Shown: positions 1-64,000 of the stretch, piece by piece | Numbering within the stretch: the first letter of the stretch is position 1 | Layout of the letters: each line of letters begins with the position of its first letter | DNA from: Macrostomum lignano | Lineage: Eukaryota | Length of the DNA: 64,000 nucleotides | Direction of reading: 5' to 3' | Assembly: GCA_002269645.1 (NCBI GenBank) | Contig: NIVC01000732.1 | Location: forward strand, 248,001 to 312,000 | Made by a program: the position numbers and the translations under genes | Notes under the pieces: model-generated | Database searches by the model: none | What the model saw: the letters and a program-made list of their open reading frames with translations, nothing else | What the model was told of the DNA's origin: nothing

Positions 1-105
1 ACATCAAAATGGAAAGGAAGAACCGCAGCAACGATGCTAAATCGGTTCTGCATTATCCAGACAACAGGAACAGAGGGTCCAGAGGGCTATCTCACAGGCT
101 TGATT
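1..105 (+). CDS. Possible upstream exon of the tensin-like gene
   Basis: An open frame ends at a GTGAGT donor (106) in phase 1, matching the phase of the 845 acceptor. No recognisable tensin motif. Confidence 0.25.
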
Positions 106-216
106 GTGAGTTCTCCGTGAAGTCTCTATGCTGTCTCAGATGCCAACAGCATCGCTTGGTGCCACAGAATAGTTTGGCTTACAAATACTTCATTACTCAA
201 TGATTAATTAAACTAT

Positions 217-772
217 ATAGGGAAATTCTCAGATCTCGCAATGAATCCATAGGGGAATTTCTCAGATCTGAAATATGAATCCATAGGGAATTTCTCAGAT
301 CAGAAATATGAATCCATAGGGGAATTTCTCAGATCTGAAATATGAATCCATAGGGGAATTTCTCAGTTCTGAAATATGAATCCATAGGGGAATTTCTCAG
401 TTCTGAAATATGAATCCATAGGGGAATTTCTCAGTTCTGAAATATGAATCCATAGGGGAATTCCTTAGTTCTGAAATACGAATCCATAGGGGAATTTCTC
501 AGTTCTGAAATATGAATCCATAGGGGAATTTCTCAGATCTGAAATGAATCCATAGGGGAATTTCTCAGTTCTGAAATACGAATGCATAGGGGAATTTCTC
601 AGTTCTGAAATATGAATCATAGGGGAATTTCTCTTTTCTTCCATGTGAATCCACAGGGGAATTTCTCTAATCTCGCAATGACTCCACACAGGAATTTCTC
701 AGGTGGTCAAGGACTCATCAGGGGAGTTGCTCAAATCGCCCGTGCCGTGACCATCTATAATAGGAATTTCTC
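217..772. repeat. 34-bp minisatellite (GGGGAATTTCTCAGTTCTGAAATATGAATCCATA)
   Basis: Period 34 (e.g. 361 to 395); degenerates after about 665. Confidence 0.95.
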
Positions 773-844
773 AGATGACCAATCATAAAAAGCAGCAATA
801 GCTAAGCCAACTTTATTGCTTTTTTCCTTTCGCCTTCGCCGCAG

Positions 845-10242
<9,398 letters not shown>

Positions 10243-11349
10243 GCATACACTTATAGTAACTGGATTGGACATCTAACCTTGCATACTAATAGTAAAGCTT
10301 GGTTCCTACCTCTGAATTAACCAATCATGTCGACATTAAAATGATAACCAAAAACAATATCCACAAGGCTATATCTGTGTGTTTATCGTGCTCATTTCAT
10401 CCAATAAGTTTATTTTAAAGCAGCCAACAAATTTTGTTTTAATTAAGTCACTTTGTTTTCATTCATTAATTAATAACGACCAAAGTTTGTTTAAACTTTT
10501 TTATAGAATAACTATAAAATATGTAATTGTATAATGCTTTGTAGCTATATTTAAAAGCATATGAAGTAGAAAAGATATGAAAAAACACAGGAAGATATAA
10601 AATATTAGAGATAAAAATTCTAAAATAAATAAATTTCAGAGAAAATATTTCTTTATTTTTTGCATTTTATAGCTATAAGGTTTATACAATCTTTGGTTCT
10701 TATTAAAGTTTTAGTACGCAAAAAATTTAAATATCAAATCAGGGTTGTACAGGACAGAATAAAAATAGCAAAACCTAGTTCGTTGTACGATGTTTTGTTA
10801 TTTTTAATTGACGATTTAAAAAGTAAAACTAAATAAACCAATCTTTTATAATTGCTCGCGCACTGGTGTAATGGTGGTTTAAGTGCTTATTTTTGCGCTA
10901 TGCAAACAATGAAGTAATTATTGCTAAAAATAAACAATTTCTCTGATACAATTTCCGTAGACAATAATTTTGTTTCATTTTTTTCTCGACAAGATCAGCT
11001 TAAAGTACTTATCCAGCAGGTAGGATTTAGTGATTTCACTCAGTGCTAAAAGAACCGAAAGCTTCCAATCTCGCGAACTGTTTTTGTAGCAAAAAACTGA
11101 CATCCGTCTTCAATTCTGTAGTGTCCGATCTCTGTTTTAGAATTATTAATTGTCCACAAGTTTTGCGCATAAATTGATCAGCGCGGTATAAGAAATTTTA
11201 AAGCATTAGATAAACATTTTATTCTGTCCACTTAAAGCGCATCATTCCTTGGCTAATCAATACAAGGGATCTGAACCAATCCTACATTTAATTTGAGCAA
11301 TTTTGCTCGCATTTGTAGGCGGTAACTAATAAGTGTAAATTGGTCTTTA

Positions 11350-12142
11350 GTTTATCTTGTACAACCCAGACGAGATGGGCCGAACATAAAAATTTTAGCC
11401 TGATACAGACGAGGCTGGACGCGGAATACAAGCCATACTAAAAAACCATATGTTGTATAGGGTTTCTTGCAGGGGGGGGTGGTTTTGGTGTAGGTCTTCA
11501 GTAGATTACATCGCTGCCACCAATGTTGTACCCTTACTTCTCGGGCTGCGTGAGGACAGTTGACCAATGCTGTCCTTCGTTACACATCGAAGTAGAAAGC
11601 CTTCACTAATAACGTAGGTAGTGCTGCCACCAGTCCCTTCGGGTCTCAGTCTTCGATGAGGTGAGGATCCCGTCGGAACGAAATAAACTAAACTAGCTAT
11701 CACAGCACTTCAGGTAGATTTGCGATTTCAGACACTAAGTTAGGAACAGAGGAGAATCTCAGAAGAGAAGAAGGGAGAGCTGTGACGGAAACACGGCTGA
11801 GGGGGGTCCGCACTTATAGTCTGGGGAACCCCATTGCGCCATAGCACCTACCGGTAAGACCCCATTGCGCCAGAGCACCTACCGGTAAGACCCCATTGCG
11901 CCAGAGCACGTACCGGTAAGACCCCATTGCGCCAGAGCACGTACCGGTAAGACCCCATTGCGCCAAAGCACGCGTTACAGAAGGCATTTGGGTCTCCGGC
12001 ACGGGGGTTCCCTCATAACCATAGAGGTGTTTATTGTACTTTGGACTGCGAGAAAACAGTTTGGTATGTGACTGGTTCACATGACAAGGTGAAGGGCGGG
12101 CCACGAAACCACCGGTGACCACTGAACGTAGAACGCACAACA
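11350..12142 (-). mobile_element. Orphan 5' LTR with primer-binding site and a short truncated internal region
   Basis: TGTTGT...ACAACA termini at 11524 and 12142. On the minus strand the LTR is followed by TGGTGGCAGCG (11512-11522), a tRNA-Leu-type PBS. TATAAG lies near 11817 and a 31-bp internal repeat (about 5 copies) at 11829-11970. No gag/pol and no second LTR; the outer boundary could extend to about 12350. Confidence 0.6.
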
Positions 12143-12359
12143 AAGAGCAGGCCCAGTGGCTGCAGTCAGAGAACAAAGCGCAGGCAGGAAGGAGGCAGAC
12201 CGGAAAAGGGGGAGCTGCGCCCTAGCGGCAGATGACAGCTCAAGATCGAGCGAGGCGGGGATGCTGCTGACTAGAGTGAGACACCTAACCATTAATCCAG
12301 TGGCTCACTCACATGGATACAAGTTATCATTGCTGATACGTCCCCAATAGTATAGCCAT

Positions 12360-12835
12360 TCGCTTGCAGAAGTGGCCCCAGTCGCCAATAGTCGCCTCAG
12401 AAAGAGGTCATTTTAAAAGCTACAAAATACGCAACTCAACAACCGAGCTACTCGTATACGAGTAGTATAGAAACTGGCAATCTTTGCTCCCCGGTTTAGG
12501 AAAAAGGAGAGAACATCCTCTTGCCAGTGTAGTGTACATTTCCCTCGCAGGGCACGCGGGGAGAGGAAATGCTTCCGCGGATAGCTCAAATTGTACTTTT
12601 ATTCTCTCTCTCCCAAGACTGACTGTACAGCCACGCTAAAGATATTTCTTGCAAAGACCGAGAACCTCTAGAATGAATAGAAAAGCCGAAACCGAAAACA
12701 AGTAAGGTGTGGTAAAGAGCTCAGTTAAGACTAAAAAGTTCAACAGACAGTTGCTTTGCTTGCCCCGCTTAACTGTTTATTTGGAACCTAAAGAATACTG
12801 CAGGGTAAGCAGCTTACCAGCTATACGAAAAGCTG
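12360..12835 (+). promoter_or_regulatory. Conserved upstream region shared with 30990-31426
   Basis: Shared blocks AAAATACGCAAC, GTACATTTCCCTCGC, TTTTATTCTCTCTC..AG|ACTGACTGTAC, GAAAAGCCGAAA and TAAGCAGCTTAC..ATACGAAAAGCT.ATG. Confidence 0.6.
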
Positions 12836-14173
12836 ATGGCAGGTGCCGGTAATTGGCCTCGAGGCCAAGAAGTTCGCCACCGACAATTTGAGGTCGTTCG
12901 GGGCAGCAGGTACTCTGACTGCAGAGGACGATACGATTCCAGGGGCCGCGGCAGAGGTCGAGGCGACGGATGGACGTCAGCAGCACGGGAGAACATGAAA
13001 AATCAGAAGGCAAAGTGGAATTTTAGTACTCTACTGTGCGGGCCTGCCGACTCGCAGATTGTGTTTACCGAATACCAAGGCTTTTGCAATCAGAGGGCTA
13101 AAGAACTTCGCGATAAAGGTCACATTCATGTGGCCCTTTTTCGGACGACGACTGACGAAGAAGTGTGTCAGAATTTTCGAGAAAAGCTACGTTCGATCAC
13201 TACATCCATGACCGAATGCAAAGATTTGCTCAATGAAAATTGCCAATTGAGAGCTTTTATCCGGGTCGGAGATCTGTACTTCAATCACAGAAGCTTCCGG
13301 TTTGACAGCCGTCCTGGACCTCAGCTTAGAGACTTCGGTGATCTGATGGAGTCAGACAAGTTCGAAAAAGCGTCACAACGATTGGACAGATTTTTCAATC
13401 CCGATGAAGAAGGATTCTACCAGCGGCGCCCAATTACCTCAACATTCGTGACTGAGAAAACCGTGGCTAATCATGCCCTGCTGGAGGTGTTTCTCAGCAT
13501 GCGAGACTTTGAGGAAGTCAGGGACAACAGCGAAAAAGACGCGATTCTCACCGTTACATTGAACAAAAATCAGAAAAAATTTGAGCTCATTTTCGACGCG
13601 AAAAATCAGGTATTGGACTCTGTGATGCTGATCACTAGCAAATGGAATCTGAACATTGTCACAGCAAAGGGCACCGACTACCAGGGCTCATTTAACGAGG
13701 TCGCCGACTTCAGACTGCACTTCGAAGCTTCATTTCCCAGCGACACGGAGGAGGTCAATGAGAGCTTGGCTGCCGAAGGATTCAACAAAGAAGACCTGCA
13801 GCAGTTATTCAAAAGGATCGGCGAGGCACCGCCTGCCTCAGATTTGTTGTCGGATGGCTCCGAGAGGCACTATTGGCTGAAAAGTCTGCCGCAATTAGCA
13901 GAGAAGCTGGACTATCTTCGTGAGCAGTCTAATAAAACATTTGTACGGCATCACGACCGATGGCCACTTCATGTGCGGCTTCGGCAGTTCAAATTCTACA
14001 AGTTAGTAAACCCCGTGGCTGGCGTGTTCCAGCCGCTGGCCGGGGTCGAGCTGCGGGTCAGCGCTGATCTGGGCTGCTCCTTGGACACGGAGGTCCTTGG
14101 CGATCCGGAGTTCGTGAGCTACATGTGGGAGTGCTGCCAGCTGATGCAGGACCTGGTGGCCGCTTCGCTGTAG
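12836..14173 (+). CDS. Intronless uncharacterised protein, family paralogue 1 (445 aa, short RG-rich N-terminus)
   Basis: ATG-initiated ORF, highly similar to 31427-33448 and more distantly to 35673-36902. Confidence 0.85.
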   Translation: MAGAGNWPRGQEVRHRQFEVVRGSRYSDCRGRYDSRGRGRGRGDGWTSAARENMKNQKAKWNFSTLLCGPADSQIVFTEYQGFCNQRAKELRDKGHIHVALFRTTTDEEVCQNFREKLRSITTSMTECKDLLNENCQLRAFIRVGDLYFNHRSFRFDSRPGPQLRDFGDLMESDKFEKASQRLDRFFNPDEEGFYQRRPITSTFVTEKTVANHALLEVFLSMRDFEEVRDNSEKDAILTVTLNKNQKKFELIFDAKNQVLDSVMLITSKWNLNIVTAKGTDYQGSFNEVADFRLHFEASFPSDTEEVNESLAAEGFNKEDLQQLFKRIGEAPPASDLLSDGSERHYWLKSLPQLAEKLDYLREQSNKTFVRHHDRWPLHVRLRQFKFYKLVNPVAGVFQPLAGVELRVSADLGCSLDTEVLGDPEFVSYMWECCQLMQDLVAASL

Positions 14174-14446
14174 GCTTGACTCGTTTGTTGAGAGTCGGCC
14201 GGACTATTGAAGAAATTCGATGTATGTTTTCAATGTGTTTTCGACGATTATCTATCTTTCTATATAATCTATGTTCTACAAACTTATTGAAAGCCACAGC
14301 GTCACGTCGTTTTTATTTGAAGCAGTCTGCTCCTTGAACGCTATGCTCGTAAATGCATATGGAATATTGGTGTATATGAGAACGTTAGTATTGAGGCATA
14401 GCACAAATTTTAACTCTGCTTTACAACTTAGTTATTTTAAGAGCTA

Positions 14447-14630
14447 GTGAACCCCGTGGCTGGCGTGTTACAGCCGCTGCCCGGGGTCGAGCTGATCTGG
14501 GCTGCTCCTTGGACACGGAGGTCCTTGGCGATCTGGAGTTCGCGAGTTACATGTGGGAGTGCTGCCAGCTGATGCAGGCTCTGTGGCGATGCGACTCTCA
14601 ACTCGTTCGTTGAGAGTCGGTCGAACTATT
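14447..14630 (+). pseudogene. Decayed duplicate of the 3' end of the paralogue-1/2 gene
   Basis: Near-copy of about 14005-14205 (AACCCCGTGGCTGGCGTG...TACATGTGGGAGTGCTGCCAGCTGATGCAGG) with an internal deletion. Confidence 0.85.
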
Positions 14631-15319
14631 TTTTACTAAATTTGACGTACTCCTCATCCTGTTTTTCAATCTTCTCGTTTTCCTTCAATATTCTGAGGTA
14701 ACGTTCTTTATTGTCTTATTTTAATTGTTCTCATATTTATTCCGTGAACTACCAGGTAACAAATCACTACACGGTGTTTTCAGATTTTACAGTTTATTTC
14801 TGGTGCATACGAGTAAGCCGGTTTTACGCTCGTGTAATTCTATCATTCCATGTGTCCGAATGTTTATTTTTACTTTTGCCATAGTTCGCTTAACATCCGT
14901 TTGAAGCCGACGAAAGTAAAATGGCACAAAAATTTTACTTACATTTTCCTATCCTTTTCATAGTAATTACCTAATTAGCCCGTAATATGCGATTTTTAGC
15001 AGTTAATATCGGAGCGTGAAGAAGAGGAATTGAATTTATTTTCAATTCTTTCAGGGTGACCCATTCAGGATGAACTGAATATGTGTTATTGGTATATTTC
15101 TCTTTTAAAATTGCTATTTAGAGGGCAGTTGTAGGCATGGCAGGGTTCAGAAATTACGAGAATATTACGCGCATAGTTTGCGTGAGCCCGAGGTGGATTA
15201 TTCACCTGCAGCTGATAAATTAGCTTTAATTCAAATAAACTTGTGTGCATTCTTATAGACTAAAATAACTCCGTCTCAGTGCGCAACCAAAAATTTTTTG
15301 AGGGGGCGCTCTGGGGCGG

Positions 15320-15600
15320 GTGGACAGGAAGATCGGCTCTACGGCCGCGCGGAACAGGTGCACCTTCAAAGTCGTCTCTGGCAGCTGAATTGAAGACGCT
15401 CTTGAGAAGATAAGTGGAACGCCAGGCCTGGTTTCTCCAGCTTTTCGGAGACAATAGCAGCGGGGGTTCATCAGCAGGGCGACGAGGTACCGGAGTCCTC
15501 ACACACCGCGATGCTGTCTCCATTGAGCAGCGTCAGAGTTGTGACGGTGTTTGTGCCCACATTTTGAGACTGTTCCAGCTAAGAATTTATGCCTCTGGTC
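15320..15600 (-). mobile_element. Degenerate RTE-like non-LTR retrotransposon fragment
   Basis: The minus strand encodes frameshifted LLNGDSIAVCED, QAWRSTYLLKSVFNSAARDD and LKVHLFRAAVEPI, matching the 24487-25226 element. Confidence 0.75.
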
Positions 15601-16174
15601 TTTACGACTTGGTTGGGGCGACGGAAGAGAGGAAGCAAGTTTTAAGGCGTCAATTTTTGTGCGCTTTGAAACCAACTCTTAATTAATTAAAAGGTAAAGG
15701 GAACTAAGCTGTGCATACAAGGATTCTAGGGATTTCGGGGTACAGTTCCTATTCATTTTTACGCCCTCGATCTTATTTAGGGAGAAATTGGCAAGAATCA
15801 ATATATGAAGTAGGTTTCCTACAATCTCAATCTACCTTTTATAATGTTCCGTAAGATATTACTTTTAGTAGTTGGTTTTGTATACTAATCCCCTAGCCAA
15901 TCACCGAATTTCTATGCTTTTGTTTGAATGTTACCTTTTTGTTTTAATTTTTGGTTTGTTATAGGTCCCGGTATATTTTGTTTAATTGTGCTCCCATCAA
16001 TAGTCAGCCCACCTATGATCCCTCGAAAAATTATATATAAAGGCGCAAGCTGAAGCCGAAATAGACCAGAACTCTTTAAACTCTCTCGGTGAGCTCGAGT
16101 GATTTATCTACCAATTTGATTAGCTTTAAGAAAAATTCTACTGAAGGCTTACCTGTCAGTTCTTTATTAGAGAA

Positions 16175-17466
16175 ATACCGAGGTCGTAGAGACCCAGAGT
16201 AGGAATCTGGAATAGGGAGTTATCGAGGTCGTAGAGACCCAGAGTAGGAATCTGGAATAGGGAGTTATCGAGGTCGTAGAGACCCAGAGTAGGAATCTGG
16301 AATAGGGAGCTATCGAGGTCGTAGAGACCCAGAGTAGGGATCTGGAATAGGGAGTTATCGAGGTCGTAGAGACCCAGAGTAGGGATCTGGAATAGGGAGT
16401 TATCGAGGTCGTAGAGACCCAGAGTAGGAATCTGGAATAGGGAGTTTTCGAGGTCGCAGAGACCCCCCGACACCACGCTGTGCGTCGCTGCTGGCCACGT
16501 GACGTCCAGTTTCCACGCCGAGTTAGTGGCCATCGCCGAGGCCCTTAGGTGGGTGCTCGCGGCCCCGGACCCGGCAGAACTGTCGCCGGTCGGCATCTGC
16601 TCTGACTCCCTGAGCGCGCTCAGCGCGCTCGCGTCCGGCCCCGGGTCGACGGGCACCACCATGATCGACGCCGTCTGGGCCAGCCTCGCCGACCTCGCGG
16701 CCCGGAGAACCTCGGTCCACTTGCAGTGGGTGCCTGCCCACGCGGGAATTCCCAGCAACGAGGCCGTGGACGAGATCGCCAAGCGAGGCTCCACGCTGGC
16801 GCAAGGCACCGCGCCCGTCCCGTTGGCTGCCGCGCAGGCTGCCGTCCGCCGCCACTGCCTCGCCCGCTGGCACCAGACCTACAACGCGGCGGCCACCGAG
16901 GCGGCGAGCACGAGCTCGCTGGCCTGGCACCTTGCCTGCACGGCGGGCCGCCTGCCGCCTCCGCCGACGAGCCACCTCACGCGGCGGCAGGAGCGGCTGA
17001 TCTGCCAGCTGCGCGCCGACCGCTGCCCGGCCCTGCGGGGCTTCCAGGCCGCCATCGGCGTTGACGTGGCCCCCACCTGCCGCTTCTGTGGCGATGAAGA
17101 GGAGACGGCGGCCCATCTGCTGATCTCCTGCCCCGCCCTGACTCCACACCGCTGCCACCTCTGGGGACCAAGCCCGGAGCCCACGGCAGTTTTCGAGAAC
17201 TGCGTCGCGGTGTTGAACTTCCTCGGGAAGGCGGGCGCCGTCTGACGCCCGGTGCCATGGGCCCTGGCTCGAGCGCGCCCGAAGAAGAAGAAGAAGAAGA
17301 AGAAGAAGGTCGCAGAGACCCAGAGTAGGAATCTGGAATAGGGAGCTATCGAGGTCGTAGAGACTCAGAATAGGAATCTGGAATAGGGAGCTATCGAGGT
17401 CGTAGAGACTCAGAATAGGGATCTGGAATAGGGAGTTATCGAGGTCGTAGAGACTCAGAATAGGGA
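16175..17466. repeat. 45-bp minisatellite (16175-16465 and 17309-17466) split by a LINE insertion
   Basis: Period 45 (16201 to 16246); the same unit resumes after the insertion. Confidence 0.95.
16466..17308 (+). mobile_element. 5'-truncated I-group non-LTR retrotransposon (RNase H plus C-terminal zinc knuckle)
   Basis: AELVAIAEAL...CSDSLSAL...LQWVPAHAGIPSNEAVDEIAK (RNase H) and CRFCGDEEETAAHLLISC (CCHC). (GAA)n tail at 17281-17308. 13-bp TSD GTCGCAGAGACCC at 16453-16465 and 17309-17321. Confidence 0.92.
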
Positions 17467-17722
17467 GCAAAAAGCCGTATAGAGGCGAAATAAGCCGTGA
17501 AGGTGTAATATTTTATTCCTTGCCTTAGAGGCAGTCTGAACTGTTAGCAATCGTGACAAATAATTAGCTGAATCATCGTATTGATTTAATGTACGTTCGC
17601 TCTCTATGTACATCGCAGGCTTAACTTCAACTTGCATAAATAAAGCGATCACTGCCTCACGGGGCCTTCGTGTTTTTGGTGCTGCCAAATACCGCGTGTT
17701 ACAAGTGGTAGCAGAGCGTACT

Positions 17723-18514
17723 ATGGCAGAGGGCGGCAGTCACCGTGCGATTCCTAGGGCGTTCAGCTCAGGAAACTTTAAGGAGTGGCTCCAGCGGTTT
17801 GAGCTGTGCGCGGCAGCCAACAAGTGGGTAAATGACAAGCATTTGCACCTGCCAACGTTTTTGGATGGTGAGGCTCTGGCTGTTTTTCTTGAGCTCGACG
17901 AGAATAGCAAGAGCGACTACAGCAAAGTGACCAAAGCTCTGAGCCAGGCATTTCACCCGGACAGCCAGCAATTCTCAGCGCCGGATGCATTCGAGAGCCG
18001 GAAGCTGCTGCCGGGCGAATCTCCTCGGCTCTTTCTCTAACACCTGAAGCAGCTGCTAAAGGACTCTGGCATCAGCGAGGCAGGCGCAACGGCCACCATG
18101 CTGACTCACCAGTTCATTCGCGGACTGCCGGTGGACATCAGCAAGCAGATCAGAGCGGACGCGTCAGCCAAGACCGTGAGTGACGCTCTCGCACGGGCAC
18201 AACTGCTACTGGAGCTGCCTTCTGCCACCACGGACGGATTCAAGCAGCCTCTTGCAGCGGCAGCCGGAGCTGCAGGCAGCGCGGAGACTGCAGAACTGCG
18301 GGCTGCGGTCAGCTCGCTGCAGGCGACCGTCCAAGACCTGGCGGCGAAGCTGGGCTCAGAGGTTTCGGACTCCTGCGCGATTCGCAGTGCGAGGAGACAG
18401 CGCGAGGTGACCTGCTGGAACTGCCACCGCCGCGGTCACATCGCCAGGAACTGCAATCAGCCGTCGGGAAACGGCACAGGCCGGGGCAGAGCCCGCACCC
18501 CTGGCCAGTTCTGA
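17723..18514 (+). pseudogene. gag: Gypsy gag with one in-frame stop (18038-18040)
   Basis: MAEGG...FKEWLQRFE...HQFIRGLP...CWNCHRRGHIARNC zinc knuckle. Confidence 0.88.
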
Positions 18515-21500
18515 GCGCGGGCCCCAGCGTGAGTGGGTTGTTCCTGGGCGCAGAGGGGAGCGGTGCAGCCAGCAGCAGCGCAGCGGCAGTCGTCATCAGG
18601 CCGAACTCGGTGACATCCAAGCTGCAGTGCAGGATCGGAGGCGCGGACGTCATGGCGCTTATCGACTCAGGCAGCCAGGTGTCAATCGTGGACAAGCGGG
18701 TCCTGCAGAGCATGCGGCCAGCTCAGCTGGAGAGCGTGCACCTGGAGCTGCGGGCAGTCAACCAGTAAGCGGTGCCGGTGCGGCAGGTGGCCAGTCTGGC
18801 GGTGTCGCTCTGGTGTCTGAAGGTCTGGTTGCTGCCGTCATCATCGGGCTGGACTTCATCAAGGCCTGCAACATGTGCCTGGACTTCAGCGACAGTGCAG
18901 CAGAGACCCCATCAAAGGACTCTTGTGTGATCAACGGCGTGAGTCACCTCGATGCTGACAGTCAGCTCGAGGACATTGAAGAGAAGCTGGTGCCGGATTT
19001 CACCAAGGAGGAGATCGACCTGCCAGTCGCGGAGGACCCGGACATCCAAGCTTTGGTGCACGAGTTCAGCGACATTTTCACCAGGCGGCCAGGGCTGACG
19101 GATCGACACGAGCACAGCATCCCGCTGACTGACGATGTCCCGGTGCGGATTCCGCCGAGGAAGCTGCCGGTGCACTGGGAGCCCGAGGTGAGGAAGCCGA
19201 TTCAGGAGCTGCTGGACAATGACGTCATCGAGGAGCCGGACAGCCCGTAAGTGGCGACCCCAGTGTACGTGCGGAAGAAGAACGGTGACTTGCGGTTGAC
19301 GATCGATTATCGCGAGCTGAACAAGAAGACGGTGCGGTCAGCGTAGGGCATTCCGCAGATGGACTTCGTCAAAGACAAGTTGGCTGGCAACGAGATTTTC
19401 TCGGTGATCGACCTGAACGGCGGCTACTTCCAAATTCCGATGAAGCCGGAAGACAAGCAGAAGACGACCTTCAGCCCAGGGCCCAGAATGCCGCTGTACC
19501 AGTTCAAGCGGATGCCGCAGGGCGTCTGCGGCGGCCCGAGCTCGTTCACCATCCTAATGAACCGCGTGTTCAAAGGCGCCGCGCAGACCTTCACCTACAT
19601 GGACGACACGCTGTGCTTCTACAGATCGAAGGCTGAGCATCTCCGGCACCTGCGAGAAGTCTTCGAGATGATCAGAGGCGCTGGGCTCACCGTCCGAGGC
19701 AGCAAGTGCCAGCTAGGCTTGCCGGAGGTCACTTTTCTCGGCACCGTGTTCTCGGCCAAGGGTGCCACCGTGAGCCCTGAGAAGGTGCGCGCTATCCAGG
19801 AGTGGCCGATACCGCATTCGCCAACGCAGGTGCGGCAGTTCCTGGGCCTCTGCAACCAGTACAGGAAGTACGTGCCGAGCTTCTCCGACATCGCCGGGCC
19901 GCTGCACAGACTGACGAGCAAAACAGAGAAGTTCGAGTGGACCAGCGAGTGCGGCACGGCATTCCGACGTCTCAAGGAGGCCCTGCAGCAGCCGCCGATC
20001 ATCGGCCACCCGGATTTCTCCAAGGAGTTCCAGCTCTACACGGATGCCAGCAACACCGGAGTCGGCATCGTGCTCAAGCAAGGAGACCAGGTGATTGAGT
20101 ACTGCAGCAGAGCGCTTACGGCACCGGAGAAGGGCTACTCAACTGTCGAGAAGGAGTGCCTGGCTATCCTGCACGCCCTGAAGACCTACAGGCACTACCT
20201 GCTTGGCCGGCACTTCACGGTCTTCACCGACCACTGCCCGCTCACGTTTCTGAATTCTCAGCGGGTCGACAGCCATGGCCGGCTTGGGCGCTGGCGGTTG
20301 CTGCTGCAGGAGTTCGCCTTCACCATCAAGTATACCAAGGGCGTCGACAACGTGGAGGCGGACGGCCTGTCCAGGATGCACGAAAGCCATGGCGAGGTGA
20401 TCGGAGCGTCGGCAACGGAGCTACAGCCGAAGGTGTCCAATCAGGAGATGCGGCAGGCGCAACTTGCCGATCCGAAGCTCAAGCTGGTCCTCGCGGCGCT
20501 GGAGAAGGACAGCACGACGCCACCAAGATGGTCGGACACCAGCCTGAGACACCTCAGCCGCATCTGGCGGAAGCTGAGGATCCAAGATGGCTTTCTCTGC
20601 CGGGCATTCAACGACGCCGCAGGACCGAGAGACGTTCCTGTGATTCCGGAGTCGCTGCGGCGCCAGTTCCTGACCGACTTCCACGAAGGCATCGGCGGCC
20701 ACTTCGGGCCAGAGAAGATGGCCGATACGCTGAAGCAGGCCGCCTACTGGCCGGGATTGCAGAGCGATGTGGTGAGTTTCTGCCAGGAGTGCCAGACCTG
20801 CCAGCTAAAGGCGCAGCAGCGCCCCGCGGCCCCACTTGGAGAGATGCCGATCGGCAAGCCCTGGCAGACCGTGGCCATCGACGTGCTTAAGGTGCCGCTG
20901 TCAGACCGCGGCAACAGCTACCTGCTGGTGATGCAGGACCAGTTCTCCAAGTTCCTGACCGCCATGCCGATGCCAGACCAGACTGCCAAGACCATCGCGG
21001 ACGCTGCAGTCAAGGTTTTCTCGCTGTTCGGAGTTCCATCGGTCATCCACTCGGATCAGGGCGCGAACTTCGAGAGTGAGCTGTTCCAGGAGACGCTGCG
21101 AGCGCTGGGCATCAGGAAGACGCGCACATCGCCCTACCATCCGCAGGGAAACGGCCTTGTGGAGCGCGGCAACAAGTCGCTGTTGCAACTGCTGCGGCTG
21201 TTCACCGAGAGTGAGTCCAGCTGGGAGGAGCAGCTGCCGCTGGTGGTCCTGTCCTACAACTCCAGGGTCCACAGCTCAACCAAGGTGACGCCGCTGACTG
21301 TGATGACCGGCCGCGACCCGCAGCTTCCACCTCAGGTGCAGGCCAGCGAGCAGCAGTATGACATCGGCACCTACTCGGCGCTGCTGGAGCGTCGGTTGGC
21401 CCGCATTCGCGAGTTCGTTGAGGAAAACCTGGTGGCCGCCGGACAGCAACAGAAGGCGGCGCACGACAAGAAGGCGTCGGACCTGCCGCAGTTTCCGCAA

Positions 21501-21806
21501 GGCACCGAGGTGTTGCTCAGCATCGAGATGCGGCGATCGAAGCTGGCGCCGTACTGGGAGCCGGGCTGGACGGTGCTCGAGCAGCGCGGCCACTCGGTGC
21601 GCATCCGCCGCGCCTTCGGCATTCGGCCGGTCCGCTGGGTGCACGTGAACCGGCTGCGCAGGCGGCTCGCAGCCCAGGCCGATGCGGAGCAGCTCCGCGA
21701 GCAGCCGGTGACCCACGAGGTCGCCCCGGAGTCGAGCCAGGCCGAGCGGCGGTACCCGGCCAGGGTGCGGCGCCCTCCGGATTACCTCGGTGTGAGCGCT
21801 GAGTGA
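18472..21806 (+). pseudogene. pol: Gypsy pol (protease, RT, RNase H, integrase), disrupted in its 5' part; 19359-21806 remains open (815 aa)
   Basis: Protease LIDSGS, RT YMDD, RNase H YTDASNTG..EKECLAI, integrase H..H/C..C zinc finger and VAID..IHSDQG..GLVERGN. Stops at 18766, 19248 and about 19344, and a frame change after the protease active site. Confidence 0.92.
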
Positions 21807-22475
21807 CTGAGGCCATGGACTGTCAGAGACTGTGATTGAACCGATTTTACTGTCTGCGTTCCTCTTTTTACTCTACATTTCGCTAGCTGTGTCTCACTCT
21901 CATCTTTTTATTCCCTGTCGCTATGCTCCTTTTGTGGGGGAGAAATGTAAGATTTTATTCCTTGCCTTAGAGGCAGTCTGAACTGTTATTAATCGAGACA
22001 AATAATTAGCTGAATCATCGTGTTGATTTAATGTACGTTCGCTCTCTATGTACATCGCAGGCTTAACTTCAACTTGCATAAATAAAAAGCGATCACTGCC
22101 TCACGGGGCCTTCGTGTTTTTGGTGCTGCCAAATACCGCGTGTTACAAAGGCTCGGGTAGGACTAAGTAGCGATCGTATTAGGCATTAGGCATTAAGTGT
22201 TAAAAAATAATGAAGAGTTAAGCGCAAAGGAGAACAAATCGTAGTTGACATATAGCCTATTGCAGGACACCCTTGGTCCCAGGAGACGCCATAACTTTCA
22301 GGATTTTAATCAGAAAAACAGTGTCTTACTGCTCGGGCACTAACCGCTATCGTAGACTTTCTAAGAAAGTCGAGTAAAAAAGTATTAACGGTGAAATTCC
22401 TTAATTAGAACAATCATACCTAGAACAACTTGGTGGCATTTCGTGAGATCTATCATCAGAAGGAAGTAGTAGACC

Positions 22476-22779
22476 TGTTGTTGCGTAGGCTTTGTATTTA
22501 TGGTTTTTGTTGGTTATAGTTAATATAGTCACAATATGGTCACTTCCGTATATCGAGATATGTACGTCCCCGGGGCCCCGCCCCCCATTGTCGCTTAGTG
22601 TACATGCAATCTCAGCCCCACCCCAATCTTTTGTGTGTCATTTAGAAATTAAATATAAAAGGATCGATGGCTTTAGTTTGTTTTTGTGAGTGCGCGTTGT
22701 TAGCAATGGTCAAAACGTGCCGAGAGTTTGGGCAAAAGTTCTTTGTCTTGAGAACACAAATCTGGTAGCAGAGCGTGGT
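22476..22779 (+). mobile_element. Possible second LTR remnant with a tRNA-iMet-type PBS
   Basis: TGGTAGCAGAGCGTGGT at 22763-22779 shortly after ...ACACA, and TATAAAA near 22654. No downstream ORF; the LTR start is uncertain. Confidence 0.35.
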
Positions 22780-23286
22780 ACTGAGTTCTAATGTCGTTCT
22801 GACTTTCACTTTCAAGTTTTTCTTTTTACTCGAGCAATATGAACGGCATAAAACTCCTCCCTCGTGCGTCATCTGAAATACTTAATACTGCGTCATTGAG
22901 TGCATAAAATGTACTCGTAGTTGAACCCCCACCCCACATGAAATATATTAATAACCTTTAAAGTGGAAGCAGACTTTTAGGGCGACCCTGCACCAGCCCT
23001 TTACAATGCCGACATCAAGCACTTGTGGCTTTTTTGTAAGAGTGCAGCTATCCACAACTGCTACACTCCACTACGCTCTGATAACAGTGTAAATTTCCTA
23101 ATTTCCTAACGTAACGTAAACTAAATCCTATTTTTAATGGTCCCCAATTTACATGATCCTTCAAGGCAGGTTGGTGACACAAAGTGGAGCACAGGAATTG
23201 AATACCATAATTTATGTTTGCAAATTTTAAAAACGGGTTACTACTGAAAGTAGCCAAATGTACTGTCAAGTGGTATACAAAATTAA

Positions 23287-24363
23287 AGTAACATATTTAC
23301 TTTCAGCTGCCTCTTATTGGGCCTCCTCCCTGTATGCGAAACTTCAAACCAATCCGAGACACTGAAACAGCATGTCATCGGAAAATAGGTTTGTATTGGT
23401 TCTTTTTCAACTGCAGACGATAGTATGGAAATCCGTCCTAAAAGAATGACTTCAAAGCGGAAATTCCGTGTACTGGCCACCTGCAGCATAATAAAATCTA
23501 TAGCCTTTAAAGGCCATATGGAGGACACCCAATGAGAGCTGGGCTGTGGAAACTGTCGAAACGGTCGGATCTCGAGGTACATTACTTCAGCCACTCTCCT
23601 AGAGGCTGTTCAACTACACCACATCGCTTTCTGTGCAGAGCGACAGTGGAGACCAGCGGCTCTGACGCTCCTCGTCTTCGAACGCCAGTCAGCCGCTTCA
23701 TCAATGAAGCTGTGGAAGCTGGGAACTCCCGTGTCAAGCATGATGGCAGACAAGGTCGATGAGAGTAGCCCGACCCACAGATTCGCCCCCAGCAACGCTT
23801 CATGATCATACGTCCGCAGCTCAAAACATTTCGGCAAGCTACACAGCAGGAATATTCATAAAGCTTTTTGTTCAGAAAATGAGGGTTCTATGTTAATAAT
23901 GCATATTCTATGTACCATTGTACATGTCCTGTGCCTAAAAATCATTAAAATGGCACGGCTCGGCTCATTGGTTTTAAGAATCTATTTAATCATTCTTAGA
24001 CGACTGCGTACGGGTAACTATATGTGTGACAGAGATGATAAAATAAATGCATCAAACCAGAGATTCGAGCTGTGCCATGCATTTCAATGATTTTTTAAGA
24101 ACAGGAAATGTACGTAGAATAAGAAATTAACATGAAACCATCATTTTCTGAACAAAAAGCTTTATGAACATCAATAGAGCAATAAGAAAGGCACACAATA
24201 TCAAAAGATGAACACTGGATCTGCCTCCTATCAAAAGCAAAAACGATTTTTGTGCTGAAAAAAATGAAAAACTTCCTATCTCCGCAGTGTATTTTTCAGC
24301 GAAAAGTGGCCTTCAAAACTTTTCCCATGAAACGTGAGTGTCGCGTTCTGTATATACGTTGCT
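23287..24363. mobile_element. Non-autonomous palindromic DNA transposon (TTAA-type, possibly Kolobok-like), copy A
   Basis: TTAA|AGTAACATATTTA...TATATACGTTGCT|TTAG termini. Internal inverted repeat 23850-23888 vs 24132-24172. Right arm near-identical to 27040-27260. Confidence 0.55.
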
Positions 24364-24486
24364 TTAGTTGTCCTTGGTCTCAACTTTCAAGTGTGCCAGT
24401 GGAAGGGGCTTGCAGGTATCAATTAAAGAATCAACAACTTAAGTGCAAAGTCAAAAAGCTCACTGCTTGCCATGTACAAGTGCAGA

Positions 24487-25226
24487 AGAGGGCACCCGAG
24501 TTGGCTTGGTGATCAATGCATCCAAGAATGAAGTGCTCCACGTGGGCACTGCAACTACCCCTGCGCTAGCTCTACCAAACGGAGAAGTCGTCAAGGTGTG
24601 CGAAGACTTCCGCTACCTCGGCTCTCTTGTCTTGAGCCCTGACACCATTGTCTCTGACAGGAGAACTCAAGCCTGGCGTGCGGCACGCATGCTCAGGAGC
24701 ATCTTCAATTCAACCGCGCGCGACGATCTAAAGATGCGCCTTTTCCGCACTGCCGTTGAGCCGATTCTTCTGTATGGCATAGAAGCTGTACCGATGACTG
24801 CGACGCGACAGCAAGCCCTGGATGCCCACTACAGGTCGCTGCTCCGCTATGCCCTGGGTGTGCACTACCCTGATACAGTGCCGACCAGGGACCTGATGAC
24901 TGGCGCTGGTGTTCCCGCGCTCAGCTGCACTATCCGCAAACGCCGACAGATGTTACTTGGCCACTGCCTAAGAAGCTACGGCCGCGGCGAGCAAAATCCT
25001 CTGGCGCTGGCTCTCCTGCATCAGCCCACTGAGCGCCTGCGCCGTGGCCAAGGCCGAACTGTGACGCTATATGATACGTTTTTGACTGACTTGCAGGCCA
25101 TCGGACTCAGCCCCCAGTCCGCCATGACTTGCCCTTTTCGGTTGTTCTGCGAACGCGTCCGCGCAAAGACTAGCTAGATGTCTTTTTGTCTGTGCTTCTC
25201 TCTGCGTCGCTATATATATATATACA
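24487..25226 (+). mobile_element. 5'-truncated RTE-like non-LTR retrotransposon
   Basis: GLVINASK...CEDFRYLGS...LFRTAVEPILLYG...LLGHCLR...RRGQGR (RT thumb and C-terminus). (TA)n tail. 12-bp TSD TACAAGTGCAGA at 24475-24486 and 25227-25238. Confidence 0.9.
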
Positions 25227-25526
25227 TACAAGTGCAGACCTCTTGGTCTTACAAAACTGGGTAGCGGCTCTGCAGTTCTGATCGGAAGGCTGTCAAACAC
25301 GCTGTAAGCTAATGTGCTATCCTTTGAATGTGTTAATTAGGCTAACAGAATTAAAATTAAATGAACAAGGACAATTGTTGTAATCACTTTATCTCGTTAT
25401 TTCAAGGTGCTGTACTTTCGCTCAATAGGGGGGGGGGGAGATGGCTACATCATCTCGTCTTTAATATACGAGTAAAACGGCATCTGATGACCAATTCTGA
25501 TAAACCGTCTGATGAAAACTTCTGAT

Positions 25527-25720
25527 GAAGGGTCGGGGGTTCGATTCTCGACCCACTCGGAACAATTTGTGAACAAGACACTTAATTCTGCATTGCTTCA
25601 GTTCACCCAGCTGCAAAATGGGTGCCAGCATTGGCTGGGCTAATTGAGGGTGTATGTGGCGACCCCCCAGTCCTTGGACTGAACAGCCGTACGCAGCCTT
25701 CAGATGCGCCGCGCAATCGC
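25527..25720 (+). mobile_element. tRNA-derived CORE-like SINE, 5'-truncated copy
   Basis: B box GGTTCGATTCT followed by CAAGACACTTAATTCTGCATTGCTTCAGTTCACCCAGCTGCAAAATGGG; matches the 45316 copy. Confidence 0.75.
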
Positions 25721-26593
25721 AATGCACGTTTCTTGGAGCGATTGGAGCAGGTGTAATTAATTCTTATTATAAAATTATTATTATTCCTATAACCAGTGAA
25801 CTGCAGGCGGCTCAGATGAGTCATAAGTAGAACCGAGAGTTATACTATTTAACCATTAATTGAAAAGTAAAATTCTATAAAGTGTAACAGTTAAGGACAC
25901 GATTTTTACACAGGAAATTCACAATTGCAGATGATCAGTTTCCGACAATTTTGTGCTTCCAATTCCTCCAAGAGACGTTTTTAAGGATACAACTGCTGTC
26001 GCATCCTCGTCAGAAGAGTCCTTCATCCTTCATGGACGCTGACGTTCAAGACGAATTTGACTTGCTGAATCAAAGTTACTCAAATTTAAGTATACTCTCA
26101 GCAAAATTGAAAAGTCGCCACTCTATGCGCCAGTGAGCAATTTCTCTTGGACTATTATGAAATAAAAGATACTAGAAACTGCAGATAGGGGTAGCTTTAA
26201 TCCGTCCAAGCCTCGCACACTGCTCCCATCACTTCATTCCTCAACTCAAGTCTGTCGCGGCGTAGCTGAATTGCATCACTCGCAAAGATGGAGAGACTTT
26301 ACCTGCACTCTCAAAAGTGGCAACAACAGACTGTGATGGCGACTTTTCGATGTTGCGGAGTATACATTATCGATTCTGGTGTGCTCTGCGTCACACATAC
26401 ATAGCTCGTAGTAAAAATGTCATCATATAAACTTCTTTCTGTTAATATCAAAAAATAAATACTGTATATACGTTTCCATAAATTTGCTCTGATCGAGTGG
26501 GTGTCGTTGTTAATATTACTCAAATAATTAAGCAAATAAATTTTCCTGACTATATATTTACTGTGCATATACTATTTACTTAAAATCTTTTAA

Positions 26594-27271
26594 GCAACTT
26601 GTTCAGCCCGATCATTTCTTGATCTTGAGACTTAACTCAGGTTTAACTGAAAAATACATAAAGATATGAGGTTTTCATTTTTTCAGCACAAAAACAACAA
26701 CAACAACAACAATGAAATTTCTATTGCCTTTGATAGGCGGCAGACCAATGTTCAGCTTTTGATCTTTTGAGGAGTAGTTTCCCGTCATTCTACTTTGAGT
26801 AGCCATAGGCGCTGCAACGCTCATATTTAATTATCGAACTAAAGTAATGTACAATTTACGTGCCCCTGACACGCCCCATTGAATAATGGCAAAATCCATG
26901 AATTACACTAGAGAGTAATTATGTCTGTTACACATATTGTTACACAGTCAGCTAACAATGATAAAATAGATTCATAAAACCAATGAGCTAAGCCGTGCCA
27001 TTTCAATGGTTTATGGGCACAGGACATGTAAAACTGTTCGTAGAATAAGAAATTAACATGAAACCCTCATTTTCTGAACAAAAAGCTTTATGAATATCAA
27101 TAGAGTTATAGGAAAGGCACACAATATCAAAAGATGAATACTGAGTCTATCGAAAGCAAGAACAATTTTTGTTCTGATAAAAATGAAAATTTCCTATCTC
27201 CGAAGTATATTTTTCGACGAAAAGTGGCCTTCAAAACTTTTCCCATGAAACGTGAGTGTTGCTTACGTTGC
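26594..27271. mobile_element. Non-autonomous palindromic DNA transposon, copy B
   Basis: TTAA|GCAAC...GTTGC|TTAA. Left arm 26650-26775 is an imperfect inverted copy of 27120-27200. Confidence 0.7.
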
Positions 27272-28136
27272 TTAAGTTGTCCTTGTCCTTGGAACTTCCA
27301 GGCCAGGGGACGCAGGGATTAAGCACGCATTTTGAAACTGCTCTACGTGAACGGATTAATGGGTATATTTGATTATTGAAGTTAAGTGAGTACAGAATAT
27401 TCTCGAGGCTACGGCTATAGGCTAGATAAGACGGGCTCAAATCTACTCGCAATATGAATACCTACAACCACAAAGATGGACTGTGTGTGGCTACTCGTGC
27501 ATTTATCGTGTAAAAGCTCGCTACCATTATCCGATGTCACTATCCAGGAAGAGTTCGAGAAAGGAGCCAGTCGAGGGCAACAGAAGAGGCCTTCGATCGT
27601 CTGCACGCTTGTATCACTGCCGTCAAAATTGTCTGCGCTAAAAATTGTGTCACTGCCGCGTTTGCGCGCTTCTGCCAGTGCGTGCTAATCGCGGGATCCC
27701 AGGATTAGGCCCTAAATCCTAGATCCATTAGATTGACCGCGATCCCGTTTTGTAATAATTCAATCATTCATTCTCGAGCAGTAGTATCTGGAGCTGAGCT
27801 AATTGTAAGCTTAAAATCATAACCCAGTTGTCCAGCTTTGATTTATTAATCATTTAAGCATGCAGACTAGTGAGAGAAGGCTATAGGGCTGCAGGGATAC
27901 AAAACTGAAGCTGTTGGCAGATCGTAAGGAGATTTAATTAGTAATAATGCAGAACTACTTTAAGCAGTCCATACCTTCAAAATTCTCTGGTCGTAGTTGG
28001 AATTAGAACAGTGGAACCTCAACCCAAGCTACCAGTTCCCATCCAGGGCGGGTGCTCCTGGGAGGGTGATGTCTAATCCATTTCTTCCCTTGCATCAGTA
28101 CCTCGGGCCATAGCTCTGTAAGCTATCACTCCCCAG

Positions 28137-28290
28137 TAGGGAATACAAAATCCCGAGTTTTGCCAATCCTGGAATTTTCGGGATCGGGATATCCCGGAGG
28201 ACTTTGCCAATCCTGGAATTTTCGGGATCGGGATATCCCGGAGGACTTTGCCAATCCCGGGATCCCGGGATTAAAAAAGTTTCTAATCTA
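28137..28290. mobile_element. MITE-like fragment with AATCCCGGGATCCCGGGATT palindrome and a ~46-bp internal tandem duplication
   Basis: Starts TAGGG; a related end (GGGATCCCAGGATTAGGCCCTA) lies at about 27690-27714. Confidence 0.4.
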
Positions 28291-28590
28291 TTTTGGTGCA
28301 ATTTTCAATATGTTTCAATAACAAAGTAGAACAGAACAAAATATTTAGCTAACAATAAACTGACAGTGAGCTTTGAATCGGAGTGTGATGTACGGGCTGG
28401 CGCAATAGATGTGCTTTTTTACATGCCACTATCAGCTCAGGAAAATCACATTTCAGTCGTGAGTCGACGCTTTAACCACTAGTCTCAGACTCAGACTCAA
28501 TGCTAAATTAGCTATAATGGACTTAAACCAAAGATCATCTATTATGTTATCAATCGGCTAGGTACGCTATTCTATATATCTAAATCTAAG

Positions 28591-28605
28591 CTGTCTCTGT
28601 CTGTT

Positions 28606-28660
<55 letters not shown>

Positions 28661-28681
28661 ATGTCTGTCTGTCTGTCTGTG
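28591..28681. repeat. (TCTG)n microsatellite
   Basis: Directly visible. Confidence 0.95.
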
Positions 28682-28974
28682 CGATAGATAATAGAAAAAA
28701 CTTGCACCATTCGATCAGAAATTCTCCATGACGGTACATGGCTCGTGACTAAGAAATTGCTCAATGCTAAAGGGATTAAATATTCGAAAAACAAGCTTTT
28801 TTGCAAAGGTCAAGTAAAGTTTTCGACTTGAAATGCATTTGTAAGATTGCTAGAAAAAAAAATGACTGACTGAAGTTTGATTCTGATAAAGATTACATCA
28901 CAACAAACTTTTTACTTATTGTCGTTTTTTTACATGGCTGAATGTTCACACTGACTTGAATTGCGCAAGGGACG

Positions 28975-30860
28975 CAAGGCTTACAGCTGAGGGAATTTCT
29001 GGAATCTCAAGGCTTATTGGGGAATTGCTCAGATGTCCTGGCTTACTGTGGAATTGCTGGGATGTCGAAGCTTATGGGGAATTGCTCAGATGTCCTGGCT
29101 TACTGTGGAATTGCTGGGATGTCGAAGCTTATGGGGAATTGCTCAGATGTCCTGGCTTACTGTGGAATTGCTGGGATGTCGAAGCTTATGGGGAATTGCT
29201 CAGATGTCCTGGCTTACTGTGGAATTGCTGGGATGTCGAAGCTTATGGGGAATTGCTCAGATGTCCTGGCTTACTGTGGAATTGCTGGGATGTCGAAGCT
29301 TATGGGGAATTGCTCAGATGTCCTGGCTTACTGTGGAATTGCTGGGATGTCGAAGCTTATGGGGAATTGCTCAGATGTCCTGGCTTACTGTGGAATTGCT
29401 GGGATGTCGAAGCTTATGGGGAATTGCTCAGATGTCCTGGCTTACTGTGGAATTGCTGGGATGTCGAAGCTTATGGGGAATTGCTCAGATGTCCTGGCTT
29501 ACTGTGGAATTGCTGGGATGTCGAAGCTTATGGGGAATTGCTCAGATGTCCTGGCTTACTGTGGAACTGCTATGATGTCGAAGCTTATGGAGAATTGCTG
29601 GGATATCAAAGCTTACAGCTGGCGGAATTGCTGGAATGTCAAGGCTTACAACTGGGGGGGGGATTGCTGGGATGTCCAGGCTTACAGCTGGGGGAATTGC
29701 TGGGATGTCAAGGCTTACAGCTGGGGGAATCGCTGAGATGTCAAGGCTTACAGCTGAGGGAATTGCTGAGATGTCAAGGCTTACAGCTGGCGGAATTGCT
29801 GAGATGTCCAGGCTTACAACTGGGGGAATTGCTGAGATGGCTAGGCTTAAAGCTGGCGGAATTGCTGAGATGTCCAGGCTTACAACTGGGGGAATTGCTG
29901 AGATGGCTAGGCTTAAAGCTGGCGGAATTGCTGAGATGTCCAGGCTTACAACTGGGGGAATTGCTGAGATGGCTAGGCTTACTGGGGAATTGCTGAGATG
30001 TCCAGGCTTACAGCTGAGGGAATTGCTGAGATGTCAAGGCTTACAGCTGGCGGAATTGCTGAGATGTCCAGGCTTACAACTGGGGGAATTGCTGAGATGG
30101 CTAGGCTTACTGGGGAATTGCTGAGATGTCAAGGCTTACAGCTGAGGGAATTGCTGAGATGTCAAGGCTTACAGCTGGCGGAATTGCTGAGATGTCCAGG
30201 CTTACAACTGGGGGAATTGCTGAGATGGCTAGGCTTACTGGGGAATTGCTGAGATGTCCAGGCTTACAACTGGGGGAATTGCTGAGATGGCTAGGCTTAC
30301 TGGGGAACTGCTGGGTTGTCAAGGCTTATGGGGAATTGCTGGGATGTCAAGGCTCACAGCTGGGGGAATTGCTGAGATGTCAAGGCTTACAGCTGGCGGA
30401 ATTGCTGAGATGTCCAGGCTTACAACTGGGGGAATTGCTGAGATGGCTAGGCTTACTGGGGAATTGCTGAGATGTCCAGGCTTACAACTGGGGGAATTGC
30501 TGAGATGGCTAGGCTTACTGGGGAACTGCTGGGTTGTCAAGGCTTATGGGAAATTGCTGGGATGTCAAGGCTCACAGCTGAGGGAATTGCTGAGATGTCA
30601 AGGCTTACAGCTGGCGGAATTGCTGAGATGTCCAGGCTTACAACTGGGGGAATTGCTGAGATGGCTAGGCTTACTGGGGAATTGCTGAGATGTCCAGGCT
30701 TACAACTGGGGGAATTGCTGAGATGGCTAGGCTTACTGGGGAATTGCTGAGATGTCCAGGCTTACAACTGGGGGAATTGCTGAGATGTCAAGGCTTAGTG
30801 GGGAAATTTCTTAGACTTCAAGGCTTGGCTGGGGGAATTACTGAGATATCAAGGCTTAGT
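28975..30860. repeat. Compound satellite: 57-bp dimer x10, then 33/66-bp units, then 128- and 218-bp higher-order repeats
   Basis: Period 57 (29041 to 29098). Repeat-ORF starts spaced 128 bp (29998, 30126, 30254) and 218 bp (30254, 30472, 30690). Core GGAATTGCTGAGATGTC.AGGCTTAC. Confidence 0.95.
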
Positions 30861-31426
30861 GGAGGCGTGGCTCTATTCTTTAATATTTTAGCAATATTTT
30901 CATTTACCTTTTTGCACTCCCCGAACGGGCTGGATTGCTAGTATACACTAAAAGATTGAGACATGGTGTTGCTAATTAATTAGTCATTTGCTAGCAGATC
31001 CAATAGCCCCGTTTGCCACTAGTCTGCCAAGAAGAACAGCCATTTTGAAAAGACAAAAATACGCAACACAACAAAAAAACTAGGTTTATATAGTATTCAT
31101 CATCAAAAACGAGTCTTGCAACTGTTCCAGTGTATCTCGTACAACTCCACCCGCCAGTGTACGAGCGTACATTTCCCTCGCTGGGGCAAGCGGGGGGAGG
31201 AAAGTGCTTGCGCGACTAGTGTACTTTTTATTCTCTCTCCAGACTGACTGTACGGGTCACGCTAAAATATTTCTTGGAAATACCCAGTGCCTCTAAAATG
31301 GATAGAAAAAGCCGAAAACGAAAACTATCGGCTCTTAAGTCAGGACCTCAATTAATGTAAGACTGAAAAGTTTATTTAGAGCCTAAAAATCCTGGTTAAG
31401 CAGCTTACTACCGATACGAAAAGCTT

Positions 31427-33448
31427 ATGGCAGGTGCAGGTAATTCGTTCGATTCCGACGACGGAGGCGAGTGGCACACGGTCTGGAAGGGCGGTAAGAA
31501 GAAGCGCCAGCCCGAATCCGAGACAGTCGAAAATTGGGCTCGAGGTCAAGAAGTTCGCGATCGCGACCGACAATTTGAGGACGGTCGGGATAGCAGTGTG
31601 AGTACCAAATCTTGGCGCCAAATACAAATGAGATGCGATGAGCAACATCAGATTCGTCCCGGATCCAAATTATTTCAGCGTGGCAATAGCGAGAGAGGCT
31701 CCAGCAGAGGCGGAGGTCGTGTCGGAGCTCGAGTCGGATGGGCCAACCGCGACAGCGACAATGGAAGCTCCAGAGATGACTACAGAAGCAGTGGCGGTCG
31801 TGGAGGTCGTGGCCGATGGGCGAACCGCGACGGAGATAGTGGCAACGCCAGAGACGACTCCAGGAGCGGTGGTGATCGAGGAGGTCGCGGGGGATGGGCC
31901 AACCGCGACGGCGACAATGGGAGCTCCAGAGACGACTCCAGGAGCGGTGGTGGTCGAGGAGGTCGCGGGGGATGGGCCAACCGCGACGGCGACAATGGGA
32001 GCTCCAGAGACGACTCCAGGAGCGGTGGTGGTCGAGGAGTTCGCGGGGGATGGGCCAACCGCGACGGCGACAATGGGAGCTCCAGAGATGACTACAGAAG
32101 CAGTGGCGGTCGTGGAGGTCGTGGCTCGTGGTTTAACGTCGAGGGCGAAAATCGAAACGCCAGAACCGACTTCAGAAGCAGTCGCGGCAGCGTTGAGTAC
32201 AGAGGTAGATACGATTCCAGAGGCCGCGGCAGAGGTCGAGGAGACGGAAGGACGTCAGCACCTCGGGACAGCAGGAAAAATCAGAACTGGAATTTTAGTA
32301 CTCTAATGTGCGGCCCTGCCGACTCGCAGATTGTGTTTACCGAATATCAGGGCTTTTGCAATCAGAGGGCTAAAGAACTTCGCGATAGAGGCCACATCCA
32401 TGTGGCCCTTTTTCGGACGACGACTGACGAAGAAGTGTGTCAGAATTTTCGAGAGAAGCTACGTTCGATCACTACATCCATGACTGAATGCAAAGATTTG
32501 CTCAACGAAAATTGCCAATTGAGAGCTTTTATCCGGGTCGGAGATCTGTACTTTCGTCACAGCAGCTTCCGGTTTGACAGCCGTCCTGGACCTCAGCTTA
32601 GAGACTTCGGCGATCTGATGGAGTCAGACAAGTTCGAAGAAGCGTCTCAACGATTGGACAGGTTTTTCGATCCCGACAAGGAAGTTTCCTGCCGACGACA
32701 CCTAATTACCTCAACATTCGTGACTGAGAAAACCGTGGCAAATCATGCCCTGCTGGAGGTGTTCCTCAGCATGCGAGACTTCGAGGAGGTCAGTGACAGA
32801 GAGAAAGACGTGATTCTCACCCTTACATTGAACGGAGAGCAAAGAAAGTTTGAGCTCACATACGACGCGAACAATCTGGTATTGGACTCTGTGATGCTGA
32901 TCACTAGCAAATGGAATCTGAACATTGTCACAGCAAAGGGCACCGACTACCAGGGCTCATTTAACGAAGTCGCCGACTTTAGACTGCAGTTCGAAGCTTC
33001 ATTTCCCAGCGACACGGAGGAGGTCAATGAGAGCTTGGCTGCCGAAGGATTCAAAAAAGAAGACCTGCAGCAGTTGTTCGAAAGAATCGGCGAGGCCCCG
33101 ACTGCCTCAGATTTGTTGTCGGATGGCTCCGAGAGGCACTACCGGCTGAAAAGTCTGCCACACCTGGCAGAGAAGCTGGATTATGTTCGCGAGCAGATTA
33201 ATAGAACCTTCGTGCGGGATCACGACCGATGGCCACTTCAAGTGAGGCTTCGGCAGTTCAAATTCTACAAGTTAGTAAATCCCGTGGCTGGCGTGTTCCA
33301 GCCGCTGCCCGGGGTCGAGCTGCGGGTCAGCGCTGATCTGGGCTGCTCCTTGGACCCGGAGGTCCTTGGCGATCCGGAGTTCGTGAGCTACATGTGGGAG
33401 TGCTGCCAGCTGATGCAGGACCTGGTGGCCGCTTCGCTGGAAGCTTGA
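31427..33448 (+). CDS. Intronless uncharacterised protein, paralogue 2 (673 aa) with an expanded RGG/GW-like repeat N-terminus
   Basis: ATG-initiated ORF; 78-bp (26-aa) repeats at about 31738-32150; C-terminal ~390 aa very similar to paralogue 1. Confidence 0.88.
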   Translation: MAGAGNSFDSDDGGEWHTVWKGGKKKRQPESETVENWARGQEVRDRDRQFEDGRDSSVSTKSWRQIQMRCDEQHQIRPGSKLFQRGNSERGSSRGGGRVGARVGWANRDSDNGSSRDDYRSSGGRGGRGRWANRDGDSGNARDDSRSGGDRGGRGGWANRDGDNGSSRDDSRSGGGRGGRGGWANRDGDNGSSRDDSRSGGGRGVRGGWANRDGDNGSSRDDYRSSGGRGGRGSWFNVEGENRNARTDFRSSRGSVEYRGRYDSRGRGRGRGDGRTSAPRDSRKNQNWNFSTLMCGPADSQIVFTEYQGFCNQRAKELRDRGHIHVALFRTTTDEEVCQNFREKLRSITTSMTECKDLLNENCQLRAFIRVGDLYFRHSSFRFDSRPGPQLRDFGDLMESDKFEEASQRLDRFFDPDKEVSCRRHLITSTFVTEKTVANHALLEVFLSMRDFEEVSDREKDVILTLTLNGEQRKFELTYDANNLVLDSVMLITSKWNLNIVTAKGTDYQGSFNEVADFRLQFEASFPSDTEEVNESLAAEGFKKEDLQQLFERIGEAPTASDLLSDGSERHYRLKSLPHLAEKLDYVREQINRTFVRDHDRWPLQVRLRQFKFYKLVNPVAGVFQPLPGVELRVSADLGCSLDPEVLGDPEFVSYMWECCQLMQDLVAASLEA

Positions 33449-34369
33449 CTCGTTTTTTGAGAGTCAGTTGGACTATTTACATTTGTTAAGTGGTAGGTGT
33501 TTTCAATGTGTTTCTCAGTTTTCGCCTTTGTCTCCAATCTATATTTCACTAATATATTCATAGTTCTAAATTCAGATCATTTTAAAGCGTTGTTTTATTA
33601 TCAATAGAATTAGTTTATCTTTGAAGGCTGTATTCGTACGACATGCATCTGGCATTGAGGTGATGTGAGAACAAAAATTATTGAAGCGTAAAACCAATGT
33701 TAACACTGTCCAGCATCTCTGGTTAGTTCATTCAATTTACAGGGTGTCATTCAGCGTTTTAGGTAACTTTCTGTCAGCTATTATATATTGTCTGTTTAAT
33801 TCTTATACTTTATTGTGTACCGGTAAACTAGCGCATCGGTACGCAGTGTTTTCAGTTTTTTTTGTACATAAGACAATTTATATCATTCGATCATTTAAGA
33901 TTGAGTTTTCTAATGTAAAAACATTTTTACAAAGTATCAACAGCATATGTTAATTTCAAAAAATACAGTTTCTTTGGAAAAGGTTTTTGAAAATAATTAT
34001 ATGATAGTGACGTTGTAGCCTTGACTTTGTCTCGAATTTTAGCTACGGTTGTAACTATTGATACGAGTATCTTCAGTTTTAGTGGTACTCTCGTATATCG
34101 CAAGGCATAGTGAGGCATACAGATACTACTCTAAGGGTTTACAGATACATGTGACGATCATATGTTTTTACAGCTGAAATTAAAAAATATGACATAATGT
34201 CTACTACGATACATGAGTCTATTGAGTAGCACACGTAGTTTTGATCAGCTGCTCTGCGCCCGGGTAGTCCCAGAATAATACAGAAACCCTGCCAGTGAAG
34301 TCCCTTACCTCGTATTTATAATGATACTCGTACTGATTAGTTTCCGACGGAAATGTACAAGCTTATTAA

Positions 34370-35177
34370 CAGTAGGAATACCAAGCCATTTTTCCGTTCG
34401 TCGAACTACCAAGAGGGGGAAATCCCTCGGACAATCTTTTTTGCTGCTCTGTATTGGAGCAACGCAGGCACACGAAATTCATGAACACAGGCTAACTTTT
34501 TGTTGGGCATCTTCTCAAACAAGAATAAAGTCTCCAGGCCTCCGGACCGTCGAGATATTCGAAGATTCTGCCAGAAGGTCAGATTTTTCCTATAAGCGCT
34601 AGTGTATGGGAAAAATCCCAGTGCGCCAATCAGCACTGCGCCTGTTGCTGATGCAACAGAATGTCCATAGTCACCTGTTGTCATCTGTTGAAGGTGCCGA
34701 CGGCGTCGGGTTGATGACGGAATGTTCGAGAGACTAGGTGAAGAAGTTGTTGAGGCTTGCCCACTGACGAGGCTTGATCGGCGAAACTAGAGACGTTTGC
34801 AACAGCATGTCCATAGTCACCTGCTGCCATCTAATGAAGGTCTAGAAGCTCCGCCTGGGTGAAGGTCAGTGAAGAACGAAGGCAGAGCTGATGCAGACAC
34901 ATGTGGTCGACATGCTGATGAAATTTGGACACCTGGCAAAGCTGCACTGAGGGATTTTTCCCATACACTAGCACTTACATGTATGGGAAAAATCCGACCT
35001 TCTGGCAGAAGCGTCGAATATCTCGACGGTTCGGAGGGCTGGCGACTTGATTCTTGTTTGAGAAGGTGCCCAACAAAAAGTTAGCCCGTGTTCTTGACTT
35101 TCGTGTGCCTGCGTTGCTCCAATACGGCGCAGCAAAAAAAATATCAGGGGGGATTCCCCCTCTGAGTAGTTCTACTG
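34370..35177. mobile_element. MITE/non-autonomous DNA transposon with ~250-bp imperfect terminal inverted repeats
   Basis: TTAA|CAGTAG...CTACTG|TTAA. Arms about 34370-34630 and 34945-35177 are reverse complements. Confidence 0.85.
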
Positions 35178-35672
35178 TTAATAAAATTACTGATGCAACT
35201 AGCAAGCGCTACTGTATGCAAGCACAAATTACTCGTACCCAGAACCCATGCTAGTATTTTAGCTTACGAGCGTAAAAGCCATTTGATAGCTACGACGATA
35301 TTGGTTTAGTAAATGTCCATGTCCAGAAAAGAACCCAGCTGGAGACGAAAGAACAAAAGCCGATCTACATATACTAGCTAATAAAAAATTAATAAGAAAG
35401 CAAAGTAAAACACGTTGGGGTATTCAATTGATGTGACATTTAGTATAGGGTGATGGTTTTATATGGATCACCTCTAACTGAGATGGCTTGAATTTCTAAC
35501 TATACTTGCTGAGCTCTATTTGGTTTTGCTATCTATATTTAATGCGATCGAAGAGTCCTAGTCTGACGTCATAGTTTTGTGGCTCTTAAGAAAGCTTTTA
35601 TACGGGTCAATTTTCCACATCTGCTCAATTTCAAGACGAGCGATAACAGGACGAAGCGTCCGAGAGCTGCAA

Positions 35673-36902
35673 ATGGCCGATAAAAACTTCAATAGATTCG
35701 ATCGCAGTCGCAATCAGGAATGGAGCATCCGGGTGCTTCTGTGCGGACCTGCTGACTGTCCGATTTCATTTGGGCCCTACAAAGGCCACTGGATAGGCAG
35801 TCCTGAAAAGTTGGAGTACTTCACTCGAAGAGGCTGGATCGGTGTGCCGCTGTTCGATCGCTCGAGCGATGAAGAGGTGCTTCAGCGCATCCGTCAGAAT
35901 CTGCAGTGCATGTCTAGCGACGCCGTTAGGTGTCAAGCAATTTGGACTGAGAAAGAAAAGAAGGAGAGTCGCTTCAACATGAGTCTTGAAATCGGAGATT
36001 TGTACTTCTTTGACAACAGCTTCGACTTCAGTCGCGTTCCCGGTCCGCGCTTGAGAGACTTCAACAGGCTCCTTGACACGGGCACCTTCTCGGAGGTGCG
36101 ACGCCTTCTTGAGAGCTACTTCACACTGAGAGTCAACCAAGAGAGAATGTTTTTCTCTTCAACTTTCACGCCAAAAAATATTTGCGTCAGTCGCGACACG
36201 ATTGAGGCATTCCTTGAAACAAAAGGCTTCGAAATCAAACAGAACGAGGAGCGCAGTCTGACCACAAGCCTCGAAGGTGCCAACCAAAAATTTGAGCTAT
36301 TTTTCAATCCTGCAAATCTTCAACTGCGAGACATAAAAATGGTAACCCAGAAGTGGAACCTAGACTTCGTCACTCCGAAGGGCAAAGACTACAGTGGCTC
36401 GTTTAGCGAGGTCGCTGACTTTCGACTGCAGTTCGACACTTCCTGTACAAGCGACTCTGGCAAAATCGTTACCGACAGTCTCATCGCGGAAGGATTCGTT
36501 TTGAAAGAGCTGAAGCAATTGTTCGAGAGAGTTAATAAGGCACAGAGAGACGTAGTGGATGCCTCCGATGATGCAGAGCTGTGGGAAGGCGCAGATCGTT
36601 GCTACCGACTCAAACTGCCACGTCTGCTAGATCGACTAGAAGACCCGAGTCAGCAGCTCAGTAGGTCCTTCGTTCGACGCCATGACCGATGGCCTTTCGT
36701 TGTTAAGCTACTCAAGATTCGCGTTTTCGAATTGGACGAATCAGCGGGAATATTCGTGCAGCAGAGTGTGCAGTTCCGGGTCACAGCAGGTCTGGACTGC
36801 TCCCTGGACCCGGAGGTCCTTGGCGATTCGGAGTTCGGAAGCTACTTGTGGGAGTGCTGCCAGCTCATGCAGGACATGTTGGCCTCTACCTTGAAGTCCT
36901 GA
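35673..36902 (+). CDS. Intronless uncharacterised protein, divergent paralogue 3 (409 aa from MADKNF)
   Basis: Conserves CGPAD, GDLYF, PGP.LRDF, KWNL..VT.KG.DY.GSF.EVADFRLQF, FVR.HDRWP and CSLDPEVLGD.EF.SY.WECCQLMQD. First ATG is at 35673. Confidence 0.85.
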   Translation: MADKNFNRFDRSRNQEWSIRVLLCGPADCPISFGPYKGHWIGSPEKLEYFTRRGWIGVPLFDRSSDEEVLQRIRQNLQCMSSDAVRCQAIWTEKEKKESRFNMSLEIGDLYFFDNSFDFSRVPGPRLRDFNRLLDTGTFSEVRRLLESYFTLRVNQERMFFSSTFTPKNICVSRDTIEAFLETKGFEIKQNEERSLTTSLEGANQKFELFFNPANLQLRDIKMVTQKWNLDFVTPKGKDYSGSFSEVADFRLQFDTSCTSDSGKIVTDSLIAEGFVLKELKQLFERVNKAQRDVVDASDDAELWEGADRCYRLKLPRLLDRLEDPSQQLSRSFVRRHDRWPFVVKLLKIRVFELDESAGIFVQQSVQFRVTAGLDCSLDPEVLGDSEFGSYLWECCQLMQDMLASTLKS

Positions 36903-37125
36903 TGGACAGAGTCAGAGATGTTTTACTTTGACAGTCAGTTTATTTCACAAACGTTTTTTCAGCGATGGACAATATATGGTCAGTAATTTCCTATTTAACC
37001 CCTAATCATCTCTTTTTGTTTTTCTTCTTTTCTTTATATTCTGATTTTATATTCAACGTAATTATTATTCTGATTTTTTCAGCCTCTTTTTCCATTGTTT
37101 TGCTGAACTACGAGTAGAAACAAGA

Positions 37126-37233
37126 GGGGTGCAGCCTAGTGGTTGGTTAGGGCGTCCGACTCACGAATTGAAGGTCAGGGGTTCGATTCCCGATCCCACT
37201 GGAACAATTTGTGTCCTTGTGCAAGACAGTTAA
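37126..37233 (+). mobile_element. tRNA-derived CORE-like SINE, 3'-truncated copy
   Basis: A box (GCAGCCTAGTGG), B box (GGTTCGATTCC), then GGAACAATTTGTGTCCTTGTGCAAGACA. Confidence 0.75.
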
Positions 37234-38016
37234 AGCAGGTGCAATAAATTATTTTTCTTAGAAGTGCTGAATATTTTCTATTGTTTCACGTCTAAATTTT
37301 GTGTGCCTTTACTTTTTGCGTTATTCGGCCTTTAAACAAAACGATTATCTTAACAGATCGATTTTTATCAATTTATGCCAATTAACAATACAAAAAGAGT
37401 ATGTACTGCTTCGATGGTTCTACATGTATCAGAAATCGGCCCAGAAGTTGCTGCGACTGACATCCAGCACAATAAAAAGAGTATTTTAGAGTTTATCATG
37501 TCTTGTACACTGTATTAGGCAAAAGATGTGTACAAAAACCCTCACTGGACTGGAATGGCTAAGATAGTTATCGTGTACGGCTAATTTCGTTAAAACCAAG
37601 TGAGCTGTGGTGTTGAGTCAGTCCGTCCAAGACTTGCAATAGACAATGAGACCTAACTAAAAAAAATAAAAATAAAAATTCGGCATACGCTTTTCAGCAC
37701 TAGAAGCATATCTCAGCTTGCCATGCCTGCATTACGAGCATCGTAGACTATACTGTTAAACGAAGCTGCATTTTTTCGTTACTACGAGCGTACATACGTT
37801 CAATCTCTCTTACTCGTAGCACCAAGGCAGTGAAAAGAGAGAGAGAAAAGAGGTACGAAATGGCCGAGAGTACAGTACTCATTATGTACGTTTCTTAGTT
37901 TCTTTCTAAATCTTAGGTAGGGGGGAGGGCGTTGAACCTTTAAATTGCAACGACAAATTCAAAGCTTTGCTCAATTTTTCTTTTTCTTTCTCTCGAGCTG
38001 TTTCGAAGTTTTTACC

Positions 38017-38706
38017 ATGCAAAGAACCATGTTAAAGCCGTTAGTTATTCAAAATACAATCAGCAGCCACAAAGAGCTGCTTCTAAAGTCAGCCTTAATT
38101 CTGGCAATTTTCGCCAACACATCTGGCTCAATTTCACTGAGCTGTTCAACAGGCTCCTACTTCAACAGGTTGAGCGGCATGTGCGACCCCTGCCCAACAG
38201 AATGCTTGACGAGTCCCCAGTCACCAAACATGACCGATTACATGCGACGGAAGTGCCAGAAGCTGGCAGACCAGTGTTCACCAAATCTAGCGACTAGCAA
38301 GTCCGGTTCAACCTCAGCAACGCCAACATCTGACAGTCCAGTGAGTAAGAGTCCAAAAAACTCTGAAGCCGGAGTCAACAATGAAGACAGGCAAGCACCG
38401 CCAGACGATCGCTATGGCCACAATGCTGCTGGTGGGATTGTTGGAGCTGCTATTCTACTGCTTCTTTTTGTCCCAGTCGGTATGAAGCTGCGATCAGCAA
38501 TTCGAAATAGATTTCGAGACAGCAACACACCGATGCGGAACATGACTGAAAACTCAAATGCAGCTTCAGCCTTCCTGCCCCCTGGCTCGAATAATACTCA
38601 TGAACCGAACGGTTTTCAAATTAGGGAAGCAACTGCCGACGACAAAGTTACCAGCCTGCCTGACAATCTACCTGAAGACCCTCCAGCGGTACCTATTGTT
38701 AAGTAA
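38017..38706 (+). CDS. Single-CRD TNF-receptor-like type I membrane protein 1
   Basis: Hydrophobic leader (LLLKSALILAIFA); CSTGSYFNRLSGMCDPCPTEC...C...C (C-x12-C-x2-C-x3-C); S/T/P stalk; TM GIVGAAILLLLFVPVGM followed by basic residues. First ATG is at 38017. Confidence 0.8.
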   Translation: MQRTMLKPLVIQNTISSHKELLLKSALILAIFANTSGSISLSCSTGSYFNRLSGMCDPCPTECLTSPQSPNMTDYMRRKCQKLADQCSPNLATSKSGSTSATPTSDSPVSKSPKNSEAGVNNEDRQAPPDDRYGHNAAGGIVGAAILLLLFVPVGMKLRSAIRNRFRDSNTPMRNMTENSNAASAFLPPGSNNTHEPNGFQIREATADDKVTSLPDNLPEDPPAVPIVK

Positions 38707-38894
38707 GCATGCACGCATCCAGTCACTTATCACTTAGGCATGGTGAACCAATTGACTAAGGATGGAGATGTTACTACCATAACGAACGACGCATAATGTG
38801 CTTGAGAAAATACAAGTAGCTAATGTAGCTTATTCTTATGCGTACTTAAATTTCGTAGCCTATGACACAACTTGTGCCATAGACGAAACAGGCG

Positions 38895-39590
38895 TGAAGT
38901 CATCCAAGGACCACTAGAAGAAGAGGGACGGGACACTTCGTTTCTTGAAAAATTTATTAAAGGCTGATTTTCACGGAAAGATGCACTAGCGAGATAGGAA
39001 ATTTTCACTTTTTTCAATTTAAAATGGTGATAGCTTTTTATTGGAAGCAGATACAATGCTTATAACTTACAAAACATGTTGCTTCAACGGATTTTATATA
39101 GATTTTTTCATGAATATTTGATCTTCATATTATTTTAGTTACTATAGCTACTTATTTTATATAAAAAGTACAAAACTAAAATGAATAAGCAGTGAATTGG
39201 GCATATAATTATAGCCAACAGTTTTTTTAATGATCTATTGCTAAAATAGATGCATTCGATTAAACAGATATTGTAAAATTCAAGTTAGTCACTAGTTAGC
39301 TTTAGACTATAATTGCTGCATGATATAGCTATAGTAACAAAAACATTATGAAGATCAATTATTTATGAAAAATCTTTATAAATCCGTTGAAGCAACATGT
39401 TTTGTAAGTAATATCAAAAGAAGAGCTTTGTATCTGCTTCCAGTAGAAAGCTATCACCATTTTAAATTGAAAAAAGTGAAAAGTTCCTATCTCGCTAGTG
39501 CATTTTTCCGTGAAAATCAGCCTTTAATAAATTTTCTAAGAAACGAAGTGTCCCGTCCTTCTTCTAGTGGTCCTTGGATGACACCGCGGC
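38895..39590. mobile_element. Palindromic MITE with ~220-bp inverted arms
   Basis: 38900-39115 is the reverse complement of 39360-39585. The subterminal motif (AAGTTCCTATCTC...TTTTTCCGTGAAAA) resembles copies A and B. Confidence 0.85.
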
Positions 39591-40115
39591 ATTAAAAATC
39601 GGCTTCAACTTTTCGTCTTTATTGGCCCTCTGTGTAAAAGTACTCTGGTAGCGTCTGATCTACAGGTACTCCGATCCAGTTTTCACTGCATCTATAGTAT
39701 ATGTTGGATTGGCAAAGCTTGAACCTAAAGTTTTATACTAGCTTAGTACTGCAATCTGTGAACAAAATGTATTATTTAAATTGTACATGTTTTACTGTGA
39801 TTACTATTGAATTCAGCTCGTATGCAACAGCATTAATATAAATTGCATTCTAGTTCATAATATTGCAATCAATGTATTTACCCCATTCAATTGTCATTTC
39901 GGCAGTAAACGTTGCGTAGTTCTAAAACATTGGCTTGTCATTTAAAAATTTCTGAAAGTAACTGTTGTTTATAGTAAACACTAACACAATTCTAACACTA
40001 TTTAATTGAATGTATGATATATAGTCAGTTGAGTCAGTTAAGTAATGTACCAATAATATTCCGTAGTGTGTAGCAAACAGAAAAATACTGTTATTGCTGT
40101 TAGTCTTCATTTTCC

Positions 40116-40116
<1 letters not shown>

Positions 40117-40205
<89 letters not shown>

Positions 40206-40230
40206 GTGTCTGTCTGTCTGTCTGTCTGCC

Positions 40231-40291
<61 letters not shown>

Positions 40292-40300
40292 TTCTGTCTG
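40117..40300. repeat. (TCTG)n microsatellite
   Basis: Directly visible. Confidence 0.97.
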
Positions 40301-40794
40301 TTTGGCCATCAATATTTGGCAGGTAATCATTCGCTACGATGTTTGGTAGTCTCTAATAAAATATTACCAGGCTACTAGGTACTACTTCCAAAAATGCAGT
40401 CGCTACACCCAAAAAAGGAGAAACCAAAAGCCCAATAGTACGTCTGCCAGCAAAGTTCCCTTTTTCGCTGTACAGAGCTATGCTGTACATTTATCAGCTC
40501 TGTCTTCGCAGTTCTGTCCAAGCGTAAATGTACACTTACGCCTAAACTATGTAGGCGTTGACTGGCTCTGCACAAGTGAGTGGCAGAGGACTAGCTCGCA
40601 TCTGGCTTGGGCAATGTCTAAAAATAGATCTTATTTACGCTTCAAGAGACCCCCCATCCAGACAGTTTACAAGCTGTACAATCTGGCAAGCTCCAAATGT
40701 ACGTAGCAAGCTTTTAAAGAGGAATGACTACACACGGAAAATATGGGCTTGACTAATTGTTAATTTTTGAACTGTTGACGAATAAAAGTTTAAT

Positions 40795-41421
40795 ATGGCT
40801 ATCAATCTGCGCGCACAGTCAGGGATACTGTGGGCTTTTGTATGCCTGTACATAGTCTCGAAGGCTTCGGCAGTTCCAGTAGTGACGAGATGTCGCGCAG
40901 ACCAGTACTACAACAGTTTGAGCCAAATATGCGAATCGTGTCCAAAGGAATGCCTGCTCGGAACGGCTAGAACTGCTTGCACTGGCATGGCTAGCCAATG
41001 CCAACCGCTGACAACATTTACTACTCTGACCGTTGTGACGACGCATGAAGTGACGACAACAAGTCAGAACTCGTCGGGCGCTGACGTGGAGAACTCGTGG
41101 ATCAGCATCATCAATCGTGGATCGATTGGTGTCCTGGTGTTCTGCGTGTTAGTCTTTTTATTTTGTAGATTATTTGCTTTTAAAAGAATGAAGAAATATT
41201 ATTTGAGACTAAAGCTGCGCCGATCAGGGGAGGTTACTGTGCCGGCTCCGGAGACAGCTGGCCCTGAAGAGTCGGAGCCTTTGGCAAAGGCAGCATCGGC
41301 ATCATCCTGTCAAGAACGTGCAGAACAACACGAAGTAAGTGCGCAGGCTAGCGCTGGCCAACACGCTAAAACCGTTTCTGCACCAAAAATTCCAGGATTC
41401 GATGCAGATGATCGTTATTAA
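40795..41421 (+). CDS. Single-CRD TNF-receptor-like type I membrane protein 2
   Basis: Signal peptide ILWAFVCLYIVSKASA; CRADQYYNSLSQICESCPKEC-x8-C-x6-C; Thr-rich stalk; TM IGVLVFCVLVFLFCRLFAF followed by KRMKK. Confidence 0.85.
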   Translation: MAINLRAQSGILWAFVCLYIVSKASAVPVVTRCRADQYYNSLSQICESCPKECLLGTARTACTGMASQCQPLTTFTTLTVVTTHEVTTTSQNSSGADVENSWISIINRGSIGVLVFCVLVFLFCRLFAFKRMKKYYLRLKLRRSGEVTVPAPETAGPEESEPLAKAASASSCQERAEQHEVSAQASAGQHAKTVSAPKIPGFDADDRY

Positions 41422-42002
41422 AAAATAGCAATTCTCATGTTGCGAATGGCCATGTTGAAAAAAAACTTTCCAGCTGACTCTTATCCATTGCCTTGTTACT
41501 TATTATCGTTCAATATTTTGGCATATAGAAGTGAACACGTGTCATATCTCTCTATCTATAAATTTGAACACTTTTTCTTTGAATATTCGTACTTTTCTGT
41601 AATACCACAGCTATATTCTACAGAGGCAAAATGCAATGTACTGCATGCAAGCTACAAATCAAAATAAACATCTTGCACGTGGACAGACAAACAACTGTAA
41701 ATAGCAGTTACTACCCCCTCATTCCTCTTAAGCGTCAAATGCGTGCTGTACAGAAGTTAATAAATCTATTTTTCTCACTAAAGTTGTCTATGGCCAAAAC
41801 CCCATTCAGCGCTTGTGCGTTCTCTATAGAGCATACTGAATGCATTGACGATAGGGCAAATACACGTTCCTTACCGACCTCCAACTCATTTTTAAGAAAA
41901 TCGAATGCAGTGTTTGCTTCATTTGATCATGTAAATCTGTTAGTTACCAGAATACCACCACGAGCGACGGCCATTTTGCATGCTCGTAGTTCTTTCATCC
42001 GT

Positions 42003-42710
42003 GCTGATAATAGTGACACAGCTCGACATCCTGACAATAGTGACATTCTGACATCCTGACTCTACTGACAATAGTGACATTCTGACATCCTGACTCTACT
42101 GACAATAGTGACATTCTGACATCCTGACTCTACTGACAATAGTGACATTCTGACATTCTGACTCTACTGACAATAGTGACATTCTGACATTCTGACTCTA
42201 CTGATAATAGTGACATTCTGACATTCTGACTCTACTGACAATAGTGACATTCTGACATTCTGACTCTACTGACAATAGTGACATTCTGACATCCTGACTC
42301 TACTGACAATAGTGACATTCTGACATTCTGACTCTACTGACAATAGTGACATTCTGACATTCTGACTCTACTGACAATAGTGACATTCTGACATTCTGAC
42401 TCTACTGACAATAGTGACATTCTGACATCCTGACTCTACTGACAATAGTGACATTCTGACATCCTGACTCTACTGACAATAGTGACATTCTGACATTCTG
42501 ACTCTACTGACAATAGTGACATTCTGACATTCTGACTCTACTGACAATAGTGACATTCTGACATCCTGACTCTACTGACAATAGTGACATTCTGACATTC
42601 TGACTCTACTGACAATAGTGACATTCTGACATCTTGACTGTACTGACAATAGTGTATGACTTCCTGACATACTGACTGTTACTGACAATTGTGAAATTCT
42701 GACATCCTGA
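42003..42710. repeat. 34-bp minisatellite (GACAATAGTGACATTCTGACATTCTGACTCTACT)
   Basis: Period 34 (42067 to 42101); built from GAC-led 8-9-mers. Confidence 0.95.
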
Positions 42711-43090
42711 TTATATTGAAAATTTTTAGTAAGAAACAGGGTTCTGTGTGCACCCTGGCGCACTTTAGGCTACATGTACATTGTCACACAACCAACGAGA
42801 GGCATTTCTGCTCATTCCGCCGACTCCCCTGAGCAGGTACACACTCACAGGAGTGTACAGCGGGCCATAAATTTATTTTCGAGCGTATTGTTAGGCATGT
42901 ACACTTCATCTTCACATCCGGATTATACTGGCAGTCTATGACTAGCAGAACCAAAGCTGACTAGCTAACAAAAATGTTAAAGTTTCTTGGTTAATTGATT
43001 CGATACTTTAAAATATACAGCTTGTTTATTTGTAAAATTAAATATTCACATGGCTGTCTGAGCCAGGCATCAGATGACAGTCTTTTTTAA

Positions 43091-43756
43091 TCAAAGTACA
43101 CTTGGTGCAGATGCGTTGCCAACGATTCGCTCAATAGAAGCCGAAAAACTTGTTGTCTCGGCTAACACATATTTTCCATTGTCTTTGTCGCCTTGGGTCT
43201 TGGTTGGCACAGCAGCACCGGTCACCAGAGAATGACTCTCGCCTTTTTCCGCGCTTCTGGCTGTTTTTTGCTTCGTGGACTTCTTATTTTGAAGCACTAC
43301 AGCCAAGATGGTAGCAAAAGTACACAAAATTAATGAGACTGTAACCAGTATAATAATTATATGCCAGGTAGCGAAGACCGTCTTTGATGAAGAAGTTTCG
43401 CCAAAACTGTTCAACTTTTGAGGCTCACTGATTGACCTCTCGGACAATGCGGTGATTCCAACTGCACTGCTAGTGTAAACAGCTGTTGTTGTCAACCACA
43501 AGCAGTAGCCAGCTCTCCACAGCCTCTTGCACCGCAGCGACCAATAGGGGCTGTGAATTTCATTGCAGTACGGGTTGAGGCACTGCGCAGGGCACGACTC
43601 GCATGTTCCAGACAACTCGCTGTAGTAGCTACCTGGAGGACACACCGCGGCCTGACGCATGTACGATCTGATCCGCATGGTCATGCATTGTGTCAAACTC
43701 ACCGATGCCATCAGCAAAACTATGAGCCTTAGGCTAAGTTGACAGCTTGCAAACAT
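43091..43756 (-). CDS. Single-CRD TNF-receptor-like type I membrane protein 3
   Basis: Signal peptide LRLIVLLMASVSLTQC; CPPGSYYSELSGTCESCPAQC; TM WHIIIILVTVSLILCTFATILAVVL followed by NKKSTK. Confidence 0.85.
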   Translation of the reverse strand: MFASCQLSLRLIVLLMASVSLTQCMTMRIRSYMRQAAVCPPGSYYSELSGTCESCPAQCLNPYCNEIHSPYWSLRCKRLWRAGYCLWLTTTAVYTSSAVGITALSERSISEPQKLNSFGETSSSKTVFATWHIIIILVTVSLILCTFATILAVVLQNKKSTKQKTARSAEKGESHSLVTGAAVPTKTQGDKDNGKYVLAETTSFSASIERIVGNASAPSVL

Positions 43757-44323
43757 TGTGCTTATTCTATTTTTTTAAAGTTGATAAAGTTTCGAATATT
43801 AACCGGATTTTGGATTCGTGATGCAAAATTTTAGCTCCGTCGTGCAAAATAAAGGATTCTAAAACACTGTACTAGCGTATGCGCTTTCGATTGTACTTAA
43901 ACATGCACTCGTATGCTAAAAATAGCATGCCGAAGTTCCACACAATGTTCATTGCACAAAAGGAGGGCTTTCATACTCGTATTGTTGCCAAAGCCGTACT
44001 GTAGTGCTCAGTGATTTTAATTTATCAGAATATAACAGAAAAAACTTCAGATATACTTTTTAGCTAAAAAGCATCCGTGTTCGTATCTTACCTGTACTTT
44101 ATTGATGAGCCTGTACAAGCTTTTTTCGCCATTTACTGAAATGTGGTTGCTATTTTGATAAACTAAACGCATCGAAGCGAAAAACATACGCAACAGAAAG
44201 GACTGAATAAACAACTCGATTAGACAAATATATATTTGAATTAATTTTTAGTCAACCAAGTAGCGTTAGCACTTGCATTAATTTTCATTATGTCAATAAA
44301 AGTTCACCCATTGACTGAAGACA

Positions 44324-44795
44324 TCACCCATTGACTGAAGACATTACCCATTGACTGAAGACATTACCCATTGACTGAAGAAATCACCCATTGACTGAAG
44401 ACATTACCCATTGACTGAAGACATCACCCATTGACTGAAGACATTACCCATTGACTGAAGACATTACCCATTGACTGAAGACATCACCCATTGACTGAAG
44501 ACATTACCCATTGACTGAAGACATCACCCATGGACTGAAGACATCACCCATTGACTGAAGACATCACCCATTGACTGAAGACATCACCCATTGACTGAAG
44601 ACATCACCCATTGACTGAAGACATCACCCATTGACTGAAGACATCACCCATTGACTGAAGACATCACCCATTGACTGAAGACATCACCCATTGACTGAAG
44701 ACATCACCCATTGATTGAAGACATCACCCATTGACTGAAGACATCACCCATTGACTGAAGACATCACCCATTGACTGAAGACCACCCCTTGACTA
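44324..44795. repeat. 20-bp minisatellite (CCCATTGACTGAAGACATCA)
   Basis: Period 20; about 23 copies. Confidence 0.97.
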
Positions 44796-45315
44796 AAGAC
44801 AGGACCTCCAAGTAAAGATAGCCACCCATGACCTGCTTCACCGACCTTTTAACGACACTGATGTAGAACCACTCGACGTTCCGGAAGTGATAAATTAATT
44901 TTTTAACTATTTCTCTATTGTCTCAGTGCTAATGCTTTCAGTTCTTTTCTATGCTCGCTGTGTATTTTTCAGAGTAAAGATGTATGTTATTAGTCTTAAA
45001 TATCAGTTTGACTAGTTCTAAATTAATCAAATATACTTGAAGAGGTTGATAGAGTAAAAAGATTAACATAGCTATCAATAAAGAAAAGAAAATGATACTG
45101 TTTGCTAACTTTCAATATATTAATTATTTTCTGTCACTGTTTAATTGATGAACTAGGATATTAGTTTAGAATGATTATGATTTTGAGTCAAGTTTATTCG
45201 CATAAAAATCCAGTAGACCTTTGGCCAAGTCTTGAGCTGTCGCGTTTCGTTGAGCTGTCTAAAACAAAAATATAACACCAGCGTTATAAAGTAGTTCGCA
45301 TTATCTGATTAGAAA

Positions 45316-45475
45316 GGGTTGTAGCCTAGTGGTAAGAGCGTCAGACTCGCGGCTGAAAGGTCGAGGGTTCGATTCTCGGCCCACTCGGAACAATTTGTGT
45401 CCTTGAGCAAGACACACTTACATGTAACTCTGCATTGCTTCAGTTCACCCAGCTGTGAAATGGGTGCCAGCATTA
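45316..45475 (+). mobile_element. tRNA-derived CORE-like SINE
   Basis: A box TAGCCTAGTGG (45322), B box GGTTCGATTCT (45366), then GTGTCCTTGAGCAAGACAC...CTTCAGTTCACCCAGCTGTGAAATGGG, resembling the MIR/CORE consensus. Confidence 0.8.
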
Positions 45476-45665
45476 GCTTTAAACGACACCGGTTAAAGCA
45501 CCGGTCACTGTGCCTTGTGGGTTGGCCCACAAGGCTGTTAATTGCACGAGCAGAGCCAAGCCGAGATTCCAATTTTGCCCCAAATTAATGTGACTGCACT
45601 TGGAATCGAGCCCAGGCCGCTGGTACAGCAGAGGGCTACGGCAGAGCGCAACTGAATCATCGCAG

Positions 45666-48600
45666 TCACGAACGCAGACTTACCAGACGCTCCATCGCTT
45701 TGGCCTTTTCTTCTCGCAGAGCTGCGCTGTTCAGCACCATCTGCTGGTTTTCTTCAATAATTCGATCGATAATATTCGCTGCCGGGCAGTAGAGCAGCGC
45801 CATCAGCACCTGCTGGGCATCGGGAGATTCTGACGGCTTCAGCAGCTCAGTGAACCAGCTGACATCCCCGCCAGCACCGGAGATCAGTTCAAAGTGGAGA
45901 CATTTCAACAAACAGTCGAAGTTCATAAAGAACATTCTAGAACTTCTTTCCAACTCTAAAGGAAAATTTGCTTGCAGAGATGGCGGCAGAAATTCCAGTC
46001 GAATTTGTTGATGCTGGGAAAACTTGAAGCAAAACTTCCAGGCGCAGTCGCTGGTGACCAGGTATTGCTCCACGAGGCGGTTGGCTCTAGCTTGGTTCGA
46101 TGCCAGATCGTCCGACCTCCATTGGGGATATCTGATGCCACTGTGAGATCGGAATGTGTGACTTCTGATGGCTTGGACTGCCGCGGCTCTGTCCCCTTCT
46201 CTGAGATGCGTCAGCACTCGAAGCGATGTCGCTGTGGTTCTGGCGCACGCCGGCAAGTCATTAATCAATTTCAAATGCTGCGCCAAGCTGCAGCTGTTTC
46301 CAGGCGTTGCCAGGTTGACCAGCAACTGCCTGACTAAATCGTACAATTGATGGTACTCTTGCACCGAGTTGGTGCTGTCTGGACTTTGAGCATCGAACTC
46401 TTGGCACAGTTGCAGGTCCGGCATGACTAGAAAAGGTTGATAGTAAAACACCTGACAGGCAGGTCTCAGAATTTCTGAGCAATATTGCTCCAGTTGATTT
46501 GTCAGATCCTGCCGCACCGCCTCGATGGCATCGAAGATCTGCTGCCGATCGGAGTGGCCTGGTTTAAGTCTGACGCGAATCGTCGGACAAAAAATATCAG
46601 GGATCAGTGCGGCAGTGCCATCCGAACTAGCTAGGAGATAGTTCTGCAAAGTGCGCAGTGACTGGCGAGTCAGCTTGAGCACATTCTCCAGGCGCCATTC
46701 TCCACTTGGAGTCGAATGAAGCATTTGAAATAGGAGCAACTTTGCCAGATTTTCGGGTAAACCATCCACTAAGCGAGTCAGTAGTCGAGCGATGATGTAC
46801 TTTAATAGAACAAAAACCTGACCCTGAACAGTGCTCAGACAGCGTAATAGTCTTTGCTCAAGGAATTGCGTACAAAACTGAAATAGACTGGATGGTGTAG
46901 CATCTCGACAGCGTTCGGCGTAGCACCTTGAACTACTCAACTCTTTTTTCAGCTGACTGATTACGTCATCAGTGAGTTTGGTCTCTGAATTCTGCAGCAG
47001 GCTTACCGGAGGATGACGGCAGCTTTCCAGCACAGGTGAGTGGCTGATTGCTGGAATCTTGGCTTGGACAGATCCGACAGACTTGGATGGCGACAGTTCA
47101 TCTGCAGTTCGAGGGGAAATGTTAGCGGCTTGATTCCCAGTTTAGCTCGTAAATAAGGCCTTCACTGCCCCTGCTCTTCCCAACAACTGCTATAGTGCTG
47201 CCGCTGCTATCGTTGTCGTGCTAAAGCCCCTTGGTGCTAAAGCCCCTTGGTGCTAAAGCCCCTTGGTGCTAAAGCCCCTTGGTGCTAAAGCCCCTTGGTG
47301 CTAAAGCCCCTTGGTGCTAAAGCCCCTTGGTGCTAAAGCCCCTTGGTGCTAAAGCCCCTTGGTGCTAAAGCCCCTTGGTGCTAAAGCCCCTTGGTGCTAA
47401 AGCCCCTTGGTGCTAAAGCCCCTTGGTGCTAAAGCCCCTTGGTGCTAAAGCCCCTTGGTGCTAAAGCCCCTTGGTGCTAAAGCCCCTTGGTGCTAAAGCC
47501 CCTTGGTGCTAAAGCCCCTTGGTGCTAAAGCCCCTTGGTGCTAAAGCCCCTTGGTGCTAAAGCCCCTTGGTGCTAAAGCCCCTTGGTGCTAAAGCCCCTT
47601 GGTGCTAAAGCCCCTTGGTGCTAAAGCCCCTTGGTGCTAAAGCCCCTTGGTGCTAAAGCCCCTTGGTGCTAAAGCCCCTTGGTGCTAAAGCCCCTTGGTG
47701 CTAAAGCCCCTTGGTGCTAAAGCCCCTTGGTGCTAAAGCCCCTTGGTGCTAAAGCCCCTTGGTGCTAAAGCCCTACGATGGCACTCCCAAAGGTAAGCCC
47801 CCAAAGCAAAAGTCCTGGCTACATACCCAAGCAGTCTCCTCTGTAGCTCAAGCGGCCGTCTTCGCGCAGCTCCAGCTGCTCTCCCGTTGCTCCTGGAAGC
47901 AGAGCTCTACCGCTGCCGCAACGACAGACGCCGCGAACGTGCAGCACCCGACCGGGCACCGGCAGAACCAGCTTCACTTCGACATCGTCAGCTTCAAACT
48001 CGCCGTTAGCGCAGGCAAGTTGGGCACCCCAGCAGTCGGCAAAAGTGCCCGACAGGCGCATTCGAAGGTCCTCGAAGTTGTTTTCATCGTCGCCACGGTG
48101 GCACAGCCTGGTCAAACGAGCTCGACAGATGGCCTCGGTGGCATCAACCGTGGCGGCATGCAGACAGGCAGTCAGCTGGTGAAATCCGGCTGCCAGCAGG
48201 TTGCGATGGAGGCTGACGCTGAGATCGGAGTCTGAGAGCAGCGGCCTGGGTATGAAGAGAAGTTCACACTCATGTCTAACAGTCTAACAGGTGACAAACT
48301 TATGTCTAACAGTCAAACAGGTGTTACACTCCTGTCTAACAGTCTAAGAGGTGTCACACTCCTGTCTAACAGTCTAAGAGGTGTCACACTCATGTCTAAC
48401 AGTCTAACAGGTGTCACAATCATGTCTAACAGTCTAACAGGTGTCACACTCCTGTCTAACAGTCTAGCAATGACTCCAGAACCTTATGCACCAGACGATC
48501 ACCTTTCTGGATCCGTAGCAGCTAATGCATCAATTTCGCCTGTTACTTCTCGAAGCTCGCTAGCCAGGGTCGCGTGACCTCGCCGCTGTGCCGCCTGCCA

Positions 48601-51511
48601 AGCGGCGTCGCCACGAAAATCTCGCGCCGTCGGGTCGGCGCCCCCGGCGCCACCAACCAGCAGGCGGGCGATTCGAACGTCGCCAACTCGAGCTGCCAAA
48701 TGCAGCACCGTCTCGCCGGTGTCTCCGCGTCGAAGATTGGCGTCGGCGCCGGCGTGCAGTAGCTTTCGAACGGCGCCCAGCTGGCGCCGAAGCGCCGCAG
48801 TGTGTAGCGGAGTGGCGCCGCTAGCAGCGGTGCGGCAATCGATGGGGGCGCCAATGACGGAGGCGGCCAGGCACCTGTGGTGTCGATTTGGAAAATCCTT
48901 ACTCTCGATTTCACCTACTCTACCGAGTCTACTCTACCGAGTCTAGTCTACCGAGTCTAGTCTACCGAGTCTAGTCTACCGAGTCTAGTCTACCGAGTCT
49001 AGTCTACCGAGTCTACTCTACCGAGTCTACTCTACCGAGTCTACTCTACCGAGTCTACTCTACCGAGTCTACTCTACCGAGTCTACTCTACCGAGTCTAC
49101 TCTACCGAGTCTACTCTACCGAGTCTACTCTACCGAGTCTACTCTACCGAGTCTACTCTACCGAGTCTACTCTACCGAGTCTACTCTACCGAGTCTACTC
49201 TACCGAGTCTACTCTACCGAGTCTACTCTACAGAGTCTACTCTACCGAGTCAACTCTACAGAGTCTACTCTACAGAGTCTACTCTACCGAGTCTACTCTA
49301 CCGAGTCTACTCTACCGAGTCTACTCTACCGAGTCTACTCTACCGAGTCTACTCTACCGAGTCTACTCTACTGAGTCTACTCTACTGAGTCTACTCTACC
49401 GAGTCTACTCTACCGAGTCTACTCTACCGAGTCTTCTCTACTGAGACTATTCTACGAATCTATAAAAAACTCTACCAAATCAATTCCTTCCACCTGACAA
49501 CTCTCGAGTAGCCCCTCTGAGCAGCCACAAACATCGGCGAGAATCCGCCGGGCGCCGTCAGGCCCGGGTCGGCCAGCCCAACCGACACCAGCAGCTCAAC
49601 TGAGGCCGTCTGGCCGCCCTGAGCCGCCAGGTACACCGGAGTGGCGCCCCTGCGCGTCTGTCGATCAACGTCAGCCTGCATAGCAACCAGCAGGGCAAGC
49701 ACCTCAGGGCGACCTTGCCGTGCGGCCAGGTGCATCGGCAGGGCAACTTCCGGACTCGCCTGCGCCGCCAGCAGCGCCGACACCGTCCCGACGTGCCCCG
49801 CCTCGGCCGCTAGCGACATCGGCGTCGAGCCGCAATCCGCCATTGCATCGACGTCGGCTCCGGCCACCGCCAGCCGTGTCACCATGGCAACTCGACCGGC
49901 CCTGGTGGCCAGGTGCATCGGTGAATAACCACCGGCTGCCGTCCTCGAGTCCAGACCAGCCTGGCCGCGGATCAGCTCCGCGAGACAGTCGGCACGGTTT
50001 GCGACCACCGCCAGATGAGCCGCCGACGCGCCGTCGTGACGCCGAGCGTCGGGATCGGCGCCGCAGTTGAGCAGCAGCCGAATCTGCTCTGGTTGAGAGC
50101 TGGCTACTGAGAGTAGTAGCGCCGTCTCGCCAGAGCGTCCCGACACAGCGTTCGGATCGGCGCCAGCTCTCAGCAGCTGTCCGACTGTCGAGAGGCAACC
50201 CCGGCGTGCAGCTCGACCTAGCGCCGTTGTGTCACCGTCGTCTGCGGCATCATCGAGAGCGTCGACATTCACGTCGGTAAATGCTTCTTCGTCGGCCAGT
50301 GCTAATGCAGCATCGACATTGAGCGGCGCTTGAGCTTGGTACAGCCTCGAGAGGACATTCGGGTCGAGCGGGGAGTGGCTGTAATCTTCAGTGGCGATGC
50401 TGTTCACATCCGCTTGGGCTCTGATTAGCTCGTCCATTGCCGCGTAGCTCTGGAATCGGGCCGACAGGCTGAGTGGCAGCAGTGCTGAGCTGCCGCACAG
50501 GTTGGGGTTGGCCTGTGAGGCAGTTGAATTGGTTGGTTCAATTAGTATACTACTTTAAGTAGGTTAGTTCAGTGAGATGCTACACAGAAATATAACCAAT
50601 TTATTCTACACAATATTCAATATTTTCAAGCTACACAACCTACCTTATCTACCCAACCTACCCAATCTACCCAACCTACCCAATCTACCCAATGCATTAC
50701 TGAGGCTCCATGGCCACATACAGGCCCCATTAAACCACTTCAGGAAGCAATCCTTGGCCACCTGTGCATCCAGCAGGAGTCGGATCAGATCTAGACGTCC
50801 CGACATCGAGGCAATCGCCAGAGGCGACATCAGAGCGCCGTCCTCGCGGCCGCCTTGATCCGGATCGGCGCCGGCCTGCAGCAGCAGCAGCCTCACAGTG
50901 TCAACGTGTCCACCGCGGCAGGCGGCAGCCAGTGGTGATTCGACAGCAGCATCAGCGGCAGCAGCCGTATCAACTACTTGCAGTAGTTTCCTGATAACAG
51001 AATCCCGGCCGAGTGCAGCGGCAGCGGCCATCGGTGTGGCATCAGCGTGGTTTTCCTCGCCGTAGTTGGCATCGGCCCCGATGTCCAGCAGGGCAGCCAG
51101 CAGACGGTCGGAATCGTCGGGGTGTTCAGCAGTGCAAGCGATGCGCCACCACAGCCTGGGGTCGACACCGCCTTGGATCAGCAAGCAGCCAATCGAGACG
51201 GTTGCAACCGACAGAATGTTCTCCGGATTGGCTGCACTTTTTAACAGCAGCAGCTCCACCGTTGATTGATGACCGAACCGAGCTGCCGCGCCGAGGGGCG
51301 ACTCGCCGAACCGATCCGCGGTGTCCACTTGAGCCATCCGGCTGATCAGCAGCGACGCCAGGGAATCCCGACCTCCCGCCGCCGCGTGCCACAACGCCGA
51401 CCGGCCCAGGCTGTCTGCGGCATCGACTGCAACCGACTGGCTGTCGAGCAGCCTTCGCGCGTCGGCCACGTCGCCAAGTCTGGATGCCGCGATGAGCTTG
51501 GCTTCAGCCAT
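45666..51511 (-). CDS. Ankyrin-repeat plus Mab-21/cGAS-like (cGLR-type) nucleotidyltransferase, 1331 aa
   Basis: Exons 51511-50762, 50512-49494, 48874-48503, 48245-47827 and 47101-45666 have GT/AG borders, consistent phases and total 3996 nt. About 18-20 ankyrin repeats (GESPLGAAARFGH, GETVLHLAARVGD). NTase motif LSGTFADCWG...EADDVEVKL. Mab-21-like helical lobe FLEQRLLRCLSTVQGQVFVLLKYII...AKLLLFQMLHSTP..EWRLEN...LIPDIFCP. Confidence 0.82.
47217..47771. repeat. Near-perfect 16-bp intronic minisatellite (GGTGCTAAAGCCCCTT)
   Basis: Period 16 (47221 to 47237); about 34 copies. Confidence 0.98.
48267..48467. repeat. 30-bp intronic minisatellite (TGTCTAACAGTCTAAGAGGTGTCACACTCC)
   Basis: About 6-7 copies. 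Confidence 0.93.
48912..49475. repeat. 14-bp intronic minisatellite (CTACCGAGTCTACT)
   Basis: Period 14 (49021 to 49035). Confidence 0.96.
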
Positions 51512-52094
51512 TCCAGGCTGAGCAGTGAGTCACAGTCGATGCATTTCATCAATTGGCTAATTTTCCTATTATTACCTTTTTGGAGTCGGCTCTGTGCAAT
51601 TTTCTCCGTTATGAATGAACGAGCTTGAGAGGGGGGAGAGGGTTTATTAATTGAGAATTTGAGGGTTAGAGAGTGCACTGCCCAGTGTGCTTGAGCTACC
51701 TGTGCAAACTCGAAAATATGTACGATAGTAATTCTTAAAATAACAGAGTCGAGGAGAGGAGAGAGAGGAGAGAGAGTGTGTGTGTCGTGCGTCGCGTGTG
51801 TGTGTGTGTGTGCATAGCTTTCGAACGTTCGACTTCATTTGTGAGTTGGAGTTTTTTTTCAAACCGAAAAATCTGCCTTAAATTTTTCTCTTTCATGCAA
51901 TTGTTACAATGGCTATCATTGTGCAAAAATTTGCGCAGTTCAAAAAAACTTTGGGTACATATAGAGGCTAATTCAAGCCACTGAGGGCATGGGTGTAGCA
52001 TTATAAACAGCTGATTAATGCAGCTTATCTCTCTGTATTTCGTACCTTTCTCATTTGTGGTGGGCAGTCTTGATCAAAGCAGTCATTATCGCAA

Positions 52095-53790
52095 TCAAAG
52101 CCATGACCATAAACTATAGCCACAATCAGAGTCATAGCTGTGACCATAACATAATAGACATTATCATAGTTATGACCATGACCTTAAACTATATAATAGT
52201 CATAGACATGACCATAAACTATCGACATGATTAGAGTCATAGCCCTGACCATAAACTATCGCCATGATTATAGTCATAGCCCTGACCATAAACTATCGCC
52301 ATGATTATAGTCATAGCCCTGACCATAAACTATCGCCATGATTATAGTCATAGCCCTGACCATAAACTATCGCCATGATTATAGTCATAGCCCTGACCAT
52401 AAACTATCGACATGATCAGAGTCATAGCCCTGACCATAAACTATCGCCATGATTATAGTCATAGACATGACCATAAACTATCGCCATGATTATAGTCATA
52501 GCCATGACCATAAACTATCGCCATGATTATAGTCATAGACATGACCATAAACTATCGCCATGATTATAGTCATAGCCATGACCATAAACTATCGACATGA
52601 TTATAGTCATAGCCCTGACCATAAACTATCGCCATGATTATATAGTCATAGACATGACCATAAACTATCGCCATGATTATAGTCATAGCCCTGACCATAA
52701 ACTATCGCCATGATTATAGTCATAGACATGACCATAAACTATCGCCATGATTATAGTCATAGCCATGACCATAAACTATCGCCATGATTATAGTCATAGC
52801 CCTGACCATAAACTATCGACATGATTATAGTCATAGCCATGACCATAAACTATCGCCATGATTATAGTCATAGCCATGACCATAAACTATCGACATGATT
52901 ATAGTCATAGACATGACCATAAACTATCGCCATGATTATAGTCATAGCCATGACCATAAACTATCGCCATGATCAGAGTCATAGCCATGACCATAAAGTA
53001 TCGCCATGATCAGAGTCATAGCCATGACCATAAAGTATCGCCATGTTCAGAGTCATAGCCATGACTATAAACTATCGCCATGATTATAGTCATAGCTGTG
53101 ACCATAAACTATCGACATGATTATAGTCATAGACATGACCAAAAACTATCGCCATGATTATAGTCATAGACATGACCATAAACTATCGCCATGATCAGAG
53201 TCATAGCCATGACCATAAACTATCGCCATGATCAGAGTCATAGCCATGACCATAAACTATCGCCATGATCAGAGTCATAGCCATGACCATAAACTATCGC
53301 CATGATCAGAGTCATAGCCATGACCATAAACTATCGCCATGATCAGAGTCATAGCCATGACCATAAACTATCGACATGATCAGAGTCATAGCCATGACCA
53401 TAAACTATCGCCATGATCAGAGTCATAGCCATGACCATAAACTATCGCCATGATCAGAGTCATAGCTGTGACCATAAACTATCGACATGATTATAGTCAT
53501 AGACATGACCATAAACTATCGCCATGATTATAGTCAAAGACATGACCATAAACTATCGCCATGATCAGAGTCATAGCCATGACCATAAACTATCGCCATG
53601 ATCAGAGTCATAGCCATGACCATAAACTATCGACATGATCAGAGTCATAGCCATGACCATAAACTATCGCCATGATCAGAGTCATAGCTGTGACCATAAA
53701 CTATCGCCATGATCAGAGTCATAGCCATGACTATAAACTATCGCCATGATTATAGTCATAGCCATGACCAGTAAACTATCGCCATGATCA
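52095..53790. repeat. 37-bp minisatellite between the divergent genes (CATGACCATAAACTATCGCCATGATTATAGTCATAGC)
   Basis: Period 37 (52284 to 52321); about 45 copies; derived from CATAGC-like hexamers. Confidence 0.96.
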
Positions 53791-54253
53791 TACTTCGCAG
53801 TCGCAAAACTATGAAACAACTATGACACTTGGCGAGAGTTCGCAGCATAATTTACCGTCATGACAGCAACTCTTTTCTACCGTTAACTGTGCTTGTATAC
53901 AGGTGAAGACTGAAGAGAAGTGTTTTCAAGTACACCAGTCCTGTGCAGCCGACTCATATGAAAACAATAATATATACTTGGCTGCAACTATTATAAATAA
54001 ATGCATTATATGCTTCAGCTGGTGCTATTTTTATCCATTTCGCAATGCTTCATGGCCGGAGTGTACAGTCAGTGTCTGTTGCTCTGTAACAAGGAACTAT
54101 TCAATGTACAATTAGGTGTACATCCGTTAACAGTTTTATGACTCCTTATTTAAACGTTTAGAAGCCTCTCTCGTAGGGTTAAAGAATACAAGATTTCCTA
54201 GAAATCTCACTGAGCAGCATTTTGAATATTGCCAGAGACATTGTCAAAAACAC

Positions 54254-57200
54254 ATGGCAACATCTGCTGCAGAGCCTGGAGCTTCTAGAAGCGAACAAGA
54301 GCTCATTGCCGATTGCACCTGCCCGGTGTGTCAGGAACTGTTCCAGCATCCCCAGAGGCTGACAGCCTGCAGGCACACATTCTGCAAGAAGTGCGCCAAA
54401 AAGATGGCCGCGAAGACTTCGAATCCGATGGAGGAAGCTGCCGAAATGTCATTTGGCTTGTTCGGGATGTTTCACCACCGGGAGCGTAAAACTTCGGCGA
54501 AGGAGAAGCCGGGCAGCGTCTGCTGTCCCATCTGCAGGGAGACTAGCGAGAAGTTCGAGCCGGATGAGACCATCGAGTACTTGGTTAAGGTGAGCTGGGT
54601 AGGGTGAGTGGGCTGATGATTAGGCTTAGAGTAGGTTTGGGGTAGGTTTAGAAAAGATTTGGAGTAGCTTAAGTAAGTAGATTTGTAGTAGCTTGAGTAG
54701 ATTTGAAGCAGGTTGAGTAGACTTGGAGTAGATTGAGTAAGTTTAAAGTAGATTTACAGTAGGTAGAGTAGAATTGAAGTAGGTTGAGTAGACTTGCAGT
54801 ACGTTTAAAGTAGATTTAAAGTAGATTGAGTAAATTTTGAGTAGGTTTAGAGTAGATTTGGAGTAGGTTAATTAGATTTGGAGTAAAATTGAGTAGATTT
54901 GGAGTAGATTGAGTAGATTTGAAGTTGACTGAGTAGATTTCAGGTAGGTTTAGTAGATTTGGAGTGGGTTGAGTAGATTTGGAGGAGGCTACGTTGAGTA
55001 GACTGTCTCCCCCAAAACTGCCGCAGGTGCTACAGGAGATGCGACATCAGAGCCGTTGCTCTGGCGCCGAGTCCTGCCTGACCGAAGCCACGCTGCAGTG
55101 CCCCTGCTGCGACAAGCGCTTCTGTCAGTCGCACCATGCAGCCCAGCTTACCGCCCTCAAAGACTCCGGAACCGCTCTGCTCAAAGACCTGGACTCTTTG
55201 CTCTCTGAACCGGACGAAAATGGCGACGAGAAGCTGAAGCAGCTGCAATCAGCGATGTCGGAGTCTGTAGAACTCGAGTCGTTGCTAGCCGAACAGCTTC
55301 ATCGGAAATTTGCCGATTTTCGCGAACAGATCGGGCTGTGCCAATCCCAGCTGCAGTCTCCCCTTGTCCCAGATGAGGCCGAGCGGTCGGTGCTGCTCCT
55401 GGACAGAGCGGTGCTGAGACAGCTCACCTCCAACGGGGCCGGCGCCAGGCTTGCCCGTCTGCTTCCGGAAGCAAAATCCCGAGCAAAACGCGCTCAGGAG
55501 CGTTGGCCTGAGAGGCGGTTGGCTTTGCAGTTTGACGCGGTGAAAATGCAAGACGATTTCGAAGGCTTGCTGGCTCAGCACGCCAGCTCGGCGGTTTTCC
55601 AGTCGCCTTACGAGGGCCTGCCGCCCATGCTGACACGAGTGCGGCAGCAGAATCTCTCGCAGAAGCCCTGGGATATCGGCATCCTGTCCAATCTGGAGGG
55701 CATTGTCTGCTGCGATGGGGCCATCAAGCTGCGATCCAGTGTTGGCGATTCGGCCGGATCGGCTAAAGAGTTGACTGGGCCCCTGCTGGTGATCAATGCT
55801 CAGTGCTTTCCCACCAAAATGCTGCACGTTACCGACCTGGAGGTGAGATGGTGATTGCTGGACTGGGTCATTGTGAGCTGGACTGGGTCATTGTGATCTG
55901 GACTGGGTCATTGTGATCTGGACTGGGTCATTGTAATCTGGACTGGGTCATTGTGAGCTGGACTGGGTTATTGTGAGCTGGACTGGGTCATTGTGAGTTG
56001 GACTGGGTCATTGTGGGCTGGACTGGGTCATTGTGAGATTGACTGGATTATTGTGAGATTGACTGGGTTATTGGGAGCTGGACTGGGTCATTGTGAGCTG
56101 GACTCGGTCATTGGGAGCTGGACTGGGTCATTGCTAGCTGGACTGGGTGATTGTGAGCTGGACTGGGTCATTGTGATCTGGACTGGGTCATTGTGATCTG
56201 GACAGGGTCATTGTGATCTGAACTGGGTCATTGTGAGCTGGACTGGGTTATTGTGAGCTGGACTGGGTCATTGTGAGTTGGACTGGGTCATTGTGGGCTG
56301 GACTGGGTCATTGTGAGATTGACTGGATTATTGTGAGATTGACTGGGTTATTGGGAGCTGGACTGGGTCATTGTGAGCTGGACTCGGTGATTGTGAGCTG
56401 GACTGGGTCATTGCTAGCTGGACTGGGTGATTGTGAGCTGGACTGGGTCATTGTGAGCTGGACTGGGTGATTGTGAGCTGGACTGGGTCATTGTGAGCTG
56501 GACTGGGTCATTGTGAGCTGGACTGGGTCATTTTGAGCTGGACTGGGTCATTGTGAGCTGGACTGGGTCATTGTGAGCTGGACTGGGTCATTGTGAGCTG
56601 GACTGGGTCATTTTGAGCTGCACTTGGTCATTATGAGCTGCACTTGGTCATTATGAGCTGCACTTGGTCATTGTAAGCTGGACTGGGTCATTGCGAGCTG
56701 GACTGGGTGATTGTGAGCTGCACTTGGTCATTGTGAGCTGGACTTGGTCATTGTGAGCTGGACTTGGTCATTACAAGCTAAATAAACCATACATTAACAG
56801 CCCTGCTATCTGCACAATCCAATTTAAACCCAACCTTCCAGGTGAAGCAGGTGGCTACAATAACTCCCAAGTTCAATGGCGAGGGCATGCCTGGCAGGAT
56901 GCACATCTACAACCAGCGCCAGCTAATCCTTACCTCAGACGCTTCCAGGCACCGAGTCACCGTGTTCAACCTGGAGGGTCGCACTGTGACCAGCTTCGGC
57001 GAGAAAGGCTCAGAACCTCGCCAGTTTCACAGTCCTCTCGGCCTCAGCGCATTTGGCGGTCAAATGTTCGTTGTGGATGCCAAGAATTTGAGGGTGCAGG
57101 TGAGTTGTGAATTAGTGCGCCTGCCCGAATCTTGTCTTCTACTCTGGCAGCATTGAAGTTAAGAATAACTAGAATACCTCTATATCTAAATCTAAATATC

Positions 57201-58875
57201 TCTATATCTCTATATCTAAATATCTATATCTATATCTAATCTATATCTAATCTATATCTATCTATATCTATCTATCTATATCTATCTATCTATATCTATA
57301 TCTATATCTATCTATATCTATATCTATATCTAATCTATATCTATATCTAATATCTATATCTAAATATCTCTATAATGTTCATTTCCAGCCTCTCCTTCTC
57401 TCCCCTTCTCTCCTCTTCTCTCCCCTTCTCTTCCTTCTCTTCCTTCTCTCCCCTTCTCTCCCCTTCTCTTCCTTCTCTCCCCTTCTCTCCCCTTCTCTTC
57501 CTTCTCTCCCCTTCTCTCCCCTTCTCTCACCTTCTCTCCTTCTCTCTCCTTCTCTTTCCTTCTCTCCCCTTCTCTCCCCTTCTCTCCCCTTCTCTCCCCT
57601 TCTCTCCCTTCTCTCCCTTTCTCTCACTTTCTCTCCCCTTCTCTCCTTTCTCTCCCCTTCTCTTTCCTTCTCTCACTTTCTCTCCCCTTCTCTCCCTTCT
57701 CTCCCCTTCTCTCCTCTTCTATCCCCTTCTCTCTCCTTCTCTCCTCTTCTCTCCGCTTCTCTCCCCTTCTCTCTCCTTTCTTTCCCCATCTCTCCTCTTC
57801 TCTCCCCTTCCTCTCACCTACTCTCCCCTTCTCTCCCCTTCTCTTTCCTTCTCTCCCCTTCTCTCCCCTTCTCTCCCCTCCTCTCCCCTTCTCTCCCCTT
57901 CTCTCCCCTTCTCTCCCCTCCTCTCCCCTTCTCTCCCCTGAAGTCAGGGTTGCTGTACTTGTACACCCTGTTTGAGCGTGTATATAGTATTGGCTCAGAA
58001 CCTCGCCAGTTTCACAGTCCTCTCGGCCTCAGCGCATTTGGCGGTCAAATGTTCGTTGTGGATGCCAAGAATTTGAGGGTGCAGGTGAGTTGTGAATTAG
58101 TGCGCCTGCCCGAATCTTGTCTTCTACTCTGGCAGCATTGAAGTTAAGAATAACTAGAATTTAAATCTAAATATCTCTATAATGTTCATTTCCAGCCTCT
58201 CTCCCCTTCTCTCTCCTTCTCTCCCCTTCTCTTCCTTCTCTCCCCTTCTCTCCCCTTCTCTCCCCTTCTCTCCCCTTCTCTTCCTTCTCTCCCCTTCTCT
58301 CCCCTGAAGTCCGGGTTGCTGTACTTGTACACCCTGTTTGAGCGTGTATATAGTATTGGCTCAGGAAGTTGAGTGAGCCTTGCAAACCGCAGGTATTCGA
58401 CATGGACAATGACTACAGCTGCTTGGCATTGATCAAACACGATGGATTTTCCAATGGACTGCAGTCGGTCCTTGCCACCGACAGTTCCGTATTCGTAGTT
58501 GATCGCGAACAGTCGAAGATGTTCGTCTTCAACAAAGCCAACAGGCAGTCGGTGGCGCCGCCATTGAAACTTGAATGCCAACCGTTCGATGTGGTGGCAG
58601 ACGACCATGGCAACGCATTGGTGACGCTGGTCCGAGAGGCCAAAGTGCTGGCAGTGAACAGGTGCGGCACAAAGCTGAAGACATTCGAATTCAAGGAGAC
58701 AGCCGAAGGCAGGCAGCAGATGCCGGACGACTTTCCGATGATGATGATGATGCCGATGCTCATGGCGAATGGCTGCCCGCCCAGGATGTTCCACGGGTTG
58801 GCGTTTGAGTCGGGCAGCAGACGGCTGTACATTGCGGACTTGATGCGGAGCTGCGTTGTGGTGGCGCAGCTCTGA
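54254..58875 (+). CDS. TRIM-NHL-like protein (RING, B-box-like, coiled coil, NHL propeller), 630 aa
   Basis: Exons 54254-54589, 55027-55842, 56842-57099 and 58393-58875, all phase 0. RING CPVC...CRHTFCKKC...CPIC; Cys/His cluster C..C..CPCCDKRFCQSHH; helical Leu-rich segment; NHL repeats FGEKGSEPRQFHSPLGL...FVVDAKNLRVQVFD and FHGLAF...LYIAD. Confidence 0.87.
54610..54990. repeat. Degenerate ~10-bp intronic repeat (GAGTAGATTT)
   Basis: Fills intron 1 of the TRIM-like gene. Confidence 0.85.
55856..56775. repeat. 20-bp intronic minisatellite (GACTGGGTCATTGTGAGCTG)
   Basis: Period 20; about 45 copies. Confidence 0.96.
57178..57939. repeat. (TATCTA)n-like tract followed by a (CCCCTTCTCT)n pyrimidine tract
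   Basis: Directly visible; a shorter copy of the CT tract lies at 58195-58305. Confidence 0.95.
57992..58364 (+). other. Tandem duplication of the 3' half of TRIM exon 3 plus the following intron
   Basis: The unique sequence of 57007-57998 recurs at 57992-58364; GGCTCAG is present at 57007, 57992 and 58358. Confidence 0.9.
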
Positions 58876-59080
58876 CGGCACTGACTGGCTGCGGTCACAC
58901 ATCTGTGCACTGCTTACGCCAAATTTTTGCTGAAATTTTCATTTTGCAAGTTGTACAACCGGGTCAGTTTATTTAACGTATCCACCGCTTATTAGCTGTG
59001 TGCTCTCGTGTAGCTTGCATTGCAGGCTGGCTGTCTGGCTCAGGAACCACCGGGGCGCGAAACCAGCTAGTCGGCTCTGC

Positions 59081-59520
<440 letters not shown>

Positions 59521-60289
59521 GGCTGTAAGCTTGGAAAATAATGACAAATGCTATAAATTTTCCTGATTTTCGGAAGCTTTCAAACCTAACGCTAAGTAGA
59601 CTTTCAAACATTTTGTCGGCAGTTAAGATTTTTACGATGGGTGTATGAAAAGTAAATACGAGTAGAATTTCGTTTTAAACTTTTGTCTGAATTAACTTAT
59701 GTACTTTATATTTTCATCGGATAGTTTTACACGTATTGACAACTAAACCAAATTTTGAGCTTCATCTAACAGACAGACGTGTTGTGTTATATGACAGTCC
59801 AGACCTCGAGATTAAAATTCGAATTTTGTCCTTGGCAAAAAAGTGTTCGTCATTTCTTGAATTTTTCGGGTCTTTATTCGAGAGTTATTATTGTTGGTAC
59901 TTTTTAATTAATAATCTTTGTGTTTTTTTGTTTAGATTTGACACTTTTCAACTGTTCAGAAAGCGGCTGAAAATATCACGTGAAATTGTGACAAATTTGC
60001 ACTCTAAAAACATTTCATTTACTGTATCAGGTAATTAATTACCTACCGCTTGTTGAACAGTTATTAAATATTCTGATTCAACATTAAAGCCACTGTTTTA
60101 TCCAGATAATATTAAGTTTTTGTTTTAATGAGCCCAAGCGTTTTATCTCATTCAATTGAACTTTTTTTTAAAAGGACAAAACTCCGTCTTGCTGTGAATA
60201 CTCGACTCCCTGCTTAGAAATGACATACGCTCGAACAAGGGGAACTTCGCATGCCAAGCAGGCCAAAATATGCCCCGTTATAAGGTACT

Positions 60290-60815
60290 AAACTGTGGGT
60301 GTGGCGCCGATTGTATCTGTGGGTTGTGGCGCCGATTGTATCTGTGGGTTGTGGCGCCGATTGTATCTGTGGGTTGTGGCGCCGATTGTATCTGTGGGTT
60401 GTGGCGCCGATTGTATCTGTGGGTTGTGGCGCCGATTGTATCTGTGGGTTGTGGCGCCGATTGTATCTGTGGGTTGTGGCGCCGATGGTATTTGTGGGTT
60501 GTGGCGCCGATGGTATTTGCGGGTTGTGGCGCCAATTGTATCTGTGGGTTGTGTCGCCGATTGTGTCTGTGGGTTGTGGCGCCGATGGTATTTGTGGGTT
60601 GTGGCGCCGATTGTGTTTGCGGGTTGTGGCGCCGATTGTATTTTTGGGTTGTGGCGCTGATTGTGCTTGGGTTGTGGCGTCGATTGTGTTTTTGGGTTGT
60701 GGCGCCGATTATGTTTTTTAGGTTGTGTGGCGCCGATTGTATTTGTAGGTTGTGGCGCCGATTGTATTTGTAGGTTGTGGCGCCAATTGTGTTAGCGGGT
60801 TTTGGCGCCGATTTC
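60290..60815. repeat. 25-bp minisatellite (TGTGGGTTGTGGCGCCGATTGTATC)
   Basis: Period 25 (60301 to 60326). Confidence 0.95.
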
Positions 60816-61337
60816 AATGCCACACATTAGAGAAAGAAAAAACTCTGGCTTAAAAGATTTTTTGATCTACTTATAGTAGCTAAAGAGCGCCAAAGTCAAT
60901 AATAGCTAGCCTTACTGCAAGTCGACTACTCGTATGTTGTGCTCTTAATCATTGTTTTACTTAGTCGAGTCTGAAGACTTTTTAGGGTGCTGGAGTTCCT
61001 ATCAGTTAATTGCTGTAATATTGAGGAGTCTTGTAGCAAATTGCAGGCTTCTCAACAGCCTCTGTTACAGTTTTCACCTGTGTTCTCAGTTGTGCTTTCA
61101 AGAAACATTCATAACTTTGTTTGTACAGCGCATCTTCAGGCTGGAACAGAATTAAACAAAAACGGTATAACAAAACTTATTTTGAATGAAAAATTTTATT
61201 TGAATTTTGTTCCTGTTTATCACGATAGTCTCAACAAATTACTGATAGTAGAAATTCTCGTGCAATGCTTTCTCTGATTGTATTATAAAATTATTTAAAA
61301 AATGAGCCTTTGTGCTCAGTTTCTACTTTTAGCATGT

Positions 61338-61890
61338 GTTTAGAATGTGCTCGATGTCTTCTTTAGAATGTGCTCAATGTCTACCTTAGAGAATGTGCTC
61401 AATGTCTACCTTAGAGAATGTGCTCAATGTCTACCTTAGAATATGCTTGATGTCTACTTTAGAGAATGTGCTCAATGTCTACCTTAGAATATGCTTGATG
61501 TCTACTTTAGAGAATGTGCTCAATGTCTACCTTAGAGAATGTGCTCAATGTCTACCTTAGAGAATGTGCTCAATGTCTACCTTAGAATATGCTTGATGTC
61601 TACTTTAGAGAATGTGCTCAATGTCTACCTTAGAATATGCTTGATGTCTACTTTAGAGAATGTGCTCAATGTCTACCTTAGAATGTGCTCGATGTCTACC
61701 TTAGAGAATGTGCTCAATGTCTACCTTAGAGAATGTGCTCAATGTCTACCTTAGAGAATGTGCTCAATGTCTACCTTAGAGAATGTGCTCAATGTCTACC
61801 TTAGAGAATGTGCTCAATGTCTACCTTAGAGAATGTGTTCAATGTCTACCTTAGAGAATGTGTTCAATGTCTACCTTAGAATGTGCTCAC
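61338..61890. repeat. 23-25-bp minisatellite (AGAATGTGCTCAATGTCTACCTTAG)
   Basis: Period 25 (61741 to 61766) with alternating variants. Confidence 0.95.
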
Positions 61891-62351
61891 GGTGTGCTCA
61901 AATTTCCCTCTATCAGACTCTGTTACCCCACAGTGTGTGAGCAGGATCTGACGGATGAGGTGTCTTCAAGTACGCTCGTACTTCCAATATTTGCTTGTAA
62001 AGAAGAACTCCAAACACAACTGTAAGCGCATTAAAGCTGACAACAAAGGCCTGAGGCTAGAGATTTAAGAATTCTTAAAATTATATTTTTTCGAAAAACA
62101 GCAGCATGTCCTCACATATCCGTTATCTCCTTTATTTCATTGCTTCCGAGTAGTTTGTTTTCAAAGGCCTTATTCAGAGGGAGGAGCAACGTTCTTCACT
62201 GCTCATTTAAGCAGCTTAAGAAATTTACATTTTTAACTCTGACTTGAATTGTTATAAAGGGGGGCATTTGTAATCCTCTTTTCAGTGAAGCTCAAGATTT
62301 CACACTGCTGTGCACTTTTAAACTGTTCACAAATTTCACCCTTCGCCCTTC

Positions 62352-62790
62352 CTGGGATCCCATCCTGAGATCCCATCCTGAGCTCCCATCCTGAGATCCC
62401 ATCCTGAGATCTCATCCTGAGATCCTATCCATCCTGAGCTCCCATCTTGAGATACCATCCTGAGATCCCATCCTGAGATCCCATCCTGAGATCCCATCCT
62501 GATATCCCATCCTGAGATCCCATCCTGAGATCTCATCCTGAGATCTTGTCCTGAGATCCCATCCTGATATCCCATCCTGAGATCTCATCCTGAGACCCTA
62601 TCCTGAGATTCTAGAATTAGATTTCATCCTGAGATCCCATCATGAGATCTCACCCTGAGATCCCATCCTTAGATCTCATCCTGAGACCCTATCCTGAGAT
62701 TCTAGAATGAGATTCCATAATGAGACCCCATCCTGAGACCCTATCCTGAGATTCTAGAATGAGATTCCATAATGAGACCCCTTCCTGAGG
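62352..62790. repeat. 13-bp minisatellite (ATCCCATCCTGAG)
   Basis: Tandem copies, degenerating at the 3' end. Confidence 0.93.
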
Positions 62791-63761
62791 CTATAATCTG
62801 AGATGCCCCAGCAGAAAATCCAGGGGGCGAACAAGTCTGTCTCACTAATAACTATAACTACCCGAATAACAATATCATGCCCCACTGGCCCTGAACTTGC
62901 AGACAACGCGTGTTGCATTGCGCCTCATCAGGAGCTCGGAAACTCGCCCAGCCTCCGGCACAGTCAGCCTGCTTCCTTCCCCTTGTGCCGCGGTCATTAT
63001 CACTGACCCGCTGCGCCGCATGGCCTGAGACAGCTCGCACAAATATGACGGCGAGAGCTCAGCCGAGCTCTCAGCTTAACTTCGGATTGCGTGCCAGGCT
63101 GGGAAAGAGGGAAATAGGGGAGAGAGGAGGAGACGGGGAGGAGGGGGGAGACAGCGCAGTGGGTGGCCTCGCTAATGCGTGTGTTTTCTCTCTAACCGAC
63201 CCCTTCAACGACTGCCACTCCCCCCCCCCCCGAGAGCTAGAGGGAGAGCTTCCCGGATAAGAAGATGGTACGTGGGGCGCGGGTGACGACGGCTAGATGG
63301 CTTCCCAGAAATCCCCAAAAACCACCTATAGCTTTAGTGTCTGTCTGCCTGCCTCTCGCTTTTTCACTCCCTCTTGGCCCTGAGCAGAAGAAGCTTCTCA
63401 ATCAAGAAAGAAAAAAATCAGCGCTGAGGAAGCGAAGAGAGAGAGAGAGGGAGGGTGGGACGGTCGACTGTGGAAGGGCGGTTTGTGGAACGAAAGAGTG
63501 GTGAGACGTGAGCTGTTCGACATCCTCCGGCGGCGCCCGCCACCTCCCGCCGGAGGGGGGGGGGCGGGGTTGGCTGAGGCTGACGTGCTGAAGCCTGAAG
63601 CTGCCGGCGCTTCCTGTTTGGAGTGATTAAAAGAGCGCGCGGCCAAGGCTGACAGAATGCAGTGATTTCATGTTTTTGTTTCAGTTATTAAAAAAAAGTC
63701 AGTCTGCTACTCTCTCGAGAAAAGCCCGTAGTGCGCAAGGCTTTACCAAACCGACTCCTTT

Positions 63762-64000
63762 TTAAAGCCAGCAGACAGACAGCGGGTCAGTCATGAGCGG
63801 CAAGCCCCGCAGGAAGGTGTCCGCACCCACTGGGCCCGTGTCCTCGGTGCTCGGCCTGTTCCAATTGCAGCGAACGCCGCCATCTCCGCCGAGGGTTGCG
63901 GCCGGCGGTGGCGTCGGTGGGGTCGGTGGTGTCGTTAATTCGAGCACGTCGCCGGTGCCACCGCGACGTCGATGGGGCCGGCAGAGCGACGCCGCCTCCT
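63762..64000 (-). CDS. Probable terminal coding exon of a gene entering from beyond the window
   Basis: GC-rich open frame running from the window edge to a stop at 63762 (Pro/Thr-rich ...DVLELTTPPTPPTPP...); no domain recognised. Confidence 0.3.
   Translation of the reverse strand, partial: EAASLCRPHRRRGGTGDVLELTTPPTPPTPPPAATLGGDGGVRCNWNRPSTEDTGPVGADTFLRGLPLMTDPLSVCWL

What the first reader, a model, noticed from the sequence alone, without database searches (positions are those of the whole stretch)
12836..36902. Unrecognised three-member intronless gene family with a conserved ~380-aa core
Seen: all three share RAFIRVGDLYF/SLEIGDLYF, EVADFRL(H/Q)F, HDRWPxxV(R/K)L and V(E/Q)xRVxAxLxCSLDxEVLGD; paralogues 1 and 2 are close, 3 is divergent. 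I recognise no named domain. Inference (weak): alternating hydrophobic/charged strands and the DFR motif recall triphosphate-tunnel (CYTH/Cet1-like) beta-tunnels, but no clear ExE metal motif is present, so an inactive RNA-binding derivative is possible. Variable RG-rich N-termini point to RNA-granule biology.
Basis: partly seen in the sequence, partly recalled or inferred. Interest (0 to 1): 0.7.

Follow-up and report, generated by a model that had tools for sequence, protein, structure and literature searches.

The report
Flatworm-only gene family, probable tunnel fold
Three neighbouring genes in the flatworm Macrostomum lignano form a real, selectively maintained protein family with no detectable relatives outside that genus. 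A modest-confidence structure prediction suggests that its C-terminal half folds like the "triphosphate tunnel" proteins that bind or cut phosphate-tipped RNA, but without their catalytic signature.

Summary
Three same-strand ORFs share a 386–394-aa core: P1 12836-14173, P2 31427-33448 and P3 35673-36902. P1 and P2 are 90% identical and P3 is about 42% identical to them. All four quoted motifs are present, and dN/dS is 0.14–0.39.

The window is Macrostomum lignano contig NIVC01000732.1. A homeologous contig carries one A-type gene (P1/P2-like) followed by one B-type gene (P3-like), so an A–B pair is the conserved unit.

No relatives were found beyond Macrostomum-type sequences in Pfam, PDB sequences, an exhaustive HMMER pass over 1.84 billion proteins, or viral and metagenome DNA scans.

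An AlphaFold2 model of the last 251 residues reached only mean pLDDT 52. Even so, Foldseek returned almost only triphosphate-tunnel (TTM/CYTH) folds from two libraries: Med18/20, RESC1-RESC2, CyaB, YgiF, Pct1, vaccinia D1, ThTPase and giant-virus mRNA 5'-phosphatases. E-values were 3e-4 to 1e-2, but TM-scores were only 0.28–0.43.

The defining ExExK motif is absent, and profile comparison with authentic CYTH chains gave nothing.

A-type N-termini carry a 26-aa GW/RGG repeat array. About 35–44% of M. lignano genes are lineage-specific, so orphan status alone is ordinary. The proposed function is inferred, not shown.

The parts
12836..14173 (+). P1, an A-type family gene (445 aa). It has a short RG N-terminus (RGRGRGRG) and has lost the GW/RGG array. 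The core is 13013-14170.
   Evidence: ORF; alignment; dN/dS 0.27 vs P2 and 0.39 vs the homeologous A gene. It did not appear among the protein-database hits, so it seems to be unannotated.
13418..14170 (+). The modelled C-terminal 251 residues of P1: about 10-11 strands plus 5 helices, the probable TTM-like barrel region.
   Evidence: AF2 mean pLDDT 51.6, with residues 160-250 at 60-80. Foldseek hits are to TTM-fold proteins in the PDB and BFVD.
12523..12854 (+). Upstream block shared by P1 and P2 (70% identical to 31153-31445); presumed promoter/5'UTR.
   Evidence: blastn; sequences read.
14434..14630 (+). Broken partial copy of the family's 3' end (last ~65 codons, a 13-nt deletion and frame breaks).
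   Evidence: tblastn/blastn; alignment A4. Homology to the homeologous locus stops at 14433.
31427..33448 (+). P2, an A-type family gene (673-aa ORF; 646 aa after splicing). It equals NCBI BOX15_Mlig021245g1. The core is 32285-33445.
31598..31678 (+). 81-nt in-frame intron (GTGAGT...TTTCAG) in the N-terminal region of P2.
   Evidence: P0001 lacks these 27 codons; splice sites read.
31736..32179 (+). 78-nt tandem array encoding six 26-aa GW/RGG units (consensus sgGgrGgRggWaNrdgdngssRdD.R), each with an invariant Trp.
   Evidence: TRF; unit analysis in P2 and in the homeologous A gene.
35673..36902 (+). P3, the B-type family gene (409 aa from the ATG), with no RG N-terminus. It is not called in the NCBI annotation.
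   Evidence: 97% aa identity and dN/dS 0.14 to the homeologous B gene, while the flanks are 76-86% identical. Not among the called genes of the record.
14054..14164 (+). 3'-terminal coding stretch (LDxEVLGDxEFxSY[M/L]WECCQLMQ) with unusually low synonymous divergence and high GC3. The equivalent stretch in P3 is 36777-36887.
   Evidence: 86% nt identity between P1 and P3 here. pS is 0.31 here vs 0.6-1.0 elsewhere. Codon identity is 23/28 vs 59/125, p=0.0006; GC3 is 0.82-0.90 vs about 0.60.

Best explanation
This is a Macrostomum-restricted family of real protein-coding genes arranged as a tandem A-B paralogue pair. In this window the A gene is duplicated (P1, P2) and the copies have been pushed apart by retroelement and minisatellite insertions.

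Each protein has a ~386-aa globular core. In A-type genes a disordered GW/RGG repeat N-terminus precedes it. The C-terminal ~250 residues of the core most likely form a triphosphate-tunnel-like (TTM/Cet1/CYTH-type) antiparallel beta-barrel flanked by helices.

The family lacks the ExExK metal-binding signature, so the barrel is probably not a canonical hydrolase. It would instead be a ligand-binding or scaffolding module. By analogy with trypanosome RESC1-RESC2 and Mediator Med18/20, it might bind a phosphorylated ligand such as an RNA 5' end, perhaps as an A-B heterodimer. The RGG/GW tail would add non-specific RNA, condensate or Argonaute/Tudor contacts.

Shown: the genes, the selection on them, the taxonomic restriction, the repeat architecture, and the absence of ExExK. 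Inferred from a modest-confidence model: the fold. Inferred by analogy only: ligand, heterodimer and cellular role.
For: Family and constraint.

The organism and the conserved A-B pair at a homeologous locus.

Restriction: 0 hits outside the Macrostomum-type proteins among 1.84e9 representatives, none in Pfam or PDB, and none in viral or metagenome DNA.

Fold: the sub-domain model has pLDDT 51.6 and pTM 0.48.
- In the PDB search, nearly all of the top 31 hits are TTM-fold proteins: Med18/20 at 2.6e-4, RESC1-RESC2 at 3.5e-3 with TMq 0.43, and CyaB, YgiF, Pct1, vaccinia D1 and ThTPase.
- The independent viral library is also led by giant-virus mRNA 5'-phosphatase/capping enzymes, a LEF-4-like protein and a phage CYTH protein.
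- Even the noisy full-length model puts a Mediator chain first.

Literature: Med18/20 have the tunnel fold without activity (PMC4641920). RESC1-RESC2 are lineage-restricted, orphan by sequence, paralogous heterodimers. Each subunit has 10 strands and 5 helices, they lack the metal glutamates, and the complex binds 5'-ppp RNA (PMC10201420). The model here likewise shows about 10-11 strands and 5 helices.

No conserved ExExK. GW/RGG array.
Against: The model is weak. Half of its residues have pLDDT below 50, the MSA has 4 sequences, and the other four models score lower. Foldseek TM-scores are 0.28-0.43 with rmsd 9-13 A, below the usual same-fold threshold of 0.5.

The full-length model (pLDDT 35) gives no significant match. 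hhalign against authentic CYTH chains gives 0.1-0.2% probability, and it proposes a different register from the motif matches I made by eye. No CYTH, mRNA_triPase, Med18 or Med20 Pfam hit appears even at E<=10.

The placement of conserved charged residues on strand faces does not discriminate between readings. No expression, binding or interaction data were found.
Confidence: 0.45

Rival explanations
1. This is a lineage-specific family with a different or novel alpha+beta fold. On this reading the TTM-like Foldseek hits are an artefact of a low-confidence model made of long beta-hairpins and helices, and the function is unrelated to phosphate or RNA-end binding.
For: Mean pLDDT is 51.6 and TM-scores are 0.28-0.43. 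The full-length model gives noise. There is no sequence-profile signal to CYTH or to Pfam families. Between 35% and 44% of M. lignano genes are lineage-specific with no known domain (PMC5816591).
Against: Two independent libraries return the same fold class at the top, which is not the mixture expected from a random poor model. The count and order of secondary-structure elements fit the 10-strand/5-helix RESC-type barrel.
Confidence: 0.35
2. This is a catalytically active tunnel enzyme (an RNA/nucleotide triphosphatase, polyphosphatase or cyclase) that coordinates metal with non-canonical acidic residues, for example the invariant D358/E360 pair in LDxEV, E191, or E229/D232.
For: An invariant i/i+2 acidic pair follows the last long strand, and there are several invariant Lys/Arg/His residues (K189, K210, K219, R234, R312, H314, R316, R348). 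The TTM-fold hits include active enzymes.
Against: The defining ExExK strand is absent in all six sequences. In TTMs, loss of these glutamates inactivates the enzyme (PMC10201420, PMC4641920). Whether these residues face a lumen could not be checked.
Confidence: 0.1
3. This is a gene derived from a transposon or virus (domesticated, or still mobile) that happens to lie among retroelements.
For: The cluster is interleaved with a Ty3/Gypsy pol, LINE RNaseH/zf-RVT fragments and minisatellites. The P1/P2 duplication unit is little more than the gene itself. The best viral structural matches are giant-virus capping-enzyme modules.
Against: Copy number is low: only two NCBI proteins in the database, at two homeologous loci. 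The A-B arrangement is syntenic. There are no terminal repeats or TE domains in the proteins, and no relatives in 2.9 million viral contigs. Purifying selection is typical of host genes.
Confidence: 0.05

Closest known systems
RESC1-RESC2 (GAP2/GAP1) of the kinetoplastid RNA editing substrate-binding complex
   Same: It gave the highest TM-score among the PDB matches (8cdp_A TMq 0.43, 8fn6_2 0.41). It is also lineage-restricted, with no domain recognisable by sequence, and consists of two diverged paralogues. The barrel has about 10 strands and 5 helices and lacks the catalytic metal glutamates (PMC10201420).
   Different: There is no detectable sequence relationship, and RESC is a mitochondrial protist complex. 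5'-ppp RNA binding and heterodimerisation are shown for RESC and are only conjectured here. RESC lacks a GW/RGG tail. The family here also has an extra ~135-aa N-terminal core segment of unknown fold.
Mediator head subunits Med18/Med20
   Same: These gave the best Foldseek E-values (7lbm_k 2.6e-4, 7emf_R, 2hzm). They are non-catalytic tunnel-fold proteins that pair as paralogous heterodimers (PMC4641920).
   Different: There is no Pfam Med18/Med20 match. Med18/20 are ~200-aa pan-eukaryotic proteins, whereas this family is genus-restricted, larger, and carries RGG/GW extensions.
Catalytic TTM/CYTH enzymes (Cet1/Pct1, poxvirus and giant-virus capping triphosphatases, CyaB, YgiF, ThTPase)
   Same: They share the predicted fold class, and basic residues are conserved on amphipathic strands.
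   Different: The ExExK/motif-a glutamates are absent. Profile similarity is nil. According to PMC10201420, RNA tunnel triphosphatases are usually found only in viruses, fungi and protozoa, not in animals.
RGG/RG-box and GW-repeat (Ago-hook) proteins such as FUS/nucleolin-type GAR domains and GW182/TNRC6
   Same: P2 has 8 RGG, 36 RG/GR dipeptides and 2 di-RGG motifs. It has six 26-aa units, each with an invariant Trp preceded in five of the six units by Gly or Arg, all in a disordered, Gly/Ser/Asp-rich context.
   Different: This is a compositional and motif resemblance only. P3 has no such tail and P1 has lost the array. No binding to RNA, Tudor or Argonaute proteins was tested.
Mlig-sperm1 family (flatworm-specific, testis-expressed; PMC5816591)
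   Same: It is precedent for a multi-copy, Pfam-negative, lineage-restricted family in M. lignano with a germline role.
   Different: Mlig-sperm1 has planarian homologues, and this family has none detectable. No relationship between the two was tested or implied.

Membership tests
TTM superfamily (CYTH + Cet1-like) | Eight-stranded antiparallel beta-barrel forming a tunnel | tested here: inconclusive
   A sub-domain AF2 model (pLDDT 51.6) retrieves TTM-fold proteins first in both the PDB and BFVD libraries. TM-scores are 0.28-0.43, and barrel closure could not be inspected.
TTM superfamily (CYTH + Cet1-like) | N-terminal-strand ExExK motif (metal-binding glutamates; Cet1 motif a) | tested here: not met
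   No ExExK or ExE is conserved across the six family sequences. The only invariant i/i+2 acidic pairs are D48/E50 (within DEE, core 48-50) and D358/E360 in LDxEV.
TTM superfamily (CYTH + Cet1-like) | Basic residues lining the tunnel that bind the triphosphate | tested here: inconclusive
   Invariant K189, K210, K219, R234, R312, H314, R316 and R348 exist, some in i/i+2 register on predicted strands. Whether they face a lumen could not be determined.
CYTH domain (Pfam PF01928) / mRNA_triPase (PF02940) | Profile-level sequence match | tested here: not met
   No hit at E<=10 in Pfam for any member. hhalign against authentic 1yem/2dc4/2een chains gives probability 0.1-0.2%.
TTM superfamily (CYTH + Cet1-like) | Divalent-cation-dependent triphosphate hydrolysis | not testable with these tools
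   This needs recombinant protein assays.
Non-catalytic tunnel-fold proteins (Med18/Med20, RESC1/RESC2) | Tunnel fold with the catalytic glutamates lost | tested here: inconclusive
   Loss of ExExK is shown. The outcome depends on the fold being right.
Non-catalytic tunnel-fold proteins (Med18/Med20, RESC1/RESC2) | Obligate heterodimer of two diverged paralogues | not testable with these tools
   Only circumstantial evidence exists: A-type and B-type genes are adjacent and co-retained at both homeologous loci.
Non-catalytic tunnel-fold proteins (Med18/Med20, RESC1/RESC2) | Sequence membership in Med18, Med20 or RESC families | tested here: not met
   No Pfam hits, no PDB sequence hits with the profile at E<=10, and none in the exhaustive HMMER search.
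RGG/RG-motif proteins | Clustered RGG/RG repeats (di-/tri-RGG or di-/tri-RG with spacers of 0-4 residues; definition from my own knowledge of Thandapani et al. 2013) | tested here: met
   P2 has 2 di-RGG, 5 tri-RG and 12 di-RG; P1 has 3 tri-RG; P3 has none. The criterion is therefore met for A-type genes only.
GW/WG 'Ago-hook' proteins | Multiple Trp residues flanked by Gly or small residues in a disordered region; binding to Argonaute/PIWI | tested here: inconclusive
   The sequence criterion is met: there are six units with an invariant W at 26-aa spacing in P2 and five in the homeologous A gene. Binding was not tested.

The most novel reading that the evidence does not exclude
The A and B proteins form a RESC1-RESC2-like heterodimeric 'reader' of 5'-triphosphorylated or otherwise phosphate-tipped RNA in an animal. 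That would be a lineage-invented link between RNA 5'-end chemistry and small-RNA pathways, and the first animal tunnel-fold RNA-end binder outside Mediator and ThTPase.
Probability: 0.08. Interest if true: 0.8.

Novelty: new variant of a known kind. Interest (0 to 1): 0.45.

Why it matters
If the fold assignment holds, this would be an animal, genus-restricted, sequence-orphan version of the triphosphate-tunnel fold fused to a GW/RGG tail. According to PMC10201420, RNA tunnel triphosphatases are usually found only in viruses, fungi and protozoa. The nearest functional analogue is the trypanosome guide-RNA 5'-triphosphate binder RESC1-RESC2.

It would also be a concrete example of how a 'Macrostomum-specific' gene, a class that makes up 35-44% of this model organism's genes, can be assigned a testable biochemical hypothesis. 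M. lignano has established RNAi and transgenesis methods.

Two of the three genes in the window appear to be unannotated in the public assembly, which is of practical use to annotators.

If the fold assignment fails, what remains is an ordinary, well-constrained orphan gene family.

Tried and rejected
1. Pfam on all members gave only sub-threshold noise: Intein_splicing 0.05, DUF5975, Peptidase_Mx.
2. PDB sequence searches with a single sequence and with the profile gave streptavidin-level noise and 0 hits respectively.
3. The word-indexed search found only P0001-P0003. In the exhaustive HMMER search, the only representatives matched were P0002 and P0003.
4. Full-length AF2 gave pLDDT 35 and was unusable; its Foldseek run gave noise.
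5. An internal-duplication test of the two beta-rich segments by hhalign was negative.
6. By-eye motif matches to CYTH (IVTAKG ~ hTxKG; LGCSLDTEV ~ LGxFxEIE) were rejected. hhalign against authentic CYTH chains gives 0.1-0.2% probability and prefers another, equally unsupported register.
7. Strand-face conservation statistics did not discriminate.
8. An RNA-level element as the explanation for the conserved 3' tail was judged less likely than GC-biased gene conversion or codon bias. GC3 rises to 0.82-0.90 there, and the effect is strongest between paralogues of the same locus. No Rfam family was found in the window.
9. Literature and supplement look-ups for Mlig021245, Mlig022533 and RGG found nothing; one spreadsheet had been cut when stored.
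10. Viral and metagenome DNA scans found no relatives.
11. A second large search to build a deep CYTH profile was not run. With a query of Neff 1.7 it could not have been decisive.
12. A spurious-ORF or pseudogene reading was rejected on dN/dS.


Full report
**What is there.** The window holds three long ORFs on the + strand at the stated coordinates.
- P1 is 12836-14173 (445 aa).
- P2 is 31427-33448 (673 aa).
- P3 is 35577-36902 as listed with a bacterial TTG start. The first ATG is at 35673, giving 409 aa, and this start is conserved in the homeologous copy.

A three-way alignment shows a 386-394-aa core. It is 90% identical between P1 and P2 and 42-43% identical between either of them and P3. 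tblastn within the window gives E=3e-84 for P1 against P3. It also reveals a fourth, broken piece: the last ~65 codons are duplicated at 14434-14630, with a 13-nt deletion and frame breaks.

**They are real genes.** Nei-Gojobori dN/dS is 0.27 for P1-P2. It is 0.18-0.26 for all the saturated comparisons, including the one outside relative. Between homeologous loci the B-type gene has dN/dS 0.14. Its CDS is about 97% identical while the flanks are 76-86% identical and full of gaps. The A-type cores give 0.25-0.39 and the RGG tail gives 0.45.

**Organism and locus.** The best database hit (P0001, hypothetical protein BOX15_Mlig021245g1 of Macrostomum lignano) is P2 with 27 codons removed. Those codons are a canonical GTGAGT...TTTCAG 81-nt in-frame intron at 31598-31678. 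'Intronless' is therefore true of the core but not strictly of P2.

The window lies in contig NIVC01000732.1 of GCA_002269645.1. A second contig (NIVC01001096.1, locus L002) carries the homeologous locus. It has one intact A-type gene of 649 aa, whose RGG tail resembles P2 and whose core is 95% identical in nucleotides to P1. A B-type gene 97% identical to P3 follows 3.4 kb downstream.

The conserved unit is therefore an A-B pair. In the window the A gene has been duplicated, and P1 has lost the repeat array. The copies are separated by a Ty3/Gypsy pol (18627-21806), LINE RNaseH/zf-RVT fragments and large minisatellites. Neither B-type gene is called in the NCBI annotation, and P1 did not appear among the database proteins.

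**Taxonomic restriction.** The following searches all failed to find relatives outside Macrostomum-type sequences:
- Pfam gave nothing above noise for any member.
- PDB sequences gave nothing, even with a profile at E<=10.
- The word-indexed search of 5.8 billion proteins found only P0001, P0003 (the truncated model of the homeologous A gene) and P0002. P0002 is a 56-59%-identical protein on a 1.2-kb Logan contig of run SRR28338164.
- An exhaustive HMMER pass over 1.84 billion representatives matched only the two representatives P0002 and P0003.
- Scans of viral and metagenome DNA found no relatives.

This must be read against the published baseline. In M. lignano, 35-44% of genes are 'Macrostomum-specific'. 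They are enriched among germline genes (48-54%) and depleted among neoblast genes (11-14%) (PMC5816591). Orphan status alone is ordinary in this genome.

**Fold.** AF2 on the whole core with the 4-sequence alignment failed (pLDDT 35). AF2 on the last 251 residues did better, with mean pLDDT 51.6 and pTM 0.48. Residues 160-250 reached 60-80; they form three long antiparallel strands followed by a C-terminal helix. An N-terminal helix/strand unit reached 50-76. In all the model has about 10-11 strands and 5 helices.

Foldseek with this model against the PDB returned a strikingly uniform list:
- Mediator Med18/Med20 (best E=2.6e-4)
- RESC1-RESC2 (3.5e-3, TMq 0.43)
- class IV adenylyl cyclase CyaB
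- E. coli YgiF
- S. pombe Pct1
- the vaccinia capping enzyme
- mouse thiamine triphosphatase

The independent viral library was led by giant-virus 'mRNA 5'-phosphatase'/capping enzymes (Sylvanvirus 1.9e-3, Pyramimonas orientalis virus 3.6e-3, Orpheovirus, Pithovirus). A LEF-4-like protein and a phage CYTH protein also appeared.

The literature confirms that all of these share the triphosphate-tunnel fold. Med18/20 have it without activity (PMC4641920). RESC1-RESC2 are kinetoplastid-only, sequence-orphan paralogues that form imperfect 10-strand/5-helix barrels. They resemble Cet1 and the mimivirus enzyme, lack two of the three metal glutamates, and bind 5'-triphosphate RNA (PMC10201420).

The caveats are serious. 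TM-scores are 0.28-0.43 with rmsd 9-13 A. Half of the model is below pLDDT 50. The full-length model gives only noise, although a Mediator chain is again first. I rate the fold assignment at roughly even odds.

**Sequence-level membership.** The ExExK signature is absent from all six family sequences. The only invariant i/i+2 acidic pairs are D48/E50 (within DEE, core 48-50) and D358/E360 in LDxEV.

I harvested authentic CYTH chains (1yem, 2dc4, 2een) from the PDB and compared profiles. Probability was 0.1-0.2%, and the register contradicted my own by-eye motif matches, so I discard those matches. An internal-repeat test was negative. Conserved Lys/Arg/His residues exist on amphipathic strands, but the statistic does not discriminate.

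The family therefore may work like a non-catalytic tunnel protein, but it is not a demonstrable member of CYTH, Cet1, Med18/20 or RESC.

**N-termini.** P2 carries a 78-nt tandem array encoding six 26-aa units. In every unit the Trp, an Asn at +2 and two Arg are invariant (consensus sgGgrGgRggWaNrdgdngssRdD.R). The homeologous A gene keeps five such units with the same invariant Trp.

P2 has 8 RGG and 36 RG/GR dipeptides, P1 keeps only RGRGRGRG, and P3 has none. From general knowledge, such tails bind RNA, drive condensation, are arginine-methylated for Tudor binding, and GW repeats can hook Argonautes. None of this was tested.

**Mechanism proposed.** The steps shown and the steps inferred are marked in the Best explanation section. 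In brief, the core would be a tunnel-like barrel without the hydrolytic glutamates that binds a phosphorylated ligand, most plausibly an RNA 5' end. It might act as an A-B heterodimer, and the A-type GW/RGG tail would supply avidity or partner recruitment.

The rivals are:
- a different fold altogether (0.35)
- an active non-canonical enzyme (0.10)
- a TE- or virus-derived gene (0.05)

**Side observations.**
- The last ~30 codons show low synonymous divergence and very high GC3, strongest between paralogues of the same locus. This points to GC-biased gene conversion rather than an RNA element.
- A tRNA-like box recurs three times in the window.
- The Logan contig has in-frame stops in its RGG region.

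**Verdict.** This is a new sequence family, probably a new variant of a known fold class. Interest is moderate (0.45) because the key structural inference is still weak and nothing is known about expression.

Noticed in passing
window 14434-14630: A broken partial duplicate of the family's 3' end lies 260 bp downstream of the P1 stop codon. Homology between the window and the homeologous contig ends at 14433, exactly where this fragment begins, so it may mark the breakpoint of the A-gene duplication.
   Followed up: partly
window 14054-14164, 33322-33432, 36777-36887; L001 ~1120-1224: The last ~30 codons are 86% identical at nucleotide level between paralogues that are otherwise saturated at synonymous sites. 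pS is 0.31 here against 0.6-1.0 elsewhere, and GC3 is 0.82-0.90 against about 0.60. This is probably GC-biased gene conversion or strong codon bias. An RNA-level constraint is not excluded.
   Followed up: partly
window 35673-36902 and 12836-14173; L002 15300-16559: P3, its homeologous copy and apparently P1 are not called as genes in the GCA_002269645.1 annotation, despite dN/dS of 0.14-0.39. The homeologous A gene is annotated only as a truncated 373-aa model (P0003), although a 649-aa ORF is intact.
   Followed up: partly
L001 1-120 (Logan contig of SRR28338164): The only non-lignano-like relative has in-frame TGA and TAG codons inside its RGG-rich region, just upstream of the conserved core (RG*GGGGGMRGRRGGGRN*SWNFWTLLCG). 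This could be a pseudogenised tail, an assembly error or an alternative start. The species of the run is unknown.
   Followed up: no
window 37125-37200, also 25531-25549 and 45359-45377: A tRNA-like sequence with a perfect GGTTCGATTCC T-arm box lies downstream of P3. Similar boxes occur three times in the window (0.01 expected by chance). ARAGORN and Rfam do not call it a tRNA, so it is probably a tRNA-derived SINE.
   Followed up: partly
window 16156-17470, 18627-21806, 24443-25177: Retroelement debris lies between P1 and P2. It comprises a LINE-type RNaseH/zf-RVT ORF bracketed by 45-nt minisatellites, a GC-rich (62%) Ty3/Gypsy pol (RT, RNaseH, integrase) of 815 aa, and a further RT-like ORF without a Pfam hit.
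   Followed up: partly
window 28975-30862: A 1.9-kb minisatellite (33/57-nt units) sits directly upstream of P2 and is also present upstream of the homeologous A gene. The whole window is extremely rich in minisatellites (51 TRF rows).
   Followed up: no
window 37945-38706: This ORF has a hydrophobic, probably membrane-spanning segment and no Pfam match. Its counterpart is a called 247-aa gene at the homeologous locus (L002 17652-18395), so it is a conserved neighbour of the family.
   Followed up: no
window 49472-51511 (- strand): Two adjacent ORFs encode ankyrin repeats (Ank_2 E=3e-59 and 7e-27). They are probably exons of one ankyrin-repeat gene.
   Followed up: no
window 14176-14200, 33448-33472: A short hairpin-capable sequence (GACTC-N9-GAGTC) immediately follows the stop codon of P1 and P2 and also occurs in the 3' pseudo-fragment. 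It is absent from P3.
   Followed up: no

What the first reader, a model, noticed from the sequence alone, without database searches (positions are those of the whole stretch)
38017..43756. Cluster of three divergent single-CRD TNFR-like receptors with BCMA/TACI spacing
Seen: all three have a leader, one C-x12-C-x2-C-x3-C module with later cysteines, an S/T stalk, one TM helix and a short tail without a death domain. Established: BCMA has the same spacing ([21 protein letters not shown]) and binds ligand through a Y/F-D-x-L hairpin; Drosophila Grindelwald is a single-CRD TNFR. Here the hairpin reads YFNRL, YYNSL and YYSEL, with Asp replaced. Receptor 2 has SCQE, fitting the (P/S/A/T)x(Q/E)E TRAF consensus. 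Inference: a diversifying flatworm TNFR-like family with altered ligand specificity.
Basis: partly seen in the sequence, partly recalled or inferred. Interest (0 to 1): 0.72.

Follow-up and report, generated by a model that had tools for sequence, protein, structure and literature searches.

The report
Three small TNFR-like flatworm membrane genes
Three neighbouring genes of the free-living flatworm Macrostomum lignano encode small membrane glycoproteins whose single cysteine-rich domain looks like that of minimal TNF receptors such as BCMA, but no test available here could prove that they are TNF receptors.

Summary
Three ORFs (38017-38706 +, 40795-41421 +, 43091-43756 -) each encode a leader, one C-x12-C-x2-C-x3-C domain with two more conserved cysteines, a Ser/Thr-rich stalk, one TM helix and a 65-79-aa tail with no Pfam domain. 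The window is Macrostomum lignano. The same three-gene cluster lies intact at two homeologous or allelic loci. R2 and R3 are under purifying selection.

The TNFR reading is only partly supported. BCMA does have the same spacing (12,2,3,8,3 against 12,2,3,8,6 in R2). Low-confidence AF2 models give a beta-hairpin followed by short helices. Their best PDB neighbours are BCMA, BAFF-R (BR3), Fn14, Grindelwald and TACI, but no match is significant (E >= 0.77).

No TNFR, BCMA, TACI or BAFF-R Pfam model is hit. The hairpin scores equally well against non-TNFR modules: the CBM_14 C-terminal hairpin, ELAPOR1 repeats and an unclassified multi-repeat protein. The Asp of the DxL motif is absent, the last cysteine spacing differs, and the SCQE "TRAF motif" is at chance level.

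There is no host, since the worm is free-living and has its own TNF ligands. My best reading, at about 0.42, is orphan single-CRD receptors of TNFR type. Ligand binding must be tested.

The parts
38017..38706 (+). R1 coding sequence, single exon, 229 aa. The conserved start is probably Met5 at 38029.
   Evidence: ORF. The homeologue P0002 (BOX15_Mlig008173g1) is 81% identical and comes from an RNA-seq-based annotation. This copy is not annotated in the window. dN/dS against the homeologue is 1.68 (not significant), with changes concentrated in the leader and tail.
38143..38277 (+). R1 cysteine-rich domain (C43-C87), spacing 12,2,3,16,6, hairpin YFNRL.
   Evidence: Its only sub-threshold Pfam hit is the CBM_14 C-terminal hairpin (15.4 bits against a cutoff of 22.1).
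38428..38502 (+). R1 transmembrane segment (aa 138-162).
   Evidence: Hydropathy 2.3 over 19 residues.
40795..41421 (+). R2 coding sequence, single exon, 208 aa. This is the annotated protein P0001.
   Evidence: dN/dS against the homeologues is 0.37-0.39, Fisher p = 0.006. Poly(A) signals lie 242 and 338 nt downstream.
40891..41001 (+). R2 cysteine-rich domain (C33-C69), spacing 12,2,3,8,6, hairpin YYNSL.
   Evidence: AF2 gives pLDDT 64 with a hairpin plus two short helices. The Foldseek top ranks are BCMA, BR3, Fn14, Grnd and TACI, all with E >= 0.77.
41119..41181 (+). R2 transmembrane segment (aa 109-129).
   Evidence: Hydropathy 2.76.
43091..43756 (-). R3 coding sequence, single exon, 221 aa, not annotated in any of the three loci.
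   Evidence: The ORF is intact in all three loci. dN/dS is 0.18-0.43, Fisher p = 0.003-0.03. Poly(A) signals lie 61 and 214 nt downstream.
43502..43642 (-). R3 cysteine-rich domain (C39-C85), seven cysteines, spacing 12,2,3,4,11,8, hairpin YYSEL.
   Evidence: AF2 gives pLDDT 66.8 with a hairpin plus three helices. BCMA ranks first in Foldseek at E = 1.2.
43289..43363 (-). R3 transmembrane segment (aa 132-156).
   Evidence: Hydropathy 2.88.
38898..39576 (.). Foldback (MITE-like) insertion in the R1 3' UTR, specific to this copy of the locus.
   Evidence: Inverted arms at 38919-39060 and 39424-39565 are 94% complementary. The element is absent from L002 and L003. It sits about 12 nt upstream of the native ATTAAA signal.

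Best explanation
The cluster consists of three real, tandemly arranged, single-exon paralogous genes of Macrostomum lignano. Each encodes a small type I membrane glycoprotein with five parts: a cleavable leader, one 37-47-residue domain with six conserved cysteines, a Ser/Thr-rich (probably O-glycosylated) stalk, one TM helix, and a 65-79-residue cytoplasmic tail with no recognisable domain.

The domain most probably folds as a disulfide-closed 12-residue beta-hairpin (C1-C2). This would be followed by a short helical module stapled by two further disulfides, with C3 and C4 pairing to C5 and C6. That is the build of the minimal single-CRD TNF receptors BCMA, TACI, Fn14 and Grindelwald.

The most likely mechanism is as follows. 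The stalk holds the domain above the membrane. The hairpin tip, with its invariant aromatic-x-x-Leu-Ser, inserts into a groove of a ligand, and the worm's own trimeric TNF/Eiger-like ligands are the leading candidates. Ligand-driven clustering then recruits cytoplasmic adaptors to the tail.

Shown here: coding status, paralogy, topology, cysteine spacing, purifying selection on R2 and R3, and conservation of the cluster at three loci. Inferred at low confidence: the fold. Purely inferred: the ligand and the signalling.
For: - The ORFs and the motif are real and specific.
- The three-gene cluster is conserved in order and orientation at two further M. lignano loci, with all ORFs intact.
- dN/dS is 0.18-0.43, p = 0.003-0.03, for R2 and R3.
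- R2 and the R1 homeologue carry gene models from an RNA-seq-derived annotation (PMC5730564).
- Cysteine spacing is BCMA 12,2,3,8,3 against R2 12,2,3,8,6, and the invariant Leu is in the register of BCMA Leu17.
- Two AF2 models (R2 and R3) both give a hairpin at the same residues followed by helices.
- Of 350,542 PDB chains, the top Foldseek neighbours of both models are BCMA. BR3, TACI and Grindelwald follow in both lists; Fn14 and TNFR2 appear only for R2 and DR5 only for R3.
- Grindelwald shows that a genuine TNFR can lack the DxL motif, can have poor sequence similarity to other TNFRs and can superpose poorly on BCMA, TACI and Fn14 (PMC8024323).
- M. lignano has 6-10 endogenous TNF ligands (PMC7519573; bioRxiv 10.1101/2024.07.27.603686).
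Against: - No match to a TNFR is statistically significant. The best Foldseek E is 0.77 at probability 0.30, and full-length superpositions have rmsd above 5 A. Only the hairpin of 18-24 residues fits at about 2 A.
- The models have low confidence (pLDDT 64-67) and rest on four sequences. AF2 and Foldseek's 3Di+AA score may simply echo the shared cysteine motif.
- Pfam TNFR_c6, BCMA-Tall_bind, TACI-CRD2 and BaffR-Tall_bind are not hit even at E <= 10, while BCMA and TACI cross-hit each other at 17-20 bits.
All cover only C1-C4.
- hhalign gives 90% for BCMA/TACI against 94.5% for both P0004 repeats and CBM_14 hairpins.
- The Asp of DxL is missing, and the C5-C6 spacing is 6-8, not 3.
- The TRAF motif is at chance level.
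- No relatives were found outside M. lignano.
Confidence: 0.42

Rival explanations
1. These are lineage-specific mucin-like surface glycoproteins. Their cysteine cap is a generic disulfide-closed hairpin, a structural motif that recurs in many unrelated or only distantly related families. On this reading they have nothing to do with TNF signalling. They would act in cell-surface protection, adhesion, or binding of some other protein or glycan.
For: The same C-x12-C hairpin, with an aromatic residue, [DN], any residue and an aliphatic residue in the same register, occurs in three other settings. These are CBM_14 C-terminal hairpins (P0003, P0005, P0008), the unclassified multi-repeat protein P0004, and ELAPOR1 repeats of the ephrin-receptor-like (GCC2/GCC3) kind. 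All score as well as or better than BCMA and TACI. The genes have no Pfam family and no orthologues elsewhere. The stalk is rich in Ser, Thr and Pro. The tails carry no significant signalling motif.
Against: None of the alternative families shares the whole six-cysteine pattern or the single-domain-plus-TM architecture. The predicted helical second half is not a feature of CBM_14 (from my own knowledge of those folds, not tested here). The best structural neighbours are single-CRD TNFRs.
Confidence: 0.4
2. The domain is a degenerate chitin-binding peritrophin-A (CBM_14) remnant, so the proteins are membrane-anchored carbohydrate-binding mucins.
For: CBM_14 is the only sub-threshold Pfam hit (R1, 15.4 bits, E = 0.021, profile positions 27-47 of 53). 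Five of the six distant hits in the search of 1.84 billion proteins are CBM_14 mucins.
Against: Only the last third of CBM_14 is matched. The N-terminal cysteines of CBM_14 are absent. The score is below the cutoff of 22.1 bits. The full-sequence significance of the distant hits comes from summing many repeats and from the Ser/Thr-rich linkers. R2 and R3 do not hit CBM_14 at all.
Confidence: 0.05
3. The ORFs are non-functional. They would be chance ORFs or decaying pseudogenes kept open only because the duplicated loci are young.
For: Flanking non-coding DNA is 91-96% identical between the loci, so open frames alone prove little. R3 has no gene model in any locus, and R1 has none in the window. 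R1 shows dN/dS of 1.68 and a transposon in its 3' UTR.
Against: Six cysteines and further residues are invariant across paralogues that are only 22-24% identical. R2 and R3 show a significant excess of synonymous change. Every gene keeps the same leader/CRD/stalk/TM/tail layout. R2 and the R1 homeologue have transcript-derived gene models.
Confidence: 0.04

Closest known systems
BCMA (TNFRSF17), with TACI and BAFF-R: minimal single-CRD receptors for BAFF and APRIL
   Same: Both have one small cysteine-rich domain, a TM helix and a short tail without a death domain. The cysteine spacing C-x12-C-x2-C-x3-C is identical, and in R2 so is the next spacing, x8. An aromatic pair and a Leu occupy the same hairpin register. 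The predicted fold is a hairpin followed by helices. BCMA is the top Foldseek neighbour of both models.
   Different: There is no significant sequence or profile match. The Asp of the DxL motif is replaced by Asn or Ser. The C5-C6 spacing is 6-8 instead of 3. The flatworm proteins have a cleavable leader and a long Ser/Thr-rich stalk; BCMA, TACI and BAFF-R lack a signal peptide (from my own knowledge). No BAFF or APRIL orthologue is known in flatworms (from my own knowledge).
Drosophila Grindelwald (PDB 6ZSY, 6ZT0)
   Same: Grindelwald is an invertebrate type I single-CRD TNFR built from a beta-hairpin followed by a helix-loop-helix. It lacks DxL and is a poor sequence match to other TNFRs, yet it binds Eiger tightly (PMC8024323). 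It gives the best global TM-score to the R2 model (0.53).
   Different: Grindelwald has eight cysteines. Its X2 hairpin carries two intercalated disulfides, and its C2 module reads C-x3-C-x11-C-x3-C. R1 and R2 have six cysteines and an A1-type hairpin with one disulfide. The Foldseek E is 5.6-7, which is not significant.
ELAPOR1 repeats and protist-type Cys-repeat proteins such as P0004
   Same: ELAPOR1 is the best PDB sequence hit, at E = 0.087: CPAGHYINRDSGTCHLCP. P0004 repeats have the same C-x12-C-x2-C-x3-C spacing with YYN, and give the highest per-domain score (21 bits) and the longest hhalign alignment (43 columns). I take the ELAPOR1 repeats to be of the ephrin-receptor-like kind from my own knowledge; only R1 gave a faint Ephrin_rec_like Pfam hit.
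   Different: Those proteins carry many tandem repeats. Here there is a single domain on a stalk. The Pfam Ephrin_rec_like hit is only E = 8.5. The second half of the domain is predicted to be helical rather than a further hairpin.
CBM_14 (peritrophin-A) C-terminal hairpin
   Same: Both have a C-x12-C hairpin with Gly at +3, an aromatic residue at +6 and Asn or Asp at +7, followed by a Ser/Thr-rich linker.
   Different: Only one third of the CBM_14 domain is matched and the hit is below threshold. Flatworms are not known to make chitin (from my own knowledge).
The NGFR-like four-CRD TNFR reported as the single TNFR of flatworms (PMC7519573)
   Same: It occurs in the same organism and would belong to the same putative pathway. 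M. lignano has endogenous TNF ligands.
   Different: That receptor has several canonical CRDs and a death domain. The three proteins here have one atypical CRD and no death domain, and searches based on the TNFR HMM do not find them.

Membership tests
BCMA/TACI/BAFF-R single-CRD TNFRs (Pfam PF09257, PF09305, PF09256) | Match to a family HMM | tested here: not met
   No hit at E <= 10 for the full proteins or the isolated CRDs. As positive controls, BCMA and TACI hit their own models at 81-90 bits and each other's at 17-20 bits.
BCMA/TACI/BAFF-R single-CRD TNFRs | A1 hairpin C-x12-C followed by C-x2-C-x3-C | tested here: met
   All three paralogues at all three loci have spacing 12,2,3. BCMA is 12,2,3 and TACI CRD2 is 14,2,3.
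BCMA/TACI/BAFF-R single-CRD TNFRs | Asp-x-Leu motif at the hairpin tip | tested here: not met
   The sequences are N-R-L, N-S-L and S-E-L. The Leu is kept in register (C1+9) and the Asp is replaced. Grindelwald, a genuine TNFR, also lacks this motif.
BCMA/TACI/BAFF-R single-CRD TNFRs | Second (D2) module C-x3-C-x7/8-C-x3-C | tested here: not met
   C3-x3-C4 is present. C4-C5 is 8 residues in R2, 16 in R1 and 4+11 in R3. C5-C6 is 6, 6 and 8, not 3.
BCMA/TACI/BAFF-R single-CRD TNFRs | Fold of beta-hairpin plus helix-loop-helix with three disulfides | tested here: inconclusive
   AF2 predicts a hairpin plus helices, but at pLDDT 64-67 from four sequences. BCMA tops the Foldseek lists, but with E >= 0.77 and rmsd above 5 A over the full length.
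TNFR superfamily in general | Binds a trimeric TNF-family ligand | not testable with these tools
   No multimer prediction or binding assay was available. Candidate ligands exist in M. lignano.
TNFR superfamily in general | Canonical TNFR_c6 CRD (PF00020; PROSITE PS00652) | tested here: not met
   No PF00020 hit. BCMA and TACI also fail the full pattern.
TNFR superfamily in general | TRAF-binding motif or death domain in the tail | tested here: inconclusive
   There is no Death domain. A single SCQE in R2 is conserved among the R2 copies but not among the paralogues, and is expected by chance in 36-48% of shuffles. No TRAF6-type motif is present.
Grindelwald-type TNFR | Eight cysteines: an X2 hairpin with two intercalated disulfides plus C2 module C-x3-C-x11-C-x3-C | tested here: not met
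   R1 and R2 have six cysteines and R3 has seven in the domain, and the spacings differ. Foldseek TM to 6ZSY is 0.53 at E = 7, which is not significant.
CBM_14 peritrophin-A | Full six-cysteine domain scoring above the Pfam gathering score | tested here: not met
   R1 scores 15.4 bits against a cutoff of 22.1, on profile positions 27-47 only. R2 and R3 give no hit.
Ephrin-receptor-like / GCC2_GCC3 / furin-like repeats | Family HMM match and tandem repeat organisation | tested here: not met
   PF07699 gives E = 8.5 for R1 only. ELAPOR1 gives E = 0.087 on the first half only. Each protein has a single domain.

The most novel reading that the evidence does not exclude
The three proteins are genuine, highly divergent single-CRD TNF receptors of the BCMA/Fn14/Grindelwald grade. 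They would bind the expanded set of endogenous TNF/Eiger-like ligands of Macrostomum through an Asn/Ser-x-Leu hairpin. That would mean free-living flatworms have a hidden, tandemly duplicating class of minimal TNFRs that HMM-based surveys missed, in addition to the single NGFR-like receptor described for the phylum.
Probability: 0.3. Interest if true: 0.6.

Novelty: new variant of a known kind. Interest (0 to 1): 0.4.

Why it matters
One published survey describes a single NGFR-like TNFR per flatworm species (PMC7519573). A preprint counts 16 Wengen-like and 1 Grindelwald-like proteins in M. lignano (10.1101/2024.07.27.603686). M. lignano itself has 6-10 TNF ligands.

If these orphan proteins bind those ligands, three things follow. 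First, minimal single-CRD TNFRs would be shown to arise and diversify far from vertebrates and insects. Second, there would be a new hairpin motif (N/S-x-L) for ligand recognition. Third, a transgenic, regenerating model animal would gain a tractable TNF receptor set.

If they do not bind, the case is a useful warning. The C-x12-C hairpin with aromatic-[DN]-x-aliphatic residues is a generic structural motif shared by TNFRs, CBM_14 and other Cys-rich repeat proteins, and on its own it does not diagnose a TNFR.

Tried and rejected
- **Pfam scans.** Scans of the full proteins and the isolated CRDs found nothing above threshold.
- **Word-indexed protein search.** The three-paralogue profile found only P0001 (the window's own R2) and one M. 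lignano homeologue.
- **Full HMMER search of 1.84 billion representatives.** The CRD profile found no single-domain relatives outside M. lignano. It found only multi-repeat CBM_14 mucins and one unclassified repeat protein, whose significance comes from summed repeats.
- **PDB sequence search.** The only hit was ELAPOR1, at E = 0.087.
- **Building a BCMA family profile.** This failed because that search returned a single PDB fragment, so vertebrate coverage of the collection is poor. 'No orthologues found' is therefore weak evidence.
- **Taxon-coverage check.** A search with the neighbouring SH2 ORF returned only unnamed Logan and ENA proteins.
- **hhalign comparison.** hhalign against a small BCMA/TACI alignment and against control alignments did not discriminate (85.7-94.5% for all).
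- **Exact-protein look-ups for R1 and R3.** Both found nothing, which is uninformative because the annotated R2 is also seen only in the genome record.
- **Literature search by gene id.** No paper mentions it.
- **Linked TNF, TRAF or death-domain gene.** None lies in the window.
- **Inverted duplication of the flanking ORFs.** Rejected, because the ORFs are unrelated.
- **TRAF motif.** Rejected as chance.

Full report
**Source and observation**

The window belongs to the free-living flatworm Macrostomum lignano (assembly GCA_002269645.1, contig NIVC01000732.1). The middle ORF is an annotated protein of that record, and the closest relative of the first ORF is 'hypothetical protein BOX15_Mlig008173g1'.

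- R1, 38017-38706 +, 229 aa
- R2, 40795-41421 +, 208 aa
- R3, 43091-43756 -, 221 aa

A six-frame scan of the whole window finds C-x12-C-x2-C-x3-C exactly three times, once in each ORF. An alignment of the three shows 22-24% identity overall and 35-38% in the cysteine-rich part. Six cysteines are invariant, as are Tyr, Leu-Ser, Pro and Leu around them.

Hydropathy and composition confirm the described layout:
- an N-terminal hydrophobic leader, weaker in R1
- a stalk with 36-41% Ser+Thr+Pro
- one strong TM segment
- tails of 65-79 residues

No Pfam domain is found, and in particular no Death domain.

**Are they genes?**

The same three-gene cluster, in the same order and orientation, lies at two other M. 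lignano loci (L002 on NIVC01001096.1 and L003 on NIVC01001910.1), with every ORF intact. These loci are collinear with the window at 86-97% nucleotide identity, non-coding DNA included. Open frames alone therefore prove little.

Substitution patterns do show selection. R2 has dN/dS of 0.37-0.39 (Fisher p = 0.006). R3 has 0.18-0.43 (p = 0.003-0.03). R1 has dN/dS of 1.68, which does not differ significantly from 1 (p = 0.17). Its changes are concentrated in the leader and tail, while the CRD and stalk are almost unchanged.

The deep paralogue conservation of the cysteine framework is independent evidence of protein-level constraint.

The Mlig_3_7 annotation was derived from RNA-seq (PMC5730564). 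The gene models for R2 (window) and for the R1 homeologue (L002, L003) therefore imply transcripts. R3 has no gene model anywhere, so its expression is untested.

Each ORF is followed by poly(A) signals within 61-250 nt. Comparison with the homeologues suggests that R1 really starts at Met5 (nt 38029).

**Sequence-level family tests**

No TNFR-type Pfam model (TNFR_c6, BCMA-Tall_bind, TACI-CRD2, BaffR-Tall_bind) is hit by the full proteins or by the isolated CRDs, even at E <= 10. As positive controls, human BCMA and TACI CRD2 hit their own models strongly and each other's at 17-20 bits. I verified both control sequences against PDB entries.

The only sub-threshold hits are these:
- CBM_14 on the R1 hairpin (15.4 bits, cutoff 22.1)
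- Ephrin_rec_like at E = 8.5

A CRD profile searched against all PDB sequences finds only ELAPOR1 repeats (E = 0.087, first half of the domain).

A full HMMER search of 1.84 billion representative proteins finds only P0001 and the M. lignano homeologue P0002 as single-domain hits. The other six hits are long multi-repeat proteins. Five are CBM_14 mucins, and one (P0004) is an unclassified repeat protein with 'CxNGTYYNSxxNTCxxCPxNC' units.

Per-domain scores against the CRD profile all lie in one range:

| Target | Bits |
|---|---|
| P0004 (unclassified repeat protein) | 21.0 |
| CBM_14 protein (P0005) | 17.2 |
| ELAPOR1 | 16.3 |
| P0008 | 14.6 |
| BCMA | 10.6 |
| TACI CRD2 | 5.2 |

All of these matches cover only the C1-C4 half. 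Pairwise hhalign gives 90% for a BCMA/TACI alignment, 94.5% for P0004 repeats, 94.5% for CBM_14 hairpins and 85.7% for P0008 units.

The conclusion is that the hairpin is a generic structural motif: C-x2-G-x-aromatic-aromatic-[DN]-x-aliphatic-x3-C. Sequence alone cannot assign these proteins to the TNFR superfamily.

**Pattern and structure**

The cysteine spacings are as follows:

| Protein | Spacing |
|---|---|
| BCMA | 12,2,3,8,3 |
| TACI CRD2 | 14,2,3,6,3 |
| R2 | 12,2,3,8,6 |
| R1 | 12,2,3,16,6 |
| R3 | 12,2,3,4,11,8 |

The last spacing differs in all three, and the C4-C5 loop varies among the paralogues.

The Leu that is invariant here sits at C1+9, the position of Leu17 in BCMA's D15-S16-L17. 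Asp is replaced by Asn (R1, R2) or Ser (R3).

AF2 models of the R2 and R3 domains have pLDDT of 64 and 67, from four-sequence alignments. Both place a beta-hairpin on the same residues (strands 11-14 and 19-22). Short helices follow: 25-29 and 33-36 in R2; 25-28, 33-36 and 38-49 in R3.

A hairpin followed by a helix-loop-helix is how PMC8024323 describes the ectodomain of the single-CRD TNFR Grindelwald, whose overall topology it says resembles Fn14, BCMA and TACI CRD2.

In Foldseek against 350,542 PDB chains, BCMA chains take most of the top ranks for both models. For the R2 model they hold ranks 1-4, 6-9, 11-13, 16 and 17. The remaining TNFR hits are:

| Target | Rank for R2 | Rank for R3 |
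|---|---|---|
| BR3 (BAFF-R) | 5 | 47 |
| Fn14 | 14 | not listed |
| TNFR2 | 18 | not listed |
| Grindelwald | 31 (best global TM, 0.53) | 31 |
| TACI | 33 | 20 |
| DR5 | not listed | 37 |

Furin-like modules of ErbB and insulin receptors are interleaved in both lists. ELAPOR1 and the EGF domains of coagulation factors appear only in the R3 list.

No hit is significant. The best E is 0.77 at probability 0.30. Alignments that include the second half have rmsd of 4-6 A, and only the 18-24-residue hairpin fits at about 2 A.

Both AF2 and Foldseek's amino-acid term can echo the shared cysteine motif. The ranking is therefore suggestive, not proof.

The SCQE 'TRAF motif' in R2 is conserved among the R2 copies but not among the paralogues. 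It is expected by chance in 36% of shuffles of that tail, and in 48% of shuffles for any of the three tails. There is no TRAF6-type motif.

'Diversifying' is not shown, because two of the three genes are under purifying selection.

'Host TNF-family ligands' does not apply, because M. lignano is free-living. The relevant candidates are its own TNF ligands: four genomic plus six transcript-derived in PMC7519573, and six 'Eiger' homologues in bioRxiv 10.1101/2024.07.27.603686.

The same literature reports one NGFR-like TNFR per flatworm species. The preprint reports 16 Wengen-like and 1 Grindelwald-like proteins in M. lignano. I could not determine whether that single Grindelwald-like protein is one of the proteins studied here, because no accession is given in the text held.

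**Interpretation**

The most probable single reading, at about 0.42, is as follows. These are orphan type I membrane receptors, so far specific to Macrostomum. Their one cysteine-rich domain is of the TNFR single-CRD build: an A1 hairpin plus a helical module held by two disulfides. A mucin-like stalk presents it, and endogenous TNF-like trimers are the leading candidate ligands.

Grindelwald shows that a real TNFR can lack DxL, can be undetectable by TNFR HMMs and can superpose poorly on BCMA, TACI and Fn14 (the preprint read states that PF00020 fails to detect known Grindelwald homologues). The negative family tests therefore lower the claim 'it is a BCMA-family member' much more than the claim 'it works like a minimal TNFR'.

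The main rival, at about 0.40, is that the hairpin is generic and the proteins are mucin-like surface glycoproteins unrelated to TNF signalling. A CBM_14 remnant (0.05) and non-functional ORFs (0.04) are unlikely.

**Limits**

Both structure models rest on four sequences, because homeologue sequences from the other loci were not accepted. The protein collections appear to cover eukaryotes unevenly: a search with human BCMA returned only a PDB fragment. The absence of orthologues outside M. lignano is therefore weak evidence. No multimer prediction, transcript data or flatworm genome search was available.

**Verdict**

The cluster is a new variant of a known kind if the TNFR reading holds. Interest is moderate (0.4). 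The decisive step is a binding test, in silico as a 3:3 complex and then in vitro, against the worm's own TNF ligands.

Noticed in passing
window 38898-39576: A foldback (MITE-like) element of about 680 nt, with 142-nt arms that are 94% complementary. It is inserted about 12 nt upstream of R1's native poly(A) signal and is absent from both homeologous loci. It may explain why this R1 copy has no gene model and shows relaxed constraint.
   Followed up: partly
window 41895-42772; 44184-44882; 40113-40310: Three tandem-repeat arrays in the intergenic DNA of the cluster. They are a 34-nt unit between R2 and R3, a 20-nt unit upstream of R3, and a (TCTG)n microsatellite upstream of R2. The microsatellite produces the spurious 'CLSV' ORFs.
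   Followed up: no
window 37144-37228 and 45330-45414: Two 85-nt direct repeats, 79% identical, bracket the three-gene cluster. They contain a sequence like a tRNA T-arm (GGTTCGATTC) and look like tRNA-derived SINE fragments. ARAGORN finds no tRNA there.
   Followed up: partly
window 19359-21806 and 16499-17245: An LTR-retrotransposon pol ORF with RT, RNase H and integrase domains, and a separate RNase H / zf-RVT ORF. The high-GC block at 16-22 kb matches these elements.
   Followed up: no
window 49472-50437 and 50645-51511 (- strand): Exons of an ankyrin-repeat gene lie next to the cluster. The same neighbour is present at locus L002, which confirms synteny of the duplicated region.
   Followed up: no
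window 7495-7986: An ORF with an SH2 domain. Its relatives carry a tensin-type PTB domain (PF08416) plus SH2, so it is probably an exon of a tensin-like gene.
   Followed up: partly
window 35577-36902 (+), 45666-47033 (-), 31427-33448 (+): Long ORFs of 441, 455 and 673 aa flank the cluster and have no Pfam match. The first two are unrelated to each other, and the third is an annotated gene of 646 aa.
   Followed up: partly
L002 13573-16521: The homeologous locus L002 has about 2.9 kb of extra DNA between R2 and R3 compared with the window. The motif scan found no fourth receptor ORF in it.
   Followed up: partly
P0008 (a database protein, not in the window): A 556-aa repeat protein of unknown origin carries units such as CPREQYYDSINRIC. 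The Y-[FY]-D-[ST]-[ILV] sits in the same register as BCMA's YFDSL. This shows that the 'DxL hairpin' sequence occurs outside TNFRs.
   Followed up: partly
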